This document shows positions 1-64,000 of a stretch of 64,000 nucleotides of DNA, piece by piece. The stretch spans positions 28,960 to 92,959 of the forward strand of contig CAISJV010000029.1 in assembly GCA_903885795.1 (NCBI GenBank), written 5' to 3'. How positions within the stretch are numbered: the first letter of the stretch is position 1; each line of letters opens with the position of its first letter. The translations under genes were made by a program, and so were the position numbers. This DNA comes from an uncultured delta proteobacterium (GTDB lineage: Bacteria; Desulfobacterota; Syntrophia; Syntrophales; UBA8958). The notes under the pieces are model-generated. The model ran no database searches. It was not told the origin of the DNA and saw only the letters and a program-made list of their open reading frames with translations.

Positions 1-1118
1 TTACCAAGCCTATTGATCGGAATCGACTGCGAGCCACTCTGGCGAAGGCCATGGAAAAGTATGCCATGGCTAGGGAGATCGGCCAACTACGCAGAGAGTT
101 GGGGCATGCCTATTCATTTGATAAAATCATTGGTAAATCCAAGACCATGACTAAAGTATTCACTCAGATAGAGAAGGTTCTCAACAACAACATCAACATA
201 TTTATCAATGGTGAAAGCGGAACGGGTAAAGAACTTGTGGCCAGGGCCATTCATTATCATGGCGCGCGTAAAGGCGGTCCTTTCGAAGCGGTCAACTGCG
301 GCGCCATCCCTGAAAACCTTCAGGAAAGCGAGTTTTTCGGTCATCAAAAAGGGGCGTTTACCGGGGCAACGCAGTCACAGATAGGTAAAATTGAGATGGC
401 GAAAGGTGGCACTCTCTTTCTGGACGAGGTAGGGGAGATGACGCCGGCCCTGCAGATAAAACTACTCCGTTTTCTTCAAGACAAAACCTTCGAACCCGTC
501 GGGGGGCGAAACAAGATCAAGATCGACGTACGTATTATTTCAGCGACTAACAAAAACCTGGAGAAAGAAGTGGAAAAAGGGAGATTCCGGGAAGACCTCT
601 TTTATCGACTGGTGGTATTCCCGATCACCATTCCACCACTGCGGGAAAGAAAAGAAGATATTCCCGCCATGATCAACCATTTTCTCAGAAAATATGAAAA
701 GGAGACGGGAAAAGAGATCCGCTTGATCGACCATCGGGCAATGGAGGCCATCGTGAATTATGAGTGGCCCGGCAACGTGCGGGAGTTGGAAAATGTGATC
801 TATCGGGCCATGGTCATTTGTGAGGCGGAAAAACTCGACCTCTCCTGCCTCCCTCCGCAATTCACCCAAGTACTTCGCAGAACAAACATGGAATCAGCAG
901 CACCGACCAGAACAAACACAGAAGATCTGCAATCCGTACCCGAAATCCTGTCTATGGAAGAACTGGAGAAAAAGGCCATGCTCCAAGCCCTTGTGGGAAC
1001 CCAAGGCAACCTGACGATGGCGGCAAAGCAATTGGGGATGGGGAGGGCCACTTTTTACAGAAAGATCGACAAATACGCCCTCCATGAACTGAGTCCGTTT
1101 CTTAAGGACAATGAATGA
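1..1118 (+). CDS. Sigma54-dependent NtrC-family response regulator (bEBP), 5' truncated by window edge
   Basis: Reading frame open from the window edge (TKPIDRNRL, end of a receiver domain); GESGTGKE Walker A, GAFTGA, LFLDEV, WPGNVREL, C-terminal Fis-type HTH. Confidence 0.95.
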   Translation, partial: TKPIDRNRLRATLAKAMEKYAMAREIGQLRRELGHAYSFDKIIGKSKTMTKVFTQIEKVLNNNINIFINGESGTGKELVARAIHYHGARKGGPFEAVNCGAIPENLQESEFFGHQKGAFTGATQSQIGKIEMAKGGTLFLDEVGEMTPALQIKLLRFLQDKTFEPVGGRNKIKIDVRIISATNKNLEKEVEKGRFREDLFYRLVVFPITIPPLRERKEDIPAMINHFLRKYEKETGKEIRLIDHRAMEAIVNYEWPGNVRELENVIYRAMVICEAEKLDLSCLPPQFTQVLRRTNMESAAPTRTNTEDLQSVPEILSMEELEKKAMLQALVGTQGNLTMAAKQLGMGRATFYRKIDKYALHELSPFLKDNE

Positions 1119-1220
1119 TGATGACAAACGAGGGTATATTCCGTGCAGACCAGGAATGTGCGGGAACTTGTTTCCAATACCAGCAGCCTTTTATGGAGCA
1201 GGCAGCGTTGAACATAGCAG

Positions 1221-1961
1221 CTATTCAGGATAAGAACGTAGCCTATTTAATGGCCACATAAATAAAAAGCATAAACCAATCAACATGAGGGCCCATTCTC
1301 CCGGTTCAGGCACTGCGGCAATGCCCCCCCCTTCCAGTTTTGAGTAATAACGGACGTTTGCCGCCACACCTGTTCCCGATAGCCAAGCGAGTTCACCATC
1401 TCTCTGCTCAAACGTGAACGTAGTGAAACGCAGGCTGCTGCCAGTAGACGTCAGTGCCGCCATGTCCGTTAACGACGATGACTTGAGATCGGTATTTTGG
1501 TAGGTTGGGTGGGTAAAGTCGGTCCAAGTGATGGTGTGGTCATTGAAGTTGATCAACAGGGCTGTCGCAAAAGCCCCGAAAAAATCCTTCCGAGGGACTC
1601 CACCGTCATTCGCCATTACCGTGCTGGTGCCACCGCCGTTTTTCACTAGGTTATACACGCCCGACGTGCTGGAGTCTACAAGGGTGTAAATACCTGGAAT
1701 GCTTTGATAATTACCCACGATGTTGTCACCGCCAGGACCAGAAATCTGATTGGCTTGGAACGAGATGGTCGGCGTTGTCGTTTTGTACAAGTAGTACTCC
1801 ATGATCCCTGGTCCGTACGTTTTGTTGTCCACCGACCCTGCCTCGTAATAAGAAACCGCAAATGCGCTCCCTGTTGTCATGAACAAGAGGCAGCCCATCA
1901 TGAAAGACAGAATCGTAACAACATTGAACATAAAAGATCCTTTTTTTATAATTTTCAACAT
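1221..1961 (-). CDS. PEP-CTERM sorting-domain surface protein
   Basis: Signal peptide ending SAFA; C-terminal VPEPGEWALMLIGL + hydrophobic stretch + RLR. Start placed at ATG 1961 after AAGGGG. Confidence 0.88.
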   Translation of the reverse strand: MLKIIKKGSFMFNVVTILSFMMGCLLFMTTGSAFAVSYYEAGSVDNKTYGPGIMEYYLYKTTTPTISFQANQISGPGGDNIVGNYQSIPGIYTLVDSSTSGVYNLVKNGGGTSTVMANDGGVPRKDFFGAFATALLINFNDHTITWTDFTHPTYQNTDLKSSSLTDMAALTSTGSSLRFTTFTFEQRDGELAWLSGTGVAANVRYYSKLEGGGIAAVPEPGEWALMLIGLCFLFMWPLNRLRSYPE

Positions 1962-2073
1962 TTTATTCCCCTTTTCGCACCTAAAGACCCCATTTTTTGA
2001 CAGACCAAGATGGACTAAAACCATCATCTAATACGCGGCAAGTATGTCACTTTCTCAATGTCAGTGACCCATT

Positions 2074-2089
2074 TGCATCTTTAGTGCCA
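2074..2089 (-). promoter_or_regulatory. Sigma54 -24/-12 promoter of the PEP-CTERM gene
   Basis: Minus strand TGGCACTAAAGATGCA (GG-N10-GC). Confidence 0.85.
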
Positions 2090-2183
2090 CCGCTTGAAGA
2101 ATGGCTTCATAGCTGACATTATTAAGATTTATGTTACTTAGGAAGCTGTCTAATCAGCACAGTGAGAGGCAACTCGGTATCAG

Positions 2184-2200
2184 CGTCTCGATATGAAACG
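2184..2200. promoter_or_regulatory. Putative bEBP upstream activating site
   Basis: CGTCTCGATATGAAACG; its reverse complement matches 2520-2536 at 16/17 positions; ~95 bp upstream of the sigma54 promoter. Confidence 0.7.
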
Positions 2201-2478
2201 ATGAAGAGATTCATTTAAGGTATGCGCGGGGAGCATCGCTTGTGAGCTACCATATTGTTACATGCGGTTTCATCGCATTGAGGACAAGTGACACCAAATA
2301 TGCCATGCTTTATAGTCCTAACAATCAATATTTAATTTTCCTTTACAACAGTGCGAAAACAGGCACTACGATTGTGTGATCGGCCGTATTCATTTCATAA
2401 AGACCCGTATTTTAGATAACGTAATCATTTCAGTAAAGATCAATGAAATGGGAGCCAGAATCGGAAAAATTTATAAAA

Positions 2479-2536
2479 CGTCTCACTTCAGTACGGTCTA
2501 TGTAGTTAAATCGCTTTCCCGTTTCATATAGAGACG
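2479..2536. promoter_or_regulatory. Pair of putative bEBP upstream activating sites
   Basis: CGTCTCACTTCAGTACG (2479-2495) and CGTTTCATATAGAGACG (2520-2536), starts 41 bp apart, ~100 bp upstream of the promoter at 2633. Confidence 0.65.
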
Positions 2537-2632
2537 CATATAATGATCGTCCTTTCTCCATCATCAGATAGATAGTTCTCCAAGTGTTTAAAATAATGCT
2601 GTTATACAACAACAACGGCATTCTGTTATGAT

Positions 2633-2648
2633 TGGCACTGATGATGCA
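2633..2648 (+). promoter_or_regulatory. Sigma54 -24/-12 promoter of the EPS operon
   Basis: TGGCACTGATGATGCA (GG-N10-GC). Confidence 0.85.
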
Positions 2649-2713
2649 AATGTGTCCAGTGGCAGCGTGGAGCAAAGTTCGCACACCAAGAATATTTATG
2701 AGGAGTGATTTAC

Positions 2714-4462
2714 ATGCTATCGTTACCTTTCATTACCGTTGTCATGCCGGTAAAGAACGAGGAAAATCATATCACCTCAACGTTGAAGAGTCTATTGAGC
2801 CAGGATTATCCTCAAGAGAGGTTCGAGGTCATTGTGGCAGATGGTATGTCGGATGATCGCACCCGAGAAATTGTAACTGACTTCAGCAAAAGGTATTCGA
2901 ACGTTCTTCTCCTTGATAACCCGAAGCGACTCTCAAGCGCAGGAAGAAATATCGGTTTTCGGAAGGGGAAAGGCGACATTTTCATGGTGGTCGACGGTCA
3001 TTGCCATATTCCCACCACTCGGCTTCTTCATAACGTTGCCGCCTGTTTTGAGAAGAGTGAGGCCGAGTGTCTCGGCAGATCCCAACCACTGAACCCTCCG
3101 GGCATCAACCAATTTCAGCAGGCTGTGGCCTTGGCCAGGGCTTCCTGGTTTGGCCATGGCGGAAATTCGCTTATCTTTTCGGATGAGGAGGGATATGCCA
3201 GCCCGGTTAGCCATGGGGCTATTTACCGGAGAGAGGTCTTTGAAAAGGTGGGCTATGTAGATGAGTCCTTTGACGCCTGTGAGGATGTGGAATTCAATTT
3301 CAGGGTGGAAAAAGCTGGAATCAAAGCCTATACGAGTCCTTCCCTTACCATTAAGTATTATCCACGGGAAACACTGAAGGCCCTTTTCCAGCAGATGAAA
3401 AGATACGGGAGAGGGAGATTCCGCCTGATTAAAAAGCATCGGAGCGCCTTGAGCATCAACACCATCATTCCCGCCGTCTTCACGGGTGGTTTGATCCTGG
3501 GGCCGATTCTGAGCCTGCTCGCCCCTTTTTTCTGTTTGATTTTCGGAATCCTGTACAGCCTTTATTTTTTAATCTCTCTCATCACATCTATTGGAATCGC
3601 TTACAGGCATGGTTTCAAATATTTAGGACATCTGATTCCTGTTTTCTTTACCATTCACGCCGGTCTCGGCTGGGGCTTCTTAACAGGTCGGTCTGCTATT
3701 GTCGGCAGTAAGCTTAATAAAAGCTCTGTAGCTATGGCCGATACGCGAAATTTCCACCGAGAAAAGGAGACTGTAATTCCCCGCGAAGTGCCCTCTTTAG
3801 TGCATGATTTGGAAGGGGAAAGAAACTTCCATATGATGACGCCATACATGTCTGTGGAGATACAACGTATCCGGGAGGTGATCCTTAATTCAGGCCCAAA
3901 CAAGAAAACCAAGACAATCATGGTGACCGGAGCCCATGCAGGAGCAGGAACCACGACGCTAATTTTGCGACTGGTCGTCAATATCGCCCTTCTCAAAAAG
4001 ATGAAGATCTTGCTGGTGGACATGAACATGCATCACCCCGGCCTTCATCGTGCCTTTGGTCTGGAGCCCGAAGAAGGATTCATTGATGTCATGAATAACA
4101 GGATCAGTTGGCAGGATGCCTGCAAAGAAACGAGTCTCCCACAGTTAAAGATCATGACCGTCGGTCGGCAACAAGAGGAACAATCAAGCTTTCAAGGAAG
4201 AGCGGAACAGGAAGAGCTGCTGCTGAAATTGCAAGAAGAGTTCGACTTGATCATTTTTGACACCTCGCCAGTGAGCAGACATAACAGAAATAACGTTGAT
4301 CCCGTAATTTTAAGCCGTATCGCGGATATGGTAGTGATGGTGGTCCGGGAGAAAATGAGCTCAAAGAATCAGCTTAAAAGGGCAATCGCGGATATGGTCG
4401 ATAACGGAGGAAAAGTGAGCGGAATTGTATTCAACAGACATCCTTTATCGGCCATGTCATAG
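2714..4462 (+). CDS. GT2 glycosyltransferase (ExoA-like) fused to a CpsD/CapB-type tyrosine-kinase-like domain
   Basis: VVMPVKNEE, DGMSDD, VDGH, CEDVEF, then TM helices; C-terminal IMVTGAHAGAGTTT, LLVDMNMHHP, FDLIIFDTSP, GIVFN. AGGAG upstream of ATG 2714. Confidence 0.88.
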   Translation: MLSLPFITVVMPVKNEENHITSTLKSLLSQDYPQERFEVIVADGMSDDRTREIVTDFSKRYSNVLLLDNPKRLSSAGRNIGFRKGKGDIFMVVDGHCHIPTTRLLHNVAACFEKSEAECLGRSQPLNPPGINQFQQAVALARASWFGHGGNSLIFSDEEGYASPVSHGAIYRREVFEKVGYVDESFDACEDVEFNFRVEKAGIKAYTSPSLTIKYYPRETLKALFQQMKRYGRGRFRLIKKHRSALSINTIIPAVFTGGLILGPILSLLAPFFCLIFGILYSLYFLISLITSIGIAYRHGFKYLGHLIPVFFTIHAGLGWGFLTGRSAIVGSKLNKSSVAMADTRNFHREKETVIPREVPSLVHDLEGERNFHMMTPYMSVEIQRIREVILNSGPNKKTKTIMVTGAHAGAGTTTLILRLVVNIALLKKMKILLVDMNMHHPGLHRAFGLEPEEGFIDVMNNRISWQDACKETSLPQLKIMTVGRQQEEQSSFQGRAEQEELLLKLQEEFDLIIFDTSPVSRHNRNNVDPVILSRIADMVVMVVREKMSSKNQLKRAIADMVDNGGKVSGIVFNRHPLSAMS

Positions 4463-4473
4463 AAAGAAAAAAC

Positions 4474-5607
4474 ATGAAAAATGGCAGACCAAAAAAACCA
4501 GAGATAGATTTAGCCACACTCGCATCCAGCTACCTAGCACCCCTTCGGGAAAGAAAAGCATTGATTATAACTATAGTATTTTTTTCTTTTTCCATCGCGT
4601 TTTCCCTGAGCATGTTTGCGAGTCATGAGTATGTCAGCAGGGCCACGGTCACTGTGGAAGAGCCAAAGTACAATATTCAGTCCAAAAAAGAAGAATCCAT
4701 GGTTGCCAAGCAGGCCGCTGATGAATATGTCTTGGCCCAGGTGGAAAAGCTCAAAAGCCGCACCTTTGCAGATAAAGTCCTTAAAGTACTTCCTGAGCAG
4801 GCGGTAAATGACTTGAGTGCCCACAGTGACCTGGTCTCGCAAATTATAACTGGCGTTGTGCAATCGCTACGGGCATGGTCAGGAGAGGAATTGTTTCAGC
4901 AGATAAAATACTTGTTACGGAAAAAAACTGATCCTCAATCCACTTCCACGGAAAGAGAGCAGCTCCTGAGAAATCTTATGGAGAAGGTTTCTGTCAGCAG
5001 CAAGTCGAAAGTGGGAGTGGTCCAGATCACGGCGAAGTCAGTGAACAAAGAGTGCGCCGTCATTCTGGCTACAAAATTTATGGAAGTCTGGTTCGCGGAA
5101 AACCTTGAAGAAAACAGAAAGGATGTGAGGGCGGCTAAAGACTTTACGGAAGGATTGAAGAGCAAGGCTAGACAGGAATTTCTCGACGCTGAGGCAAAGT
5201 TGATCGCCTATAAGCAGAAGTATGATATTCCCGGTGATCCCCGGGTCATCCTAGACGGCGTCACCCAGACCGAGCTGGACAGTCTTCGTTCAGGCATGGA
5301 AATGGCCAAAGAGCACTTTCAGGTCATGGATCGGATCAGTGTGGAAACAGGCGTGAAAGAGGCATCTGTTATGAATAACATCAGAATGATCGATGCAGCC
5401 AGCCTTCCCGTTTCTCCTCTGGAAAATGTCAGGAACCGCATCAGAATGATAGGTCTTTTTGGAGGACTTTTAGTGGGTGTAGGACTGGTTTTGCTCCATG
5501 AATTGATCGCGGGACCGATCCGGAACGAAATGGACATCTTGAAGACCGTCCAGACTCCGATCATTGGCTCGCTGCCGAAAGACATGTATCCTGCTCCACG
5601 GAGGTAA
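4474..5607 (+). CDS. Wzz/GumC-family polysaccharide chain-length determinant
   Basis: N-terminal TM, coiled-coil periplasmic region, IDAASLPVSP, Gly-rich C-terminal TM, PIIGSLP. Confidence 0.85.
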   Translation: MKNGRPKKPEIDLATLASSYLAPLRERKALIITIVFFSFSIAFSLSMFASHEYVSRATVTVEEPKYNIQSKKEESMVAKQAADEYVLAQVEKLKSRTFADKVLKVLPEQAVNDLSAHSDLVSQIITGVVQSLRAWSGEELFQQIKYLLRKKTDPQSTSTEREQLLRNLMEKVSVSSKSKVGVVQITAKSVNKECAVILATKFMEVWFAENLEENRKDVRAAKDFTEGLKSKARQEFLDAEAKLIAYKQKYDIPGDPRVILDGVTQTELDSLRSGMEMAKEHFQVMDRISVETGVKEASVMNNIRMIDAASLPVSPLENVRNRIRMIGLFGGLLVGVGLVLLHELIAGPIRNEMDILKTVQTPIIGSLPKDMYPAPRR

Positions 5608-5688
5608 GATAAGCATGAATCAACAGTTAATGGTCATGTTGCCGTTCAGCGCCTTGAATAATCACTGGATATTCCGCCAGGAGTCAAG

Positions 5689-6753
5689 TTGAATAATTTA
5701 CAAACACAATATGCCGAATGCCCCGGCAAACTGGCCCGCTTCCTTATCTGGGTGTCCTGGGGCTATCCATTTCTTGTTGTGGTTGTATGGATGCTTGCCG
5801 CCCTGTGGGGGGACTCCTGGTGGCCGGCTACATTGATATTGTACGCCCCCCGCTGGTTTGCACTGATGCCACTGGTTATACTACTACCGGTAGCTGTTAT
5901 CAGCAACCGGTTGTTGTTGATCCCGCTTCTGGCTGGAGGGCTGATTGTTGCCGGTCCGTTCATGGGTTTTCGCTTTCCGTCCCATAAAACAACGACAGCT
6001 GCCCCCATTGTCCGGGTTTTGACATGTAATGTCGATATGGGAAGATTCAATCGGCAGGCCCTGATCGATCTTCTTCGCAAAACCGACGCCGATATCGTCG
6101 CCCTGCAGGAGTGTCCCCGGGATCTCGGGGTGAGCCTCCCCGAGGGTTGGCAGAGCATGCGAGAAGGGGAATTGATGATCTGGTCGCGTTACCCCCTGCA
6201 TCGGGGAAAAATATTGCAGGCATTACATCCTCCGCATGTTTGGCCACGTGCCTGCCTGCTTACCTGTACTGTTCAGACGCCACAGGGGGCGCTGACCTTT
6301 TGTACGGTCCATCTGCCGAGTCCGCGGTACGGACTCACGGCGGTGCTAGACCGGAAAACGATTCTAAACCTTTCCCGCAGCGGCCTACTGGAGCAGGAGA
6401 CCTGGCACAGGCAACGGACTGCTCGCGAAGTAGTCCGGGAAATAACTACCCTCCCCGGCCCACTGGTTATTGCCGGTGACTTCAATATGCCCGCTGACAG
6501 CCCCTTGTATCGGAAAGCGTGGGGTGGTTATGGAAACGCTTTCTCACAAGCGGGATTCGGTTATGGATGGACCCAACGAGCGGGACATAGGAGCATACCA
6601 ATCAGATTGCGAATCGATCACGTTCTTGTCGGTCCCGGGCTCGGCATCGAACTTTCCGAGGTTGGTTCTGATATTGGCTCGGATCATTTGCCGCTGATTA
6701 CCCACATCAACAAGGCGGCCGTAAAGCAACAGACGTCTTGGTGGAACTGGTAA
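5689..6753 (+). CDS. Membrane-anchored endonuclease/exonuclease/phosphatase (EEP) family protein
   Basis: RVLTCNV, DIVALQE, AGDFN, RIDHVL, GSDHLP after three N-terminal TM segments. Confidence 0.9.
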   Translation: MNNLQTQYAECPGKLARFLIWVSWGYPFLVVVVWMLAALWGDSWWPATLILYAPRWFALMPLVILLPVAVISNRLLLIPLLAGGLIVAGPFMGFRFPSHKTTTAAPIVRVLTCNVDMGRFNRQALIDLLRKTDADIVALQECPRDLGVSLPEGWQSMREGELMIWSRYPLHRGKILQALHPPHVWPRACLLTCTVQTPQGALTFCTVHLPSPRYGLTAVLDRKTILNLSRSGLLEQETWHRQRTAREVVREITTLPGPLVIAGDFNMPADSPLYRKAWGGYGNAFSQAGFGYGWTQRAGHRSIPIRLRIDHVLVGPGLGIELSEVGSDIGSDHLPLITHINKAAVKQQTSWWNW

Positions 6754-6798
6754 TTCCAAAACCACATAAAAGAGCCATATTCGTTGGCTTGCGCGCGG

Positions 6799-6855
6799 CA
6801 TCTCAATCTGAGACACTGCTGTCGTTGCCGCCTTCAAGTGTCTCAGATTGAAGCG
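6799..6855. promoter_or_regulatory. Pair of putative bEBP upstream activating sites
   Basis: CATCTCAATCTGAGACA (6799-6815) and TGTCTCAGATTGAAGCG (6839-6855), starts 40 bp apart; same GTCTCA..TGARAC-type palindrome as at 2184-2536. Confidence 0.65.
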
Positions 6856-6939
6856 ATTTCAAAAATAATCACGCCCACCACTGATTGCCAACACTCCCAA
6901 TTTTATTGATAAATTTACAATCACTCTCCTTCTGATCAT

Positions 6940-6955
6940 TGGCATGAATTTCGCT
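6940..6955 (+). promoter_or_regulatory. Sigma54 -24/-12 promoter of the export genes
   Basis: TGGCATGAATTTCGCT (GG-N10-GC). Confidence 0.75.
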
Positions 6956-6962
6956 GTCAGCC

Positions 6963-8657
6963 ATGGAAAGATTAATCGGAGATAAGGCCATGAATATTTA
7001 TTCGAGATCCTTCTCAAAATTGTTGCTATTTGTTTTCCTCGTCACGGTTGTGTTCAGCACAGCTCATCCTTTACAAGCTGTAGCGGAACAGTGGGATAAA
7101 CAAGTTCTCGTATCTGCCGGCGACACTCTGGAAATAGCCATTACTGGACAGGCCGAGATGATCGAAAAATTCGAGGTCGGTCCGGAGGGGGACATCTACA
7201 TGGTGATGATTGGGAAGATTCACGTGGAAGGGATGGACATACCCAGGCTGACAGAGGAAATGAAAAAGAGACTGAAGAAATACCTGGAGAAGGAGTCAGA
7301 GATAACTGTTCATATACTTGCCCGCAATCGGTTTGTAAATATTCAGGGCGGTGTGCGCTATCCTGGCTGGTATCGGGCGCCCCACGCAACGAACCTTGAT
7401 TATCTGATCGAGACGGCAGGGGGGCTTTTACCCGGCGTCGATCGTTCCATGATCATTCTCAAAAGAAAAAAAGGTGACGTTTTTCAGGAAGTCGAAGTAC
7501 GGGGGCAGGTGCAGCTGATGTCCGGTGATACCCTTTCCATTCACAAGACTAAAGCGTCCATCAATAAGATTGACAGCGGTGATGCCCTTTTTATCCGTCT
7601 GCCGAATAACCAGGATCCGACTAAAGAGCCTTTGCGTAACGACACGGTGGTTGACAAAAGTGGTTTCATCACCGTCCCGGGGGTTGTTCATTTTTATGTA
7701 CAAGGATTAACGACGGCCGACGCCAGTCGGGAGATAGAAAAAAGACTACCACCTTACCAGACGCGTTCTTCAAGAGTGGAGGTAAGCATTTTAGAGAAGC
7801 GGCACTACGTGCGGGTGATGGGTCACATTGAACGCCCGGGATGGTACAATGTACCAAGAACAGCTACAGTTCAGGAGATCCTTAGTCTGGCAGGTGGCGT
7901 GATTGACGGCGCGGTAATGAGCGATGTAACCATCGAACGCCGGAGCCATGCGGGCCGCCTCCAGATAAAAGTTGATCTCTACCAGTATGGTATAAACGGT
8001 GATACCAGAATCCTAGTCCCCCTACATGCAAACGATACCATTTTTGTGCCCATTCCTCCCAGTTTGGGAAACATCAGGAGAAAACTCCACCCCTGGATGC
8101 CTCCAGATGAGAAGCTGGAAAAGGATACGAAGAAAAAAATCACGATCTTTGGTGCAGTAAAAAACCCCGGCGTGTACGAACCCAGCGAGGATATGAATCT
8201 CCTGGATATTCTGGTGCGTGCAGGTGGAGAGAAGGAGGGGGCAGAGCTGACCAACGTCACACTGACCCGAAATAACAGACAAGAAAAAGTCAATCTTATC
8301 GGACTCCTCAATGGCAGCAAGGAAAGTTCCATTACCATCCCGAAGGTTTACAGCGGCGATACCGTTTACGTCGCATTTGTAGAGAAGGCATGGGAAAAAA
8401 GGAAGGACGTGGTTTATGTTATCGGGCAGGTGAAGAAACCGGGGGTGTATGAGCTTGCTGAAAACATGGGCGTCCTACAGGCTATCGCCCTGGCCGGGGG
8501 ACTCGATGAATGGGCGGATGGGAACGATATCCGGATCATCAGGAAGACAAAAGGAAATGAGGAACACATCCTTTTCAACTACAAAAAAGCGGTTTCAAAA
8601 AAAGCTGATCCCCTTGCCTCGATTTTGAAATCCGATGATACCATTTTTGTACCGTGA
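6963..8657 (+). CDS. Polysaccharide export protein (Wza-like, repeated Poly_export/SLBB domains)
   Basis: Signal peptide; repeated GxVxxPGxY..AGG..DTIFVP SLBB units. True start may be ATG 6990. Confidence 0.9.
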   Translation: MERLIGDKAMNIYSRSFSKLLLFVFLVTVVFSTAHPLQAVAEQWDKQVLVSAGDTLEIAITGQAEMIEKFEVGPEGDIYMVMIGKIHVEGMDIPRLTEEMKKRLKKYLEKESEITVHILARNRFVNIQGGVRYPGWYRAPHATNLDYLIETAGGLLPGVDRSMIILKRKKGDVFQEVEVRGQVQLMSGDTLSIHKTKASINKIDSGDALFIRLPNNQDPTKEPLRNDTVVDKSGFITVPGVVHFYVQGLTTADASREIEKRLPPYQTRSSRVEVSILEKRHYVRVMGHIERPGWYNVPRTATVQEILSLAGGVIDGAVMSDVTIERRSHAGRLQIKVDLYQYGINGDTRILVPLHANDTIFVPIPPSLGNIRRKLHPWMPPDEKLEKDTKKKITIFGAVKNPGVYEPSEDMNLLDILVRAGGEKEGAELTNVTLTRNNRQEKVNLIGLLNGSKESSITIPKVYSGDTVYVAFVEKAWEKRKDVVYVIGQVKKPGVYELAENMGVLQAIALAGGLDEWADGNDIRIIRKTKGNEEHILFNYKKAVSKKADPLASILKSDDTIFVP

Positions 8658-9931
8658 AAAAACGGTCAGACATCATCACGGTTATGATCTTTATGATACT
8701 GTGCATGCCTGCTTCCGTCCTCGGTGCAGGTGTCGCTGGGGAATCTTATTTCCATCCCTACCTCATCGGTCAGGAGGAATACAATGACAACATCAATCTT
8801 ACACCGACAAATAAAAGCGCCGATTACATTACTACCGTGGGTCCTGGATTAAGCTTTAATAAAGCTGATGCGATGTCTGGCATGGATCTTGACTATAAGC
8901 TTGGCTTCGTCTACTACAATAAAGATACAGATAAAAACTATCTTCGCCAAAACGGATCATTAAATGCCAAGTATCTAACCAAAGGACATGTGAACTTTTA
9001 TCTTAAGGATTTATTTATTCAATCCGATGAACCGAGGGAACTGGAACCGCTTACCACTCAGGCGGAAAACAAGTACGTCCTCTCCATTGCGCCGGAAAGG
9101 GCTGTTTACTGGCGGAATATTGTGGAGCCGACAATTGAATATAAATTCGGTCCGGAAAATCGTGTGCGGCTAATTTATAGAAATAACATCTACAGAACGA
9201 CTAGGACCGACGGCCAGGACAGTCAGGAGAATTACTTGAACTCCCTTTTTGATTATTGGTATGATAAAAGAAACGGTGTTCACCTTGAATATGGCTATAC
9301 GCTCGGTAATTTTGAGCAATCCCCCAACATGAATGCTCAAAAGGCCAATGTTCGCTACTCGCACCGCTTCAACCAAAAATCGGGAATGTTCGGAGAATAT
9401 ACATATTCAAAGCGAAGCTTTGGGCCCTCATCCAGCGGTTACGACATACATGAGCCGTCGGTGGGTATGACCCATGCGTTCAGCCCCACCCTCAATACCT
9501 CGGCTCAGATAGGATATTTCGGGAAAAATCCGACAAGCGGTACGGGTACGGACGGTTTGAGTTATAAGGCCAGCATTACGCAACTTGATGACCTGCGGAC
9601 GACCTATATATTGACCCTCCAGGGCGGCTTCACGGAGGATTATTTTACTTCCGAAAACCTTGGTTTTAAACTGTATCACCGGTTAACAGGCTCCTGGAAG
9701 CACTTCTTGGCAAAGAGAACGTCCATCGGTTTCTCTGGCAGCGTGGAACGGGTGGAATTTGACCAGGGAAGAAAGGACTGGATGCAGGGCGTTACCGGCA
9801 CCCTGGCACATCAGCCTCTGAAATGGCTTACTGTGGCCTTGGAGTGTTCGCACCGGGTCAGATCCTCCAATATCGACAGCTATGATTACACCGAGAACAG
9901 GGCAATGATTAAAATAACAGCAACATATTGA
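8654..9931 (+). CDS. EPS-associated outer-membrane beta-barrel protein
   Basis: Signal peptide, EEYNDNI motif, alternating beta-strand pattern, terminal ENRAMIKITATY. Confidence 0.8.
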   Translation: MKKRSDIITVMIFMILCMPASVLGAGVAGESYFHPYLIGQEEYNDNINLTPTNKSADYITTVGPGLSFNKADAMSGMDLDYKLGFVYYNKDTDKNYLRQNGSLNAKYLTKGHVNFYLKDLFIQSDEPRELEPLTTQAENKYVLSIAPERAVYWRNIVEPTIEYKFGPENRVRLIYRNNIYRTTRTDGQDSQENYLNSLFDYWYDKRNGVHLEYGYTLGNFEQSPNMNAQKANVRYSHRFNQKSGMFGEYTYSKRSFGPSSSGYDIHEPSVGMTHAFSPTLNTSAQIGYFGKNPTSGTGTDGLSYKASITQLDDLRTTYILTLQGGFTEDYFTSENLGFKLYHRLTGSWKHFLAKRTSIGFSGSVERVEFDQGRKDWMQGVTGTLAHQPLKWLTVALECSHRVRSSNIDSYDYTENRAMIKITATY

Positions 9932-10045
9932 AAGAACAAACGAAAGCGTTATGACTATGCACTCTAAGCAACCCATTTTTATTTCGACAATTGGAAGATC
10001 TTTAGTTCCAATTAAGGCAATGGAGGCGGGTAATGGAGGTGGAAA

Positions 10046-10903
10046 ATGAAGAAAAGATGGATGTGGATCATGAAAGATTGTATTCTCTTCATCCGTATTA
10101 CATTGATTCTGCTACTTGGCACGGGTGCGGCTTGGGCACAACAGGAAGCATTCGTGATCGGCATAGCACCCCATAGCAGCGCACGCGTGATTCTCGAAAT
10201 GTACCAACCTCTCCGAATATATCTGGAAAAGGAGATGGGAACGCCGGTAGAGGTTGTGACGGCGCCGGATTTCAATAAGTTTGCCAGACGCGGCTTGGAA
10301 CAGGCCTACGATCTTGCCGTCACCACCAGTCATCAGGCACGTCTCTTTCAGACGGATGCTCGCTATATTCCCTTGCTTACCTACAAAGCTGATTTTAAGT
10401 CCGTGGCGTTAGTTTCGGCCAAAGGTCCGATCCGTAAACCAGCCGATCTTAAAGGGAAAAAGGTGCTTGGCTTGAGCCTATCCTCCCAGGTTACCTTGTG
10501 GGGGCAGCACTGGCTGGCTGATCATGGCGTCAGTCCCGTCTCCATCCAGTATGTCAGCGCCTCCGATAGTGTGGCTCAATTGGTCAGCTCGGGCGAGGCC
10601 GCCGCCGGCTTTACGTCTCTGGCCAACTACCAGAAACTGACGCCGAACATGCAAAAGCAACTGCGTATCCTCGCCCAAAGCAACTCTATGCCAGGCCGGG
10701 TCTATGTCCTGAACAGTAAGCGCTCGGAACAGCGGAAAAAGATTGAGGCTGCCCTCTGGGGCTTCGCCGGTACGCCGGCAGGGCGTCAATATTTTGAGGC
10801 CAACAAACTGGAAGGTTACCGTAAACTGAGACCGGGAGAACTCAACGCCATGGATGTGTACGCTGCCGAGGTCAGACAGGTTTTACGCGACGGTGCCCAA
10901 TGA
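10046..10903 (+). CDS. Phosphate/phosphonate-type periplasmic substrate-binding protein
   Basis: Signal peptide AWA, IGIAP, YLEKEMG, DLKGKK; PhnD/SsuA-type pattern. Confidence 0.8.
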   Translation: MKKRWMWIMKDCILFIRITLILLLGTGAAWAQQEAFVIGIAPHSSARVILEMYQPLRIYLEKEMGTPVEVVTAPDFNKFARRGLEQAYDLAVTTSHQARLFQTDARYIPLLTYKADFKSVALVSAKGPIRKPADLKGKKVLGLSLSSQVTLWGQHWLADHGVSPVSIQYVSASDSVAQLVSSGEAAAGFTSLANYQKLTPNMQKQLRILAQSNSMPGRVYVLNSKRSEQRKKIEAALWGFAGTPAGRQYFEANKLEGYRKLRPGELNAMDVYAAEVRQVLRDGAQ

Positions 10904-13116
10904 AGAAAATATCCCCTTGGCATACCGTACGTGGACGACTGTTGCTGCTGGCACTTGGTGTGGAGCTGGCAATGTTGACGGTGCTGGTGTTCAACAGCAT
11001 GCGCCTCCTGCAGGAAGCCATGATCAGCCAAGCCCAATGGCAGGCGGAACAGATGGCTCCGGTACTCAACGCGGCCCTCACAGCCCCACTTGCACAACAG
11101 GATTTTGCCACAATGCAGGCCGTCCTCGATGAGAGCCGGGCAACGGAAGGAATCGACTATATTGCCGTGGTTTCCCAATCTGGTAATATAGTCGCTGCCA
11201 GCGGCTGGCCGCTCGATAAGCCATTGCACGGGCCAAGCAAGAGCTTTTCCCTGTTCGATAGCAGTAGCACTCCGCGCTATGACGTCGTCGTCCCTATCAC
11301 TCAAAAAGGGCAGCGCCTGGGGGCGCTTCATTTTGGGCTCGATCTCTCCAAGATCATCTCAGCCAGGCGGTCTCTGCTTGTTCAGGGTATTAGTATTGCC
11401 GGCGTCGAACTGTTGCTATCCTTTATCATCATGTTATCGATCGGCTACTGGCTGACCCGGCATCTGACATTGCTTACTCAGGCAAGTCTTCAGGTAGCGG
11501 CCGGAAATCTGCCGCCGCCAACGGTATACGAAGGCAAAGACGATATCGGTCAGTTAGGTGCGGCCTTCAATACCATGTCACGAGTAATTGCCGAGCGCGT
11601 CCGGGAACTTACCAACGCAAAAGAGGCTGCGGAAGAGGTGATTCGGGAGCGGGATAGCCAGAAGGCGCTGCTTATGGCGACCATTGATTCCACGCCAGAT
11701 CTGGTTTTTTTCAAGGATCTCGACGGTGTATACCTGGGTTGCAACCAAGCCTTTGCCGATTTTGTGGGACGGACACTGCAGGAAATCAAGGGCTGTGCGG
11801 ATTATGACCTCTTCTCCCTTGAAACAGCCGATTTTTTCCGGGAACAAGACCGCAAAATGCTTGCCCGTGGAGAGTCGCGCAGCAATGAAGAGTGGGTACA
11901 ATATCCGGATGGCCGTAGCGCCCTGCTAGACACCAAGAAATCGCCCTTGCGTTATACTGATGGTCAATTGATAGGGATGATTGGCGTTGCACGCGATATT
12001 ACCGCACGCAAGCAGGCAGAGGAGGCCCTGCGGGAAAGTGAGGCGCGACTGAAGAACATTATGGAATCGGTGCAAACAGGAATCATGATCATTGATTCCG
12101 AAACGCATACCATTGTGGATGTCAATCAAAACACCATCAAGATGATCGGAGATCCGAAGGAAATGATTATCGGCAGCATCTGCCACAGTTATATCTGTCC
12201 GGCCGAAAAGGGGAAGTGTCCGGTTATGGATCTTGCCCACGAAATTGACAATTCCGAACGAGTATTACTAAGATCCGACGGGGTGGGAATTCCGATTCTA
12301 AAGACAGTAGTACCGATAACCTTGGGCGGCCGAAAGCATTTACTCGAAAGTTTCATCGACATTACTCATCGCAAACAAGCGGAAGAGGAATTACAGTCGG
12401 CCAAAGAAAAAACGGAAAGGGCAAGTCGGGCGAAGGACGATCTCATTTCGAATGTGTCCCACGAATTACGGACGCCGCTGGCTTCGATCATCGGATTCAC
12501 ATCAACCATCCGTGATGACAAGGAGTTGTCTGATGAGATGAGGGAAGAGTTTCTGGAGATTGTGCTTGTTGAGAGTAGGAGGTTAAGTAATCTTATTGAG
12601 GACCTCCTTGATGTGTCTCGGATCGAGTCAGGAAAAATTGACCTTCATGTTGACACCCACGAAGTCGGGCAATTATTGGAGGGATTGCGGAGGATCTTCC
12701 ATGGTCAGTTTGATGAAAAAGGCGTTAATCTCATCATAACAAGCCCCAAAGAAGATATTTGCATCCCCTGCGATGAAAGTCGGATCAATCAGGTTCTACA
12801 GAACCTGTTGAGCAACGCCCTGAAATTCACCCCTGCTGGCGGATCGGTATGCGTCAATGTCGAAAATGTAAGCACCAAGGATGTCGAAATTACCATAAAA
12901 GACACGGGCATTGGCATTCCGGAAGACGATATTCCTTTTATATTTGAAAAATTCTACCGAGTCAGACATCATGGAACTCTGTTTAGCGGTACTGGATTGG
13001 GTTTGACCATTACCAAGACCATTATTGATCAGCATGGGGGAAGTATCCGGGTAGAAAGCGCCGAAGGGGAGGGATCAGTTTTTTATGTAACGTTACCAGG
13101 GATATTACCTGTCTGA
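10900..13116 (+). CDS. Membrane sensor histidine kinase (HAMP, two PAS, HisKA, HATPase)
   Basis: Two TMs, DDIGQLGAAFNTM HAMP, PAS/PAC domains, SHELRTPL, NLLSNALKFT, DTGIGI, GTGLGL. Confidence 0.95.
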   Translation: MKKISPWHTVRGRLLLLALGVELAMLTVLVFNSMRLLQEAMISQAQWQAEQMAPVLNAALTAPLAQQDFATMQAVLDESRATEGIDYIAVVSQSGNIVAASGWPLDKPLHGPSKSFSLFDSSSTPRYDVVVPITQKGQRLGALHFGLDLSKIISARRSLLVQGISIAGVELLLSFIIMLSIGYWLTRHLTLLTQASLQVAAGNLPPPTVYEGKDDIGQLGAAFNTMSRVIAERVRELTNAKEAAEEVIRERDSQKALLMATIDSTPDLVFFKDLDGVYLGCNQAFADFVGRTLQEIKGCADYDLFSLETADFFREQDRKMLARGESRSNEEWVQYPDGRSALLDTKKSPLRYTDGQLIGMIGVARDITARKQAEEALRESEARLKNIMESVQTGIMIIDSETHTIVDVNQNTIKMIGDPKEMIIGSICHSYICPAEKGKCPVMDLAHEIDNSERVLLRSDGVGIPILKTVVPITLGGRKHLLESFIDITHRKQAEEELQSAKEKTERASRAKDDLISNVSHELRTPLASIIGFTSTIRDDKELSDEMREEFLEIVLVESRRLSNLIEDLLDVSRIESGKIDLHVDTHEVGQLLEGLRRIFHGQFDEKGVNLIITSPKEDICIPCDESRINQVLQNLLSNALKFTPAGGSVCVNVENVSTKDVEITIKDTGIGIPEDDIPFIFEKFYRVRHHGTLFSGTGLGLTITKTIIDQHGGSIRVESAEGEGSVFYVTLPGILPV

Positions 13117-13138
13117 AATGCGGTCATAATGGTGTGAT

Positions 13139-13261
13139 GGCTATACGGCCAATGTCATCGCCCACCACGGCGTACTGGATGAAGATGTCTATTTCATCCA
13201 GAATCCTTTCTCAAGAAGAGATCTGGCTGCCAAGATACGTGAGGTGCTGGACCACGAATAG
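13139..13261 (+). pseudogene. Orphan C-terminal fragment of a receiver domain
   Basis: Translates as GYTANVIAHHGVLDEDVYFIQNPFSRRDLAAKIREVLDHE*, the typical tail of hybrid-kinase receiver domains, with no 5' part. Confidence 0.75.
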
Positions 13262-13573
13262 GAGTTCGGATAAATACATGGATGGAAGCATATGCTCCAT
13301 TACAAACGGAAAGCATTGGACATCGACGACCGAAGTATTTCTCACTTTGTAGGTGACAGCAGTTTTTGACATAAACCTGTTTTCCTTGATATAGTGTCGC
13401 TGATTACCAAAAGAAAGCAATATGCATGGCCCGCAAAATCTCTTGTGGGATGTACCCGACCTTCCCTGACGCTATTGCGCACCTAAAGTCTCGACGGTTT
13501 TCGCCTCCCGATCGTGCCACAAGTCCGGGTGCCGGTAGAACCACAGACCGGACCACATTGTCTGTTGATGGAA

Positions 13574-15763
13574 TCACGAGAATGGGCTACCAGAAGGACC
13601 GGAAAGCGAAGGATTCGAGGTCGCGTAGCTCTTCCTCTTGCTTGACTGCCATCTGCTACACTGAGCGCATACCTTTCCACCGTTACGGGTGGTTCGGACT
13701 GGTCCCCGGCAGAACATGCAAATCTTCAGCGCTTTTCCTTCGGCATCTGAATCAAATGATACCTTGCAGTCTGGTTTTGCGGTAGCGGCGCACTTCACGT
13801 AGTAACGACCTTCCCAGTTCCGGAGACACAGGTTCGATCCACACTTTGGGCAGTTTCCCACCACTGTGCCGAACACACGCCCGGTGGCGCCTTGGGGGGC
13901 CTGTTGTTTGATCTGTCCTACCAGGTCGGTCACGAAGGTCCGGATGCCGCTCATGAACTCATCCCTTTTGGCCTCGCCCCGGCGGATTCGCTCCAGGCGT
14001 GCTTCCCATTCCCCGGTCATCTGGGGGCTTTTCAGGGTCTCGGCCCGGATGGATTGGATCAACTCAATACCCTTTGGCGTTGGCTGCAGGATGTTGCGTG
14101 TGCGCTCTACGAAATCGCGCTTCAGCAGCGTTTCGATGATGTTCGCCCGGGTGGCGGGTGTCCCAAGGCCGCAGTCCTTCATGGCACCCTTCAGTTCTTC
14201 ATCGTCCAGTTCCTTACCCGCGCTCTGCATAGCTCCCAGCAGATCCCCCTCGGTCAGACGATTGGGTGGCGATGTCTTGCCTGCCCTGGGAAAGAGGTTC
14301 TTCGTATCAACGGCTTCATCCTTAACGACGGAAGGTAGCAGGCCGGAGTCCTCGTCCTCTTCGGTCTCCTCATCTTCGGTGTTTTTTACCTTCACCTTTT
14401 CTTTCTTCGGTCGGCCATGAGGTGGGTCAACGGCGGACCATCCCAATTCCTTTAAAACTGTGCCCGTGGTCTTGAATGTCTCCTTCTCGATCTTCGTGAT
14501 GATGGTGGTCTTGCCTTCAATGCGGTCGGGGAAGTATGCGGCCAAGAAGCGGCGCGCGATCAGCTCGTAGACCTTCAGCCGGTCACCCTGGAGATTCTTT
14601 GTGGGATTCTCCGTAGGCGTCAGCGCAGCGTGATCTTCAACCTCCTTGTCGTTTACGAATCGCTTGTCGAGCTTCACTGGCCAGCGCTTCCGAAGCTCCC
14701 CGACGAAGGGTTGCAACTCTGCGAGCTGCCCCTGAGCGATGGCCTTAATCCAGCCCGCGGCCTTCTGTGCGTCCGCGTCCGTCAGGTATCTGGAATTCGT
14801 GCGCGGGTAGCTGATGAGCTTGGATTCATAGAGTTCCTGCGCCACTTCCAGGGTGTGTTCTGCCGTGAATCCGAAGCGCTTGTTGGCCTCTTTCTGGAGA
14901 TTGGTAAGGTCGTACAGCAGCTCGGGCTTTTTCTTCTCCGTCCGGGAGGTGACCGAGGCTATGTTGCCGGGTAAGCCGGATAGCTTGTTCGCAATGGCCT
15001 TCGCGTCCTCTTCCCGGTCGAACCGATCCTGATCCTTCCCCTCCACCTTGCGGAACCATTTGCCTCTGTAAGCACCACCCTTGGCTTGAAAGGTAGCCCA
15101 TAAGGTCCAGAAGTCCTTTGGCACGAAGTCCGTGATTTCCAGTTCGCGATTTACGAGGAGGGCCAACGTCGGTGTCTGTACACGGCCGATGGAGTATACC
15201 CCGTCTCCTCCGGCTCGGCGCATGACCAGCGTCTGGGCTCGTGTGCAGTTGATGCCGACCAGCCAATCCGACTCCTGCCGGCTACGCGCCGCATCCCGCA
15301 GGCCGCGGTATGACTCGCCCGGCTTCATTCGGGCATAGGCGTCCCGGATGGCGTTATCCGTTAGGCTCGATGTCCAGAATCTCTGTACAGGCTTGGTGCA
15401 TCCCGATAGGCGATAAACCAGATCAAAAATGAGCTCGCCTTCACGACCGGCGTCCGTTGCGTTCACGACATCCACCACATCGTCACGGGTCATGAGTTTT
15501 GCCACAACCTCGTATTGATCCCTGGTGGCCTCGATGGGGGAGTAAAGGAATGGTTCAGGAAAAAAAGGCACCGTATCCAGCCGCCACGTTTTGAGATCTG
15601 GATTGTATCCCTCCGGACCCATAGCCTGCACCAGATGGCCAACACACCACGTAACGATGACATCGGCGCCCTGGATGAAGTTGCGCCCCGTCCCCTGAAT
15701 GCCTAGGGCCGCCGCGATGGCACGGCCCATGCTTGGTTTTTCACTGATGATGATACGGGTCAT
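13574..15763 (-). CDS. topB: DNA topoisomerase III
   Basis: ISEKPS, TWCVGHL, ATDAGREGE, GRVQTPTL, SYPRT (catalytic Tyr), GLGTPATRA, C-terminal Cys zinc ribbons. Confidence 0.95.
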   Translation of the reverse strand: MTRIIISEKPSMGRAIAAALGIQGTGRNFIQGADVIVTWCVGHLVQAMGPEGYNPDLKTWRLDTVPFFPEPFLYSPIEATRDQYEVVAKLMTRDDVVDVVNATDAGREGELIFDLVYRLSGCTKPVQRFWTSSLTDNAIRDAYARMKPGESYRGLRDAARSRQESDWLVGINCTRAQTLVMRRAGGDGVYSIGRVQTPTLALLVNRELEITDFVPKDFWTLWATFQAKGGAYRGKWFRKVEGKDQDRFDREEDAKAIANKLSGLPGNIASVTSRTEKKKPELLYDLTNLQKEANKRFGFTAEHTLEVAQELYESKLISYPRTNSRYLTDADAQKAAGWIKAIAQGQLAELQPFVGELRKRWPVKLDKRFVNDKEVEDHAALTPTENPTKNLQGDRLKVYELIARRFLAAYFPDRIEGKTTIITKIEKETFKTTGTVLKELGWSAVDPPHGRPKKEKVKVKNTEDEETEEDEDSGLLPSVVKDEAVDTKNLFPRAGKTSPPNRLTEGDLLGAMQSAGKELDDEELKGAMKDCGLGTPATRANIIETLLKRDFVERTRNILQPTPKGIELIQSIRAETLKSPQMTGEWEARLERIRRGEAKRDEFMSGIRTFVTDLVGQIKQQAPQGATGRVFGTVVGNCPKCGSNLCLRNWEGRYYVKCAATAKPDCKVSFDSDAEGKALKICMFCRGPVRTTRNGGKVCAQCSRWQSSKRKSYATSNPSLSGPSGSPFS

Positions 15764-15820
15764 GGAGTTTCTTTTTTGAGATTGACAAGAGTAAACCGGT
15801 CTCTACAATACGGCAGGCTA

Positions 15821-15919
15821 TCACTTACCGGGTTTCTTATCTGCTGGAGCTTTCTTGACTGGTTCCGCTTTCTTCGGTTTCTTTGATTCCTTTTTCTTGT
15901 TGTCCTTGTTTCCTCCCAT
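15821..15919 (-). CDS. Small Lys-rich basic protein (32 aa), missing from the ORF track
   Basis: AGGAGGAG RBS then MGGNKDNKKKESKKPKKAEPVKKAPADKKPGK*. Confidence 0.6.
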   Translation of the reverse strand: MGGNKDNKKKESKKPKKAEPVKKAPADKKPGK

Positions 15920-16432
15920 ATTCTCCTCCTTATCTTTATAGTTGCCGTCAATAAAAACGCTTAAATCAAGAGATCACAGAACATATTGGGCCAGCCAGCG
16001 GGAGCGAGTGCAAAAAACTAAGTTTTATTTACTGAATAACAGGAACCCCAGAAGCAGAAGCAAGATGAATCCAGCAGATAACCTTCCATGTTGATTCACA
16101 ACCGCATGTTTCTGTACGTTCACCACCGATAATCCATATACTACCATCGACGAAAAGTGTTAGCAATTTCTTATTCAAGGTTTTCATGATTTTCGTGCTT
16201 GGCGTTAATCCAAATTATGATGAGATTTTATTCTGTATTTATTGAAGTCAATAAGGGAGGTCATTTTGATTTTGTAGCAGCTTTCAAACCGAATTCGTTG
16301 AGATCGATCTAAGATAAATCGGAAGGATTCCGGTCATTGAAGATGTCCGCAATGCTACAATATGGTGCCATTGTACTTCAATGAATTTTGGTTGAAACAT
16401 GCAATAACCACAGCCCAAAATAATCAATCCGC

Positions 16433-16645
16433 CTATTGTGGATTCATGGGAAATAATCCCAGCAGATTTATCATTCCTAGTTTCTCACGGCATTCGGGGC
16501 AAAGCTCATCGTTATTGGCGATGCCTGTGCTGTTCAAAAAGATATCTCCCAATTGTCTCGCCGGATCATAATCCTGTTCTTGATGATCATCAAAAGGACG
16601 TAAGCATTCTCTGCAAAACTTCACTTTAATCCCCATAAAGCTCAT
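16433..16645 (-). CDS. Small CxxC..CxxC zinc-binding protein
   Basis: CREC and CPEC pairs; starts 40 bp after brxL on the same strand. Confidence 0.55.
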   Translation of the reverse strand: MSFMGIKVKFCRECLRPFDDHQEQDYDPARQLGDIFLNSTGIANNDELCPECREKLGMINLLGLFPMNPQ

Positions 16646-16684
16646 CGCAAGATAGAGCTTTTCCGGTCCGATTTTGTATTATTA

Positions 16685-18667
16685 TCAGCAAGTTTTCACA
16701 TAGGTGATTGTCGTTGCCTTGCAGCGGCGTTTGGTCTGATCGACAAAACCCAGGGTGAATTTTCCTTCCGGTTTCTGAAAAATATCCAATCCCCGGCCAA
16801 GGATGATTCGCCAACCCGTATCTGCCTCGATCCAACGATCGTGCAGACCTGTTTGAAAACGATAGGTAAGGTTAATGCGATCCTGGCTTAGGCTCTCCTT
16901 TATTTCATTCAATTTCGATGAAGTTTCCTCTTCCTGACGCTTCGTATCTGTTCCCGTTACGAGTTCGATGGCCAAGCCCGCCTCTGATGAACTCAGACTC
17001 TCGCAGAAATTCAGAAAGTTATGAATTTGATAATCATAACGGATAAAAGGATCGACCAACTTAACGCTTTTAGCTCCTTTTAGATAAGGATTGAACAAGC
17101 GGGCATAAGAAATGCCACGCTGGTCTTCAGCGATATTCAATGTGGTCTCGATCGGTTTTCTGTCCAGTGACAAGCTATCAACCGGCTCCTCTGCTTTTTC
17201 TGGCTCCGGTTTCTCTTCCGGATGGGACATTTGAAACTCATCCGGATACTCGCTCTTAATCGTCACCCATTGATATTCCTGATCCAGCCGTGCCAATTCA
17301 TCCCGAATTTGTTGTCGCATCCGGACAGCAGGGTTGACGCAATACTCGACAAACTCCTCATCCGTAACCTGCAGATCAGGAAACAGCAGCTTCAAATAAC
17401 CTTCCGCAATCCGAGCAACGGCCTTGTGATCGCGCATATCCTCGCAGGAAGGGAGACGCAGGCTGTGGGATACATAATCGGCATATTGAAGATCACTTCG
17501 CAACTCGTGTAGGACTTCACTGAAAAAATCACCTTTGAAGCCCAGGCTTTTTGAGGGCGTGTTCTTAGTAATGCGGGGCATAAACCACCCTTCAAGCAAC
17601 CCATGGATGCGATCCACAAAAGCCGATTCCTGCAGAGATGAAGGCAGCTCCTTGAAAATGCCATTTGTCTCATAGAGGGGTCTTCGATCAGGGCCTATCG
17701 TGATATTGCCAAGGATGGCGAATCCGCATTCGGCGGTTCCCATATCCCCGGTGGCCCTTCGATAACGGCCGCTTTCCAGGTACATCTTGAGGGCCGCCAT
17801 AGCCTCGCCGGCCGCATCAGTGTGGATTTTTTGGACCTCATCCACAACGACCACATCGTATCGGGGCATGAGACCGAGTTGCTTGCTTTGACTGTTAAAG
17901 AACAGTGTCGGCGCCGACAGTTTTCCCCCAGGGATAACCGCCGCATAACGGCTGATATTGTCGAATACGAAGGATTTCCCCGTTCCCTTGGGGGCCAACT
18001 CGGCCAGATTGACCCGCGGCTGGACTAAAGGTATGATTCTACTCAGTAAAAGCATCTTTTGAGGAAGGGTATGCGTATCAGGGTTGAATTGGCAGCTCGA
18101 TATAAGCAGATCAATCCATTCGGGAAGAGTAAAATGTTTTCGACATTCCCTGAAATATTTTAGGTCCACCCCCGGACTCTGAAAGGGCTTGAAATCCACC
18201 ATCCAAATCTGTCCTTTTTTAACTTCTTCACCATCGGGAGGAACATAACGCAGGGTCCCAAGTCCCCACATGCCTGTTTTCAGGAGCATGGTATTATCAT
18301 CAATGATTCCCTTCTGAATCATCGCGTTATTCGTATCCAGCACGGGGATGCTCAGTTCATGCGTGTTCTTGGCCAGATTGACGTTGACGCGGAAATCATC
18401 GATGATTTTAACTTCCTCCTGTTCCTTCAGGCGATTGAGAAGGATATTTTTATCCGCTTTCTGGGGCAAGAAAGAGGAGACGATCTTGATGATTTCCTCC
18501 CGCCCTTCCTCCGACAACTTATCCCCATCAGAGAGGAATTGACTGATAATCCATTCCCCCACATACACCGGAATCGCTCGCGCACCAAACCCGGCCTTGG
18601 ACATTAGTCCCTTGTTGATAACCACTTCTCCGTAGTAATCTCGTGCTTTCGCTTCGAATGATTTCAT
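16685..18667 (-). CDS. brxL: BrxL-family MCM-like AAA+ ATPase with a C-terminal MIT_C/PLD-like domain (no Lon protease domain)
   Basis: IPVYVGEW, ELAPKGTGKS, VVVDEV, AFVDRIHG, RDHKAV; C-terminal ISYARLFNPYL..VDPFIR..LHDRWIEADTGWRIILGRGLDIFQ. Confidence 0.88.
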   Translation of the reverse strand: MKSFEAKARDYYGEVVINKGLMSKAGFGARAIPVYVGEWIISQFLSDGDKLSEEGREEIIKIVSSFLPQKADKNILLNRLKEQEEVKIIDDFRVNVNLAKNTHELSIPVLDTNNAMIQKGIIDDNTMLLKTGMWGLGTLRYVPPDGEEVKKGQIWMVDFKPFQSPGVDLKYFRECRKHFTLPEWIDLLISSCQFNPDTHTLPQKMLLLSRIIPLVQPRVNLAELAPKGTGKSFVFDNISRYAAVIPGGKLSAPTLFFNSQSKQLGLMPRYDVVVVDEVQKIHTDAAGEAMAALKMYLESGRYRRATGDMGTAECGFAILGNITIGPDRRPLYETNGIFKELPSSLQESAFVDRIHGLLEGWFMPRITKNTPSKSLGFKGDFFSEVLHELRSDLQYADYVSHSLRLPSCEDMRDHKAVARIAEGYLKLLFPDLQVTDEEFVEYCVNPAVRMRQQIRDELARLDQEYQWVTIKSEYPDEFQMSHPEEKPEPEKAEEPVDSLSLDRKPIETTLNIAEDQRGISYARLFNPYLKGAKSVKLVDPFIRYDYQIHNFLNFCESLSSSEAGLAIELVTGTDTKRQEEETSSKLNEIKESLSQDRINLTYRFQTGLHDRWIEADTGWRIILGRGLDIFQKPEGKFTLGFVDQTKRRCKATTITYVKTC

Positions 18668-18679
18668 AGATTTCCTTCC

Positions 18680-21073
18680 TTACTTCAGATCCTTCAAACT
18701 GAAGCCGCCGGTTATTGCCGTTCGGAACTCTGCTGCGACTTTCATCTCCCATGTCCTTTCTTCACCGGCAATTTCATAAACCCACTCAACGATCAACTCC
18801 TCATGACCGAGGGCCGACTTGTTGAAGTAACAATCCAATTGAACAGTCGAGGCTTTCTCTTTCACCAAGACTGGTAGCATCTGTCCTTTGATTTCCGTAT
18901 CTGGTTTCAGGACAGTAACGCGAAGAATTCGGATATCTTCCGAATTGGGGTTCATCATCTCTATCCGCAAGGAAGAGATTCTCTGGATGTGGAAAACAGA
19001 CCTACCCGTCGCAGCATCAATTCTCAGGTCAGGAAAGCGTACACCGGGTATTTTCCATGCAGCCTTCACGGCTTTGAAGAAAGCCGTCGGAACGATCACC
19101 TCTTCCGGTGTGGCACCCCCATGTGTATATCCTTTCCCAGCCTTGCCAGTGTGAACGGTATGATGGCCCTTGGGAATAAAGAACACATTTTCACTGTCCG
19201 TAAATGGGGGAGTAAAGCGGTATCCCAAATCCCAGAGATTTTCCGGCACCGTATCGGCAATGCCTTTTTCGATTACGGCAAAACGTCGTTTTTCATCGGA
19301 AAATAATTTGTTTTGCGTCTTTGACTCAAAAGTTCGCTTTTCACCATCCAGGATGAAACAAGCGCCGTGGTCGGTCAGAATGTATAGCCCAAAAACTTCT
19401 CTCTGCCCCGGCCAGCGTTCCAGGAGAGTTGATACCATAGCACTGACTCGTGTAAACAGCCGGTACAATTCTCCCTCATGGGTATCACCTTTCATTTCCG
19501 GATCATCATGCAGAATCTCATCGCTGGCAACTAAATTGAGCAACACAACGGCAGGCTCTGTGGACGCTGAGAAATTAGCCAGCTTTTTCAGGTCTGATAA
19601 ATAAGTAACAGTCTTACCGTCCCAGTCGTTCTTTGCTCGCTCTTGGAGGAGCGCCTCATATGTTTTTGTTGGAGGATTCCAGTCTCCACTGAAAAGAACT
19701 GGTTTTACATATTCCGTATCCGTCGGCAGGGGCGCAAAACGATACTCAAGGACATGGCGATGAAAACCAGCTTTCCGCAGGATGTCTTCAAACATCGACC
19801 AGAAGGTTACCGGAAATCCATCGGCCAGAATAATCAGTGAAAGCGTTTCCGTTCGGATTGAATCCTGAAAAGAATGCAGCGCATGAACCAAACTGATTTC
19901 GGCATTCTTATGAATAATAGCATAATCCCGTAGATACCACTCGGTAAATAGGCGAACGACTTCTTCAAGCTCTTCATCATGGTGGCCACTTTTTGTCTGC
20001 CAATACCGGTAAGGTATGTAAGAATCCACCGCCCAGGATACCCACGCCGATGGATTGTCAAGAAACTCCATGTCCTTAAGAGCCGGCCTCTCAGGCGCCA
20101 CCAGGTAATCCAGGGTTCTTAACTCAGCCGTATCCAGTCCCACACATTGACGGAATTTTTCCTTAACGGCGATAATATCTTCAGCGGCAGGGGTAAACTG
20201 GTCGGCTGTCAGAAGACTCTTGATAAGCCTGAATTCCAGAATTAACCGACCTGATGTCATCTGTGAGACTTTCTGGAAGACATCGCTGTTATCAACATCC
20301 GGAGCGATGTCCTTAAAGAACAATTCGATGTGCGTCGTCGCTTCCTCGACAGCGACAAGTTCCAGGGGGAGTTCCTTCAATAAAGTCAGAGGAATGCTCC
20401 TTAACATGTTCGCCCGTGGTAATGGCAAAAGATATTCGAGAAGCTTACCTGGATACAAACCAAGAATTGCATATAGGCTCATATCCCGCCACAGATCTTC
20501 CGCACGGCTGATAAGAAGGGGGATCAAGGCCTTTCCCCAATTTTGCTCGGTTTGCCGCAGCCATATTTGTCCCTGCTCACGAAGGCAACGGTCAAGAATT
20601 GGATAGTGATCAAATAACACCTTTACTTTGTCGCGGTATAGAACAGCCAATATTTCGGCTATATGCTTCCGATCCAATCGTTCCCCGCGAAATGTCGGAC
20701 CCAGAAAATGCCCCAGTAATGCTTCCTCAAATCGGCAAGGGTGTTCATTCTTCACATCCAGATCAAGAAGTTTCTGGGAGACGATATCTTCATCCGACAG
20801 CCACTTGGGGAGGATCACATTCCATGATTCGGCAATAATGAGGCGCGCAGTTTTCTCCACGAAGTCACAAGTCAATTGGATCTGCTCGCAAAATTGCTGC
20901 AACCAGGTAAAGAGGTAGCGCTTCCGTACCCAGATGTTCAGAGAACTTTTATCGGCGGCAATCGTCGTGAGGAAATGGCAGGCCTTCACATAATCGGCGT
21001 CTTTCTCAACCAGAAAAACGCCTTCAGGTAAAGCATAGCCATAATCACCAATGTAGCTGATCTCAAGTTTCAT
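18680..21073 (-). CDS. pglZ: PglZ-domain alkaline-phosphatase-superfamily protein
   Basis: ILADG, APLPTDT, LTDHG, YTHGGATPEEVIVP; overlaps the ATPase stop codon. Confidence 0.88.
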   Translation of the reverse strand: MKLEISYIGDYGYALPEGVFLVEKDADYVKACHFLTTIAADKSSLNIWVRKRYLFTWLQQFCEQIQLTCDFVEKTARLIIAESWNVILPKWLSDEDIVSQKLLDLDVKNEHPCRFEEALLGHFLGPTFRGERLDRKHIAEILAVLYRDKVKVLFDHYPILDRCLREQGQIWLRQTEQNWGKALIPLLISRAEDLWRDMSLYAILGLYPGKLLEYLLPLPRANMLRSIPLTLLKELPLELVAVEEATTHIELFFKDIAPDVDNSDVFQKVSQMTSGRLILEFRLIKSLLTADQFTPAAEDIIAVKEKFRQCVGLDTAELRTLDYLVAPERPALKDMEFLDNPSAWVSWAVDSYIPYRYWQTKSGHHDEELEEVVRLFTEWYLRDYAIIHKNAEISLVHALHSFQDSIRTETLSLIILADGFPVTFWSMFEDILRKAGFHRHVLEYRFAPLPTDTEYVKPVLFSGDWNPPTKTYEALLQERAKNDWDGKTVTYLSDLKKLANFSASTEPAVVLLNLVASDEILHDDPEMKGDTHEGELYRLFTRVSAMVSTLLERWPGQREVFGLYILTDHGACFILDGEKRTFESKTQNKLFSDEKRRFAVIEKGIADTVPENLWDLGYRFTPPFTDSENVFFIPKGHHTVHTGKAGKGYTHGGATPEEVIVPTAFFKAVKAAWKIPGVRFPDLRIDAATGRSVFHIQRISSLRIEMMNPNSEDIRILRVTVLKPDTEIKGQMLPVLVKEKASTVQLDCYFNKSALGHEELIVEWVYEIAGEERTWEMKVAAEFRTAITGGFSLKDLK

Positions 21074-24000
21074 GAATCACTCTTTCCAACCAGAAGCTCA
21101 TGAATAGCCTCACCGAGTTTTTCCCCTACTTCTTTCGTCACCAGGCCGCGTGTGACCCCTTGTTTAACAATCGACTTTAAAACGGTTGTAAATCCCTGAA
21201 GATTATCCGGAAATTTGAATGAGGCCTTCTTGCTTCCGAACAAATCCTGATCCACGGCAACTTCATACTTTTTCGCCTTGTTGACGACCTCCACGGTCAC
21301 TATATCGCTGGCATTGCCGTGCTCATCGAGAGCCCGCATCTTTACAATGACATTGGCCTTATCTTTGACGAGTTCAGCAAGGTCCATCCTTTCACTGATT
21401 CGTATAGCGCCTTCAGATTTCTTCGGGTCTTCACTTGAGGTTGTATAAATGATTTCTTTCGCACCCTTGGGAATAGCAATAACCAGACTTTCCCCTGCCT
21501 CTATTTCATAAGTTTTTGCTTTTATTTCAGGAACAGGAACCTCCGGTTTGGCCTCATCGATCACCGCCTTGGCCTGTTTGATTTTTGCTGCGTAATCCTC
21601 CGTCTGGACGGATGTCCAGTCCGGCACGGGATTGAACTTATAGGCCTTCGGTAGTTTTTTAAAAAGCAGCGTTTTCTTGTCGTCTGATTCAGCTAATTGC
21701 GACAGGAACTCAAAGGCGTCACTCTCATCATATTTTGATGGATTTCGTTGATTGGGATTCAATCCTTTATACCATTCATCAATGGCCGCCTCGCATTCCA
21801 CCTGATCGCCCTTTGCACCGAAGATGGCACAAACCGCCTGGGCAACAGATTTCTGAAGATTCGATAGCCCTGCTTCCAGGCGTTTTACATCAGCAGCGAA
21901 AGCTACGCCGATTTCCTGGGCTTCTTTCTGTAGCATGTCTTTCCCAACGGGATCACTGTTGTAAAGGGCGGGCAATCGGGAAAGGATCAAGTCGAACCGA
22001 TCGATTTGATCCACTTGATCGAGCAATTCCTTGAGCTTCTTCAATCGAGGTTGATCTTCCTTGTCATAGAGATCCATGATCGTAGCTGCCGCGGGAAGCC
22101 CTTGCCACCAGGCCTTCAGCAGTACCGACGCCTCTTCGACAGAGCGAATCTCGCCATGTTTAAGCGGCGGCGCATGGGCAGCCTTTGCAATGGCCTCTAC
22201 AAGGAGGCGTTGTGCATCAGTTATCTGGAATACTTCTACCACAACCTTCGTGGCCGGATCAGCTACGATCCGAACGACATCGTCATAGGAATCTATACGA
22301 ATCTCCGCTGTCTTTGTCGTATCTGCGTAGAAACGTAAACGCTCCCCAAAGGCGCGCACGACATGAGACAGGGCAAGAATCTGAGCTGTTGCACCTGTCC
22401 CGTAAGGCGCACTCCTGGCGTCAATGAGGAATTGCCCCAAAGACAGCGCCTTCCCGGGGGACAGATTTCCGAATTCCTGACACAAGGATTTGAGAATTGG
22501 ATAATGATCGGAAATTTTATCCGGATTGTCTTCGCATGCGAAGTAGGTCAGCATTCCTTCTGTCCCGGTTTTTCTCAGTGCTCCCGCCCCCTTTAGCAGC
22601 ACCTTCTCCAGGTATCGCTTTTCGCCGTGGTTATCCGGATTGCCGTTGTCGATTATTACCCTTTCGGCCTCAAGTAATACCTTTACTGCCTGCTTGAGGG
22701 CAGTATTCTTGCCGGTCCGCCACTTATCGTCATGGCAGGCATTCAGATCGGGATGAGTGATCCGGCATCGTTTCTTGTACAGGTTTTCGCAAAGCTGATC
22801 CGCCGGACGGTGAGCCTGAGAAGGCTTGTCCACGATTACCTTGTCGTCTTTCCCATACCAGCAAGCCTCTTCACCGCTCGTGATTTTACGCAGGATTCGC
22901 TGCAACTGGATGCGATAACCGTCATCGGCGTTTTCAAAGATGTCGCGCAATCTGGATTCAGTTTGGGCGCTGATCTTCATGGCATCGTTTGGCGGCAAGT
23001 AATATCGGCAGGCCTTCACCTTTAGCAGGACGTCCCTGAATGGCTGTGATTCATGGGGAACAGCAACAGCCATATTCTCATACGGGATTCCTTTAACGGC
23101 ATTTTTCGCCAACTGGATATCCGTCTCATTCTCGCAAAGCGCGTAAATAATAGTCCCTTCACTGCCTTGCTTTTCTTTGAACAAACTCTGTTCCCATTCC
23201 TGCTGCATGTCCTTCCACAATTTCTCGCCAAGGTCTTTTGCCCGCACAAACCGTCGGGCAAATCGTTTATCTTCGTTGAAGGCCAGGTTATATTGACTCG
23301 CCTTTAGAAACTCCAGTTCATTAGGATCACCGGCCTCCGCCAGCAGGGCATCGAGTGGGTCTTTCGGGTGCAGCGATTCATCAGTCAGGAAACGGTCAAT
23401 AAGGTCGTATGGGTCTTCGCCGGAACCGGCCGCCAGTTCATAGGTTTTTGACTGCTGACGAAAAAAGATAGCCCCGGATTTGACAAGGGCCTTCAAATGA
23501 CCCTCCACCTTCTTTCTCTCCGGCCCCGCGAGGCAATAGAGACCAAACTGGAGATTTTCAAGCGTTGTGGGAACAACCTGCGAAAGTTCATAGATGAGCA
23601 TGGCGCGCAGAACTGACAGACGTTCCTCCATAACTTCGCCGAACATGTCGCCGCTGTCGGGTATCTTTCGCAGGGCCTCGATACTTGCGTAGTAGCCATT
23701 AACAAGCTGCCGCTGCTTTTCGCGCAACTCCACATTCTTGAGAGATAGCTCTTTCTGGAAGAACTCGAAGAGACGATCAACCGTGTAGAGATTGAGCTTC
23801 CCACCGCCTACGGTAACGTCCGCGTTTTTGATGAAATCGGCGTATGATCCCGCCGCGCCACCCACATCACCCGAGAAAAATGTGAAGGCGCTCCGGGCGT
23901 CCGATCCGATCTCGGAAGAGAGTTTCAAAAGACAGGCCAGGGCGATGGGGTGCATACCGTAGATGTCTTCCAGGACTTTCTCCCGGATTCTCTTCATATC

Positions 24001-25131
24001 ATCAAGCCAGGGGAATAGTTTCAAGGAGGTGCATACCGGCAGGAGTGAGTCAAAAAGGGTCGTTTTCGGCTGAATCTCCTGCTTCCATGTATCGGAATCT
24101 TTTTCCACTTCCACAATGGCGCCGATGATCTCTTCAATCCCTTCGTTCAAGAGATCCACGGGGGTAATCCGGGCGCTCATAACGGCGGCATCATCTTTGC
24201 TGTATCGGTCTGCATAAGCCTTGAAGTCTTTGTGGATACAACCTACAAAAATGACATTGGGTTCGTTCTTGCACAGTGTTTCCATGAATCCCTGGAGAAC
24301 GTCCTTTGCATAAGCTGCCTTTTCCAAAGTAAAGCCAAACTCATCAAAAAGGACAGCAAGACCTTTGAATCGCTCTTTGAATTGTGGCTGCCGGATTAGA
24401 TTCTTGATGATGGGGATGATGTTACCCGACTGGGTCTGAAAAGGCACTCCCCCCATGATTTCCTGGAAGGACCTGTGAAAGAGATTCAGTGCTTCCGTAT
24501 TGAATTCCTTCAACCGCGACTGCAATTGTTTGCCCGATACTCCAGGGGCCACCCTTGCCAGGGCTTTTTCAAAATCCTCATAGAAATTACGGAACTCTTC
24601 TGCACCCTTCTTTTCCCATTCCTTGATGATCCGCCCGGCCTCGTCAAATTCGGTCTGCACGGCCACATCAAGCCCCACGGTATGGCAGGCATCAAAGATG
24701 GCCTTAAGAACTACCTCTTCAAAGCGACGTCCCGAATAATAATCGCAGATCGCCACCAGATATTGACCGTCTTTCCGGATATTCTTCAGCGTTTTTGCGG
24801 TTTCGGAGTCAAGTTTGTCATAGTTTGCATAAAATCCTTTGATTCCCGGGTCGCCGCTGGATCGGCTGAGAAAATTGGCGAACATGAGACAAAGGTGGGA
24901 TTTGCCCGTACCGTAAGAACCGCTCAGAAGATAAAACTTTCGATCCGTCGGCTGATAGATTCCTCGGCATAGCCTTTCAAACGCTATCCGGTGCGACTTC
25001 GTAGGCCGGTACATGGCCATACGATCGTCATTTTCCTGCACCTCTTCGTAGGCGCTCTTCAGATTCACAAAGTTGGCATACCCGGTCTTGAGTTTTACGA
25101 CATCCGAAATCTTCCCCATTTTATCCCTCAT
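21070..25131 (-). CDS. brxC: BrxC/SspC-like P-loop ATPase
   Basis: GSYGTGKSH Walker A, LFDEFG Walker B, YGMHP; 1353 aa; directly upstream of pglZ. Confidence 0.8.
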   Translation of the reverse strand: MRDKMGKISDVVKLKTGYANFVNLKSAYEEVQENDDRMAMYRPTKSHRIAFERLCRGIYQPTDRKFYLLSGSYGTGKSHLCLMFANFLSRSSGDPGIKGFYANYDKLDSETAKTLKNIRKDGQYLVAICDYYSGRRFEEVVLKAIFDACHTVGLDVAVQTEFDEAGRIIKEWEKKGAEEFRNFYEDFEKALARVAPGVSGKQLQSRLKEFNTEALNLFHRSFQEIMGGVPFQTQSGNIIPIIKNLIRQPQFKERFKGLAVLFDEFGFTLEKAAYAKDVLQGFMETLCKNEPNVIFVGCIHKDFKAYADRYSKDDAAVMSARITPVDLLNEGIEEIIGAIVEVEKDSDTWKQEIQPKTTLFDSLLPVCTSLKLFPWLDDMKRIREKVLEDIYGMHPIALACLLKLSSEIGSDARSAFTFFSGDVGGAAGSYADFIKNADVTVGGGKLNLYTVDRLFEFFQKELSLKNVELREKQRQLVNGYYASIEALRKIPDSGDMFGEVMEERLSVLRAMLIYELSQVVPTTLENLQFGLYCLAGPERKKVEGHLKALVKSGAIFFRQQSKTYELAAGSGEDPYDLIDRFLTDESLHPKDPLDALLAEAGDPNELEFLKASQYNLAFNEDKRFARRFVRAKDLGEKLWKDMQQEWEQSLFKEKQGSEGTIIYALCENETDIQLAKNAVKGIPYENMAVAVPHESQPFRDVLLKVKACRYYLPPNDAMKISAQTESRLRDIFENADDGYRIQLQRILRKITSGEEACWYGKDDKVIVDKPSQAHRPADQLCENLYKKRCRITHPDLNACHDDKWRTGKNTALKQAVKVLLEAERVIIDNGNPDNHGEKRYLEKVLLKGAGALRKTGTEGMLTYFACEDNPDKISDHYPILKSLCQEFGNLSPGKALSLGQFLIDARSAPYGTGATAQILALSHVVRAFGERLRFYADTTKTAEIRIDSYDDVVRIVADPATKVVVEVFQITDAQRLLVEAIAKAAHAPPLKHGEIRSVEEASVLLKAWWQGLPAAATIMDLYDKEDQPRLKKLKELLDQVDQIDRFDLILSRLPALYNSDPVGKDMLQKEAQEIGVAFAADVKRLEAGLSNLQKSVAQAVCAIFGAKGDQVECEAAIDEWYKGLNPNQRNPSKYDESDAFEFLSQLAESDDKKTLLFKKLPKAYKFNPVPDWTSVQTEDYAAKIKQAKAVIDEAKPEVPVPEIKAKTYEIEAGESLVIAIPKGAKEIIYTTSSEDPKKSEGAIRISERMDLAELVKDKANVIVKMRALDEHGNASDIVTVEVVNKAKKYEVAVDQDLFGSKKASFKFPDNLQGFTTVLKSIVKQGVTRGLVTKEVGEKLGEAIHELLVGKSDS

Positions 25132-25293
25132 AATGTGGCGTCATTAGTGATCATCCCATCTCTGGCGGCGCAACTTTCACAAGACAATGCAATTTAATAT
25201 CGAGCACTTACAAAATTACATTACTCCGTACTTGCGCCAATATTGCGCCGAACATACGCTAATCGGCAACGGATATCTGAATAGCATGTCTGT

Positions 25294-25680
25294 TCACATA
25301 ACCTTTTTTTCAATTTCATCCAGAAATGATAATAACTCCGGCGTTTCCAATAGAGCCTCCACGACTTTTTCCCCTTTATGAACATGATGTGGCGCGTTGG
25401 GCATATCCGGGTAATGAGGAGCGTTATCCATGCGAATACGAAGACATCCATCTTTGTCCTGCCAGTGGAAGCTATACTTTTCCAAAACCAATTGCCGGTT
25501 CGATTCGACCATGTAGATGAATAATTCAAAAGAATCACCATTCAAGAGAACGGACTTGACCCGCATCTTGCCATCAACCACGGATATGTCCCGCCGGACG
25601 AGCTGGTAAGATGCAACCGCCGGACTTTCTATCAAACGAACCTCTATCGCATCAAAATACTGTCTTATTTTTTCATTCAC
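25294..25680 (-). CDS. DUF6516/TumE-like toxin-antitoxin-associated protein
   Basis: KYSFHWQ..RMDNAPHYP..PHHVH motif. Confidence 0.75.
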   Translation of the reverse strand: MNEKIRQYFDAIEVRLIESPAVASYQLVRRDISVVDGKMRVKSVLLNGDSFELFIYMVESNRQLVLEKYSFHWQDKDGCLRIRMDNAPHYPDMPNAPHHVHKGEKVVEALLETPELLSFLDEIEKKVM

Positions 25681-25684
25681 GGGA

Positions 25685-25996
25685 TCAACCCTTATTGATC
25701 ATGGAAAGATGGCGTTGAATTTTCTCACGCATATCAATAGTCGCCGCCCATTCAATGAAATCCATGTCATCGCCGATAGATCCCTTATCATAGCGGCTCC
25801 GGAACTCCTCCGAATTCATCTTGTATTTCGCTTCGAAAGCGGCGATCTGGTCGTTTATTCGCAGATGCATATCTCCCATACGCGTGGCTTCCCGCTTCAA
25901 TAATTTATCAATGGCCATTTCCATGACCGAATCGATCATCGATGGATCAACGGAAACATATCTCTCCAAAATCTTAATTTTTTCCAAGACTGTCAT
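25685..25996 (-). CDS. Putative antitoxin partner of the DUF6516 protein
   Basis: FEAKYKMNSEEF..GDDMDFIEW motif; AAGGAG RBS; two-gene arrangement. Confidence 0.65.
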   Translation of the reverse strand: MTVLEKIKILERYVSVDPSMIDSVMEMAIDKLLKREATRMGDMHLRINDQIAAFEAKYKMNSEEFRSRYDKGSIGDDMDFIEWAATIDMREKIQRHLSMINKG

Positions 25997-26167
25997 TTTC
26001 AATTCTCCTTTCTGTTGATACTTCATCCATCACGGTAAAAGGATTTTTTCTTTGATGGCTGCCATATCCTTTATCTGCTATATTACTTTTGCAGAAAGTA
26101 ACGAAAATCGATACTTTCTGCAAAAGATAACTATTACGAACGCTTGTTTTCTTGATCCTCGATCATC

Positions 26168-26905
26168 CTATTCTTTCTGGATCTTACCCGCTCTTGAATC
26201 TACTATACGCAGCAAATGGCTGGCAAGAATGATCATTTCAACCGCTTCCGTCGGGTCTGTAATTGAAACATTTCTGTGGCTTTGCGGATTTTTGTATGAG
26301 CCTATGGCCCCTGCAAATAAGTGCTGCAGAGCCTGCCTCTCACCCTCAGGTAGATTCTTGTCAGTTAACGGTCCGTTATCGACATCAAAAGCCCTCCGCA
26401 TCAATTTTTCACCAATATCGGCAGGTGTAAACTTGCCCGCTTCACGGACCGCAACCTCCACCTCTTTGAAGGACTGAAAAACAGCCGTATCATACTCCCC
26501 GCGTATAAAGGCGGACCACACCTTCTGCGCAATAATCGGATGCAACAGATGTCTTGGCAGAAGATCGCTGTGCCGATAGGAATCCAAACCTGACCAGTCC
26601 TTTATTTGACGTCCCCGCCTGGTAACAAATACCCATTCTCCTCTTTCACCGGGCTTCGGAGCAATCAGTCCTTCCCTTTCAAGCCATACCCAGGCTTCCA
26701 TGAGCGCCCTGCTGATGGCATCTTGAGAGCCTCGTGGATACTCTTGAACAGTGTTTGGCAAACCGAAATTGTGTCGGTTAAGCCCCCCCTCTTCCCTTTC
26801 GTTGATGGAATTCAAGTACTCAAGAACAACCCCTGCCAGCTCTTCAGGCTCAAGAGCCAACAATGTTTCATGATCTGGAATTATATCATAGATTTTTTTA
26901 CTCAT
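26168..26905 (-). CDS. TIGR02391 (Ymh-like) family protein
   Basis: AVFQSFKEVEVAVR, GEKLMRRAF, LFAGAIGSYKNPQSH, EAVEMIILASHLL. Confidence 0.85.
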   Translation of the reverse strand: MSKKIYDIIPDHETLLALEPEELAGVVLEYLNSINEREEGGLNRHNFGLPNTVQEYPRGSQDAISRALMEAWVWLEREGLIAPKPGERGEWVFVTRRGRQIKDWSGLDSYRHSDLLPRHLLHPIIAQKVWSAFIRGEYDTAVFQSFKEVEVAVREAGKFTPADIGEKLMRRAFDVDNGPLTDKNLPEGERQALQHLFAGAIGSYKNPQSHRNVSITDPTEAVEMIILASHLLRIVDSRAGKIQKE

Positions 26906-26913
26906 GATCCCTA

Positions 26914-27288
26914 TTAACCACTCATTGTAGCTTTCAAGTAAGTAGAGGCCAAATCGGCGGCTACCGACTTGACGAGGTCGAATGTCATGGAGATCCCTTT
27001 AGAAATAAAGGAACTCTTGGTTTTTTGCCAAATTGTGTCATTTCGTATGCCATCAAGGAACTCATGGCCATTCCAAGTTAAGCGTAAAGCCCTAAAATCG
27101 TGAGGTCTTCTGCCGAGAGTCTTCGCCATTTTGCCGCTGACAAGCCCCGCCTCCATAAGTAGATCCATATGGTATGATATTTCTTGACCTCTTTCTGATG
27201 GAAAACTGGACAAGCGTAGATAATTACCCGCATCCATTTCTTCAACTATGATCAGTATTTCCCTTATTACGTCCCAGTCACGTTTCAT
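26914..27288 (-). CDS. DUF2513 family protein
   Basis: MKRDWDVIREIL..YHMDLLMEAGLV..LTWNGHEFLDGIR. Confidence 0.85.
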   Translation of the reverse strand: MKRDWDVIREILIIVEEMDAGNYLRLSSFPSERGQEISYHMDLLMEAGLVSGKMAKTLGRRPHDFRALRLTWNGHEFLDGIRNDTIWQKTKSSFISKGISMTFDLVKSVAADLASTYLKATMSG

Positions 27289-27313
27289 GGCATCTCGCAT
27301 ATTAAATAGAAAT

Positions 27314-27802
27314 TTATTCCCATGACTTAAGTATCTTTTTGATTTCTTTATCAATCTCATTGACAGTCAGGAAAAGCTCTTTCTCTATGAAATTAGTACA
27401 ATCTACCTCACCTATAAGATCAGGACTAGTAAGACATATATATCTCTCTTCAAGTATCTCAATTCTTTCAATAATATATTTGTTGTAATATGGCATATTT
27501 CTTAGAATATGATCGCGGTATATCGTTTTCATAATTCGTTTAAAATCGTCTTTTTTATATTCCGCTGCCGGGAATGTCGAGTTTTGAATGTCCTTAACAA
27601 AAACTATCAGATCCTTGAAAGCCTCTATGCGGTCTTTATCATGTATACGAACCCTCTCAAGCTTTATAGGCAGATTTCGCAGAATAATGTCTTTTAATAT
27701 CGCACCTGCTGCACCGATAATCACACCTGCCAAGGCGAATAATCCGTTTATAATAGCAGGATCGAGACCTTTACTTATTTGTCCGGTATCTGGCATGCAC
27801 AT
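27314..27802 (-). CDS. Hypothetical protein with N-terminal TM helix
   Basis: LFALAGVIIGAAG TM segment; AT-rich; co-oriented within the defence operon. Confidence 0.6.
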   Translation of the reverse strand: MCMPDTGQISKGLDPAIINGLFALAGVIIGAAGAILKDIILRNLPIKLERVRIHDKDRIEAFKDLIVFVKDIQNSTFPAAEYKKDDFKRIMKTIYRDHILRNMPYYNKYIIERIEILEERYICLTSPDLIGEVDCTNFIEKELFLTVNEIDKEIKKILKSWE

Positions 27803-27853
27803 TCCTCATTAATTATAAATGCTTCTGGCACTTCGCACCAATTCCTTCAGTGC

Positions 27854-30800
27854 TCATATCAGGGATGCGATACGGTCGTATTCCTCCAGACATTTGCGTT
27901 TGGATATGAATTCGCCGAACGCTTGTTCTTCCTTGCGTTTCATGACGGGAAAGGTGTCGATGATGTAAGCGAATTCGTCACGGGTCAGGCCGAAAAGATG
28001 AGCAACATAGGCATCTATCTCCGCACGCAACTGCGCTCGGTCGCCCGTGTCTCGGCGGTCACCCGTACGGTCATAGGCTCCGCTGGCGGCCTTCCATTCC
28101 TGGGTAAGATTCATGGCTTCGTCCCGCAAGCGACGTCGGACTTGCTGCTCGTGGGTCGGACCATAGGTGTCGATGGGGGCAGCCTCGGGATACCATATAT
28201 TCCCTTCTTGGTATTGCTGACAGAACACCCTTTCCCAAAACAGCGCGAAATCACTCGTTGTACATATCAACCTAAGAGCCCGTCCTACTATTGCACTAAA
28301 ATAAAAAGATGCATCTGTTAATCTAGGCATTGGCAATTGGTTAAGGATAAATACATTTAGATTTGTTGATATTTTCATTCTCATCAACCAGTCATAACAG
28401 AATGAATTGAACAAACTTACAACGAAAATCATTTGCGCGTAAGAGTAATGGGATATTTTCCATCGATTATCAATAGCATCCTTCAAGAGAACATCTTTAT
28501 TGTATTCCCATGGGATTGAAGTAAATAATGAGTTACCGCAGCATACACTCGATGGCAAAACGGTAGATATCAACGCGCGCTCATTCGTACTTGCGGCTAT
28601 TGCTCGAACACCAAATCGGAACTCAGTGAAGGGTAATGGGATTGGTTGTATTAATTTTGCAACTGACTTTCCCAGTACAGAATTCTTGCCAATGTGAGCC
28701 ATTTCCTTTGATCTAAGGTACTGCTCAGCATCTCGTTTCTCCACCTCCCGGCTATTCGATGAAAATAGATGATCAAACTGATTGATCATTTTCCCTTCAT
28801 ATAGGACGTACCCATCAACATTTTGCACAAACATAGAACTTTGATGCGTCATATTGAATTCAACGGATAGAAGAGGAAATCTCCATGGGAGAGAAGCGTC
28901 TGTATTTCCCAAGAGAGGAAAGTCTGCGTAAATTTTACCAGCGATTTCAATATCGCGTTGGGCATTGAATTCTGTTAAGCTCAGAGAATCGGGAGAGAAT
29001 CTAACAATATCTTCTGGCTTCAGTATAATAGCTCGTTTCTCAATTGCAGGTAGTGTCTCAGGATCGTGTTGCATGAATGCACATCGAATATTTGGATTAG
29101 ATTGGTCTTTTACAATGCACAGTGTTATGAACTTGAACTGATTATGGACTGATTTGAATACTACTGGAAATCGGTTCTCAAAACAGTAGATTGATTCAAT
29201 AGTACGTGTGTCAAAAAAGAACTCCCTAAGTCCTTTGGTAGCAGAATCTGAATAGAATCCAGCAGGCAGGATAATTCCAATTCGTCCGTGAGGTCCCAAA
29301 CAATGGAAGTCCCTTTCTACGAATAGTTTATATAAATTGCTTCCAGGGGGCTTTATATCCTGGTGTGCATAATCTGGATGATTCTGGAAGAAACAAGCAG
29401 CTTCATAGAACAGCGATTGATATTCATGCCAGGCCTGTTTTATATTTAAATCCTTGCATAATTCCTCTGCCCGCTTCCCGGCTTCTGTTTTTGTTAGTGT
29501 TCTAAATGAAGGATCATAAGAAGAGAAGAATTCTTGTGTTTTGGGATTCCATGTATCCCACGGCGGATTGCCGACTGCCGCGTCGAAACCGCCAATCTGC
29601 TCGTTGAAGACGTCGGGAAACTCCAAGGCCCAGTGGAAAAAGTGATGCCGTTTGGTGAGTGCCTTCACCTTCTCGTGCAGTTCCAATTCATTCACGGACA
29701 CAGGCCGTTCGCCGTGAGACAAGCGGAGGAAAATATCCCGGTAATCATCCGGTTTGATTACGTCGTCCATAAGGTAGGCCGTAGATAAATCGGCCAAGGG
29801 GAGCAAGGGATTGATTTTCCCTGCCATCACCTCTTCGTGCATCTCTTTCTGTCTGTCCGTATCGTCCTCGGCAACCTGGGAGATGGATTGCATGGTTTGG
29901 GCGGCCTGCCGATAGGCTTCCGTCAAATCCTTCAGTAGGGGCAGTTCTAATTGTCTCTTCGCGTTCTTGCGTTTCTTCTTGGCTTCCTGATTACGTTCCG
30001 GGATCTTCTCAAGTTGGGAAAGGGAACGGATGCCGATGAGGCTATTGCCACAGCGCAGATGATGATCGAGGAAGGTCAGTTTGTGATCGCGCGCAAAACC
30101 GTTTAGCCAGAGAGAAAGCTTGGCCAGGTGGACGGCTAAGGGATTCAAGTCCACGCCGTAGAGGCAGTGACGGGTGACTAGGCGACGCCAGACGTTCGGC
30201 TCACAGTTCACCGGGGAAGCCATGCCCTCGACGATGGGGATCTCTGCGAACAGGCTAACGATGAAGTCTGTGAGCTGGTTGGCGGCGTTTACGAGAAAAT
30301 GGCCACTCCCCATCGCAGGGTCGCAGAGTTTGAAGCAAAGGATGACTTCCCGGACGAAACGCTCAACCAGGGCTATTGCCGATTGGGTAGCTCCCCGCCG
30401 GATCGTGGCGTCATGACCGGTTTTCGCCTGATGGCTGAAAAGATTGAAGCGCTCCCGGCAGTTATTTTCGAAGCGGTCACGCAGCGGACTGATAATAGCC
30501 TTGGCGTTGAGAAAATGGACCAAGCTCTCCGGGGTGTAATAAGAGCCGGTCTGCTTACGCTCCAGGGCTGATTCACCGAAATAGACATCACCCTTACGGA
30601 TGATTCCGTCTCCTTTCTGACGCGTCGTCCCCGAGGCAAGAAGGATCTCTACACCCTTTTTCGACCGGCGGCGCAGGCGATCCGCATCGGCTAGAGTCAC
30701 GCTGAATTCCAGGATCGTCTCGTACATTTCACCCAAGTGGCGCACTTCCAGATCCCGGTAGGGTATCCGATATTCCTTTTCCGTGTTGCTGTCGTGGGGT

Positions 30801-31909
30801 TCCACCCAGGCCATGAGGTAGAGGGCACGGGCAAGGAAGTCGTTCCGGAGCTGCTCCTTACCGAGAAACTTCTCAGCCTCGTCGTCGAACAGCCCGCCGT
30901 TATATCCCATGATCCCGTATTCCGGATCGCCTTCGTTGACGGCCCCGATGAGCCCCTTCAGATGCTTCCAGAGGTCGTAGCCTTCATCATCCGTCCGTTT
31001 TCTCCATTGAAGACGATGAGCCTCAAGGCAGAGGGCGCCGATGGAATGTTTAGCATAGATTTCCCGCTTTTCGATCTGAGAGGGCAGGAGGCTCCGGGCT
31101 TCGGCATAGAAGAGGAACAGGCAGCGGTAAAGGAGTTTGACGGCGCTTTCAAAGATCTCCCGCCGTTCGTCATCGGTGTATTCGTCGCCCTTCCGGGGCG
31201 TTTCGGAGATGAAGCCGTTGCAGAGATATTGGAGGACTTCGTCAATCTGCTCCAGAAGCGGTGATTTGACCTTGTCTTCGAGGATCTTTTCCGAGGCCTT
31301 TATGTCCTGATCCAGTCGGCAATTATAAACCCCGTGAGCACGGGCGTCCTTCTCCCATCTATCCGTTTCTTCACCATCTATCTCCGCTGTGAAGGAATCG
31401 ACATGGAAAAAACGCTCAAATAAGGCGTATTCCTTCTCATCGTTCTGTGCGAGGGCCTCCGCGAGATTAAGCTCTACATATTCCTCAAAAGGCTTGCCGG
31501 TGCGGGTTGTATAGAGACGCCATTTTCCGCCGTCCGTTAGAATGCCCCAGTTCAGTTTGCGGTCTCTCAGTTGGGCGATCAGTTTACCAGGCCAGAAACG
31601 GCCGATAGACACATCATCCAGGTCCGCTCCCGGTTCGATAAGATAGAGGACTGAGACAGTATTGGAAAAACTGTAATCTTCATAAAGAAGGTAAACACCA
31701 GGAGCGTCGGGTTGGCCGGGCGGCACGAAAGAAAGATAACTGAGCGCTTGTTTGATATGGGTGCTCCAGATGGAATCAGCGCTTGAGCGGTCACTATGCT
31801 GCTGGGCATGGTAAAGGGTAGCCATACGACCCTGGCCGGCGTCGTCCAGTTCCAACTCGGAACGAATCTTATCAATAAAAAGAGTGCTAAAGAGCCCGTT
31901 ATTTCTCAT
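27854..31909 (-). CDS. pglX: PglX/Eco57I-type N6-adenine DNA methyltransferase
   Basis: WGILTDG, LGEMYE, RKQTGSYYTP, DPAMGSGHFL (motif I), YGVDLNPLAV, FHWALEFP, GNPPW (motif IV), C-terminal target-recognition region. Confidence 0.88.
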   Translation of the reverse strand: MRNNGLFSTLFIDKIRSELELDDAGQGRMATLYHAQQHSDRSSADSIWSTHIKQALSYLSFVPPGQPDAPGVYLLYEDYSFSNTVSVLYLIEPGADLDDVSIGRFWPGKLIAQLRDRKLNWGILTDGGKWRLYTTRTGKPFEEYVELNLAEALAQNDEKEYALFERFFHVDSFTAEIDGEETDRWEKDARAHGVYNCRLDQDIKASEKILEDKVKSPLLEQIDEVLQYLCNGFISETPRKGDEYTDDERREIFESAVKLLYRCLFLFYAEARSLLPSQIEKREIYAKHSIGALCLEAHRLQWRKRTDDEGYDLWKHLKGLIGAVNEGDPEYGIMGYNGGLFDDEAEKFLGKEQLRNDFLARALYLMAWVEPHDSNTEKEYRIPYRDLEVRHLGEMYETILEFSVTLADADRLRRRSKKGVEILLASGTTRQKGDGIIRKGDVYFGESALERKQTGSYYTPESLVHFLNAKAIISPLRDRFENNCRERFNLFSHQAKTGHDATIRRGATQSAIALVERFVREVILCFKLCDPAMGSGHFLVNAANQLTDFIVSLFAEIPIVEGMASPVNCEPNVWRRLVTRHCLYGVDLNPLAVHLAKLSLWLNGFARDHKLTFLDHHLRCGNSLIGIRSLSQLEKIPERNQEAKKKRKNAKRQLELPLLKDLTEAYRQAAQTMQSISQVAEDDTDRQKEMHEEVMAGKINPLLPLADLSTAYLMDDVIKPDDYRDIFLRLSHGERPVSVNELELHEKVKALTKRHHFFHWALEFPDVFNEQIGGFDAAVGNPPWDTWNPKTQEFFSSYDPSFRTLTKTEAGKRAEELCKDLNIKQAWHEYQSLFYEAACFFQNHPDYAHQDIKPPGSNLYKLFVERDFHCLGPHGRIGIILPAGFYSDSATKGLREFFFDTRTIESIYCFENRFPVVFKSVHNQFKFITLCIVKDQSNPNIRCAFMQHDPETLPAIEKRAIILKPEDIVRFSPDSLSLTEFNAQRDIEIAGKIYADFPLLGNTDASLPWRFPLLSVEFNMTHQSSMFVQNVDGYVLYEGKMINQFDHLFSSNSREVEKRDAEQYLRSKEMAHIGKNSVLGKSVAKLIQPIPLPFTEFRFGVRAIAASTNERALISTVLPSSVCCGNSLFTSIPWEYNKDVLLKDAIDNRWKISHYSYAQMIFVVSLFNSFCYDWLMRMKISTNLNVFILNQLPMPRLTDASFYFSAIVGRALRLICTTSDFALFWERVFCQQYQEGNIWYPEAAPIDTYGPTHEQQVRRRLRDEAMNLTQEWKAASGAYDRTGDRRDTGDRAQLRAEIDAYVAHLFGLTRDEFAYIIDTFPVMKRKEEQAFGEFISKRKCLEEYDRIASLI

Positions 31910-31916
31910 GCCAACC

Positions 31917-32384
31917 TCATGTCAGAGCGAGGGTATCTCGCTGATCAACAATAAATGTTTGATCCTTGATTCTGGTAAATATCCATTTAGCCAAAGGCGG
32001 ATGATGTTGCATAACCATTAGCAAGGCCGGGGATTTGTCGCGCATTTCGATCTGGCGGGCAAACTGGTCCACGACATTGGCCTGACTTGCCCACATTGCC
32101 ATGAGAAACTCCAGGCCGGAAACGACGATAATCGGTGACTTAGCGCTCTCCGATAAAAAGCGAAAGAGATCATTTATCGAGAATGTCCCAACATTTTCAG
32201 CAAGCGCTTCATCATTTGCGAAGACATCCAAGAGGTGACTATGAGCGGCACTGGCTTGCCTCGCTAATTCAGCGGCCCAGGCCTTTTGTTCAAGATAGTC
32301 ATGGGTGAAGACGATACAGGCCCTGCCGCGCGGGCGCTGGGAAAGGGATTTTGTCAGTTCTACGGTGTTTACGACTTTATCCAA
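31917..32384 (-). CDS. BrxB/BrxF-like small degenerate P-loop protein
   Basis: 155 aa alpha/beta protein with IIVVSGLEFL resembling a decayed Walker B; sits between the DUF4007-like gene and the methyltransferase. Confidence 0.55.
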   Translation of the reverse strand: MDKVVNTVELTKSLSQRPRGRACIVFTHDYLEQKAWAAELARQASAAHSHLLDVFANDEALAENVGTFSINDLFRFLSESAKSPIIVVSGLEFLMAMWASQANVVDQFARQIEMRDKSPALLMVMQHHPPLAKWIFTRIKDQTFIVDQRDTLALT

Positions 32385-33239
32385 TCAACAGACCTCCTTT
32401 TGCTCAGGTTCATAACCGGTGTCTTCATAATACAACTTCAGAAAGGTCAAGGCGGATGAGCCATCCCGGAGACGCACTTGGTCGAGATCGTGGGTGCTTT
32501 CATATCGCACCCAGCCGTTTTCGTGCAGGCGTTCTATGGCATGTCGAAAGGTCGTTTCATCAAAGCCGAATAAAAGGGATGGCGATCCCTTTGCCTCGGT
32601 GATTTCTCGTACCTGTAGGAGGCGTTCACCGCTGTCGGCGGCATAATCATAGATCATGGCGCAGAGGATTGGCGGTTCCACCTGGAGATGACGCCGCCGG
32701 TATAAGCGGCCATCGCTGTTTTGTTGGAGGATTTCCAGCTTCTTGAAGCTTCTGTTCAGGTAGGCATCTACGATGAACCGGACCTCCTCGTGGAGATGCT
32801 TACCAATTGTCCTGTCTGTATATTGGCCGGAAAGGCTATTTCTTAAACTGGCCAACCAGCCGCTTTCTGTAATCACTCGTTCGGCAAGAAGTATATGGTT
32901 AAAGATTTCATACCAGACCAGGTTTCTATAATGACCGGCCCCTTGATAATGGCACCATTGAAGAGTGCCGATTCTTTCCAGAAAGATGTCATGCACAGCT
33001 ATTGCGGCACCCGTTTGCGTAAGGACTTGCGTTCCCGGTTTGATGAGCCCCAAGGCGCAGCCGATGCTCACAACGCTTTCAATCTGACGGTTGGACAGGC
33101 CCGTGCTTTCCTGGATGTCTTTTCGGAAGATCCGCTTCTCCGCAAGGTGTGCCGCCAGAAAGTGCAACACGCGCGACAACTGCTCGAATTCGAACAGGTA
33201 GCCGTTACTGAGCTGGAGTTTGCGGTTAGGTTGAACCAT
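32385..33239 (-). CDS. DUF4007 (SspB/BrxA-related) winged-helix protein
   Basis: ALGLI..LTQTG..DIFLE..TLQWCHY..WYEIFN and C-terminal HDLDQVRL. Confidence 0.7.
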   Translation of the reverse strand: MVQPNRKLQLSNGYLFEFEQLSRVLHFLAAHLAEKRIFRKDIQESTGLSNRQIESVVSIGCALGLIKPGTQVLTQTGAAIAVHDIFLERIGTLQWCHYQGAGHYRNLVWYEIFNHILLAERVITESGWLASLRNSLSGQYTDRTIGKHLHEEVRFIVDAYLNRSFKKLEILQQNSDGRLYRRRHLQVEPPILCAMIYDYAADSGERLLQVREITEAKGSPSLLFGFDETTFRHAIERLHENGWVRYESTHDLDQVRLRDGSSALTFLKLYYEDTGYEPEQKEVC

Positions 33240-33746
33240 TAAGTGCCTTTACGTCCAGAAGGCCGATTTTATTCGGCATGACTGGTGGAGGACCGCTTTC
33301 TATAATTTCATTTCTGTTATCCTGGCGCCTCCACTTTATATCAACCATTACTGCTTGCAATGTTGCATAGTTCTCGAAAGCAGTCAATCAATGACTTGAG
33401 GTAATTAACAGGGCTCTACATTTACGGGGGAAAGTTATTAGGCCTATGCAGCTTTCGAACCGCATTCAATGATCAGGGCCGCTTATAAAAACGACACTTT
33501 GTATTTGGAGCTTTTGATCGCTGCTTCGGAGAAAATCCAATCCATTGGAAGGCTAAGTGAAAATAACCCTCGCTACAACATCCTGCTATTTGGGGTTACC
33601 CCATTACGGCTGAACCGCGCCAGGATCGCCAAAAATTAACATTGGGGGCGAACGCAGAATTCGGAAATGATTGTATGTTAAGAGGTCTCCTCACGAAATA
33701 GAATTATCGTAAGCTTTGCCAATTCGATTTGATTCATCATGTCTCT

Positions 33747-34076
33747 TCATTCAAACAGCTCGGCGTGTGTGCCAGCACGAACGAACACAATCAAATCATG
33801 TTTCCCGCTGTCATCAGTCTTGTAGGCCAGCAGAAAGTCGCCACCTATATGGCACTCCCGATACCCTTCCCAGTCACCGCCCAATGGATGATCACGCCAT
33901 TCAGGGCTAAGAGGACCATCATTGGCGATCAGTAGCAGCATCGCCTCTTTGAGACGGTTCATGTCATACCGGCCAGCCCGAGATAATCGTTCCCAATCCT
34001 TTAAGAACGACTTTGCATAGTCCGCAGCACGAGGCAACGGGGCTCGTTTACTTGCTGCTGTTTTTTTCGAGGTCAT
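33747..34076 (-). CDS. yafQ: YafQ-family toxin
   Basis: DHPLGGDWEGYRECHIGGDFLLAY..VRAGTHAELF. Confidence 0.9.
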   Translation of the reverse strand: MTSKKTAASKRAPLPRAADYAKSFLKDWERLSRAGRYDMNRLKEAMLLLIANDGPLSPEWRDHPLGGDWEGYRECHIGGDFLLAYKTDDSGKHDLIVFVRAGTHAELFE

Positions 34077-34326
34077 CGAACAACTCGACAGCGTTACTAA
34101 AGCGAGCGCGGCGCGTACGTGCAATCTCGTCGGCTTCAGCCATTGCTGCACGGGTTTCAGCGTTTGGCACTTTGAGTGCGAATGGCATTTGCTTTTCTGC
34201 AATAACGCGCATCAAAAAAACGCGCACTGCGTCGGAAATGGAGAGGCCCATCGCAGCCAGTGTTTCTGCAGCCTGTGCTTTAATTTGTTCGTCCACGCGG
34301 ACATGAACCATCCTAGTATTAGCCAT
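34048..34326 (-). CDS. dinJ: RelB/DinJ-family antitoxin
   Basis: VHVRVDEQIK..MGLSISDAVRVFL..MPF..PNAETRAAM. Confidence 0.9.
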   Translation of the reverse strand: MANTRMVHVRVDEQIKAQAAETLAAMGLSISDAVRVFLMRVIAEKQMPFALKVPNAETRAAMAEADEIARTRRARFSNAVELFDDLEKNSSK

Positions 34327-34336
34327 AGTATTCTCC

Positions 34337-34371
34337 CACTTAATTGAGATACATTGTATCTCAATTAAGTG
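34337..34371. promoter_or_regulatory. Perfect inverted repeat, probable dinJ-yafQ autorepression operator
   Basis: CACTTAATTGAGATACA-T-TGTATCTCAATTAAGTG (17-bp arms), 10 bp upstream of the dinJ start. Confidence 0.8.
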
Positions 34372-34547
34372 TAACATGCAAGGACTATCTTCCTTTCTGT
34401 CTTCATTTCGAATTAGCTTCTACTTGATCGATCGATACTCTATACAAAGAGAGGAAGATTAGCCGTCAAGCGTTTGCCCCTCCTTCTTTCCGTATTCAAT
34501 GCCCTGGCACAATCAGGCTATATTCAGACTTGAAGCAAACCACAATG

Positions 34548-34589
34548 CAAAAAGACCCGTATCCATGAATATTGGAACGGGTCTTTTTG
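34548..34589. terminator. Intrinsic terminator downstream of the HU gene
   Basis: CAAAAAGACCCGT..ACGGGTCTTTTTG hairpin with A/T runs on both sides. Confidence 0.7.
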
Positions 34590-34618
34590 ATAAAATCTTT
34601 TTACAGGATTATGTGGTT

Positions 34619-34939
34619 CTATTTCTTTTTAGCTGGGGCCTTTGCCTTCGGTGCAGCCTTGACAGGTTTCGCTTTAAGATCCTTGAGAGCTTTCCCTGGT
34701 GCGAATTTGCCGTTGGTCTTGGCAGCTATTTTAAGTTCTTTGCCAGTCTGAGGATTCCGGCCTATGCGTGCGGCACGATTTACCGCACTGAACGTACCAA
34801 AACCGGTCAGCGTGATCTTGTCGCCAGCCTTGAGAGCAGCCGTGGTTGCAGCCATGAAGCTGTTGAGTGCTTTCTCAGCTTGAACCTTAGTCAGTCCTGC
34901 GTCATCTGCAATCTTCGCCACGAGTTCCGCTTTTGTCAT
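34619..34939 (-). CDS. hup: HU DNA-binding protein with Lys/Ala/Pro-rich tail
   Basis: MTKAELV, GFGTF, GRNPQTG, FAPGKALKD, then AKPVKAAPKAKAPAKKK. Confidence 0.95.
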   Translation of the reverse strand: MTKAELVAKIADDAGLTKVQAEKALNSFMAATTAALKAGDKITLTGFGTFSAVNRAARIGRNPQTGKELKIAAKTNGKFAPGKALKDLKAKPVKAAPKAKAPAKKK

Positions 34940-35189
34940 AACAAATTCCTCCTAATATGTGATTCCTCTACATATACCGTAAATTAGCAAATGTCTACAG
35001 TAAAGTCGCCCAATGTATGTCGAAATTATCGAAGAAATAATGCAAATGATTACGGCTTGAAGACCCTCATTTTTAATGAAGTTGCATTCCGTGGATTTCC
35101 GTCAACAACAAAAATCCAAATGACGGCCTCCGTTAATCCTGTATGATCTATGTTTCCCCAAAGGTCTATAAAAAAAAAGGAGACAGACA

Positions 35190-36029
35190 ATGACAGTAAA
35201 AGACGCTATTCACATTTTTCATATTTCACAGAAAAATGTCCATAGGAAAAGAACCACAGACAGCTACCGTTACCTTCTTGAACATCTTCAAAATCATTTT
35301 ACAGATACTCATGTAGAGGCGATCACCCCTGATCAAATCTACCAGTTTTTGGGAGATTTAACGGAGCATACGGCCAAGTCAACCAGGAGATTACGATATG
35401 CCCAGTTGAAAGCATTCTTCAATTTCCTGATCAATGAAAAAAGACATTCCATGAAGAATCCGTGTCAGGACTCGATCATGGTCAAGGCTTTCAAAGGTCC
35501 AAGGATGAAACAGAAGGATATTCTCAGCAGAGAAAGCGTTGATGAAATCATTTATCGGAGCAAAAAGACCAGGGACAGGCTGATACTTGAACTTCAGGCA
35601 AGATGCGGCATGAGAATAGGCGAGGTATTGAATCTCAGGGCATCGGATATTACGGACCGGAAACTGATGATCCGGGAACCTAAATCTGGAAAGGACATGG
35701 AAGTTGCCTTTATGACGGAATCGATCGCAAAGAGGCTGTCTGAATATGTCCGTGGCTTTCAGCATGATCCAGAGAGCAGGATCTTCCCGATATGCTATTC
35801 CTCCGCCTTATCCATGGTGAGGAAACTTGGCGAAAAGATCGGAATCCAAATCAGACCCCACGATCTGCGTCGATATTCGGCCACCTATGCCAGCCGCAAC
35901 GGCATTCCTCTGGAAGTCGTATCAAAGGTTCTTCTCAGGCATCAGGATCTCAAAACCACACAGATGTACCTGGGGAAAATCACCGATACGGAAGCAATAA
36001 GATGGATGGATGTGCTGCACGGTAATTGA
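35190..36029 (+). CDS. Tyrosine recombinase/integrase
   Basis: GMRIGE, PKSG, HDLRR, LRHQD and MYLG supply the R-K-H-R-H-Y catalytic set; SAM-like N-terminus. Confidence 0.92.
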   Translation: MTVKDAIHIFHISQKNVHRKRTTDSYRYLLEHLQNHFTDTHVEAITPDQIYQFLGDLTEHTAKSTRRLRYAQLKAFFNFLINEKRHSMKNPCQDSIMVKAFKGPRMKQKDILSRESVDEIIYRSKKTRDRLILELQARCGMRIGEVLNLRASDITDRKLMIREPKSGKDMEVAFMTESIAKRLSEYVRGFQHDPESRIFPICYSSALSMVRKLGEKIGIQIRPHDLRRYSATYASRNGIPLEVVSKVLLRHQDLKTTQMYLGKITDTEAIRWMDVLHGN

Positions 36030-36449
36030 TGTATCTAACCGATCTTTGGGGAATTATTTTTATTTTACACGCCGACTGCTTTCAGTATCGGCGTTAACAT
36101 TTCGAAACATTACCATATGCGGAAGTCTTCATCTTCATCAAGGTTGACGATTTACTGGATTTACCCGGGTGGATGTATGTGTTCTTTACGAACGGACATT
36201 AAGCCGCCAAGCATTTGCACCTTTGTGTTGGTAATCAGCGAGGCTTTCTTCATAAAAACAGGGATGTGGCCGAAAAAGTCTCCACCTACAACTGTTGAGT
36301 GATGGTCGGTCATCGGCGCCCAATGCTTTCCATTCGAAACCAAGTGACAAAGACATTTTTTGCAAAGACACAAAAACCGGAGGAGACATTAGTTAAGTGT
36401 CTCAGATCGTAATATCGAAATGAATATCATTGGGAATTAGTTGCCCCGG

Positions 36450-37466
36450 CTACATGAGCGTATTCTTGACTTCCGTCAAGAGAACCTGTGACTCCTCTCT
36501 ACTTAGATATGGCACCTTGATTGTTCTTGCCCAGAAAAAGCTCTTACCAGTGACACTGGTTACCTGGCTGAACGGCATAAACTTGCTGATACCACCGGTC
36601 TTGGTTGGAACAGAGGTGAGGAATTTTACATCTCGATATCGCTCTTCCTCCCCGTCATCTTTCGCAGATCCGATCACCTCTGCTGCAGCCACAATGCCAA
36701 CCCACTTGTGCGAAAAGAAAACAATGTCCTTCGGATTAAGATAGTCTACGACGTACTTTACGTCGCCATAGGCAGCCACACGGTTGTTTTCCATCATTTC
36801 CCAGACTGCATCTTCGTCATAACTTCTGTTTGTGTCGAACAGTACGCCTTTGATTGAAGATGGATTCTGGTGGCGGTCATAAGGAAGGGCAAAAAACTCT
36901 AAATATTTCCCCCCATTTATCGTGTAAATCCGGTAAGGAAGGAAATCAACCGACAGCCCGCGTTGTTTCCAGTAGTCGACGGCATTGATAAGGGAATCAT
37001 TGGCAGCATTCCCCACAATAACGAAGCGCTGCCCTGTGTTGAACTCAGCTGGCAATAATGGCCTCTCCAGGTTGAAAGCATCCCTGTGAGCATCTGCAAG
37101 GGAAATCGTGTCGATTCCAGAATAAGTTCGATATTTCTCCTGAAGAATGCTGAACGTCCACTGGCCGGCATCTTGCGAATAGCGAAGCGCTTGGAGCATT
37201 GCGTCTGCGCCGGCAAAGCCCCGCTTCAGTTCAAAAATCACCAAATCCCCGCCACGATTCAGGGCATACAGGTCTGCCTCTGGCTGCATTTGCCGTTCTT
37301 GAAAAATGGGCATTAGCGCAGCATCTTCAAACAACACATCAAGAAGATGATTCGCAATCAAGACCTCAAGATCCTTCTCAATTTTCCCGAGATCAGCGAA
37401 GCCAAGGAATGGCAATGGTTCGAGATTTTTAAATTGATTGTCAGCAACAGTAAGCTTATAGAGCAT
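36450..37466 (-). CDS. NucS-like PD-(D/E)XK endonuclease with a C-terminal EVE/PUA-like domain
   Basis: EKDLE, ADLYAL..VIFELKR..QALRY; C-terminal DIVFFSHKWVGIVAAAEV. Start ATG 37466 after GGAGGAG. Confidence 0.7.
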   Translation of the reverse strand: MLYKLTVADNQFKNLEPLPFLGFADLGKIEKDLEVLIANHLLDVLFEDAALMPIFQERQMQPEADLYALNRGGDLVIFELKRGFAGADAMLQALRYSQDAGQWTFSILQEKYRTYSGIDTISLADAHRDAFNLERPLLPAEFNTGQRFVIVGNAANDSLINAVDYWKQRGLSVDFLPYRIYTINGGKYLEFFALPYDRHQNPSSIKGVLFDTNRSYDEDAVWEMMENNRVAAYGDVKYVVDYLNPKDIVFFSHKWVGIVAAAEVIGSAKDDGEEERYRDVKFLTSVPTKTGGISKFMPFSQVTSVTGKSFFWARTIKVPYLSREESQVLLTEVKNTLM

Positions 37467-37890
37467 GGTTCTCCTCCTTAGAATTGACGCGAAATGCCTC
37501 CCTGACCTCATCTTCCTCATAATCGGGCTCAACTGAACGGTAGTCAGATGGGTACAAGGTTATAGATTTCTCATCTAATATGATGCCATACCTTCCTCGA
37601 ACAATATGAACGGAATCTTCCTTAAACTCAGAAATAATCACTGATTTTTCATCTACCGTTTGCATATCAAAGTGCAAATTGAGATGGTATACTATACCAA
37701 GTCCGTCCAAGGCCTTGCAAGTTACATCTATCTCAATGGTGCCATCTTCATATCGTCCGTAGGATTCAATGCCTTTAACCAATACGATTGCTGTCAATTC
37801 GTAATCTGGGATGAAAAAGTATTCTTCTATTTCCGTTTTCTCACCTGTGTCCATATTTTCAATAACGCCTGTGATCATTTTATCGTTCAT
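37456..37890 (-). CDS. Hypothetical acidic protein
   Basis: ORF with GAGGAG RBS, overlapping both neighbours. Confidence 0.6.
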   Translation of the reverse strand: MNDKMITGVIENMDTGEKTEIEEYFFIPDYELTAIVLVKGIESYGRYEDGTIEIDVTCKALDGLGIVYHLNLHFDMQTVDEKSVIISEFKEDSVHIVRGRYGIILDEKSITLYPSDYRSVEPDYEEDEVREAFRVNSKEENHAL

Positions 37891-38058
37891 ACTGTCTCCT
37901 CATTTTCGTTCCGGATAAGATGCGTTTGCTTATGCCGTACACCGCACGACCGCATTCTGCCGGTCCGCGCCCTGAGGTGGAAAGAACCCAGGCCATGGCC
38001 TCGCCCTCTATCTTGTTTGGCGGACTGATCGTCCATATCTTGTTCGCCATGTCCATAT

Positions 38059-40431
38059 TCATACGTCCATAGACACTATTCCTAAGCGATAGGCCTTCAT
38101 GAACTCATCCGTGTAATGCGCCTTCAGATAAGCTGTCTGATAGGCTATGATGGAGTATACTGTGGAGTGGGCTTTGTTGGAAACATATCCGGTGGAGGTT
38201 TCCATTTGGTTCCAGATCTTCATCGCCTTGGTTTTCAGGATATTTTTACCCTTTGCCCCATCGAGAAATTTCGACCGTTCCTTCTCCATACCCAGAAACA
38301 TCCTCTTACACATGACTCTCCTCAGTGTATCGGCTTCAGACATGATGTATCCACCGATAGCGCCTGCAATCTGCATGATCTGCTCCCGATAGATGATGAT
38401 ACCATAGGTCTCCTTCAGGATGTCATTGAGTTCAGGAACTTCATGGGTAATCTTCGTTTTCCCACGCTTACGGGCGATTAACTCGGGAATCATGCTCAAG
38501 GCGCTCGGGTGGTACATGGCAAGCAGGGCCATGACATCCTCAATACAATCGGGCTTCAGGTTTATGAGGTGATTCTTCATTCCCGAAGTCTGACACTGGA
38601 AAACGCCGTCCGTATCACCTCTGGAAAGGAGCTGATAGGTTTCCGGATCGTCCATCGGTAGATTATTGATATCAATATCTATGCCTTTGCCTTCCTTAAT
38701 GAAGCGGACGGCGTTCTGAATCACTGTGAGGGTCATGAGGCGTAGGAAATCGAATTTTATCAGTCCCAGGGCCTGTAGGTCGTACATGGAGAACTGAGTG
38801 ACAATGGCACCATCATCTTTTAGGTTCTTGTACAGCGGCACTCGTTCCACAAGAGGCGCATCGGATATGACCACACCGGCAGCATGGGTCGCTACATGAA
38901 CGTTTAGTCCCTCCAGGCGCTGGGAAATGTCGATCAACTTCTTGATCTTTTCGTTTTTCATGGCGGCCTTGTTGAGGCGCGGCTTATCTTTGAGGGCATC
39001 CTCCAAGGTTATCATGAATTTGTTGGGTAACATCTTTGCGATGGCGTCCACATCTTCGTAAGGAATGTTCATGGCCCGTCCTACGTCCCGGATCGCCGAT
39101 TTTGCACTCCTTTTCCCGAAAGTGATGATCTGGGCGACCTTGTCTTTTCCGTATCTTTCTGTGACATAACGGATGATCTCGTCGCGGCTATCTTCACCGA
39201 AATCGACAACGATATCAGGAAGCTCTTTCTGGTGCGGATTTAGTAAAGGCTCGAAAAAGAGACTATAGCGAATGGGGTCTATATTTGTTATCTGTGTGGT
39301 ATAGGCAACCAAACTGCCCGCTGTGGAGCCCCTTCCCGGGCCGACGGGGATATCTTTTTGTTTAGCATATTTAATAAAGTCCGAGACAATGAGGAAATAT
39401 CCCGCAAAGCCCATTTCCCTAATCACGGCAAGTTCTTCGAAGAGGCGCTTCTCGTAAATCTCCCGTGTTGCTGGGTCTTTCCCACGGAGTATGCGGGGCA
39501 TAAGCTCATCAAGTCCACGGATGACTGCGTCTTCCAACAATTCATCGAGATTCCTGTCGCCTTCTCTTGCAAAATTCGGGAGGGAAACCTTGCCAAACTG
39601 AATTTCCACGTTGCACCTTTCGGCAACTTTCACCGTATTTTTGATTGCTTCCGGGCAATAGTGAAAGAGTTTTTTCATTTCTTCCGGTGATCGGAAGTAT
39701 AAATGGCCCTTCCCGGAAGGGATTTGTTCCACATTCTCCATTATCTTGCCCTTCTGGATGCACATAAGGACTTCGTGAGCGGCGGAGTCGGCCCGGTTGA
39801 GATAATGGCAATTGTTGGTGGCCACCAAGGGGATTCCCAATTCACGGCTGATATCAATAAGTCCTTCGTTGACAGGTATTTGCTGGGGCAGGCCGTTTTC
39901 TATAATTTCCAGAAAGAAATTCCCTTTCCCGAAAATCCTTTCGTATTCCAGAGCTGCTTGCCTTGCCGCATTACAATTGCTTTGAGAGATTTGTTGGGCG
40001 ATTTCGCCATGAAGGCAGGCACTCAACCCGATAAGGCCCTCGTGGTAACGGGAAAGGATGTCCTTATCGATCCGTGGTCGGTTGCAGAAACCTTCAAGAT
40101 AGCCCGCCGTCGCCAGCTTTAGCAAATTCTGGTATCCGGTCATATTTTCCGCCAAGACGACGATGTGATGGGCTGTTTCTTCAGAGACTTCAGCATGTTT
40201 ATCAAAACGACTCCCATGGGCAACGTAAAGTTCACAGCCGATAATGGGTTTGATATCTGCTGCTTTCGCTTTTCTATAAAAATCAATAACGCCAAAGAGA
40301 TTGCCGTGGTCTGTAATCGCAACGGCAGGCATTCCGAATTGCTTGGCCTTCTCCAAAACGTCATTGATTTGTATCATTCCGTCAAGAAGACTGTAGTGGG
40401 TATGAACATGGAGATGGATGAAATCACTCAT
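38059..40431 (-). CDS. dnaE: DNA polymerase III alpha homolog, C-terminally truncated and catalytically degenerate
   Basis: PHP motifs HLHVHTHYSLLDG, TDHGN, PIIGCE; GPGRGS, HAAGVVI, KFDFL; but PDIVVDF and an end just after YLKAHY at 790 aa. Confidence 0.85.
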   Translation of the reverse strand: MSDFIHLHVHTHYSLLDGMIQINDVLEKAKQFGMPAVAITDHGNLFGVIDFYRKAKAADIKPIIGCELYVAHGSRFDKHAEVSEETAHHIVVLAENMTGYQNLLKLATAGYLEGFCNRPRIDKDILSRYHEGLIGLSACLHGEIAQQISQSNCNAARQAALEYERIFGKGNFFLEIIENGLPQQIPVNEGLIDISRELGIPLVATNNCHYLNRADSAAHEVLMCIQKGKIMENVEQIPSGKGHLYFRSPEEMKKLFHYCPEAIKNTVKVAERCNVEIQFGKVSLPNFAREGDRNLDELLEDAVIRGLDELMPRILRGKDPATREIYEKRLFEELAVIREMGFAGYFLIVSDFIKYAKQKDIPVGPGRGSTAGSLVAYTTQITNIDPIRYSLFFEPLLNPHQKELPDIVVDFGEDSRDEIIRYVTERYGKDKVAQIITFGKRSAKSAIRDVGRAMNIPYEDVDAIAKMLPNKFMITLEDALKDKPRLNKAAMKNEKIKKLIDISQRLEGLNVHVATHAAGVVISDAPLVERVPLYKNLKDDGAIVTQFSMYDLQALGLIKFDFLRLMTLTVIQNAVRFIKEGKGIDIDINNLPMDDPETYQLLSRGDTDGVFQCQTSGMKNHLINLKPDCIEDVMALLAMYHPSALSMIPELIARKRGKTKITHEVPELNDILKETYGIIIYREQIMQIAGAIGGYIMSEADTLRRVMCKRMFLGMEKERSKFLDGAKGKNILKTKAMKIWNQMETSTGYVSNKAHSTVYSIIAYQTAYLKAHYTDEFMKAYRLGIVSMDV

Positions 40432-40459
40432 AGTTGCCTCCTCTTAACTGATATGCCGG

Positions 40460-41941
40460 TTACAAGCATTCTATAATCTTCACCATCGCCAGAGTATCAA
40501 GCTTGCAGTATTCCAGCAGTGATTTACGGATATTTGCTATCTCCGCCCGATCATCGGTCTGGTTCATGGCCGCGTATGCATCCATGGCCATCCCCCCGTT
40601 TTGAACATCCAGATGATCGTAGCTGAACTCGGGCAGCATGGCGGGCAAAACATTTTTCAAGGAATATGAACCGTGTTGTTGCCAGCGATAGATATGATAG
40701 TTGCGAAAGGGGGCGGCAAGATCACGGGTGTTTTCGATGATCTTTTCAATCTTATCCGCATGTTCCGGGAACCAGCAGGCCAGATCACGGAGCCTGGCAA
40801 TTTCAAAACCGCTAACGTAGGCCAAGATACAGGCATTGTCGGGTATTTCACTCACCAGTTTTTCTATCAGTTCTTTTCTCGGGTCTGTTCGAGGCATGGC
40901 TAAAAACTCATCGTGCTGCAATTCGTCCCCTCTCTGATCCGTATGGTGCAAAGAATATTGGAAGGGTACTTGCTGATATGGCCGTATGCCGTCATAAGGA
41001 GGGATCGCTTCCATGGAGGTTTCAAAATCGAGGTAATACATGGGGTACCAGAGAGAATCGAGAAATTCCTGCACGGCATCTTGATCAATATGATTCTTCT
41101 GGTGGAGCACGCCATCAAGCTGGAACTTCTGCCGCCATCCCAAGATATCGGGCGACACGTCTTCCATCTTGACGATTCCCTGACGACAGAGGGCAAAACC
41201 ATCCGGCTTGCCAATCTCCCTAAAATCAAAGACGGATGGGGATGGTATATGAGACCAGCAATGACCGACAAAGTCACAAGGATAATTTTGTTCACAGTGG
41301 GGACCGATATCGATAACCGGCTCATCCCCTTTCAGCATTGCCCGTTGCCTTGCAATTTCTTCCACAATGAAGGCCTGCTTGTCCTTAGCAATCGTCGTAA
41401 TATCTTCCTTATAAAAGAGTTTATCCACTTCGATTGCGCCCTGCCGGACATACTCATTATTGATGTGAACGATAAATACTCTGTATATGGGCAATCCCGC
41501 GCCTGTCATGACATAATATTGAACGGAGGCATCATCGAGATGGTAATCTTTAACGCTAGTCGAAGCCTTGACCTCGTAGACATCCCAGCCTCCATCCCCC
41601 CGGTGGATAATATCGGCTTTGACAAAGACACCATTGTAAAAGAAGGTGGCTTCATAAATCGTCTGGCAACCCTGAGCTATCAGGTTGACGGTCATTTCAA
41701 GCTGCTTCTCGTGCGAAAGTCCATCATAAGGGACCAGCACACCGCCGGGAAAAAGGCCCTGCGCCAAGTCGCCGATTTCATAGCCTCCCGCAAAGCGTTT
41801 TTCCGTCTCTTCCGATACCTCGTCTTTCAGCTCCGGCCGGTACTTCTGCAGGTACAGAGATTTGTGGCACCGGACACCTCGAACAAAAAGGCTTTTGCTA
41901 AGATAGGCGTCATCCCGCTTCGTTTCATTGTTGTCTTTCAT
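40460..41941 (-). CDS. DUF2779-domain protein (Cas4-like nuclease + RNase H-like exonuclease)
   Basis: LSKS..RC, ADII..YEVKAST, GPHC..PCDFVGHCW, YLDFET, QVPFQYSLH, SYSLKNVLP, YCKLDT. Confidence 0.85.
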   Translation of the reverse strand: MKDNNETKRDDAYLSKSLFVRGVRCHKSLYLQKYRPELKDEVSEETEKRFAGGYEIGDLAQGLFPGGVLVPYDGLSHEKQLEMTVNLIAQGCQTIYEATFFYNGVFVKADIIHRGDGGWDVYEVKASTSVKDYHLDDASVQYYVMTGAGLPIYRVFIVHINNEYVRQGAIEVDKLFYKEDITTIAKDKQAFIVEEIARQRAMLKGDEPVIDIGPHCEQNYPCDFVGHCWSHIPSPSVFDFREIGKPDGFALCRQGIVKMEDVSPDILGWRQKFQLDGVLHQKNHIDQDAVQEFLDSLWYPMYYLDFETSMEAIPPYDGIRPYQQVPFQYSLHHTDQRGDELQHDEFLAMPRTDPRKELIEKLVSEIPDNACILAYVSGFEIARLRDLACWFPEHADKIEKIIENTRDLAAPFRNYHIYRWQQHGSYSLKNVLPAMLPEFSYDHLDVQNGGMAMDAYAAMNQTDDRAEIANIRKSLLEYCKLDTLAMVKIIECL

Positions 41942-42581
41942 CGAGCAGCTCCTTTTGTATGCTTACATTATTTCCGTGATATACGATAATATGCGTGTAA
42001 ACCCAACGGATACGAAGGATATTCTTCCACGAAAGATTAGCGTGATCATACAGGTCATGGAAAAGCCAGCAGAGCTTCAGATGGGCAAGAGGAAGCTCGG
42101 CATTCCTCATATCATTCCAATCCTGGTCTTCGTAATCCATTATATCATCTCCCACACGCTTTGAGCGTGCTATGCAGTTATCTCTCTCATCGTTATAAGC
42201 GGGATCGTCTTCGCCAATGAAATATTCTATTTCGATTTCCACACGAAAACAGGTCACAAAATCTTCGTCTGTCTTATCAAGCCGGCGCCGCCCTGATTCT
42301 TTGAGCGCTTTGACCTCTTTGATAATTTTCTTCTCAAGTATGGCCAACTGATCATTGAAATTCTGCAGGGCTTGAATATCGGCTGTAGTTAACTCATATT
42401 TCCGATCATCACGCTTACGGCATTGTGATACTATTTCAGCCGCTGTGCTCAAGTTACGGACTTTATTTTGCCATTTGTCCATAATAAACCGAGACTCTTC
42501 GATAGCATTGGAAAGATATGCATTCCGCGCTTCATTCAGGTCAACAATAACTTCATCAAATTGTTCAAGCAGGTCTTTCAT
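41925..42581 (-). CDS. Hypothetical protein
   Basis: 218 aa ORF overlapping the DUF2779 start; CWLFHDLY motif. Confidence 0.6.
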   Translation of the reverse strand: MKDLLEQFDEVIVDLNEARNAYLSNAIEESRFIMDKWQNKVRNLSTAAEIVSQCRKRDDRKYELTTADIQALQNFNDQLAILEKKIIKEVKALKESGRRRLDKTDEDFVTCFRVEIEIEYFIGEDDPAYNDERDNCIARSKRVGDDIMDYEDQDWNDMRNAELPLAHLKLCWLFHDLYDHANLSWKNILRIRWVYTHIIVYHGNNVSIQKELLDERQQ

Positions 42582-42602
42582 ATGTGCCCTTCAGTTTTAG
42601 TT

Positions 42603-42923
42603 TTAGAAAAATCCAATGCGGACATAATCAGCCTCATCCTTTGGAAATGGATCTCCTTCCCGCCAGCATTCCTTTTTCAAATCGGAAATGATGTGCTGCC
42701 ACGCCATATCCCCATCCCTTTTACCGAACAAATCAATGACCTGTTTTATCCCGGCTTCATGATGCCGCTTCTTGCGCTGGCGGTAGCCGTATTCTGCACT
42801 TCCTGCATATTCATCCATATCCAGAGGTGCACTTCCTCGAACATGCCGCCAAACATCCTTAGCGAGTCAAGGCAGTTCTGTTCTAACGTCATCGCTATAC
42901 CTTTCTTGTCTGTAACTGCGCAT
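42603..42923 (-). pseudogene. Hypothetical gene possibly interrupted by an in-frame TGA
   Basis: ATG 42923 reads MRSYRQERYSDDVRTELP*LAKDVWRHVRG.. in frame with the 42603-42818 ORF. Confidence 0.4.
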
Positions 42924-42933
42924 TCCTATGTTC

Positions 42934-43419
42934 CTAAATATCAACATAATAAGGATTGCAACCGGCACAGCAATAATGTTTATCCTCTTCAAAGATGACA
43001 TCACAGCCTTCTAAATGGAACTTTTTAATGACTTTCCTCAAGTTAGCATGGCTAATGCATTTATCACGGTAGAGTGTGAACCTTTTTTTATCAGGAAAGT
43101 AAACAACCCGCCCTCGTGGGTATGCATCGTATGCACTGGTTTTAAACAAAGATTCCGCTTGTGTTTTTGGCGTCATTTTTTCCCAATATTCGTAATGACC
43201 GCCATATTGAATAGCATTGCCATATTTTTCTCCTTCCGCAATTGTTGTAGCGTCAATAACAAGCTCATTAGCCCGCTTATTCTTTATTAGCCAAAAAATA
43301 CCAACCTTCTGATTCCCAATCTTACACGAATCAGATATTTGATTTCCGTGCTTTTCGTCTCCCTTTTTGAAATACATAATTCCCCTCACATATAAAAATG
43401 CTGGTTGAAAAATATTCAT
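42934..43419 (-). CDS. Hypothetical protein
   Basis: VGIFW..HYEYW..YPRGRVVY..D.HYCCAGC pattern. Confidence 0.7.
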   Translation of the reverse strand: MNIFQPAFLYVRGIMYFKKGDEKHGNQISDSCKIGNQKVGIFWLIKNKRANELVIDATTIAEGEKYGNAIQYGGHYEYWEKMTPKTQAESLFKTSAYDAYPRGRVVYFPDKKRFTLYRDKCISHANLRKVIKKFHLEGCDVIFEEDKHYCCAGCNPYYVDI

Positions 43420-43817
43420 TTACAATAATAATTAATCACAGCATTCATTGGGCTTCCTTCCGGAGCCTGGTTAAAGGACTGTTGTGAAAATGTTTTTATC
43501 TTATTGTCGTTCTTGTCGTAGAACGTGTTAAAATAATTCGTATATTCGTAAGTATTGTCACAGTCAAATCCATTGATAGAAGTCATATACCTGAATTTTT
43601 TAAATTTCGATGTCAATTCCCTATACATCTGATGGTTCAAACTAGGGACCAGTTTAACAATGGTTGTAAATTCATCATTGACTTTCTTCGTATTTGCCTT
43701 GTCAACGTATACTTTTATGCCGGGGGCCTCACCAACCAGTTCCCAGTCAGATGCAATTAAAATGTTAACTGAAATGGCTAAAATTATCATAATAACACTG
43801 AACATAAACTTTTTCAT
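43416..43817 (-). CDS. Secreted protein, surface-adhesin-E-like
   Basis: Signal peptide, DWELVG..YVDK, FDC..FYD..PEGS..YC. Confidence 0.6.
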   Translation of the reverse strand: MKKFMFSVIMIILAISVNILIASDWELVGEAPGIKVYVDKANTKKVNDEFTTIVKLVPSLNHQMYRELTSKFKKFRYMTSINGFDCDNTYEYTNYFNTFYDKNDNKIKTFSQQSFNQAPEGSPMNAVINYYCK

Positions 43818-43900
43818 GTATTATCCCTTTCAATCTATTGAATTGATTTAAGCATATAAAGCTGTTTCTATGGAATAGTTAGTCTTCAAAACTTTGCTAA

Positions 43901-44953
43901 TCAAAAATTCTTATTTTCAGAATTTCTAAATTTCCAATTAACGTATTCCTTAGGAATAATATTGTATATTATCTCCAATTCTTTTAGTATCTTATCAGAT
44001 TCATCTCCTGTAAAATCTGGTTTTTTAATGGCTTTTGCCCAAAAATATGATTTGCCAGTAATCTGCATTATGCGCTCAAATGACAAATAAGATCTACTGC
44101 TCGATTCAAGCCTAAATTTTGGTGTCAAGAAATCTACTAAGCTATATTTACTTTCATGATCTTCTCCGCCTGCAGACCAAATTACTTCTGCCGCAGCAAA
44201 AATCCCCCTATCTTGTTGAAAGAAAAAAACGATGTCAGCAGGGTAAAAATAATCAACAAAATATTGATTACTTCCATGGACATAAATACGAGATTCTTGC
44301 TCACTATCCCAGGTGTCTATCTTAATGTTGCAGTAACTTATATCAAACAAAACACCTTTGAACGATAATCTGTGCCTTTGTGTGTGATACTGAACAGATA
44401 AAAACTGATAATAATATTTACCTTGAATATCGTAGATTTGGTATGGAATGAGCTCGGTGTCGTGACAACTATCGACGCTCGTAATGAGACTTATCAGATT
44501 ATCATCTTCAGCTTCGCCGAATAAGTACAGATGCCGTTCCTTATTGAATTGTGAATGTAATAACGGATTTTCTAAGTGAAATATTTTTTGGTGAATTTCA
44601 TCCAACGGCCCGCAAAGATTGTTATTCTCTTTACAGTAGGTATTGTATTTCTCTTGAAGATGATCAAATGTCCAACGACTGGTATTATAGCTATGAGAAA
44701 TGACTTGGCAATAATCTTTGGAATTTTCAAATCTTCTTTTTAGCTCAAAGATGGCAAGGTTACCAAATCGATTCAAGGCATAGAAACCATCTTGTGCATC
44801 AAACGAATTTACCTGAAAGATAGGCATTAAGGAGACATTTTCAAAAAGTAATTCGACTACCCGGTCTAAGCTTAAAGCTTTAAAATCAAGTAACGGCAGA
44901 GGGATTAGTCTCCTTATTCCGAGCATTGCATCATGATGTAAATCAAGAAGCAT
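43901..44953 (-). CDS. Divergent paralog of the 36450-37466 NucS-like protein
   Basis: Shared segments LFENVSLMPIFQ, YALNRFGNLAIFELKR, KGVLFD, DIVFF..GIFAAAEVI, TGKSYFWA. Confidence 0.75.
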   Translation of the reverse strand: MLLDLHHDAMLGIRRLIPLPLLDFKALSLDRVVELLFENVSLMPIFQVNSFDAQDGFYALNRFGNLAIFELKRRFENSKDYCQVISHSYNTSRWTFDHLQEKYNTYCKENNNLCGPLDEIHQKIFHLENPLLHSQFNKERHLYLFGEAEDDNLISLITSVDSCHDTELIPYQIYDIQGKYYYQFLSVQYHTQRHRLSFKGVLFDISYCNIKIDTWDSEQESRIYVHGSNQYFVDYFYPADIVFFFQQDRGIFAAAEVIWSAGGEDHESKYSLVDFLTPKFRLESSSRSYLSFERIMQITGKSYFWAKAIKKPDFTGDESDKILKELEIIYNIIPKEYVNWKFRNSENKNF

Positions 44954-45023
44954 TTTCTTACCTCCTTCATTTTCTAATTAATCATTTATTCTTTATTTAC
45001 GAGTATGACTGTTAACGGCTGTC

Positions 45024-45548
45024 TTATATTGTTTCTTCTGTTGTTAACAATTCTCTCAGCGTGCCAAGCACGATCCGTATTGACGCCTGGGTTTGTGGGG
45101 TATGTACTTGCGTGCCAAGTGGATCTTTTTGCATTTTGAAGATAAGATCCAATATTGGCTTGCCGAATCTGATTTCAATAAAGGTGTCCTCTTCAAATTC
45201 GAATTTCTCAAGAATAGGAGACAAGAGGTTTGATGCCTTTTTGATATTCTTCTCAATCTCTGCTTTCATATTTCCCATGGAAGCATTTTTTAGCTCTGTT
45301 GCAAGGTTTTGAAATGTTTCAAGCAACTCGATTCCTTTGTCTTTGAATTCTGAGTCGGATATCATCGTGGGAAATTCTTTCAATATTTGTAGTGGAATGC
45401 ATGTCAGTTCACACTGTCCATGGGACGATGAGAGAACTAAATATCCTTTCAACCCAGAATAATTATCCATTATCGATTTGAAGATGTTATTTGCCTTATC
45501 TATCACCTTAATTAGGTCTTCTTGTTTCATAAGTTCCTCCCTTTGCAT
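45024..45548 (-). CDS. Hypothetical protein
   Basis: GAGGA RBS before MKQED; co-oriented in the gene run. Confidence 0.6.
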   Translation of the reverse strand: MQREELMKQEDLIKVIDKANNIFKSIMDNYSGLKGYLVLSSSHGQCELTCIPLQILKEFPTMISDSEFKDKGIELLETFQNLATELKNASMGNMKAEIEKNIKKASNLLSPILEKFEFEEDTFIEIRFGKPILDLIFKMQKDPLGTQVHTPQTQASIRIVLGTLRELLTTEETI

Positions 45549-45611
45549 CGGAATTATCGAAGAATGGATAATCCATAATTGCTTTAGTTTCTCAGAAGCT
45601 TTTCAGTGTTA

Positions 45612-45875
45612 TTATAAAGATTTACCAATTCTCTTCTGTCGTGCATAAGAAATCCGGGACCACTCCATGATGGCGATAATGGAGAAGCCCGACGCACATG
45701 ACCCACCTGGTGAATTGATGATCATCTGGATCTGGCCCACATCCCCTTTGATATTGTGTTCGATTACTTCTTTGTAGATTCCTTCCGCTGACCCTTCATT
45801 GATAACACCTGACAGATAGATGATTCCGTATTCGTTAAGTCCGTTTTCTTCCCGGTGTTGATCCTTTTATTTCAT
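45612..45875 (-). pseudogene. clpP: ClpP protease subunit relic
   Basis: MK*KDQ..GIIYLSGVINEG..IQMIINSPGGSCASGFSIIAIMEWS; TAA at codon 3 and truncation before the catalytic Ser; GGAGG RBS. Confidence 0.75.
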
Positions 45876-46193
45876 GACATGAACCTCCCATCTTTATTTA
45901 TGGCTATGAGATACACCGGAGGAGTGTCATTTTTGGTCAATTTGAAAATAAATTGTTTATGACCTTCCCATTCAAGAGGGAAGATGTGAGTATTGGGCTG
46001 CATTTCTTCCTATGGATATATATACTTATCTATGGTACTACTCATGATGGATCTCTCCAGTTCGAAACAACAATTGCCTGTTTTCTTGAACGAGAGATTA
46101 ATAAGCTCGATAAAACCCACACACCAAATGGCGGGTAAGTATACTCCCGGCCACCAATGATCTCACGCGGATCAACATGAAAGGACCTGTTGT

Positions 46194-47195
46194 ATGAGTG
46201 CTCACAACATGAGAAAGATGATTGATGCCATCACCCTCCTGTCCCAGCCAACAGGAACAACCATCTCAGCTCTGTGCGATCGCCTGGACATCGGCCAGCG
46301 CCAGGCCTACCGCTTTATCGAATCACTACAGGTAGATTTCAAATTCATCATCGACAAAGATACGTCTATACCGGGCGGCTCCGTTCGCTATTTTCTGGCA
46401 AAGGAATATGTCAGACGCCTGTCCGAGATCAAAGTAGCCGATCTGAACCTGTCAATGGCTGAGATCATCGCCCTGTACCTCCTCAAGGGACATGGAAATA
46501 TTTATCGGGGTACGGAGATCGAAGCCAATATCGAACGGGCCTTCGCCAAGCTGGATGTCTTTGTGCCTGAGGGATTTGCCCGTAAGTTGGAGAGGATAAA
46601 GACCCTCATCATTTCAGCAGATAAATTCAATAAGGACTATGCGGATAAGGTGGATATTATCGACGACCTGACCGAAGCAATGCTTCAGCAAAAGACCTGC
46701 CGCGTTGAATATCACTCATTTAACGATGACAAGATCAAGAATTTCAAGATTGATCCTCTGAAATTCTTCGACTGGAAGGGCGGCCTTTATCTGTTTGTGC
46801 GGACAACCACTTATGGACATATCCGCATGCTCGCAGTCGAAAGGATTGAAAAGCTGGAAATAGGGAAGATCTCTTTCGATTATCCCGATGACTTCAAGCC
46901 GGAAGAATTGCTGGATGAAGCATTCGGTGTGGTTTATGATGACCCGATTACCGTGAAGATCCTTTTTGGTGCCGATCAAGCTCGTTACATAAGAGAACGG
47001 ACATGGGCCAAAAGTCAGAAGATAAACGAGCAAAAGGACGGTTCCATCATCCTGACTATGAAGACGTCAGGATGGTGGGATGTTCGCCAGTGGCTACTTT
47101 CCTTTGGTCCTGATGCGGAACTTCTGGAACCAAAGGAAAAGAGGGAAGAGATGAAGGGATTGACTGAAGATATGATTGCTAAGTATAGTAAATAA
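46194..47195 (+). CDS. WYL-domain transcriptional regulator (wHTH-WYL-WCX)
   Basis: N-terminal HTH (RQAYRFIESL), VEYHS..IDPL..GLYL..AVERI, WLLSFGPDAELLEP. Confidence 0.92.
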   Translation: MSAHNMRKMIDAITLLSQPTGTTISALCDRLDIGQRQAYRFIESLQVDFKFIIDKDTSIPGGSVRYFLAKEYVRRLSEIKVADLNLSMAEIIALYLLKGHGNIYRGTEIEANIERAFAKLDVFVPEGFARKLERIKTLIISADKFNKDYADKVDIIDDLTEAMLQQKTCRVEYHSFNDDKIKNFKIDPLKFFDWKGGLYLFVRTTTYGHIRMLAVERIEKLEIGKISFDYPDDFKPEELLDEAFGVVYDDPITVKILFGADQARYIRERTWAKSQKINEQKDGSIILTMKTSGWWDVRQWLLSFGPDAELLEPKEKREEMKGLTEDMIAKYSK

Positions 47196-47219
47196 TACAA
47201 TATATATACATTCCACGAA

Positions 47220-47269
47220 ATGAACTACCCTGCAGCAAGCTTCGGGGAATATAACCCAGAGAGATTTAA
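47220..47269 (+). mobile_element. Short palindromic element resembling IS200/IS605-derived end elements
   Basis: ATGAACTACCCTGCAGCAAGCTTCGGGGAATATAACCCAGAGAGATTTAA: imperfect hairpin after GAACTACCC; resemblance recalled from memory. Confidence 0.45.
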
Positions 47270-47393
47270 TTTCCTTTTTAAGAACTATAGATTAAAAGAA
47301 GATCGAATCGAAATACGTTGTTTGGGGTTGGTCATAACATACGAAGTGATCATGTTAAAACCATCGTTCTTATGCGTCTACACAGGAGAGCAG

Positions 47394-48155
47394 TCATCTG
47401 TTCCAGTCGCTACAGTCATTTTTCCCAGCCTCGGTATAGGGTATCCATTCAGCGAAATCTATACCCTTGATGAAAAAACTATCTCTTTTCATACAACGAA
47501 TAACATCCTCCCAAAGAATGATCCCGAATTGATTTCCATGAAGAAATTCATTTTGTAACATCAATGATGATTTAAACATTTTATCAGCACCAAGAGATTG
47601 AAGAAGAAAGAGACTACACTCAATACCTTCTTCTTTTCGAAGTCTTTTGATTAGGTCGGGATACGATGATTTTTGATTCGAATTAAGGTCAGCATCTGTT
47701 TTGACCTTATTCTCTATTAATGTGTATCGGAAGCCTCCGTTCTTAAGGGGAATTCTAAAGACAATATCGGGATTTATTCCTGTGAAATATGGGTCAGAAT
47801 TAATCTTGCTATTTTTCCATAGACCAACCAATCCATTGGGTTCGACAGCAATATTATTCGAAGTTAATCCATCAACGTTGAGCCATGCATCATCTGGCGT
47901 ACGCTCGAACCAAGGCGGCCCTTCATCTTTACAAAACCATGTAGTGACGATCTTATTTGTGGTGTCTGTTGCAGAAAGGTGAAGCAAATACATGCTAAAT
48001 AATGTGGACCAAAAGGATTCTGAACTAGGCAATGGGCCGTCATCTTTTTCAAACAAATATGTGGCATTTAATACTTTCATCATTATATTATCCTTGTAAA
48101 ATTTCTGTATGGATATTTTTCCCTCACCGATGCTATGCGCAACTATCGGTGTCAT
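47394..48155 (-). CDS. Putative PD-(D/E)XK nuclease-fold protein
   Basis: SSES..NPDIVFR..TLIENKV..NQKSSY. Confidence 0.55.
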   Translation of the reverse strand: MTPIVAHSIGEGKISIQKFYKDNIMMKVLNATYLFEKDDGPLPSSESFWSTLFSMYLLHLSATDTTNKIVTTWFCKDEGPPWFERTPDDAWLNVDGLTSNNIAVEPNGLVGLWKNSKINSDPYFTGINPDIVFRIPLKNGGFRYTLIENKVKTDADLNSNQKSSYPDLIKRLRKEEGIECSLFLLQSLGADKMFKSSLMLQNEFLHGNQFGIILWEDVIRCMKRDSFFIKGIDFAEWIPYTEAGKNDCSDWNR

Positions 48156-49282
48156 CCCTTCTTATAAAAAAGCAAAGGATGCTTCATTGATTATGATTTG
48201 AAATAATGTACGTCGGTCAAAACTACAGGATGCTCTCTTTCAGGAAGTTACACGTAACATCGCCACCCCGAAAAATCACCCTTCGAAAATTCAATGTTAC
48301 AAACGGTTATACTCAAAACACAGTAAAGTCCAACGAATTTTTTATCACCGGTTTGCTAACCAGACCCCATATTACCTGACGGGCCGGCAGTAGTTCCCGC
48401 GCTTTACGTTTGTAGCTGCGAGGGGGGGCCAATAAAATAATGCATATAATCAGGCCCGAACGTCAGCCTGAACATGGACAATCGAAGGCCACCTTTGCAG
48501 GAAGTGCGGCGGCAGGATTCTCCGTTGCGCTGGGAACTGGTATGTCTCGTGGACGAAATCCGTTATATCGATGTGCTGACTGCGACGCTTCCGTCTTCAG
48601 AATGAACTCATCCAAGATATGCTGGTGCGGGACACAGCAAAAATTAGTCTTTCCCGACCTATCAGTGCCTGCCGTACTCAATACGGATAGGCTCACCAGA
48701 ACTCATTTCTAACTTCCTCGCTTACGGCTGCGATCCCACACGTGGAGGAGATGTGGGAATCGTCATCAAGCTTTCTTGACATCCCATGACTAAAGATCAG
48801 GCGAAGGATGTCTGGGGATGATGCCAGAAACAATAAAAGAGAATGTTCCGCATGGAAACCACACTCGACACAGCATTCGATATGATTCCCAGACCATGAC
48901 GAATTCCGCAAAATATCCGACTCGCCGTTCTTCCGTCTTAATCATGTTTCTTTCACTTCCTTGTTAAGGTTATGCTAATACTACCAACTGGCAGAGTGAG
49001 GTTTTGTAGGAATCGGAACTTTCGTGAAAATCATACGTTGCTGATAGCAAGCTTAAAAAATTCTCTCATCTTTGAATAATGCATATTCTTACAATTTGGA
49101 CTTCCATCGCGAGGTGCATAGTTCATTGTGGTCAGGGAGAAGTGTGGGAAACGGATAGATGTGCCGTATGGCTGAGCATACTTTCTGCCAGCTGATTAAG
49201 TGTGGGCGGAGAGATGTGCATGGGACGGATAGGCACCGTACCTGGTCCTCCGTCCCCATCTCCTGGGCAGGCGGCAGGCAGA

Positions 49283-49894
49283 TCAAGATTGATTCCCCAA
49301 TGCTTCCTTCTGCTGCTGCTTCCTCTTCTTCTCAGTCAACTCGTCTTTTATCTTGTTGTACTTCTCGCTCTGACGGATCGTCATCTTATACCGGGGCCTT
49401 TGAGGCATCACCTCGTAGCCCTTTTGCCTCTCCGGAGTCTTTTTCCGCACTATACGTTTATACAGTCTCGCCTTTATCCGCTGCATGTCGCGTGTGTACC
49501 GCCCGGCTATACTCTTGTCTTGATTCGTGACATACGCATACTCGTATGCCATTTGTCTCGGCGAAATCTTCATGTCCATGTTAATCAGCCGCGCCTCTGC
49601 CCATTGCTCCATCTTCGAACTCGCATACAGCACCTTCCCCAAATTCCTTAACAATACCTCAGCCTCCTCCTTTTTGTGGAGAGTATTCGCCACTGTTGTC
49701 AGCCAGTGCACCGTCAGCTTAGATTGCGTATTGATGTCCAGGCCAGCTATCTTAGCCATGGCTGATTTCAATAACTGAAAACGATCATGCTCTGCCAGGA
49801 ACATGTGCCTGTTCTCTCCTTTCGGAACGCATAGCCAATCGATAGCCTGTTCGATCCGAGCCAGCATTTTTCTCTTCTCTTCGTCATCTTGCAT
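49283..49894 (-). CDS. Hypothetical basic protein
   Basis: AAGGAGG RBS before ATG 49894; Lys/Arg-rich C-terminal half. Confidence 0.65.
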   Translation of the reverse strand: MQDDEEKRKMLARIEQAIDWLCVPKGENRHMFLAEHDRFQLLKSAMAKIAGLDINTQSKLTVHWLTTVANTLHKKEEAEVLLRNLGKVLYASSKMEQWAEARLINMDMKISPRQMAYEYAYVTNQDKSIAGRYTRDMQRIKARLYKRIVRKKTPERQKGYEVMPQRPRYKMTIRQSEKYNKIKDELTEKKRKQQQKEALGNQS

Positions 49895-50706
49895 TTTTGA
49901 CCTCCTTATTCGTTCTTTATAATGTTGCTTCTTAAAAAGGGGGCGTTCTTGTCGATACATAAGTCAAGTCCCGACCGTCCTCATTGTTTTATTCTGTATT
50001 ACTTCCGTTCTTTTCCCGATCCTGATTCTACCCGGGGTATTCACGGCAAATCGCCGACATCCCGGCGATCCACGGTGGCTACAAACGCAGTGAAGAGGGG
50101 AAAGAATCTTTGCTTCTTATCAGGAGGGACGTTCTTGTCGAAACATAGGTCAGGTGAGACATACACTTCTCGCCTAACATAGCCAGAAAAGGACATCCAC
50201 GGCTTTATGCTTCTCAAAAACAATCCTCATTTATGCCCCTTTTTGACGCCCTGTATATTCTATATTTATCTTCCCATTTCGTGACATTTCCATTTTGGAC
50301 GCAAAAAACCTCTCCCGCCATTGCCATTCTATACCGGCAAACAGGAAAGGAATACGGTTATTCAATCGTCATGCTCTTGGGACACAATAGACATGACACG
50401 CCCTTGGACAATCTTGAGCGTGTCGGAGCAAGGTTTGGGACACCTTAAGACACCCTTTGTTCGTGGCCTACTGAAAATATATCTATCTGAATACTACTTC
50501 CAGGCGGCCTGAAATTCCAGATTATTTCAGAAAAGTTTTAACGACAATATCTGGTCCGTTGACTGATGACTAGGCAATGCCTTGAATCCGGGCAATTTGC
50601 TGTTTGCTATCCATAAAGCCGACTTGAGGGTATTGGTGATCAAGAAAAATAGGTGCCAACCGTGAGCGGATGCCGCTTACGCACCATGCGCCATGCCTGG
50701 CGCACT

Positions 50707-50742
50707 AAAAGAAAAGCCCCTGATGCAAAAGCATCAGGGGCT
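50707..50742 (-). terminator. Intrinsic terminator ending the small-gene array
   Basis: AGCCCCTGATGC/GCATCAGGGGCT 12-bp stem followed by a T-run on the minus strand. Confidence 0.8.
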
Positions 50743-50782
50743 ACATGGTTATCATGGATGCCTATTTCAACATCCTATCCTA

Positions 50783-51190
50783 TCAGATTGGGCGAAAAGC
50801 CCCTCTCTTTTTTAATGCATACCGGTCCATAAAAAACCGGAACTGGTCGATGATGTTTTCTCTCAATCGGTTCATGTAGAGTTGATATTGCTCTTCCCCG
50901 CAATGCGGAGTCTTTTCCCGGTCCGACATCCAGAGGCACTGTTTGACCATATCATCCCGGACATTGGGGACATCGTGGCGTTTGCAGTCCAGCCGACCCT
51001 TGTAGGAATAGCCGTCCTCGTAACAGATGGTATAGAACACCTTGTCGTATCCCTTACCTTCTGCTGGGAATGTGTTCCTCTGCCACTTTAGCCAGGCAGA
51101 CGCCGCTTCCAGATTGGAAAACGTCATTGTGACGCAAAGTATGGTGGGGCCTTCCACTCTGTCGATGGTTACATTTTTAACGGGGATCAT
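50783..51190 (-). CDS. LPD25-like (large polyvalent protein domain) small protein
   Basis: GYDKVFYTI..DG..YKGRLD motif. Confidence 0.5.
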   Translation of the reverse strand: MIPVKNVTIDRVEGPTILCVTMTFSNLEAASAWLKWQRNTFPAEGKGYDKVFYTICYEDGYSYKGRLDCKRHDVPNVRDDMVKQCLWMSDREKTPHCGEEQYQLYMNRLRENIIDQFRFFMDRYALKKRGAFRPI

Positions 51191-51316
51191 ATCTTTACAT
51201 CCTCAAGTTTATCAAACTCAACCCATTGGGTATTCCAGACCATTCCGTTTTCGTCTGGAACGCCTACCTTGGCACATTTGCTCAAGAGGTTTCTGTCTTG
51301 AACCCACATGAATCTG

Positions 51317-51655
51317 CTATCTCCTTTTACTTTTACCGCATTTCCAACTCGGTATCATGTTACGCTCCAACTCATTCTGGGGAGGGTGCTCTGACTTTAC
51401 GTCGAGTACTCCGTTCACGATATCCGTCGCAAACAGAAAGTCCCCAAGGATGGGAATCATGTAGAATCCTACGTTCCGGAATACCGTCCCTTGCGAAGTG
51501 ACCTGTACGCGTGAGGATTCTCTTGCCTCGTCGTTGCTTAAATTCGCCTTATTTGTGGTGGCGCATCCGACTGTCAGAAGCATCAGCCAGCAAATCAGCC
51601 ATACCAGTGCTGCTCTATTTATACTCTTCATTGCTGCACATCCTTTCAATTCCAA
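51317..51655 (-). CDS. Putative lipoprotein
   Basis: Hydrophobic signal ending in a TVGC lipobox. Confidence 0.5.
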   Translation of the reverse strand: MELKGCAAMKSINRAALVWLICWLMLLTVGCATTNKANLSNDEARESSRVQVTSQGTVFRNVGFYMIPILGDFLFATDIVNGVLDVKSEHPPQNELERNMIPSWKCGKSKRR

Positions 51656-51671
51656 TAAGTCTCGATTACCT

Positions 51672-51706
51672 AAAAAAAAGGGGAAGGTTTAATCCTTCCC
51701 CTTTTT
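51672..51706. terminator. Bidirectional intrinsic terminator
   Basis: AAAAAAAAGGGGAAGG-TTTAAT-CCTTCCCCTTTTT. Confidence 0.8.
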
Positions 51707-51837
51707 AACTGTGAATTTCAGTTCCATGCCTCATAATCCTTAAAACTTGTTGTCACTACAGATAACCTCCGTTTGGTAATGTCTCATTCCTTCTGCCAAA
51801 CGCTCAATCGTATCAGGATCGGTCGGCGGCACTATTT

Positions 51838-52236
51838 TTAACGGGTATCATCCTGCACTTTCCTTTCGATAGTAGCAGTTTCTTCCCAAAAGGAAGTAGT
51901 TACTTTGCCCGAAGGATAAGCAATCATCTGACAGGCTGACAGTGGAAATACGCACTTCTCGGCGCCAATCATCTGTAAGATGAACGGTTCCGCCAGATAC
52001 ATAGAAATCTGCTCAAGGAATTCCTCCGTGAGAATCTCGCTGTCATCATCGTCCCTCTCCTTGTCTTTGCTTCGGACGTCAAGCCAGTCGTAACCGTAAA
52101 TCTGAAGCTGACCACCCTCAATAGCGACCGTTACGTCACCATAGAGGAAACAATCCAGAATGGATTGAATGTCCGCTTCTTTGCCTGGTATGACCTGTGC
52201 TCCGTTTGACGCTGTGATTGCGTTGAAATTAGCCAT
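51838..52236 (-). CDS. Hypothetical mobile-element protein
   Basis: GGAGG RBS; IGAEKCVFPL motif. Confidence 0.65.
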   Translation of the reverse strand: MANFNAITASNGAQVIPGKEADIQSILDCFLYGDVTVAIEGGQLQIYGYDWLDVRSKDKERDDDDSEILTEEFLEQISMYLAEPFILQMIGAEKCVFPLSACQMIAYPSGKVTTSFWEETATIERKVQDDTR

Positions 52237-52522
52237 TTGCGGCACCTCCATTCTGGGCAGGCTTCACATTTGTAAAGGTGTACTCGATGGTATCGCCTTC
52301 GATCCGGCACTGCGTGGTAGATACTTCGTTGTCCTCGTCCTCCATTTCCAACAAATCGATTACCTTCATCGGCTCATCGTTATTGGGATCCTGCATGCAG
52401 ATCACCTCGAAAATCAAGGCTTCGGACCCCGGATCGCGCTGAGTCTGCAAAGCTTCCTTCGCAGCAGCAACAGCATTTTCGGCGTCAATGTCTATCGTCC
52501 AGCAGACTCGGTATGTCTTCAT
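52229..52522 (-). CDS. Hypothetical acidic mobile-element protein
   Basis: GGAGG RBS; YRVCWTIDIDAENAVAAA motif. Confidence 0.65.
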   Translation of the reverse strand: MKTYRVCWTIDIDAENAVAAAKEALQTQRDPGSEALIFEVICMQDPNNDEPMKVIDLLEMEDEDNEVSTTQCRIEGDTIEYTFTNVKPAQNGGAANG

Positions 52523-52980
52523 GCTGCACCTCCGACTTGGACCTGCCTGAAACAATCGTCAATGTATTCAGGATCGATGTCAGCATCGAAGTTCCGCACG
52601 AAGCAATCGCTGCCGTTAATCTTGGAAATCTCGTCGTCGGTGCCGCCTTCAATGTCGAAGTCCAAAATCAACACGTCAACCGGACCATCTGAGGAAACAC
52701 CTGTAACCAAGCCGCCTTCGACTCCAATCTGGATTCTGACGCGGTTCACCATGTAGCCACCGAATTCAATCGGATACTCCTTATCGCAAGCATCGCATTT
52801 GTATCCAGTAACATAAGGAGTCTCATCTTCGAAATTGATCAGATCTGATGTCTCATAATTGCAAGTCGCATTTCTATCGTTGTCTTCCGTAATTACTATC
52901 CCGGACTGCCTTGTTGCGCACATCGCAAATTCCGTGAACTTTGTGTGCCCGCATTCGCAGGCCTTAATCTTCGCCTTCAT
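52519..52980 (-). CDS. Zinc-ribbon-containing acidic protein
   Basis: CECG and CDAC pairs; VEGGLV..VLILDFD; AAGGAGG RBS. Confidence 0.6.
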   Translation of the reverse strand: MKAKIKACECGHTKFTEFAMCATRQSGIVITEDNDRNATCNYETSDLINFEDETPYVTGYKCDACDKEYPIEFGGYMVNRVRIQIGVEGGLVTGVSSDGPVDVLILDFDIEGGTDDEISKINGSDCFVRNFDADIDPEYIDDCFRQVQVGGAA

Positions 52981-53207
52981 GTTGTAACCTCCTTCTCCCA
53001 AGTGGTAGTATCGGGATTCATCTCTTCCTCCCGTTTCATATTCCATATTTTGCAGCTTCTTCTGCTGTTAGCCCGAGTTTTCCTCGTTTTCAGCACTTCC
53101 CATAGACAGCAACGAAGTAAGGGTTTTTCATGCTTAAATCCTCAATTGTTGCAGCCCAAGAAATTTTGTGGCCATATTAACAGTTTATCGGTTTCGGAAA
53201 GCCCATA

Positions 53208-53540
53208 TCATGGTCTCCTACCTTCCTGATCATTCCCCTCGGCCTTGGCGATTGCGGATCGTATTTGTGTGAGTAATGGATTTTCTATCATTTCTCCGCT
53301 CGTTCCCTCTGTTCCGTCACTATCTTCCAGTATTTCGGAAAGACAATCACATGCAGCCCGGCACGCTAAAAACAGATCCGGCGCTGCCGCAATTAAATGG
53401 GCGTTCGCCTTCTGCTCATCTCCTGAATGAAAAAGATCGTTTACAATAGGTGCCCCGCCGTTTGGCCTGTCCTCATATATCCGCCATTGCCGGTCATACC
53501 TACTAAGGTCAGCTCTCCAATTTCCCGGTGTGTGTTTCAT
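53208..53540 (-). CDS. Phage/plasmid hypothetical protein
   Basis: MKHTPGNW..ANAHLIAAAPDL, a motif common in phage early genes. Confidence 0.7.
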   Translation of the reverse strand: MKHTPGNWRADLSRYDRQWRIYEDRPNGGAPIVNDLFHSGDEQKANAHLIAAAPDLFLACRAACDCLSEILEDSDGTEGTSGEMIENPLLTQIRSAIAKAEGNDQEGRRP

Positions 53541-53812
53541 GTTACAGTCTCCTTTGCGATTCTGGTCAATTCTTCGATAACTTCCTGAAGATGGCCCCTG
53601 GGGATGTCAATAAAACAGTTCGTTGCATTACCCTTGGAATTGAACGGGAAAATTGTAACGATATGCTTGTAGTCGTTTATTTTCATGCCATGGCAATAAG
53701 ACATTCCATTTCTGCCCATGGCGCTGCCAGTTACCTTGCTTGTATCAAACATGATTTCCTTCAAGTCATAACCTCCTTCTCCAATGGTAATATTTTCATT
53801 CCTGCCAGACAA
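53537..53812 (-). CDS. Hypothetical protein
   Basis: Overlaps both neighbours; start uncertain. Confidence 0.5.
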   Translation of the reverse strand: MSGRNENITIGEGGYDLKEIMFDTSKVTGSAMGRNGMSYCHGMKINDYKHIVTIFPFNSKGNATNCFIDIPRGHLQEVIEELTRIAKETVT

Positions 53813-53991
53813 CTAATCGCATCGCGATCGGTTGTCTTAGGCAATGCACCTTTAATCTTAATCCATACCGTGTCCAAACAACCTTCCAGGTACGGTGGCA
53901 TGCACGTAATCGTTTGTCCGCACCGAAAAGTCATTTGGAAGTGCCTCATTCCCCCATGCTCAAACCCATTATAAAACTTGGCGTAATTCAT
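53761..53991 (-). CDS. Hypothetical protein
   Basis: AAAGGAG RBS. Confidence 0.55.
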   Translation of the reverse strand: MNYAKFYNGFEHGGMRHFQMTFRCGQTITCMPPYLEGCLDTVWIKIKGALPKTTDRDAISCLAGMKILPLEKEVMT

Positions 53992-54006
53992 GGCTGTTCT
54001 CCTTTC

Positions 54007-54786
54007 TCAGGGTAAATAAAGATTCATGTCAGCATCGCACTCCGAGCAATAAGGGGTGCCGCACTCGGCTATGTGCCTGAAACTGATTTGGTAAACCTTC
54101 TCGCTGCATATCGGACAGATCCAGGTGCTCAGGGCCGGGTCGATCAAATGCCCTTCCGCGTCGCGCGCTTGCGGCGGTGTGAATGTCCGGCTGTTTTCCG
54201 GATCATGCTTCGACGCACCGACTACGGCGCAACAAGTCCGCTCAGGCCAGTAATTGCAACCGTCAGGGCCGACTTCGGTCATTATGTCACGAAGCTGATT
54301 CAACCACTCGTTACCGTCATCTTCGTACTCCCTGGCATTGTCAATTCTGTAATTGACCTTCGCTTCCAATGCATAGTAAATCTCGATCCAGTCTTCCTTG
54401 GTCAGCGTTCTTCGCCCTCCAACAATACCGAGAACGCTATTTTTCTCTTCCGCCTTGGATTCATTCTTTTTCTCGAACTCTTCTTCAGTCCGAGTCTGGA
54501 TTTCCTCCTCCACGTTGTCTTTCCCATCATCATGCTTCTCGGCGGTGTAATGATTGTATGCCACGCGATCGTACGTATAGAATTCAATACCGCAAGCGTC
54601 GCAGAGATGTCGCAGATCGGCCAGCATGTCCGTGATGCAAGCCCCCGTATCCTCCACATCCTCGTAGCCGGCGCGCAAGGCGCGTTTGGCATTGATGAGG
54701 CGGTAGAGTATGGGGTTTTCGTCCGGTAGATTCTCTGGAGTTTCCCCAAGTTTGTAATCTGGGATTTCTTCGATGTTCATTGTCAA
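54007..54786 (-). CDS. Hypothetical acidic protein with a C-terminal zinc ribbon
   Basis: ITDMLADLRHLCD motif; CPIC..CSEC. Confidence 0.7.
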   Translation of the reverse strand: MTMNIEEIPDYKLGETPENLPDENPILYRLINAKRALRAGYEDVEDTGACITDMLADLRHLCDACGIEFYTYDRVAYNHYTAEKHDDGKDNVEEEIQTRTEEEFEKKNESKAEEKNSVLGIVGGRRTLTKEDWIEIYYALEAKVNYRIDNAREYEDDGNEWLNQLRDIMTEVGPDGCNYWPERTCCAVVGASKHDPENSRTFTPPQARDAEGHLIDPALSTWICPICSEKVYQISFRHIAECGTPYCSECDADMNLYLP

Positions 54787-54818
54787 CGTCCTTTCTCCTT
54801 TTCAGGTAATGTTAACTC

Positions 54819-54880
54819 TACGCCTGTGAACACAACCCGAGGGTTGTTAAAGCCTCCCGCAGGATGACGTTCAGGGCGTA
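54819..54880. repeat. Structured three-way-junction repeat, copy A
   Basis: TACGCC-TG-TGAAC-A-CAACC cgag GGTTG-TTAAA-GCC TCC cgca GGA T GAC-GTTCA-G-GGCGTA. Confidence 0.8.
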
Positions 54881-54914
54881 AATAGTGTCCGGTACTTCAA
54901 TCGAAACCGATCGA

Positions 54915-55014
54915 AGGACGTAAAAAAGCCGCACCTGTCCCGTTGTCTTACGGAGCAGCCATGCGGCTATGTTCGTGACCTACTAAAAATACTAACTGTC
55001 TATATACTACTTCC
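54915..55014 (-). promoter_or_regulatory. ~100 bp promoter/attenuator-like repeat, copy 1
   Basis: Near-identical to 61527-61629; nested hairpin followed by T6 on the minus strand. Confidence 0.7.
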
Positions 55015-55051
55015 GAAGAGGAGCTTTTAATTCGACAATCGGATTTTGGGC

Positions 55052-55087
55052 AAAAAAAGGGGGGAAGGCATAAGCCTCCACCCCTTT
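55052..55087 (-). terminator. Intrinsic terminator
   Basis: AAAGGGGTGGAGGC-TTAT-GCCTTCCCCCCTTTTTTT on the minus strand. Confidence 0.7.
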
Positions 55088-55119
55088 CCCCAACGTCCGG
55101 GGTGCTACCCATTTATCTC

Positions 55120-55181
55120 TGCACCTGTGAACACAACCCGAGGGTTGCTAAAACCTCCCGCAGGAGTATGTTAAGAGTGCA
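55120..55181. repeat. Structured three-way-junction repeat, copy B
   Basis: TGCAC-CTGTGAACA-CAACC cgag GGTTG-CTAAAAC-CTCC cgca GGAG-TATGTTAAGA-GTGCA. Confidence 0.75.
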
Positions 55182-55185
55182 AGTG

Positions 55186-55407
55186 TTAATACGGCTTGCA
55201 AGCTTGGATAGCCTGTTTACACTGAGCATCATCAAGCATTTCAATATACTTAAATTCCTTGGGAATGTTCATTATTTTGCCGAGCCAGGCATAGCCCATG
55301 CTTCGAACTTCCGCTTTTGAAATCCCCTGTGTCATCTTTCGACTCCAAAGGTTATCGAAATACTTATGCGTTTCCTTTTTCAGCTTCCGCAATTCAGCAT
55401 TAGCCAA
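55186..55407 (-). CDS. C-terminal half of a DUF3268 (zinc-finger family) protein
   Basis: ANAELRKLKKETHKYFDNLW..RSMGYAWLGKIMNI; the N-terminal Cys motifs are absent. Confidence 0.6.
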   Translation of the reverse strand: MANAELRKLKKETHKYFDNLWSRKMTQGISKAEVRSMGYAWLGKIMNIPKEFKYIEMLDDAQCKQAIQACKPY

Positions 55408-55412
55408 TCTGC

Positions 55413-56261
55413 CTAATTGCCGGGTTTGAGGCGATTTCCGCCTGCGATACTGTTAAGTTTTGCCAAAAGATCCTGCCTCTTGAATTCGATGTGCAGGGTT
55501 CCGGCTTTAAACCACTTCAAGTGAAAATAATCCGTCTCCGTTTCCCACTGATTGTTTCGACATGCTTCCGTAAGGGCAGTAATGATGTCGCCAGGCCACT
55601 TAATCGGGCCTTTACCATCCATTAGGTGAAAAGCATTGTCGAGAGATCGAAGTTCTGCCTCGTAGGAGCTGCTTACCCTACACCCACTGTGATAACTGTC
55701 CATGACTCTTTCCCTTACAGCTTTTCGACCAACCTCATACTGAGTATTGGTTTTATGCCGGGACCTGTGCGGGCGTAAAAATTCAAACGCTTCGGTGATG
55801 GCCTCTTTGGCTAGATTTCCAACATTTGGCATCATGTCCTCGATGGTTCCAATAGCATTAGCCATTGTTACATCGGGAAGATCTCCGTTTTTGAGTTGGG
55901 CATCGAGCTCCGTGCGGCGGGCCACAGACATAAGGTTGTAAAATTCGCACTTCAGGAAAATATATTTCCAAAAGCACTGCTTTAACTTCCTAAGAGATGT
56001 TGCAAGAGTGGTGGGTGACAATATTTCCATTGAAATCACATAAGCAGGCCCGACGACTGATACCGTTCTCTCCTCGGCGTTTTTTAACAACCGAAACCCC
56101 TCTTCTGTTTCCGCCTTAGCCTTCTCGTAATTTTCTACGAGGGTGGGAAGGGTAAGATATTTGGTGATGTCGGTGGCTGTTTTGGCTTCCGTGTCTGCGG
56201 CTGCCATCTGTTGGAAATTCTGCTCAATTTGAGCGAAGAACAGGTCTGATTCTTTGTTCAT
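55413..56261 (-). CDS. Stand-alone DUF4942-domain protein
   Basis: FWKYIF, HKTN..VGRK, LDNAFHLMDGK, ETDYFHLKWFKAGTLHIEFKRQDLLAKLN. Confidence 0.75.
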   Translation of the reverse strand: MNKESDLFFAQIEQNFQQMAAADTEAKTATDITKYLTLPTLVENYEKAKAETEEGFRLLKNAEERTVSVVGPAYVISMEILSPTTLATSLRKLKQCFWKYIFLKCEFYNLMSVARRTELDAQLKNGDLPDVTMANAIGTIEDMMPNVGNLAKEAITEAFEFLRPHRSRHKTNTQYEVGRKAVRERVMDSYHSGCRVSSSYEAELRSLDNAFHLMDGKGPIKWPGDIITALTEACRNNQWETETDYFHLKWFKAGTLHIEFKRQDLLAKLNSIAGGNRLKPGN

Positions 56262-56335
56262 GTGGTCTTTGTCTCCTTTTTCTTGTCGCCCTATGCTGCA
56301 AGGGTGAGGTGGCCAGAAGATTGGTTAATGTTAAA

Positions 56336-56400
56336 TAGCGACTGTGGACACATTCGCGAGGAATGCTAAAGTCTCCCGCAGGATGACGTCCATGGCGTAA
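56336..56400. repeat. Structured three-way-junction repeat, copy C
   Basis: CTG-TGGAC-A-CATTC gcgag GAATG-CTAAA-GTC TCC cgca GGA T GAC-GTCCA. Confidence 0.8.
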
Positions 56401-56426
56401 AATCGGTTCGTGTTCAGGGATTCGGG

Positions 56427-56849
56427 TTAGGCGATAAAAAACGTGCCTCTGTCTTGACGATATGTTGCGAAAGAATCATGAGTAAACGTTTTGGCGATGT
56501 AACCCTCTCCATAGAATTCATTCATGCTACTGATCTCGGCGTTGTAATGCTCTTCGTCGGGACAAACGACAATCATTTCGTCTCCTTCCAGATAGCTAAC
56601 AATTGTCAGCTTTGCTTTGTTGCACCAAATGCCAAAGTAGGAAGCATCTTGGTTTGTGTCGTATTGTTCCCATCCTTCTTCGGAAGTACAAATATCGAAA
56701 TCATACTTGTATCGATTTCCGAAAGCAGAAGAACGGTTTACAATTTGGTTCCCCCGTTCATTTGTTCTTGTAGCCATTTTTTTCTCCTTTGATCCGCCTG
56801 CCCAGATTTGATGTACACACTCCGAAATACAACATCTCTCTTCCGGCAA
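56427..56849 (-). CDS. Plasmid-type hypothetical protein
   Basis: RYKYDF..GWEQYDTNQDASYFGIW..YLEGD; likely start is MATRT after AAAGGAG. Confidence 0.7.
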   Translation of the reverse strand: MPEERCCISECVHQIWAGGSKEKKMATRTNERGNQIVNRSSAFGNRYKYDFDICTSEEGWEQYDTNQDASYFGIWCNKAKLTIVSYLEGDEMIVVCPDEEHYNAEISSMNEFYGEGYIAKTFTHDSFATYRQDRGTFFIA

Positions 56850-56902
56850 AATCCAAGATTTTGCCTATTGCGCACATTATCCGCGCCAGGACCTTTTTCA
56901 TT

Positions 56903-58021
56903 CTATTCATTGTTTTCTCTCCCTTTCGGTAATGTTTTTGGCAGTTGATGCCTATGCCTGAGTAGCAACCGACGCGCAGCCTGAACGGCTTCATTGTCGG
57001 GATGACCATTTGCTGTTGCGATCAACTTTTCAATCCTGCTTGACGGCCTGATTTCTCCGGCAGCTATTTTGGATCGGTACTCTTCGCGAAGGGTTTCTCT
57101 TTTTTCGACTAAGGCCCTGTCTTTCCGCGCCTGAGCTTCGATCAGGCGTTTTCGGATATTGCCTTCGGGAATGTTTTTGTGAAGCGCACAATCTCCGATA
57201 TCCTGTCGAGAGGCACCATTTTGCGTAAGGTACGTTTCTTCGTCGATAACCCTCGGTGGTTGAAGGTCGGGATAGCCGTCCAGCACAATAGATGGGACGT
57301 TCTTGCCCTCGGCCAAGGCTTTTTTGACTGAATCGTAATGATCCAATGCCACTTTGCCAATGGGTAATTCAGCCATGTGTTTTCGTGGCAAACAATGGAT
57401 GTCGTTTGGAAGTTCGTCGGCTGCACCCTTGAAAAGCATGCTGTCAGCGTAATCGCTCCTGGTTATCTGCCATGGCGCCACTTTTTCCCTTTCCTGAAGA
57501 TCAGGGTAGCTCATGAGTACTTTTGCAGAAACTGATTTTCCTTCTATAATCGCTTGCCGAACAACACACTTATGGTGCGTCAGCACAGTCGCCGGTAAAT
57601 CACGATCATGCATGATAAGGGTTTTGCGATTTGGAAGGCGGAAAAGATTGAGACCTGCCTTTTTGTCGTAAAGTTGGAGGATTTGGCTCATGATGGTTGT
57701 CACGCCGACTTCCGTTTGGCCGGTTGCAACTACTTCATGGGCAATTTGCCAGAGGGACGAAAATCCCTCATCTGTTGTGGTCTGCACGTTGCGCATTCCA
57801 CTTTGGGCATTCCCCGATTTTCCGTGTCCTTCGCGAACAGGGATGAAAATATGATTTTCTTTCCACTCCGTCAGAGTCATCTCCCAGGGTGCCAGCTCGC
57901 CGTCTTTGCGATCAGCAAAGATGTCGTCAAGGCATTCGGAAGATTGATCTGTGGGAAGGGGAAGGGAAGGGGGTGCTTCAGTGGAAGGCTCCGTCTTTGA
58001 AAGCAAAGACAGAAGAGTCAT
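56903..58021 (-). CDS. Polyvalent-protein-like hypothetical protein with an internal duplication
   Basis: Two copies of PWx(M/I)T..H..V..A..EGK.V...VL..YPDL. Confidence 0.7.
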   Translation of the reverse strand: MTLLSLLSKTEPSTEAPPSLPLPTDQSSECLDDIFADRKDGELAPWEMTLTEWKENHIFIPVREGHGKSGNAQSGMRNVQTTTDEGFSSLWQIAHEVVATGQTEVGVTTIMSQILQLYDKKAGLNLFRLPNRKTLIMHDRDLPATVLTHHKCVVRQAIIEGKSVSAKVLMSYPDLQEREKVAPWQITRSDYADSMLFKGAADELPNDIHCLPRKHMAELPIGKVALDHYDSVKKALAEGKNVPSIVLDGYPDLQPPRVIDEETYLTQNGASRQDIGDCALHKNIPEGNIRKRLIEAQARKDRALVEKRETLREEYRSKIAAGEIRPSSRIEKLIATANGHPDNEAVQAARRLLLRHRHQLPKTLPKGRENNE

Positions 58022-58333
58022 AATGTTGTCTCCTTTCGGTCAGGTAATGGAATGTCTGGGGATGTGGTTCTTGCGGCGTTTTTCGCCTCTTTCGATCCAC
58101 CGCTTTTGGACTACAATGTGGTGCATTGGTTCGGCGATCACTTCCTCCTGGCGAACAAGTGGGCTTCCAGTACGATTATGTAATCATCGCTCTGTAAGCT
58201 GTCCACGCTGCCTGGACGAAGAGCATCAACTATTGCCCTAAATTCGTCAATCATACCCAGTTTCTTTTTGTTCATGATCGTTCCTCCTGTTATCCCGGCC
58301 CCAATTGGCCGGGTGTCTTTTCGTTTCGTGGAA

Positions 58334-58705
58334 TCAGACAGCTACCCTTTCTTCCACTGTTTGGGTTGTTACCGTGAGACACATACAAGCGGGTATTTCC
58401 GTTACATGTGCGCAAATAGGCGTTGCTCCTATCCCATCGTCAACGAAGAAGAGGTCCACATCTGCATTGGTATAATGCGCCCTTATTCCCAACAGGCCAT
58501 AAGGTGCAAGCTCGTGTGAATCAGCAATGTGGGATGCTTTGGGAATTTTGAATTCCTTTATAATTTCCTTAATTGCGTAGCCTTGGGAAAATCCCATAGA
58601 GAAAGGCAATTCTTCCCACGTCATCATCTTGATAGCAGCCAGGACTATGTCCTGATTGCCTTCCCAGTATTCTCGGCCTACGTTCAGCCAGTCTATTCTT
58701 TCCAT
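58334..58705 (-). CDS. Hypothetical protein
   Basis: AAAGGAG RBS. Confidence 0.65.
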   Translation of the reverse strand: MERIDWLNVGREYWEGNQDIVLAAIKMMTWEELPFSMGFSQGYAIKEIIKEFKIPKASHIADSHELAPYGLLGIRAHYTNADVDLFFVDDGIGATPICAHVTEIPACMCLTVTTQTVEERVAV

Positions 58706-58959
58706 AGCGTTCTCCTTTTATAAGTATTGGGCTTTCGAGTTAATCGATGCCTCCTGTCAATATTTCGCCCTTTCCTTTTCTTGGGTTGTTTTTATCAACT
58801 AAAGATCCCAACCTGTAGGCAATCTCAGTCATCGCTTTCCACTGGTGATCACCTGCCGGGATGCGAAGGGCGTTTTCTATCATCCCAGCAAAATACATAA
58901 CCATTTCTCTCCCGTGTTTAGTCATCACCATTTCTCCTTTCGGTAATGCGGTACTCGAT

Positions 58960-59199
58960 TTAATCGACGCCTCCGGCCAATGCTTCGCCGCAGTCGCAGC
59001 AGACGACGCAAATGACCGGTATCTCGTAACGGGGATCCTCGACGGTCCAAGAATACAGACGGTGAGGGGCGTGCTTGCAGATCGTGTTGGGGGCCGGCTT
59101 AAACTTCTTCTTGCCTGCCGCCTCCTTTTTCTGAACACCACTCTTGCCCTTGGAATAGGAGTCAAAGCCAAACTGTGACTGCTTCATGATTCCCTCCAT
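58960..59199 (-). CDS. Small Cys/His-rich hypothetical protein
   Basis: CKH..H..CCDC. Confidence 0.55.
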   Translation of the reverse strand: MEGIMKQSQFGFDSYSKGKSGVQKKEAAGKKKFKPAPNTICKHAPHRLYSWTVEDPRYEIPVICVVCCDCGEALAGGVD

Positions 59200-59435
59200 G
59201 TCAAGCGAGCATAGATTTCGCTCGCCAAGTCTTTATCATACTTCTTTCCAATGACCTGGTCATGCATGATGATTGTATTACACCTGCTGTACTTCATCGC
59301 CTCATTCACATAGATCTCGCAAAATATGCAGAACCAGCGAATTCCTCTTCCGTTATCCCACATTTGGGCCATAGCCCGATCGCAATGGGGACAAACCTCG
59401 AACACGCCATTAGACAATTGACGTTTCATTTTCAT
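59184..59435 (-). CDS. Small zinc-ribbon protein
   Basis: CPHC..CIFC; AAGGAG RBS. Confidence 0.6.
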   Translation of the reverse strand: MKMKRQLSNGVFEVCPHCDRAMAQMWDNGRGIRWFCIFCEIYVNEAMKYSRCNTIIMHDQVIGKKYDKDLASEIYARLTWRES

Positions 59436-59465
59436 TCTCCTTTTTAGGTAATGTTTGGGATTGGT

Positions 59466-59753
59466 TTAGCGGAACACGAACTCAATGGCAGAGTGGGTGA
59501 AAAAATATACCCGCTTGCCGTGATGCCTTGACCGTGAGTAGGCGACGCAGTAGTCGCCAGCCATTGTCAGGCCACGTCGAGGGTGTCGTGCGTATGCCAG
59601 TTGCTGTTCGATTTCTGCCAGACACTCCCGGTTGACGTGCTTCAAGAACGCCCGCCGGGTTACATCTCTCGCTTGATCTACCATGTCGGATAGGCCACCT
59701 TCTGAATGGACATCATTCGTTGGCCAAGCAACGCAGGAGCTGTAGTAATTCAT
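59466..59753 (-). CDS. Phage/plasmid hypothetical protein
   Basis: GGAGG RBS; VAYSRS..GKRVYFFTHSAIEFVF motif. Confidence 0.7.
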   Translation of the reverse strand: MNYYSSCVAWPTNDVHSEGGLSDMVDQARDVTRRAFLKHVNRECLAEIEQQLAYARHPRRGLTMAGDYCVAYSRSRHHGKRVYFFTHSAIEFVFR

Positions 59754-59762
59754 ATATGCCTC

Positions 59763-60182
59763 CTAAAAATTGTCCGTTGGATGACGGGGCTTGGGCCATT
59801 CGTCAGCTTCTTCGAACATGATTTCCGTCTCCGCATTACGGAGGGCCAGCTCCGCCGTCCTGAGTTCATCCTCCAGTCGTCTGTGCCGGAAGATTCCAGG
59901 AAGCGCATCTACTCCTTCTTTAGTCTGCGCCGCATCCTCTTTGTGAAGTCTCTCGCGGAAGGAATGGACATGTTGAATAATCTCCCGGACTTGTTCCGGG
60001 GACCTCTCTTCGTTCTCCTTCGTATTGAATATGACGGATATGTCTCCATTATTGTTAATAAATTCTACGTCCTTATGACCCAATGTTATTATCCAGTGTA
60101 CAATTTTATCAAGGATTACGGAAATTTCATCGAGCGCAATTTCCCTACTTTCGTCTGGGTTCATGTCAATTACTATTCTCAT
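59763..60182 (-). CDS. Hypothetical protein
   Basis: AAAGGAG RBS. Confidence 0.6.
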   Translation of the reverse strand: MRIVIDMNPDESREIALDEISVILDKIVHWIITLGHKDVEFINNNGDISVIFNTKENEERSPEQVREIIQHVHSFRERLHKEDAAQTKEGVDALPGIFRHRRLEDELRTAELALRNAETEIMFEEADEWPKPRHPTDNF

Positions 60183-60202
60183 TTTGTTCTCCTTTCTTAG
60201 AT

Positions 60203-60250
60203 AAAAAAAGACCCCCGGAACGATGCAATTGCAGTTCTTTCCGGGAGTCC
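60203..60250 (-). terminator. Intrinsic-terminator-like hairpin inside the gene array
   Basis: GACTCCCGGAA..TTCCGGGGGTC followed by T7 on the minus strand. Confidence 0.65.
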
Positions 60251-60258
60251 TTAGTGTT

Positions 60259-60450
60259 TCAGATTGATGAGTAGGTAGCAGCCGATTTCGCAGCCGTGTC
60301 CGCCATTACTCGCAAACTGTCCAGGTCAATACGACGGCCTTCTTCGATAATGAAGGTCGTACCGCACGAATCACACCGCAGTTTGTCAACGAGGCAGGTC
60401 AGATGCGACCGCTGGTCCTCTCCGCATTTGGGACATTGATACTTCATCAT
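60259..60450 (-). CDS. Small zinc-ribbon protein
   Basis: CPKC..CDSC; AAGGAG RBS. Confidence 0.6.
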   Translation of the reverse strand: MMKYQCPKCGEDQRSHLTCLVDKLRCDSCGTTFIIEEGRRIDLDSLRVMADTAAKSAATYSSI

Positions 60451-60769
60451 GGCTAATCTCCTTCCGGTAATCGTCGTTACGCATCTACATTGGCGATCTT
60501 AATGCAGGTGAGGCGAGTAATCCTGGACAGGATCACCGCCATCTCATGCACATCGCTTTCCATTGCCAGAAAGGTCCTGGTCCACGTTCCCTTGCCAGGG
60601 ATTTGAAACACAAACTCGAAACTTTTCATGACTTTTCTCCTTTCCATGCTGTCAAAAGTTTTGATTATCAAAATAGTGCAGGGACTTTCGACAGCGGTTT
60701 GGGGTAATAAAATGCCGCCCGTGCCTCTTGAGAGAGGTCGGTACGGCAATGAGAGTTAAATCCTAGTCC

Positions 60770-60833
60770 CTGGAACTGTGAACACATCCATGAGGGATGC
60801 TAAAGCTTCCCGCAGGATAGCGTTCAGGTGCAG
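60770..60833. repeat. Structured three-way-junction repeat, copy D
   Basis: CTG-TGAAC-A-CATCC atgag GGATG-CTAAA-GCT TCC cgca GGA T AGC-GTTCA. Confidence 0.8.
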
Positions 60834-61059
60834 AGAGGTAATTACTGCGCAAATACAGCTATAATCGCCGCTATTTCTGCCATATAAAGGCAGGCGGCAA
60901 ACATGCGTGGAATTTCCATGTTTAGCATTTGCATCTTCTTCATCCTTCATCTAAAGGGGCCACGGACAGGATTGGGATGGTTTCCTCATCGTCCGGCTTC
61001 TTTGGTTCCCTCGCCCTTTAGGGCCGTGACCAAGTTAAGGAACCTTACCTAGGTAGCCC

Positions 61060-61473
61060 TCAAAAAGGCACGTCGTCATCCATGTAGCTGCCATCCGGGG
61101 ATGCTGTCATTCCAGGCTGCTGTGCTCCAGGATCGTCGTCACTCTGCTGCTTCTTTTCGAGAAGCTTCATGTCGAACAGGATGGCTTCGGTTTTGTACCG
61201 TTTCACACCTTCCTTGTCCTCCCATGATCGAGTTTTGAGTCGGCCCTCAACAAAGACCAAGCGGCCCTTTACGAGGTACTGACCAGTGATTTCTGCCAGC
61301 TTGCCCCAACACACGCAGGACAACCATTCGGTTTCCTTAATCGGACTTCCGGATTTGTCCTTGCGAACATAATCGGATGCAACCGAAAAGCTGGTGACCT
61401 GTGCTCCGTCCGGTGTAAACCTAACTTCAGGATCCCTTCCGAGACGTCCAATAAACTGCACTTTGTTCAACAT
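61060..61473 (-). CDS. ssb: Single-stranded DNA-binding protein
   Basis: NKVQFIGRLGRDPEVRFTPDG, KGRLVFVEGRLKTRSW, C-terminal DDDVPF. Confidence 0.96.
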   Translation of the reverse strand: MLNKVQFIGRLGRDPEVRFTPDGAQVTSFSVASDYVRKDKSGSPIKETEWLSCVCWGKLAEITGQYLVKGRLVFVEGRLKTRSWEDKEGVKRYKTEAILFDMKLLEKKQQSDDDPGAQQPGMTASPDGSYMDDDVPF

Positions 61474-61526
61474 TTTTTACTTCTCCTTTCTCCTTGAAAT
61501 TGTGAGGTAATGGTCCAGTCCTTTGT

Positions 61527-61629
61527 AGGACGTAAAAAAGCCGCTTCTGTCCCGTTGTCAAGCGATGGGGCAGCCAAGCGGCTATGTTCGTGACCTACTG
61601 AAAATACTAACTGTCTAAGTAATACTTCC
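61527..61629 (-). promoter_or_regulatory. ~100 bp promoter/attenuator-like repeat, copy 2 (upstream of ssb)
   Basis: Near-identical to 54915-55014, with compensatory changes in the stem. Confidence 0.7.
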
Positions 61630-61748
61630 AGTAGGTGCGATTAAATACAAAAGAATGAAGAAAAAGACGGGAATATTTTGTCGCTGAGAAATTTAAGAGG
61701 AAACCCTGACACCAAAATAAGCCCTCGAACTTCACTCGGAGCAGAAAG

Positions 61749-62474
61749 TCATTTCCACTCGTTCTCCTGACTTATGATGTTTGAGGTTTTTCTTGATCCC
61801 AGGAAAATTCCTGCGGCAGGTATGGTTACTAAGAGGGTTGTCGTGAAAAGCACAAAGTAGGCCGAGATCAGAAACACCGGTCTGAACTCCAGTAACCACC
61901 GATACAGCGCGTTCAAGCTGTCATGTTTTACTAACCATGATATCTTTTGCAACCAGTTGGCAAGAAATTGAGGTTCGAGCAAAACATAGTAAATGAAGTG
62001 AAAGGCCAAAAAAGCGAGAATCGCTTTGATGATCGCGCCCGCTGCCACCCCAAAGAGAAGGTTTTTGATTGCTGTCTTCGTAATTTCCCCTATGAAGTAT
62101 TTCCCCAAAGAGGCGAACATACAAGCATACCCGACAGTGAAGCCAATCGCGAGCATAAAGGCGAAGAACTTGTCGTACCCGTTCGGATCATAAGAACCAA
62201 ATATGGGCAGGTATTTCTCGACGACCCCAATGGCTATTGGTGTCAGGAAGGCTGAAATAAGACCGCTTATGAAAGCTCCTTTGAAACCCACCTCGAAGAA
62301 GGCCAACTTGCCTGCGAGTGTGAGAAAGTCAACGGAGATGGTGCCACTGGACCTTTCAACCAAGTAATACTGCTGTATCTCGGAATATGCATCCAGAAAT
62401 CCCTTTGGCCTGCCCGGCGTTGGCTGAGAGCCAAGAAATACATCTCCTTTTTGAGAATCCTTGTTTAATGACAT
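61749..62474 (-). CDS. Multi-pass membrane protein of the conjugative backbone
   Basis: About four TM helices; GGAGG RBS; co-oriented with the HD-domain gene. Confidence 0.7.
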   Translation of the reverse strand: MSLNKDSQKGDVFLGSQPTPGRPKGFLDAYSEIQQYYLVERSSGTISVDFLTLAGKLAFFEVGFKGAFISGLISAFLTPIAIGVVEKYLPIFGSYDPNGYDKFFAFMLAIGFTVGYACMFASLGKYFIGEITKTAIKNLLFGVAAGAIIKAILAFLAFHFIYYVLLEPQFLANWLQKISWLVKHDSLNALYRWLLEFRPVFLISAYFVLFTTTLLVTIPAAGIFLGSRKTSNIISQENEWK

Positions 62475-62486
62475 CGATCTAACCTC

Positions 62487-62762
62487 CTAATTTGCCCACC
62501 AGAACATCGCAGCAACCACTCCACCCATATAGGTGATGACAATCGCCATGACAAAGAGTAAAATTCCCAATGCGACCAGCCGCCTGTAAACCCCAAACCA
62601 AAAGGCACCGATAAGAAACGCCGTCGCGAAAATCCTTGCCCATATACCGCTCAGAAAGTTGTTATACATCCTTGCCCAAATACTCGCATAGTCTGCCGCT
62701 GAGAAATGCGTGAGCGGGTTTAGCGCGTCCAACACTCCTGTTATTGCAATAAATTCGATCAT
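62487..62762 (-). CDS. Small two-TM protein, possibly pilin (VirB2/TrbC)-like
   Basis: 91 aa with two hydrophobic helices; conjugative context only. Confidence 0.5.
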   Translation of the reverse strand: MIEFIAITGVLDALNPLTHFSAADYASIWARMYNNFLSGIWARIFATAFLIGAFWFGVYRRLVALGILLFVMAIVITYMGGVVAAMFWWAN

Positions 62763-62765
62763 ACT

Positions 62766-63956
62766 TTAACCTTTCCCCTCCGTTTCTGCTGGTTTCATAC
62801 TCTTAATGGAAAAAAGAGCCCCGTCCTTGTTCTTTTCCAGGTCGCCAGGCATCCCAAATGCCTCTGCCTTCAACGGAACAAGTTGATGCTTTTTCGGAAC
62901 GCCTTGCGTCGTTGATATTCTGTAGCTCTTGAAGCAGTGCCCCTGATTGGCAAGCTCATCACTCACCGCTCCGATCTCTCTCAGACTTTTAACGATGTTC
63001 TTGACTGCATAAAGTACGTCCGTGTTCCTGATAACAGTTAGGTCTATTACATTTTCCGATTCAGCATACTCTTTGGCGGTTTCTTGGAGGAACGTTGTAT
63101 CGAAGTAAACGATTCCCCCATAAGAGAATGCTTTCAAGAGTTTTCCCACCTGTGCAGTGTTTATCTTTGGTCTGAGGCGTGCAAGAAACTCCGTCGGGTC
63201 GAACCATTCTTTCCACTCTTTCGCTTGCTTGCCAGTGACCTTGGCTATTTCTAATACCCTCGCTTTGCCGTCTGCATACCGCAACTCTGCCCCGAACTGG
63301 TCTTGTTGACTGCCCTGTTCATCGTATTTGATGTGATGTTCCCTAATCGCTTTCAGTACCTTGTCCACCCACGGAAGATTACGACCACCAAAAATTGAGG
63401 AAACCTTTTCCACGCTTATAATGGGGTGATCGTACTTGGAGTAGGTGTCGCCTATTCTCAGCGATGCGAGCTTACCCAGGTCATGGCCCAGGGCAGCCAC
63501 AATCATCGCTGGTATGAGTGCTTCAGGATCCATCCATTCTCTTTTGATTCTCTCGATTCCCAAAATAGCCACATTGAAGCTGTGCGACCGGAGCGTCACT
63601 TGTCTTAGAGAGTCCGCCATGGTGGACATGTCATTATCCGCGTTGTCCCTGCCCATTTGAACAATTGAGGCGCAGCCGCCCTGGTCATCGAGAATCTTGA
63701 TGATCTGGTATATGCCGTCGAGCGCGTTTGTATTCTCGCATAATTTCTCGTAGGGTTTTACCACGATGCGTATGAACTCTGAGGCTTCATTGCTCCAACC
63801 GCTGGTCCTGTCCACGGGAGGAGGAGGGGGAGAGCCAGATGTACCGCTCTCCAGCAGTTCTGGGTTGTCCGACCATCCGGTAAGGACGTCCGGCAGCGAC
63901 AACGACTCGGAAGGCGATGCACCCGGCGAGACGTCCATGTGTCCCCCCGCTTCCAT
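62766..63956 (-). CDS. HD-domain protein, MOBH/TraI-type relaxase-like (may extend beyond window)
   Basis: TLRSHS, AALGHDLGK, DHPIIS, AIREHH, YADGKAR; the frame stays open to the window edge. Confidence 0.6.
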   Translation of the reverse strand: MEAGGHMDVSPGASPSESLSLPDVLTGWSDNPELLESGTSGSPPPPPVDRTSGWSNEASEFIRIVVKPYEKLCENTNALDGIYQIIKILDDQGGCASIVQMGRDNADNDMSTMADSLRQVTLRSHSFNVAILGIERIKREWMDPEALIPAMIVAALGHDLGKLASLRIGDTYSKYDHPIISVEKVSSIFGGRNLPWVDKVLKAIREHHIKYDEQGSQQDQFGAELRYADGKARVLEIAKVTGKQAKEWKEWFDPTEFLARLRPKINTAQVGKLLKAFSYGGIVYFDTTFLQETAKEYAESENVIDLTVIRNTDVLYAVKNIVKSLREIGAVSDELANQGHCFKSYRISTTQGVPKKHQLVPLKAEAFGMPGDLEKNKDGALFSIKSMKPAETEGKG

Positions 63957-64000
63957 CGGAATGGAAGGTGTTTGGCACTTTTGGTAGCTTCTGTTGCATT

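Follow-up and report, generated by a model that had tools for sequence, protein, structure and literature searches.

A predicted methylation-based BREX-type system of the type-4 lineage in an uncultured delta proteobacterium

Introduction

A stretch of 64,000 nucleotides from an uncultured delta proteobacterium of the Syntrophales (assembly GCA_903885795.1, contig CAISJV010000029.1, positions 28,960 to 92,959), here called the window, contains a gene cluster in which parts of type-4/Ssp style stand beside a large DNA methyltransferase, and this raises the question whether the cluster is a hybrid, a known type of BREX or two systems side by side. Type 4 BREX is brxP-brxC-pglZ-brxL and phosphorothioate-based, and type 1 is brxA-brxB-brxC-pglX-pglZ-brxL. 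The original prediction read the locus as a hybrid subtype between methylation-based and phosphorothioate-based systems. The analysis described here indicates that it is probably one co-inherited, methylation-based exclusion system of BREX type, belonging to the type-4 (Ssp-related) BREX lineage.

Results

Eleven co-directional genes on the minus strand extend from 33239 to 16685 (window coordinates) and encode, in this order, a DUF4007 protein, a small degenerate P-loop protein, a methyltransferase, five inserted genes, an SspC/BrxC-like P-loop ATPase, a divergent PglZ and BrxL; the families were assigned by profile search and agree with the gene set and order originally predicted. The stop codon of gene 1 (32385..33239, 284 aa) directly adjoins the TTG start of gene 2 (31917..32384, 155 aa), with AAGGAGG located 8 nt upstream of the TTG, and 7 nt separate gene 2 from the ATG of the methyltransferase gene (gene 3; 27854..31909, 1351 aa). 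At the other end, the ATPase gene (gene 9; 21070..25131, 1353 aa) and pglZ (gene 10; 18680..21073, 797 aa) overlap by 4 nt and a gap of 12 nt lies between pglZ and brxL (gene 11; 16685..18667, 660 aa), so the tight coupling predicted for both ends is evident in the sequence.

Gene 1 matches the Pfam family DUF4007 (1.4e-15; 57.6 bits, cut-off 27) and, among PADLOC models, the C-terminal part of BrxP (positions 637-777; 2e-10) and SspB (4e-9), suggesting a stand-alone DUF4007 protein of the SspB/BrxP C-terminal type. In 7 related loci an orthologue occupies this position, and DUF4007 has been modelled as a BrxA-like triple HTH DNA binder, according to the account in PMC12839542. A canonical BrxA was considered for gene 1 and rejected, as there was no match to the BrxA Pfam family (PF08849) and comparison with an alignment of type-1 BrxA by hhalign gave a probability of 7.9%. 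For gene 2, no family was found in Pfam, PADLOC and NCBIfam (four profile libraries in all), and its own family consists of 39 clusters, every one unnamed. Its AF2 model (pLDDT 92.5) matches generic AAA+/P-loop cores (Foldseek E ~1e-3; VIA Z 6-7.8), hhalign aligns its Walker regions with those of small Walker-A/B-bearing proteins of type-4-lineage loci (72%, E 3e-5), and in the family alignment both Walker A and Walker B are eroded. The model suggests a degenerate P-loop protein with an AAA+/RecA-like core, the positional counterpart of BrxB/BrxF. The earlier label "BrxB/F-like" therefore holds for the fold and for a remote likeness to small P-loop proteins, but not for BrxB, with which no similarity was detectable (hhalign 1%).

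The ATPase has no Pfam match, and in PADLOC its match to SspC (1.9e-33) is far ahead of that to BrxC (7.8e-14), the NCBIfam BrxC model giving 14.6 bits (cut-off 400). Its Walker A sequence GSYGTGKS (71-78) is fully invariant among 21 family members, as are the D and E of VLFDEF (259-264), and Walker A and B are intact. PglZ gave weak matches only (PADLOC PglZ 3.7e-9; solved PglZ 9zn5_B 2e-4), the best NCBIfam match being BREX-4 PglZ with 28.3 bits (cut-off 140), while type-1 models gave ~22 bits (cut-offs 270-400); relatives of this PglZ carry precomputed PF08665 annotations. No variation among 25 sequences is seen at D418, T453, T567-D568-H569-G570 and H651-G652-G653, pointing to a divergent alkaline-phosphatase-fold effector with intact metal-site residues. 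BrxL is composed of BrxL_N (5e-28), an MCM-like AAA+ domain (BrxL_ATPase, 5e-100) and a C-terminal HKD/PLD-like domain (MIT_C, 1.6e-44), and 26 family members conserve Walker A (APKGTGKS), the DE of Walker B and HxRxxxxD (LHDRWIETD in the window), with H, R and D equally spaced in type-1 BrxL-HKD. This tail, which the original prediction did not include, also sets the locus apart from type 4, whose BrxL is described in PMC12839542 as having no C-terminal extension. With 445 bits against TIGR02688 (cut-off 329), BrxL is the only protein of the locus to pass a curated BREX model, and the scores of PglZ, ATPase and methyltransferase stay far under every curated BREX cut-off; the predicted BREX membership of the locus rests on weak HMM matches, synteny and trees.

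The product of gene 3 matches Eco57I (2.6e-22), N6_Mtase and MmeI_Mtase in Pfam and, in PADLOC, REase_MTase_IIG (4e-99) and DrmMI (2e-75), whereas PglX reached 6.5e-11 and the curated BREX-1 PglX model 58.8 bits (cut-off 500), suggesting an N6-adenine DNA methyltransferase of type IIG/IIL architecture. An N domain of restriction-endonuclease fold (model residues 27-203; BpuSI nuclease domain, Z 9.7; HsdR fragment, Z 8.8) is followed by an HsdM-N/PglX-like helical domain (214-403; M.EcoKI, Z 9.2; Salmonella PglX residues 2-225, Z 9.0), a gamma-class methyltransferase domain, a variable TRD and a conserved C-terminal tail of ~100 residues. Motif I (DPAMGSGHF) shows no variation in 9/9 sequences, and the same is true of motif IV (GNPPW). 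Type IIG/IIL enzymes (BpuSI, MmeI, DrdV, Eco57I family) share the order of REase fold, helical domain, gamma-class N6-methyltransferase and TRD, whereas the protein of the window has no conserved D...ExK, possesses the conserved tail and is embedded among and co-inherited with five other genes.

It is conceivable, though rather unlikely, that this methyltransferase is also a nuclease, the REase-fold domain being active via a non-canonical site, and that the locus is a type IIG enzyme controlled by BREX-like partners instead of an exclusion system executed by PglZ and BrxL. The REase-fold domain is indeed the best-conserved part of the protein: among the 355 clusters that match residues 1-520 (sequence matches, whatever their genomic context), the best 120 all show at least 62% identity over this region and keep E77, D78, D96, D98, D126, E142 and E146 in 100-120 of 120 cases. 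However, where the strand carrying ExK would be expected the window has LIEPG (residues 90-94), as originally noted, and in the same best 120 of 355 clusters the ExK position varies (P in 61, E in 49), while lysine is absent from the five residues most often seen at position 94, two positions further on. The structure model is moderate (pLDDT 70.9), so the near-invariant residues are not placeable in an active site, and PglZ and the HKD domain of BrxL already provide two candidate nucleases with intact motifs.

The five genes between methyltransferase and ATPase (25294..27802, minus strand) are real, as predicted, and encode a 162-aa protein that has no family match and is hydrophobic in an N-terminal segment (27314..27802), a DUF2513 protein (26914..27360), Hypoth_Ymh (26168..26905), the antitoxin TumA (25685..26026) and the toxin TumE (25294..25680). 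Comparison with 45 related loci by tblastn found these genes in 0/45, and GC content is 0.426 at 26001-28000 versus 0.446-0.537 in 2-kb bins over the core genes. In related loci the same junction spans 29 bp to ~5.9 kb and holds toxin-antitoxin or defence cargo that differs in each locus, some loci being empty; it is an insertion hotspot, and the five-gene insert is variable accessory cargo, not core of the system. From the shortest gaps of 29, 58 and 140 bp it follows that the six remaining genes form a contiguous operon when no insert is present.

Relatives of PglZ with 31-72% identity occur in 30 loci (29 distinct) from genomes labelled with ~eight phyla, mostly MAGs, though two complete chromosomes and a genome from a single cell are among them. 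Core gene order is identical wherever the sequence of these loci reaches, and the full six-gene set is present in 7 loci besides the window. The methyltransferase lies upstream in 15/16 judgeable loci, 13 of the 29 distinct loci ending too early for judgement, and in the sole exception (L023) the ATPase is also truncated. Given this recurrence, the six-gene operon is a real, conserved and widely spread clade and not a one-off mosaic. Domains of PAPS reductase, cysteine desulfurase or helicase were absent from the 12 ORFs scanned, in line with the original prediction; PF01507 found no match in the window's genome (100% complete), the control search being positive in 14/14 genomes, and BrxP queries matched no locus of the window's family by tblastn.

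Pairwise identities of ATPase and PglZ correlate strongly (rho 0.92), and residues 1-769 of the methyltransferase also follow the ATPase (rho 0.68, 28 pairs; nearest relative 0.74 vs 0.75), whereas its C-terminal 580 residues do not (rho 0.24; Mantel 294/2000). We read the latter as probable turnover of the TRD, although exchange of an independent enzyme would look alike. Such an enzyme, a self-sufficient type IIG restriction-modification protein inserted into a type-4-like BREX/Ssp remnant that had lost its PAPS reductase, is an improbable explanation of the locus. It would fit the type IIG models that match best, the BpuSI/HsdR nuclease fold, the C-terminal part without co-variation and the hotspot character of the locus, and Yuan et al. 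(PMC12914056) warn that methyltransferases beside brx/dnd genes may work independently. Against it stand the single position of the methyltransferase gene in 15/16 judgeable loci across phyla, its translational coupling to gene 2, the divergence of residues 1-769 in step with the ATPase and the lack of a conserved canonical ExK; moreover, true hotspot cargo varies locus by locus and the methyltransferase never does. As the window's genome and the flanks of related loci contain no PAPS reductase, on this explanation no member would have a marking enzyme for its remaining genes.

Trees of BrxL, PglZ and ATPase (quick LG+G4 searches with SH-aLRT only, long branches flagged; reference loci typed by curated NCBIfam models) agree on the arrangement (type 1),(type 4,(PT-linked cyanobacterial group,(Bacteroidales variant, window's family))). 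The window's family is monophyletic in all three (SH-aLRT 99-100), and support for deep nodes of the PglZ tree is just 76-88. Sister to it in the trees is the Bacteroidales MAG locus L031, which has a homologous methyltransferase (29-30% identity) in a different gene order; a plasmid locus from Abditibacteriota (L094), which is outside the trees, has a homologue at 29-30% and, by tblastn, the order of L031. An AU test, with groups named only after the tree was seen, rejects union with type 1 (p 3e-78 for BrxL, 1.6e-4 for ATPase). These phylogenies, which had been proposed as a check, place ATPase, PglZ and BrxL on the type-4 side and not with type 1. A type 1 BREX that had diverged strongly and been rearranged (order A-B-X-C-Z-L, not A-B-C-X-Z-L, with the known BrxL-HKD variant) is accordingly very improbable, even though the six functional roles are identical, PMC12839542 reports fusions of BrxL with HKD from type 1 alone (1030/2913 taxa), the HKD domains share HxRxxxxD and the MIT_C family, and the helical domain resembles PglX, since BrxA and BrxB are missing by Pfam and hhalign, and the BrxC, PglX and PglZ scores lie at 14.6, 58.8 and ~22 bits, where genuine type-1 loci, in 3/4 cases each, score 711-1448 bits with the BrxC and PglX models and 922-1011 bits with a PglZ model of type 1, the type-1 references below their own cut-offs being L088 (PglX 344 vs 500) and L087 (PglZ 176.5 vs 270).

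Discussion

The single methylation-based system of the type-4 lineage favoured here would in all likelihood need no more than six genes, encoding the DUF4007 protein, the degenerate P-loop protein, the type IIG-like m6A methyltransferase, the SspC/BrxC-like ATPase, PglZ and BrxL-HKD. None of the defined subtypes combines these genes in this order, and no description of it was found in the main text of a 2026 BREX survey or of a 2026 type-4 paper; the locus thus appears to be a BREX variant not previously described. What the original prediction called a hybrid stands as a combination of type-4/Ssp-style parts with a methyltransferase, supported by HMM typing, the trees and the genome-wide absence of PF01507, but not as a single hybrid locus, the combination belonging to a conserved, widespread clade.

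With type 4 BREX the locus shares the DUF4007 module, the SspC-like large ATPase and one side of the PglZ and BrxL trees, and its best NCBIfam PglZ match is the type-4 model, yet at 28 bits versus a cut-off of 140. A 1351-aa m6A methyltransferase takes the place of PAPS reductase, DUF4007 stands alone and is not fused to BrxP, and the small P-loop gene is separate, whereas a fusion of iSTAND and PglZ occurs in 64% of type-4 taxa, as given in PMC12839542. Next nearest after L031 in the three trees are sspBCDB-brxCZL / dndBCD-brxCZL islands (L032-L037, L042), known from Cyanobacteria and others as set out by Yuan et al. (Nat Commun 2026, PMC12914056). They share the sub-order of stand-alone DUF4007, small P-loop protein, ATPase, PglZ and BrxL, but in them genes for a cysteine desulfurase and PAPS-reductase-like proteins lie close by, the operon lacks a large methyltransferase, the P-loop protein retains Walker A and B, and BrxL is short. 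Type 1 BREX has in common with the window six analogous roles, m6A marking (inferred for the window) through a large methyltransferase of the gamma class that includes an HsdM-N-like helical domain, HKD-tailed BrxL in some variants and, following PMC12839542, accessory effectors embedded in the operon; in the window, other families fill the A and B roles, gene order differs, the methyltransferase is a protein other than PglX with a REase-fold domain in addition, and the core proteins form a separate clade. The BRC system, as outlined in PMC12839542 (DUF4007, STAND NTPase, DUF6079/BrxC-like ATPase, PglZ, HerA/FtsK, +/- GNAT and TGT), shares DUF4007, a small (i)STAND-type P-loop protein, a BrxC-like ATPase and PglZ; there this four-part set is linked to another DNA-marking chemistry, whereas the marking enzyme of the window would be the methyltransferase. 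By Pfam scan the window lacks HerA/FtsK, GNAT and TGT, and it has BrxL.

For the system of the window we infer self-DNA methylation, complex formation, a restriction step and any anti-phage activity. The methyltransferase, aided by the DNA-binding DUF4007 protein, the product of gene 2 and the large ATPase, would mark a short motif in host DNA with N6-methyladenine, the motif being set by the fast-changing TRD. The same assembly would recognise unmarked sites on incoming DNA, and this DNA would then be blocked or degraded by PglZ and by BrxL, a ring ATPase that carries a nuclease-type HKD domain. Five unrelated genes (the TumA/TumE pair, Ymh, DUF2513 and a small membrane protein) have landed in the hotspot of this particular locus. 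The presence of the methyltransferase in L031 and L094 implies that its use predates the window's family, and this family, with 355 methyltransferase clusters counted irrespective of genomic context and 162 representatives found by the PglZ profile at E <= 1e-30, appears not to be rare.

An operon with a BREX-like core and a type IIG-like methyltransferase

Eleven co-directional open reading frames occupy the minus strand of the window from 33239 to 16685. Six of them, numbered g1–g3 and g9–g11 in the order of transcription, form the core of the operon, and a five-gene insert lies between g3 and g9. The first gene g1 (32385-33239, minus strand) encodes a DUF4007 protein of 284 aa, which among the PADLOC models matched the C-terminal 140 positions of BrxP (2e-10) and SspB (4e-9). 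It is followed on the same strand by g2 (31917-32384), which encodes 155 aa from a TTG start and showed no family match in Pfam, PADLOC, NCBIfam or PHROGs, and by g3 (27854-31909), the structural gene for a methyltransferase of 1351 aa with the Pfam domains Eco57I, N6_Mtase, and MmeI_Mtase. In PADLOC, g3 matched the type IIG REase-MTase model (4e-99) and DrmMI (2e-75), and PglX at a mere 6.5e-11. Downstream of the insert, again on the minus strand, g9 (21070-25131) encodes an ATPase of 1353 aa that has no Pfam match and resembles SspC (1.9e-33) and BrxC (7.8e-14) in PADLOC, g10 (18680-21073) encodes a PglZ of 797 aa with a weak match to its family (PADLOC 3.7e-9), and g11 (16685-18667) encodes a BrxL of 660 aa composed of BrxL_N, BrxL_ATPase, and a C-terminal MIT_C domain (PLD/HKD-like). 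BrxL, with 445 bits against TIGR02688 (cut-off 329), is the sole protein of the operon that scores above a curated NCBIfam BREX cut-off.

The genes are closely packed. The TGA stop of g1 directly abuts the TTG of g2, with an AAGGAGG sequence 8 nt upstream of that TTG, 7 nt separate g2 from the ATG of g3, g9 and g10 overlap by 4 nt, and g10 and g11 are 12 nt apart. The original prediction, made from the sequence alone, had described these reading frames and their tight junctions, and it was right on each point checked. Scanning for promoters and terminators was uninformative (24 promoter-like sites, 22.8 expected). Contigs from four runs of one study span the operon; one of them is perhaps the source of the sequence, and they lend no independent support. 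The single joint, of 24804 to 33120, was disregarded as a mere 22 letters were present on one side. For RNA, no records were listed that cover the window.

The methyltransferase resembles type IIG/IIL restriction-modification enzymes

Together with type IIG/IIL restriction-modification enzymes, g3 shares a REase-fold N-terminal domain, a helical domain, a gamma-class N6-methyltransferase, and a target recognition domain in one chain. All nine aligned members share an invariant motif I (DPAMGSGHF) and motif IV (GNPPW). Residues 1-520 were modelled with AF2 from 10 sequences at moderate quality (pLDDT 70.9). In an exhaustive VIA search with this model, residues 27-203 resembled the nuclease domain of BpuSI (Z 9.7, rmsd 3.8, 142 aligned residues) and an HsdR fragment (Z 8.8), and residues 214-403 resembled the helical domain at the N-terminus of both M.EcoKI (Z 9.2) and Salmonella PglX (Z 9.0). 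Foldseek returned nothing at E <= 0.001 for this N-terminal model, its weak top rows being DrdV and BpuSI. The PDB sequence search with the methyltransferase gave nothing at E <= 0.01 and the profile gave only rows with E >= 0.05. As a lead, a protein language-model atlas points to MmeI_N, MmeI_hel, and HSDR_N clusters.

The original prediction had noted the letters LIEPG, which are indeed found in the protein, and the lack of an evident ExK in its nuclease-like N-terminal region. Residues 1-520 matched 355 protein clusters, and in the best 120 of these 355, all at least 62% identical, a canonical ExK is not conserved at the position expected for it, residue 92 being P in 61, E in 49, and another residue in 10, and residue 94 being G in 92 of 120, with lysine not among its five commonest residues. 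Several neighboring acidic residues are near-invariant in the same best 120 of 355, and the domain may or may not cut DNA.

Residues 1-769 diverge alongside the ATPase (Spearman 0.68, 28 pairs), and for the nearest relative the identities are 0.74 for this part and 0.75 for the ATPase. From residue 770 to the end, no tracking of the ATPase was detected (rho 0.24; Mantel 294/2000) and identity to the nearest relative is 43%, as one would predict if this part holds a specificity domain that changes fast. The final residues of the methyltransferase, about 100 in number (window 27854-28200), are almost invariant across the family, and nowhere is the operon more variable than in the stretch of about 450 residues that precedes them. 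The conserved C-terminal tail could be a docking element for partner proteins.

The operon recurs with identical gene order in genomes labelled with several phyla

Close relatives of the window PglZ form 25 clusters in a set of 5.8 billion proteins. Scanning an alignment of PglZ relatives against one genome per species yielded 45 loci, and in thirty of these (L001-L030) a PglZ 31-72% identical to that of the window is encoded, full-length where the contig permits. As L018 and L019 are one contig, there are 29 distinct loci, which together with the window operon are referred to as the family. This contig of 27,797 bp was filed under two MAGs, labelled Desulfopila and Cytophagaceae, and because of these conflicting labels, taxon names of family loci need caution. 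The record titles cover Syntrophales and other Thermodesulfobacteriota, Planctomycetota, Pseudomonadota (Arenicellales), Latescibacterota, Omnitrophota, Verrucomicrobiota/Kiritimatiellae, Lentisphaerota, and Gemmatimonadota, and the sources include two complete chromosomes and one single-cell genome.

When the eleven proteins of the window were used in tblastn, gene order was identical in all family loci. Wherever the sequence extends far enough, genes for the ATPase, PglZ, and BrxL with its HKD tail were found, and so were g1 and g2. Of the 16 loci that reach far enough upstream, 15 encode a methyltransferase there, counting L001, in which it sits just past the flank originally fetched; the exception is L023, whose ATPase is 5'-truncated, and 13 loci stop too early to be scored. 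The complete six-gene set occurs in seven loci beyond the window. A DDE transposase interrupts the methyltransferase of L013 (4224-5009), and the methyltransferase of L024 lies in two overlapping frames (1196-1370), suggestive of a frameshift or of an error in the assembly. The contig of L010 (L092, 1995-3365) encodes a DUF4007 protein of 456 aa with an N-terminal UPF0758_N/HhH extension, showing that the DNA-binding component varies in architecture within the family.

BrxL at least 74% identical to that of the window was found in 4 of 401 sampled genomes of its phylum, the window's own genome counted, and in this sample the family BrxL was missing from the genome of the same genus and from that of the same taxonomic family. 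The operon is therefore an accessory island. The small protein g2 has relatives in 39 protein clusters, none of them named, and the PglZ profile retrieved 673, 372, and 162 representatives at E <= 1e-3, 1e-10, and 1e-30, respectively, from 1.84 billion. Together with the 355 clusters matched by the methyltransferase, these searches indicate that the family is probably larger than the count of 29 loci implies.

The operon differs from known BREX and BREX-like systems

In the broad sense the operon belongs to BREX, as PglZ, a BrxC/PglY-type ATPase, and a DNA-modifying enzyme are encoded in one conserved operon; the support from PglZ is weak yet consistent, and the ATPase matches both SspC and BrxC. 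Among defined systems it comes closest to type 4 (brxP-brxC-pglZ-brxL), with which it shares the DUF4007 module (57.6 bits in Pfam, cut-off 27) and an SspC-like BrxC, in agreement with the ATPase tree. However, type 4 employs the PAPS reductase BrxP for modification, and the original prediction that such an enzyme is missing was borne out for the operon, and the absence extends to the genome: PAPS reductase (PF01507) was detected neither among the operon proteins nor in the genome of the window (100% complete, 95 contigs), whereas the identical search found it in 14 of 14 control genomes, and BrxP queries gave no tblastn match in any family locus. Also, the best NCBIfam model for the window PglZ is that of BREX-4, but its score of 28.3 bits falls short of the cut-off of 140 and of the 147-773 bits of control type-4 loci, and type-4 BrxL is short and without a C-terminal domain whereas the window BrxL carries MIT_C.

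With the Ssp system (SspABCD), matches are limited to SspB and SspC; the operon proteins include neither the PAPS reductase SspD nor a cysteine desulfurase such as SspA. In the case of type 1, the window proteins stay far below the curated models for BrxC (14.6 bits, cut-off 400), PglX (58.8, cut-off 500), and PglZ (21.9, cut-off 270, or 21.3, cut-off 400). Four control type-1 loci gave 711-1240 bits for BrxC; PglX reached 935-1448 bits in three of them and 344 (below 500) in L088, and PglZ 922-1011 bits in three and 176.5 (below 270) in L087. Neither BrxA (PF08849) nor BrxB (PF08747) of type 1 was matched in Pfam by g1 or g2, and hhalign probabilities were 7.9% for g1 with BrxA and 1% for g2 with type-1 BrxB, while BrxA was matched in 4 of 6 and BrxB in 6 of 6 control type-1 loci. 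The first gene is thus not a canonical BrxA, an identity that would have spoken against the hybrid originally proposed, and in quick trees the core proteins fall outside the type-1 clade. For BRC, a HerA/FtsK translocase is universal (PMC12839542, section 36 of the survey by Rakesh and Krishnan, 2026), and no HerA/FtsK, GNAT or TGT domain was detected by Pfam in the operon proteins. DISARM, which combines DrmMI with DrmA, DrmB, and either DrmC or DrmD/E, can be set aside, since the methyltransferase alone matches a Drm model (DrmMI, 2e-75) and PADLOC found no other Drm protein among 12 reading frames. The operon fits the definitions of none of type 1, type 4, Ssp, DISARM or BRC.

Phylogenies place the core proteins on the type-4 side

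Reference loci were typed by curated NCBIfam models, Pfam or gene layout. Type 1 was represented by L081 and L082 (BrxL-HKD) and L087 and L088 (BrxL-Lon), as well as by L080, L089, and L090, which were assigned by layout, BrxL length, and Pfam BrxA/BrxB rather than by NCBIfam. Among canonical type-4 loci (brxPCZL), L039, L084, and L086 score above the cut-off for BREX-4 PglZ, and L041 and L043 were called from Pfam PAPS_reduct and DUF4007 in BrxP together with the layout. Group C (L032-L037 and L042) comprises cyanobacterial and Ktedonobacteria loci with a stand-alone DUF4007 protein, a small P-loop protein, the ATPase, PglZ, and a short BrxL, with genes for cysteine desulfurase and PAPS-reductase-like proteins near these operons; they fit the 'sspBCDB-brxCZL / dndBCD-brxCZL' islands in the available text of Yuan et al. 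(2026; PMC12914056). Group B is a Bacteroidales MAG locus (L031) encoding, in this order, methyltransferase, DUF4007, small P-loop protein, ATPase, PglZ, and short BrxL. The same order is found on the Abditibacteriota plasmid pIAD-21 (L094, AP024153.1, 88508-101158), where all genes are annotated 'hypothetical protein'.

Maximum-likelihood trees were obtained for BrxL residues 1-480, PglZ, and the ATPase by quick searches under LG+G4, with types 2, 3, 5, and 6 and true SspC left out. All three gave one topology, (type 1),(type 4,(C,(B, window family))), in which the window family is monophyletic (99-100 SH-aLRT) and deeper nodes have support of 95-100 for BrxL and ATPase and of 76-88 for PglZ; long branches were flagged, and group names were assigned only once contexts and trees had been inspected. 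Grouping of the window family with type 1 was rejected for BrxL (AU p 3e-78) and for the ATPase (1.6e-4). Despite the low model score of PglZ and the MIT_C domain of BrxL, both proteins of the window thus sit on the type-4 side, and together with the ATPase they set the family apart from type 1, in line with the type-4-style core that had been predicted.

Another variant, L085 (G207:C17), encodes a protein of 300 aa, a small protein, the ATPase, an N6_N4 (CcrM/DUF1156-like) methyltransferase, and two small genes, and ends in a PglZ with its best match to the type-3 model and a short BrxL. The BrxL tree joins it as sister with the type-1 clade (100 SH-aLRT), its own branch being long and flagged as unsure; its join to type 1 is weak in the PglZ tree (76) and its position in the ATPase tree is not settled.

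Features of the small protein g2, the ATPase, PglZ, and BrxL

The model of g2 (pLDDT 92.5) has a five-stranded core of the P-loop/AAA+ type, for which Foldseek listed ATAD2, FtsH, ORC, and DnaA at E of about 1e-3, and VIA structure matches were middling (Z 6-7.8, all under 8). No BrxB or BrxF chain was among the listed fold matches, which include one BREX entry (9zll chain A, Z 6.0), and a PDB sequence search with g2 gave nothing usable. Walker A and B are eroded in g2, and its counterparts in groups B, C, and D retain GxxxxGK[ST] and DE. A g2 profile aligned with these small proteins at 72% probability (E 3e-5) with the Walker regions in register, and one of the small proteins matches BrxF at 2.2e-6, under the cut-off of that model.

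In the ATPase, Walker A is fully invariant and so are the D and E of Walker B (21 members). Invariant positions of PglZ (25 sequences) are D418, T453, TDHG 567-570, and HGG 651-653. BrxL has intact Walker A and B motifs, and its MIT_C domain holds an HxRxxxxD motif, in which the spacing of H, R, and D matches that of type-1 BrxL-HKD proteins; it corresponds to the 'HRD' form in section 19 of the survey (PMC12839542).

The junction between methyltransferase and ATPase is a hotspot for cargo genes

The insert genes of the window, all on the minus strand, encode a protein of 162 aa with a hydrophobic N-terminal segment and no match (27314-27802), a DUF2513 protein (26914-27360, PHROG 585), a Hypoth_Ymh protein with an Rx4H motif (26168-26905), and, by family match, the antitoxin TumA (25685-26026) and the toxin TumE (25294-25680), a pair listed as PDC-M44A/B in PADLOC. 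Ymh proteins are presumably HEPN-like. GC content falls to 0.426 across the insert, and none of its five genes was found by tblastn in any of the 45 loci.

The gap between methyltransferase and ATPase measures 29, 58, 140, and 164 bp in four loci, 563, 720, 1388, 1662, 2005, 2484, 2719, 2823, 3156, and 3992 bp in ten others, 2722 bp in the window, and about 5.9 kb in L001, and its contents differ from locus to locus. They include AbiEi/AbiEii (L006, L001, L022), ParE with an antitoxin (L029), Schlafen/AlbA_2 with HATPase_c_4 (L010), HATPase_c_4 with a Fic C-terminal domain (L024), a YhcG-type PD-(D/E)xK nuclease with an AAA_15/21 ATPase (L016), a KAP NTPase (L025), a RiboL-PSP HEPN protein (L027), and transposases (L009, L013). 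Just upstream of the ATPase, MazF is encoded in L004, a YhcG-type nuclease in L014, and Schlafen/AlbA_2 with HATPase_c_4 in L026, three contigs that end before any methyltransferase could appear. The insert is cargo, and the junction is a clear hotspot for toxin-antitoxin and abortive-infection genes. It fits the theme of auxiliary and backup effectors in BREX loci described in section 35 of the survey (PMC12839542).

Neighboring genes

A topoisomerase IA-type protein of 729 aa is encoded 920 bp downstream of brxL (13574-15763, minus strand) and matches the N-terminal 640 positions of PADLOC DpdF (1e-139). It was found in no related locus and was dropped as a member of the system; it is probably a separate island gene. 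Directly upstream of the operon, the region 33747-34377 (minus strand) contains a YafQ/ParE-type toxin gene (Pfam 8e-26), preceded by a reading frame of 109 aa that is probably its antitoxin. Further island genes, at 35190-36029 (plus strand), 36450-37532 (minus strand), 43901-44953 (minus strand), and 46194-47195 (plus strand), together encode a tyrosine integrase, a PDC-S11 candidate (PADLOC 1e-16), a weaker second copy of it (2e-5), and a WYL/WCX regulator. At 38059-41941 (minus strand), a DnaE-like protein of 790 aa (PHP, pol III alpha, finger), seemingly without the usual C-terminal parts, is followed by a DUF2779 protein. In L027, a DUF2779 homologue (33% identity) is encoded on the strand opposite to brxL, a few kb downstream of that gene.

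Discussion

The operon is a real, conserved, and presumably methylation-based BREX variant of the type-4 lineage, and from its parts we infer a putative anti-phage function and mechanism. To our knowledge, type 4 had been regarded as the only subtype that lacks a methyltransferase and the only one that employs DUF4007 and SspC-like parts. The family uncouples these core genes from the mark, as it combines an ATPase, PglZ, and BrxL of type-4 style with a type IIG-like methyltransferase. The variant is apparently undescribed so far: no description of an operon with DUF4007, SspC-like ATPase, PglZ, and BrxL together with a type IIG-like methyltransferase was found in the available text of PMC12839542, PMC12914056, and the MANTIS preprint, whose supplementary lists may include such loci. 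Section 34 of the survey counts 51 of 457 'type 4' taxa without PAPS reductase and makes no further comment on them (PMC12839542); loci of the family may be among these 51. According to section 19 of the same survey, type-4 BrxL lacks a C-terminal extension and HKD tails are confined to type 1, and the family contradicts both statements. As BrxL alone passes a curated cut-off and as the named relatives encountered carry annotations such as hypothetical protein or type I / Eco57I methylase, annotation by curated models likely misses or mis-types such loci.

The family and its sister form in Bacteroidales and Abditibacteriota might constitute an unrecognised BREX subtype, in which one effector set (DUF4007, small P-loop protein, BrxC-like ATPase, PglZ, and BrxL) has swapped self-marking enzymes, a reading for and against which we see an even balance. 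The marks exchanged would be phosphorothioation in type 4 and the ssp/dnd-brxCZL islands, N6-adenine methylation in the window family, and possibly 7-deazaguanine in BRC. As far as we know, how BREX blocks phages and reads its self-mark is still unsettled. If the subtype reading is true, BREX restriction cannot rely on a dedicated reader of one chemical mark, and the 'unmarked' state would be sensed via the modifying enzyme or its DNA-bound complex. Closely related effectors that operate with a sulfur or a methyl mark would permit a comparison of which partner senses the modification and would then offer a natural matched pair for asking how BREX separates self from non-self.

Follow-up and report, generated by a model that had tools for sequence, protein, structure and literature searches.

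The put element of phage HK022 consists of two stem-loops, and paralogues of NusG are recruited by ops in the case of RfaH and by a leader hairpin in the case of LoaP. The coat-protein operator of phage MS2 is a translational operator hairpin bound by a dedicated protein. At the DNA level, the attC sites of integrons carry the core sites RYYYAAC ... GTTRRRY at their two ends, and the hairpins of Frpo are several times longer than the element described below. Bacterial self-cleaving ribozymes are common between the cistrons of mobile elements, and the hammerhead core has junction strands of 7, 3 and 1 nt with fixed letters. RNA-based antitermination has been documented in conjugation operons (PMC8191782). 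Repeated structured ssDNA promoters upstream of plasmid leading-region genes are described in PMC11541004, according to which early transcription from ssDNA depends on the template strand carrying the folded signal.

The element described here matches no described RNA family. It occurs four times (copies A to D, Table 1) in the window, by which we mean the whole 64,000-nucleotide stretch analysed, from an uncultured delta proteobacterium of the Syntrophales. The copies belong to an F-type integrative conjugative element (ICE), where they lie in a block of small genes adjoining ssb that is co-directional, every neighbouring gene being on the minus strand. A search pattern built from the blocks common to copies A–D matches the window at these four places (mean 0.00 and maximum 0 matches in 100 dinucleotide shuffles), the whole 4,016,048-base genome contains the same four matches only, and the reversed control pattern gives none. 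All four copies are in a single orientation and intergenic with respect to mechanically called ORFs, as the original prediction had stated, and the sequence blocks that it listed from the plus strand are present as well: P1 reads TGAAC/GTTCA, changed to TGGAC/GTCCA in copy C, P2 is CAACC/GGTTG, CATTC/GAATG or CATCC/GGATG, the P3 base is GTC/GAC or GCT/AGC under TCC-CGCA-GGA, the linker is (C/T)TAAA and the outer stems are TACGCC/GGCGTA or TGCAC/GTGCA.

That the element could not be placed in a known family also stands. A search of the 64-kb window with Rfam 15 (4227 models, among them hammerhead, twister, pistol, hatchet, STAXI, radC, DUF3268 and CRISPR repeats) gives no match at the gathering score. 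At E-values up to 10 there are four weak matches, three of them away from the elements and the fourth, at 15.8 bits versus a gathering score of 128, spanning terminator T1 and ~22 nt of copy B. Nine related loci (65,816 bases), searched at E-values up to 0.1, yield a single unrelated match.

Table 1. Coordinates in the window of the four copies of the element and of neighbouring features
Feature	Position	Strand	Remarks
Copy A, three-way-junction element, outer stem to outer stem	54819..54880	-	85.3 bits with model R2
Copy B	55120..55181	-	73.8 bits with model R2
Copy C, intercistronic	56337..56399	-	77.3 bits with model R2
Copy D, 3′ untranslated region of ssb	60771..60833	-	80.2 bits with model R2
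259-aa gene, function not assigned	54007..54786	-	downstream of copy A
Linker past copy A	54770..54818	-	conserved TTAACATTACC...AAAAGGAG stretch with ribosome-binding site and start
T2, terminator-like hairpin and U-run	54922..54968	-	upstream of copy A; read from sequence
Intrinsic terminator T1	55050..55092	-	downstream of copy B
DUF3268 zinc-finger gene	55186..55407	-	upstream of copy B
DUF4942 gene	55413..56261	-	E-value 5.7e-39; downstream of copy C
Imperfect hairpin and U-rich run	60706..60748	-	after copy D
ssb gene	61060..61473	-	Pfam SSB, E-value 3.3e-33; upstream of copy D in the sense direction

Copy A lies ~45 nt past T2 and 32 nt ahead of the start of the 259-aa gene, and copy C is 27 nt past the stop of a 140-aa gene and 75 nt ahead of the DUF4942 gene start. 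The outer stem of copy B, the most degraded of the four, starts 4 nt past the DUF3268 stop, and no ORF is found between it and copy A. Copy D, whose fold is intact, lies 226 nt past the ssb stop. Copies B and D are followed by terminators at ~30 nt (T1) and ~22 nt (the hairpin and U-run trailing ssb), respectively, with no ORF behind. Copy B had been placed between a gene end and a terminator, and the DUF3268 stop and a strong terminator do flank it, although this is true on the minus strand.

Sixteen distinct variants were assembled, comprising the four window copies and 12 more from metagenome contigs, 'viral' contigs and one genome of the same genus. Fourteen match exactly a sequence pattern that fixes the conserved blocks and the remaining two are second copies in loci found with it; the variant of G007 is identical in sequence to four pattern-matched loci. 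Because the variants were found with a pattern fixing those blocks, the invariance of the blocks is in part by construction. The family is rare and narrow, and a blastn search with copy C against plasmid and phage collections gave no match. All 16 variants have the same sense as their flanking ORFs.

Read on the minus strand, the ~62–66 nt element begins at its 5′ end with the outer stem P0 of 6–7 bp and a small internal loop (C opposite CA), followed by the 5-bp stem P1, which hairpin P3 abuts directly. P3 consists of a 3-bp base that covaries, a bulged A and UCC/GGA, capped by a loop that reads UGCG in 15 of the 16 variants and that we take to be of the UNCG type favoured in RNA. A single-stranded junction, (C)UUUA, leads to hairpin P2, in which 5–6 pairs covary, the loop varies and there is a closing G.U, and the return strands of P1 and P0 complete the fold; the three junction strands are 0, 4–5 (UUUA) and 0–1 nt long. 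In the alignment of 16 variants 93.5 % of 352 cells pair and 12 of the 22 pairs are changed on both sides, values equalled by none of 500 shuffles, and slid controls pair in at most 47.5 % of cells. RNAalifold predicts the same junction independently, with double changes in 10 of 20 pairs, and an alternative rod fold was rejected for want of compensatory support. The junction is kept by compensatory changes, and the claim of selection on a folded single strand therefore holds: the structured element is real and its shape is conserved by evolution.

The fold had originally been drawn on the plus strand, and in this respect the prediction has to be corrected, since the neighbouring genes are all on the minus strand and the wobble asymmetry, an extra pair and the folding energies favour that strand. 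Read on the plus strand, the base of P3 is mismatched in copy B and holds a C.A in copy A, and copy B, which is degraded on this strand, is mismatched in P1 as well. On the minus strand there are 24 G.U and 5 A.C cells, and because of this excess only 88.1 % of cells pair on the plus strand as against 93.5 % on the minus. The extra pair joins columns 42 and 60, as G.U in 15 variants and as A-U in the remaining one, and is impossible on the plus strand. The mean energy of the consensus fold, computed with RNA parameters, is −19.6 kcal/mol in the sense and −13.8 kcal/mol in the antisense direction, the sense value being lower in 14 of the 16 variants. The selected fold is therefore that of the minus, sense strand. 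We note that the wobble asymmetry identifies the strand and not the molecule, since among mismatches in DNA, too, G.T is tolerated best. Folded as DNA, the junction is predicted to be marginally stable, with a mean of −6.6 kcal/mol under DNA parameters and values weaker than −3 kcal/mol in 3 of the 16 variants.

These values bear on a reading in which the element is an ssDNA signal on the transferred strand, the incoming strand folding to provide either a priming site for the DnaG-like primase of the ICE or an early-gene ssDNA promoter. The setting is like a leading-region establishment island, with ssb, DUF4942, many small co-oriented ORFs and F-type transfer genes, and all copies have one orientation, as a strand-specific DNA signal needs. 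The ICE encodes a CHC2 zinc-finger/Toprim primase, and in the related loci L029 and L034 the element is found right after the primase gene, between it and AAA_5, an interval that is only a 46-nt spacer in the source genome. The Frpo/ssi promoters described in PMC11541004 are likewise repeated, orientation-fixed, structure-forming and intergenic, beside ssb and establishment genes of conjugative elements, and they provide a plasmid precedent, but there the folded signal is needed on the template strand whereas the present fold is favoured on the coding strand. This coding-strand preference and the marginal DNA stability weaken the suggestion of an ssDNA signal made in the original prediction. 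Furthermore, a plus-strand DNA fold of the region from ssb to copy D contains no long rod, only several small hairpins, and no long hairpin with −35/−10 boxes is seen around copy D; the element itself is several times shorter than Frpo and has no duplex holding such boxes. An Frpo/ssi-type promoter was rejected on the grounds of this DNA fold and of the strand. The sole promoter-like match inside an element, in copy C, is on the plus strand and directed away from the genes, and relaxase and oriT were searched for and none was located. We consider an ssDNA signal unlikely, although a priming role on a coding-strand T-strand may be envisaged.

The explanation that we favour, at roughly even chances, is that the element is an RNA leader, structured and portable, that is co-transcribed with the genes and acts post-transcriptionally, probably through a bound factor. 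Its portability is suggested by related ICEs, which have it at intergenic sites other than those of the window. A Shine–Dalgarno sequence and start codon follow on the same strand at 31–34 nt in seven of the 16 variants, at 65–75 nt in two and at 183–192 nt in five, and the seven variants with 31–34 nt spacing have three unrelated linkers. The linker stretch of copy A is common to loci L033, L030a and L030b and partly common to copies C and D. If transcribed within the operon mRNAs, as we assume, the element would act in cis as a leader module ahead of accessory ORFs, and expression of the downstream cistron would be set after transcription. The mechanism we prefer is that a dedicated RNA-binding factor, of the ICE or of the host, recognizes the invariant P3/junction face, which would create a post-transcriptional regulon; alternatively, the ribosome-binding linker could be kept free by the junction acting as a compact stabilizer or insulator. 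The sole RNA-polymerase-related candidate for a partner is P0001, a weak Spt5/NusG KOW-like protein whose gene opens the array, but it does not co-occur with the element: it is found in two of 151 genomes (G000 and G001), G001 has it without the element, and G007 has the element without a P0001 match.

Like the MS2 coat-protein operator, the element has, at a constrained distance upstream of a start, an invariant hairpin whose 4-nt loop sits a few pairs above a bulged A; its hairpin is, however, one arm of a three-way junction and the element ends ~18 nt before the Shine–Dalgarno sequence rather than covering it. Classical translational operators lie closer than this, and the gap counts against the leader reading, as does the ~185-nt distance to the start codon in the five G007-type variants, in which a second conserved element lies in between. 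The prediction that this is not simply a 5′ riboswitch is upheld, in that the element is not a classic one.

The flexible position of the element (5′ leader, intercistronic, 3′ UTR) at a fixed sense orientation would also suit a trans-acting RNA particle, in which the junction is excised, or released with the terminator in the case of copies B and D, and serves as a decoy or regulator titrating a host or ICE protein such as a recipient defence protein. The original prediction had likewise listed an excised decoy, together with a put-like antiterminator and a processing site or ribozyme, among its hypotheses. Islands carry the element in several copies, it does not vary in loop, bulge and junction, its fold is stable as well as compact, and the surroundings are like an establishment or anti-defence island. 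On the other hand, none of the RNA runs contains the region and its two 151-nt RNA contigs both lie outside the element copies, the 31–34 nt start spacing over three linker types is unexpected for a free RNA, and neither the elements of the window nor those of the nine related loci show similarity to CRISPR repeats or other Rfam 15 models, so that we regard such a particle as highly unlikely. Cutting of the polycistronic mRNA between its cistrons could also be the role of the element, which would then be either a new class of self-cleaving ribozyme or a dedicated site of RNase processing. The three-way junction is small, lies between mobile-element cistrons and has conserved nucleotides in junction and loop, and the single-stranded CUUUA with its flanking hairpins is like RNase E-type sites. 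No Rfam ribozyme model matches even at E-values up to 10, however, and a hammerhead in particular was rejected on this count and because the junction strands of 0, 4–5 and 0–1 nt are unlike its core; cleavage or processing seems to us a very remote prospect.

In related ICEs the element is found at different intergenic sites, for example also ahead of DUF3150 in L029, and its presence or absence varies at equivalent sites. At a site with one copy in the window, L030 has two that flank a 48-aa ORF, the outcome expected of direct-repeat recombination, and the island holds a gene for a XerD-like recombinase ~19 kb from the elements. This could suggest a DNA-level repeat, either a folded recombination site or a small selfish insertion that shuffles gene modules and has no role as RNA. 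Integron attC sites are similarly conserved in structure, strand-specific and located between small promoterless ORFs, with presence varying among relatives, but the present element is conserved in the interior of the fold and not at its base, where neither strand has the R/L core motifs, and there is not one site per ORF; attC was thus rejected. Neither an integron integrase nor a HUH transposase was seen beside the element, the XerD-like gene being the sole recombinase seen, no target duplications were noticed, and the polymorphism is explained by homologous recombination between any repeats, which leaves a purely DNA-level role barely credible.

Under the favoured reading, that of a structured RNA leader, copies B and D would be modules stripped of their ORF by recombination and stranded just upstream of terminators. 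In support of this for copy D, only the first 7–8 nt of the shared linker remain, followed by the ssb terminator sequence, and the related ICE of G001 has this terminator directly after ssb without the element. The two copies look like remnants, but this is an after-the-fact reading and copy D is structurally intact.

The same positions in a co-directional array, just upstream of terminator hairpins, and the insertion of copy D between ssb and the terminator that directly follows ssb in G001, could instead point to a processive antitermination RNA with a role like that of put or conAn2, in which the nascent junction, alone or with an ICE factor, would modify the polymerase so that it reads through terminators. 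A weak NusG/Spt5-like gene opens the array, as would suit a system of the ops (RfaH) or LoaP leader-hairpin type, and the element is on the sense, that is non-template, strand; it is far larger than ops, however, and a recruitment site for a NusG paralogue was rejected, there being no co-occurrence with P0001 and no location in an operon leader. As regards a site of the nut/rrn type, with a single-stranded boxA beside a hairpin, the sequence CUUUAGCA of the junction and the beginning of P2 is similar to the core of the host rrn-leader motif GCTCTTTGGCAA, although half of it is paired in the junction fold and the motif lacks its 5′ part. Put and conAn2 (of pLS20-type plasmids) are also cis-encoded structured RNAs of long co-directional mobile-element operons with internal terminators, and conjugation operons offer a precedent, but conAn2 is a large RNA (PMC8191782), whereas the element is a 62–66-nt three-way junction whose copies are scattered and mostly have no terminator ahead. 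A terminator precedes the next ORF in only two of the 16 variants (three with a doubtful case in L029a), and copies A, L030a and L028 lie past T2 and not ahead of it, the T1–spacer–T2 module being conserved in loci L030 and L028 (T2 was detected by script in L028 only). In G001 the related ICE lacks the element but shares the terminators and the NusG-like gene, and none of the four elements among the ~17 ORFs of the array is near its start. Antitermination is for these reasons distinctly unlikely, and a 65-nt three-way junction before an intrinsic terminator, as in copies B and D, is correspondingly doubtful as a new structural class of polymerase-modifying RNA. If true, however, such a polymerase-modifying junction would fuse adjoining transcription units, and the element would be a portable antitermination module spreading among the intergenic sites of related ICEs.

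A pattern built from the shared blocks of the element finds it at exactly four places in the window, copies A to D, as first noted. The same pattern gave no match in 100 dinucleotide shuffles of the window (mean 0.00, largest 0), and in the whole genome (4.0 Mb, 95 contigs) it matches these four copies only, with no match to a reversed control pattern. Copy B had been placed between a gene end and a terminator, and this is confirmed when the region is read on the minus strand. The differences listed helix by helix among the copies are all present in the sequence, although the list passed over defects on the plus strand, where stem P1 and the base of hairpin P3 contain mismatches in copy B, and the P3 base of copy A includes a C.A. 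The first reading could match the element to no known family, and this agrees with Rfam 15, in which nothing over the 64 kb reaches a gathering score. Four weak matches appear at E-values up to 10; three are away from the elements, and the fourth, which scores 15.8 bits where the gathering score is 128, spans terminator T1 together with the first ~22 nt of copy B. Nine related loci gave nothing relevant in Rfam, and a tRNA-like reading was dropped since ARAGORN found 0 genes.

Coordinates of the element copies and of neighbouring features (window positions unless another contig or locus is named; C29 is the contig that holds the window, and L-numbers are related loci)
Feature	Position	Strand	Remarks
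Copy A, outer stem to outer stem	54819-54880	minus (sense)	upstream of 259-aa gene
Copy B	55120-55181	minus	directly downstream of DUF3268 gene, upstream of strong terminator
Copy C	56337-56399	minus	upstream of DUF4942 gene
Copy D	60771-60833	minus	in 3' untranslated region of ssb
DUF3268 zinc-finger gene	55186-55407	minus	family scan
DUF4942 gene	55413-56261	minus	E 5.7e-39
ssb	61060-61473	minus	Pfam SSB, E 3.3e-33
Module T1-spacer-T2	54920-55098	minus	also L030 119-290, and L028
Promoter-like match in copy C	56345-56372	plus	
48-49-aa ORF adjoining elements	L030 421-565; L034 4589-4735	minus	
Second leader	L014 (G007) ~1310-1500; L029 1712-1890; L032, L023, L038		downstream of element
155-aa protein (P0001)	C29 93617-94084 (= L047 3618-4085)	minus	just right of window; first gene of leftward array
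Topoisomerase, bacterial	13574-15763		island cargo
BrxL (BREX)	16685-18667		island cargo
Eco57I/MmeI-type methylase (BREX)	27854-31909		island cargo
XerD-like recombinase	35190-36029		island cargo
Pol III alpha-like protein	38059-40431		island cargo
DUF2779	40460-41941		island cargo
WYL regulator	46194-47195		island cargo
F-type transfer genes	C29 ~96.8-117 kb		
CHC2/Toprim primase of the ICE	C29 107385-108422		
Host 16S leader	contig C27 ~94730-95180		boxA-like sequence

Building a covariance model and searching mobile elements, as had been proposed, recovered the element in further loci. A first model (R1) gave matches in three of 151 related genomes, namely this one, the same-genus genome G007 (72.4 bits) and one at 20.4 bits (E 0.0099) that we take to be due to chance; an improved model (R2) recovered it from none of 150 further genomes sampled across the phylum. 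The exact first pattern occurred in no stretch of the species-representative genomes, and a looser one gave 19 stretches in metagenome contigs and five in IMG/VR contigs. Over these 24 loci and the G007 locus R1 yielded 50 matches at E-values up to 0.1, 30 of them strong (58.8-87.1 bits) and the remaining 20 weak (14.4-19.6 bits), echoing the element from the opposite strand. Strong instances thus number 34 with the window copies included, and they comprise 16 distinct sequences; loci L036 and L037 carry the window's own copies and so are not independent of it. With filters off, no degenerate copies were found in window positions 13000-64000 or in eight loci, plasmid and phage collections gave no match by blastn or megablast, a search based on DUF4942 returned two loci, both without the element, and two further viral scans added no new relatives. 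A search of the full text of articles returned no description of the motif. The five IMG/VR contigs are labelled 'viral', and their genes (a PD-(D/E)XK nuclease, a Gp3-like factor) would suit a phage or some other mobile element. The family is genuine, if small and of narrow range, and its presence in 2 of ~300 sampled genomes of the phylum and in so few sequences limits its immediate reach. Fourteen of the 16 variants match exactly a pattern that fixes the blocks CTGTGRACACA, TGYTAA and CCGCAGG, and the G007 variant is identical in sequence to four loci found by the pattern, so that the invariance of these blocks arises partly by construction; the covarying positions were left free. The only departures, L029b and L030b, are second copies in pattern-found loci, and both vary inside the fixed blocks.

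The predicted three-way junction was counted on an alignment of the 16 variants in gene sense (A4). Standard pairs occupy 93.5 % of 352 cells, and 12 of the 22 pairs show double-sided change, spread over 41 cells; since the variants are related the cell counts overstate the independent events, and the pair-level figure is the safer one. No column shuffle out of 500 reached the observed pairing, double-change count or covariation score, and sliding the partners by 1-3 columns lowers the pairing to 35-47.5 %. RNAalifold returns the same junction from the alignment alone, with 20 pairs (10 with double changes), and adds a closing pair to hairpin P2 (columns 42-60), which is A-U in copy A and G.U in the other 15 variants. 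The invariant letters cluster in P3 (bulged A, UCC/GGA, UGCG), in the CUUUA junction and in the internal loop between P1 and the outer stem, P0. Because P2 and P3 share UCC/GGA a rod-like alternative also arises, and MFE folds of single sequences often prefer it. Its 12 specific pairs show no double-sided change at all, and 7-8 of the 16 variants break three of them; we therefore reject the rod and regard the junction as the selected fold. A conformational switch between the two may exist.

The fold and its compensatory changes accordingly stand as first proposed, but the strand under selection is the minus strand rather than the plus. Non-Watson-Crick cells on the sense strand are 24 G.U against 5 A.C (15 against 1 in P1 and P3 alone), the paired fraction drops to 88.1 % on the plus strand, and the pair at columns 42-60 becomes A.C there in 15 variants. 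Folding energies under RNA parameters average -19.6 kcal/mol for the consensus fold in sense and -13.8 in antisense, the sense strand being lower in 14 of 16 variants (all except copy C and L030b). On wobble counts and folding energies together we reject a functional fold on the plus strand. Read in sense, P3 ends in a UGCG loop on a C-G closing pair in 15 of 16 variants; we take this to be a UNCG-type loop, especially stable in RNA.

The wobble asymmetry identifies the strand and not the molecule, and a priming or promoter signal in single-stranded DNA has to be considered. The element has a positional likeness to the Frpo/ssi elements of plasmid leading regions. With DNA parameters the junction is weak (mean -6.6 kcal/mol, and weaker than -3 in three of 16 variants). 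According to PMC11541004, the known structured single-stranded DNA promoters of these regions have to lie on the transferred strand, which serves as template, whereas the fold favoured here is on the coding, non-template strand and is without a promoter hairpin. Nor does the region from ssb to copy D, folded as plus-strand DNA, contain a long hairpin with promoter boxes, and a reading as an Frpo-like long hairpin was dropped. These points favour RNA, and we consider a single-stranded DNA signal unlikely. No RNA dataset is listed as containing the region, and three metatranscriptome runs gave two 151-nt contigs, both away from the elements.

All credible genes from ~50 kb to the window end lie on the minus strand, as judged from family scans and from ORF calls that are mechanical throughout. 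Besides the genes in the table the block has an HD-domain protein and about a dozen small proteins without a family. Farther along C29 are TraG_N, TraH, TraF, TraU, TrbC, TraN and a coupling-protein-like ATPase, together with a CHC2/Toprim primase, a CbbQ-like AAA protein, DUF3150 and a CobT/VWA protein; the cargo leftward of the block includes a BREX system and a topoisomerase (listed over window 13574-49960). The host structure is therefore read as an ICE with F-type transfer genes. The F-type stretch itself encodes TraG, TraH, TraF, TraN, TraU, TrbC and a TraF-type peptidase. The families tried identified neither a TraC/VirB4-type ATPase nor a relaxase in it; the island may thus lack part of its genes, have been split by assembly, or rely on an unrecognised relaxase. 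Neither a relaxase nor an oriT was found when sought to name the transferred strand (Relaxase and TrwC families, 0 matches); TraI_2 gave a sub-threshold match only, on another contig.

Distances between element and genes were taken by script over the mechanical ORFs for all 16 variants. In 12 of them the outer stem begins 4-27 nt past a stop codon on the same strand; at least three of these 12 (L030a, L029a and L029b) have an intervening hairpin or terminator and a doubtful ORF call; the other distances are 55-67 nt (three variants) and 226 nt (D). On the far side, a Shine-Dalgarno sequence and start codon stand 31-34 nt past the outer stem in seven variants (A, L033, L030a, L030b, L028, L027 and L034), with a start at 65-75 nt in two more (C and L029b) and at 183-192 nt in five G007-type variants, where a second conserved leader lies in between. 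No such signals follow copy B, and the TTG start scripted 21 nt past D is not credible, since a terminator-like hairpin comes first. The 31-34 nt spacing is kept across three unrelated linker sequences, for which reason we read the native position as that of a 5' leader. Orientation is fixed in the sense of the flanking genes. Release of the element as a decoy or regulatory RNA is very unlikely. The second leader of the G007-type loci, ~110 nt long, follows the junction as GGGAAC...CGTTGACC...GGCGCTGAGTTTCCAGG...CGCGACAGCGGCG, and a repeat near the ribosome-binding site (...GCCTCGAAAGAGGCAGGCATGGCAAAGGAGG) recurs before other genes; Rfam gives no match.

Comparison of related islands shows how the element is distributed among gene junctions. 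In the ICE at L034 (75-90 % protein identity to this one) the primase and AAA_5 genes stand ~950 nt apart, an interval that contains several small ORFs and one element; in this genome a 46-nt spacer separates the two genes. At L029 elements precede AAA_5 and DUF3150 genes. The same-genus genome G001 has a compact version of the ICE, with ssb, HD protein, transfer genes and ssb terminator and without any element; its terminator-like hairpin begins ~32 nt past the ssb stop, where in this genome ~290 nt including copy D are interposed. D retains the first 7-8 letters of the shared linker and then joins a G001-like hairpin. At L030 two copies flank a 48-aa ORF before the homologue of the 259-aa gene, where the window has the single copy A. 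From these comparisons B and D look like modules stripped of their ORF by recombination, and such repeats would themselves promote recombination of this kind. That the element is itself a DNA recombination site or a selfish repeat is highly improbable; the core sites of integron attC are absent from it. The 48-49-aa ORF has a hydrophobic N-terminus and a conserved C-terminal GGYDDDVR.P, and its predicted product could be a small membrane peptide.

Copies B and D lie ~30 nt and ~22 nt before terminators, as an RNA for processive antitermination might, and the leftward array is headed by a gene for a 155-aa protein with a weak Spt5/NusG KOW match (TIGR00405, E 3.1e-06, below the cut-off) that is 65 % identical in G001. 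This NusG-like gene does not co-occur with the element, as it would at a NusG-paralogue recruitment site, and the partnership was rejected; processive antitermination is quite unlikely. The source record of one element locus gave no match to the 155-aa protein (P0001), whose AlphaFold2 single-sequence model (mean pLDDT 37.5) was unusable and whose best match in a PDB sequence search had an E-value of 0.65. A sigma-70 promoter reading was likewise set aside, since shuffles yield about as many promoter-like sites (mean 14.4) as were found here (15) and no consistent hexamers were seen upstream of the copies; ECF-like and sigma-54-like readings were assessed by eye only. Copy C contains a promoter-like TGGACA-16 nt-TAAAGT, preceded by TG and pointing away from the genes, but an antisense promoter is unlikely here because the last -10 position is T in only five of 16 variants. 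Between copies B and A are two intrinsic terminators, T1 and T2, ~115 nt apart, whose conserved spacer contains ...GTAGTAT.TAGACAGTTAGTATTTT.AGTAGGTCACGAA...; bin depth over this module in DNA run X5 is 26.5 against about 8 around it, and the module may encode a small RNA or serve as an attenuator leader. The junction letters resemble, by eye, the core of the host's own rrn-leader motif, and the 16S leader carries a boxA-like GCTCTTTGGCAA ~95 nt upstream of the 16S start; a boxA connection is suggestive as a lead only.

We read the element as most probably a leader module of RNA. The repeat occurs only within one family of conjugative elements, and its kept junction, sense preference and orientation, constrained spacing to the start in about half of the variants and invariant letters lead us to infer a transcribed leader acting in cis, although we regard the proposition that a sense RNA so affects expression as evenly balanced. 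The element would be transcribed as a leader module, and the downstream cistron would be controlled after transcription. Its working part would most likely be a docking site for a dedicated, putative RNA-binding factor, a version that we hold as possible but doubtful; alternatively, the leader could be a stabiliser or insulator that holds the ribosome-binding linker open. In its presumed working it comes closest to the leader/operator RNAs and antitermination RNAs of mobile elements (PMC11541004, PMC6294495 and PMC8191782 served for comparison), and it belongs to none of the known systems compared, failing every membership feature tested. A ribozyme or processing site is scarcely probable, and the hammerhead core is absent.

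The family is a new and rare one of structured elements in conjugative islands. Structured non-coding elements that travel with conjugative accessory genes are poorly charted beyond enterobacterial plasmids. The present candidate, from the ICE of an environmental genome of anaerobe type, is compact and well supported by covariation; its strand is defined, and mutations offer a clear way to test it. A role in antitermination, or in priming by the ICE's own primase, would add a new class of mechanism to ICE biology. As a leader operator or insulator, the element would indicate that establishment genes are co-regulated after transcription, and it might provide a portable part for gene expression.
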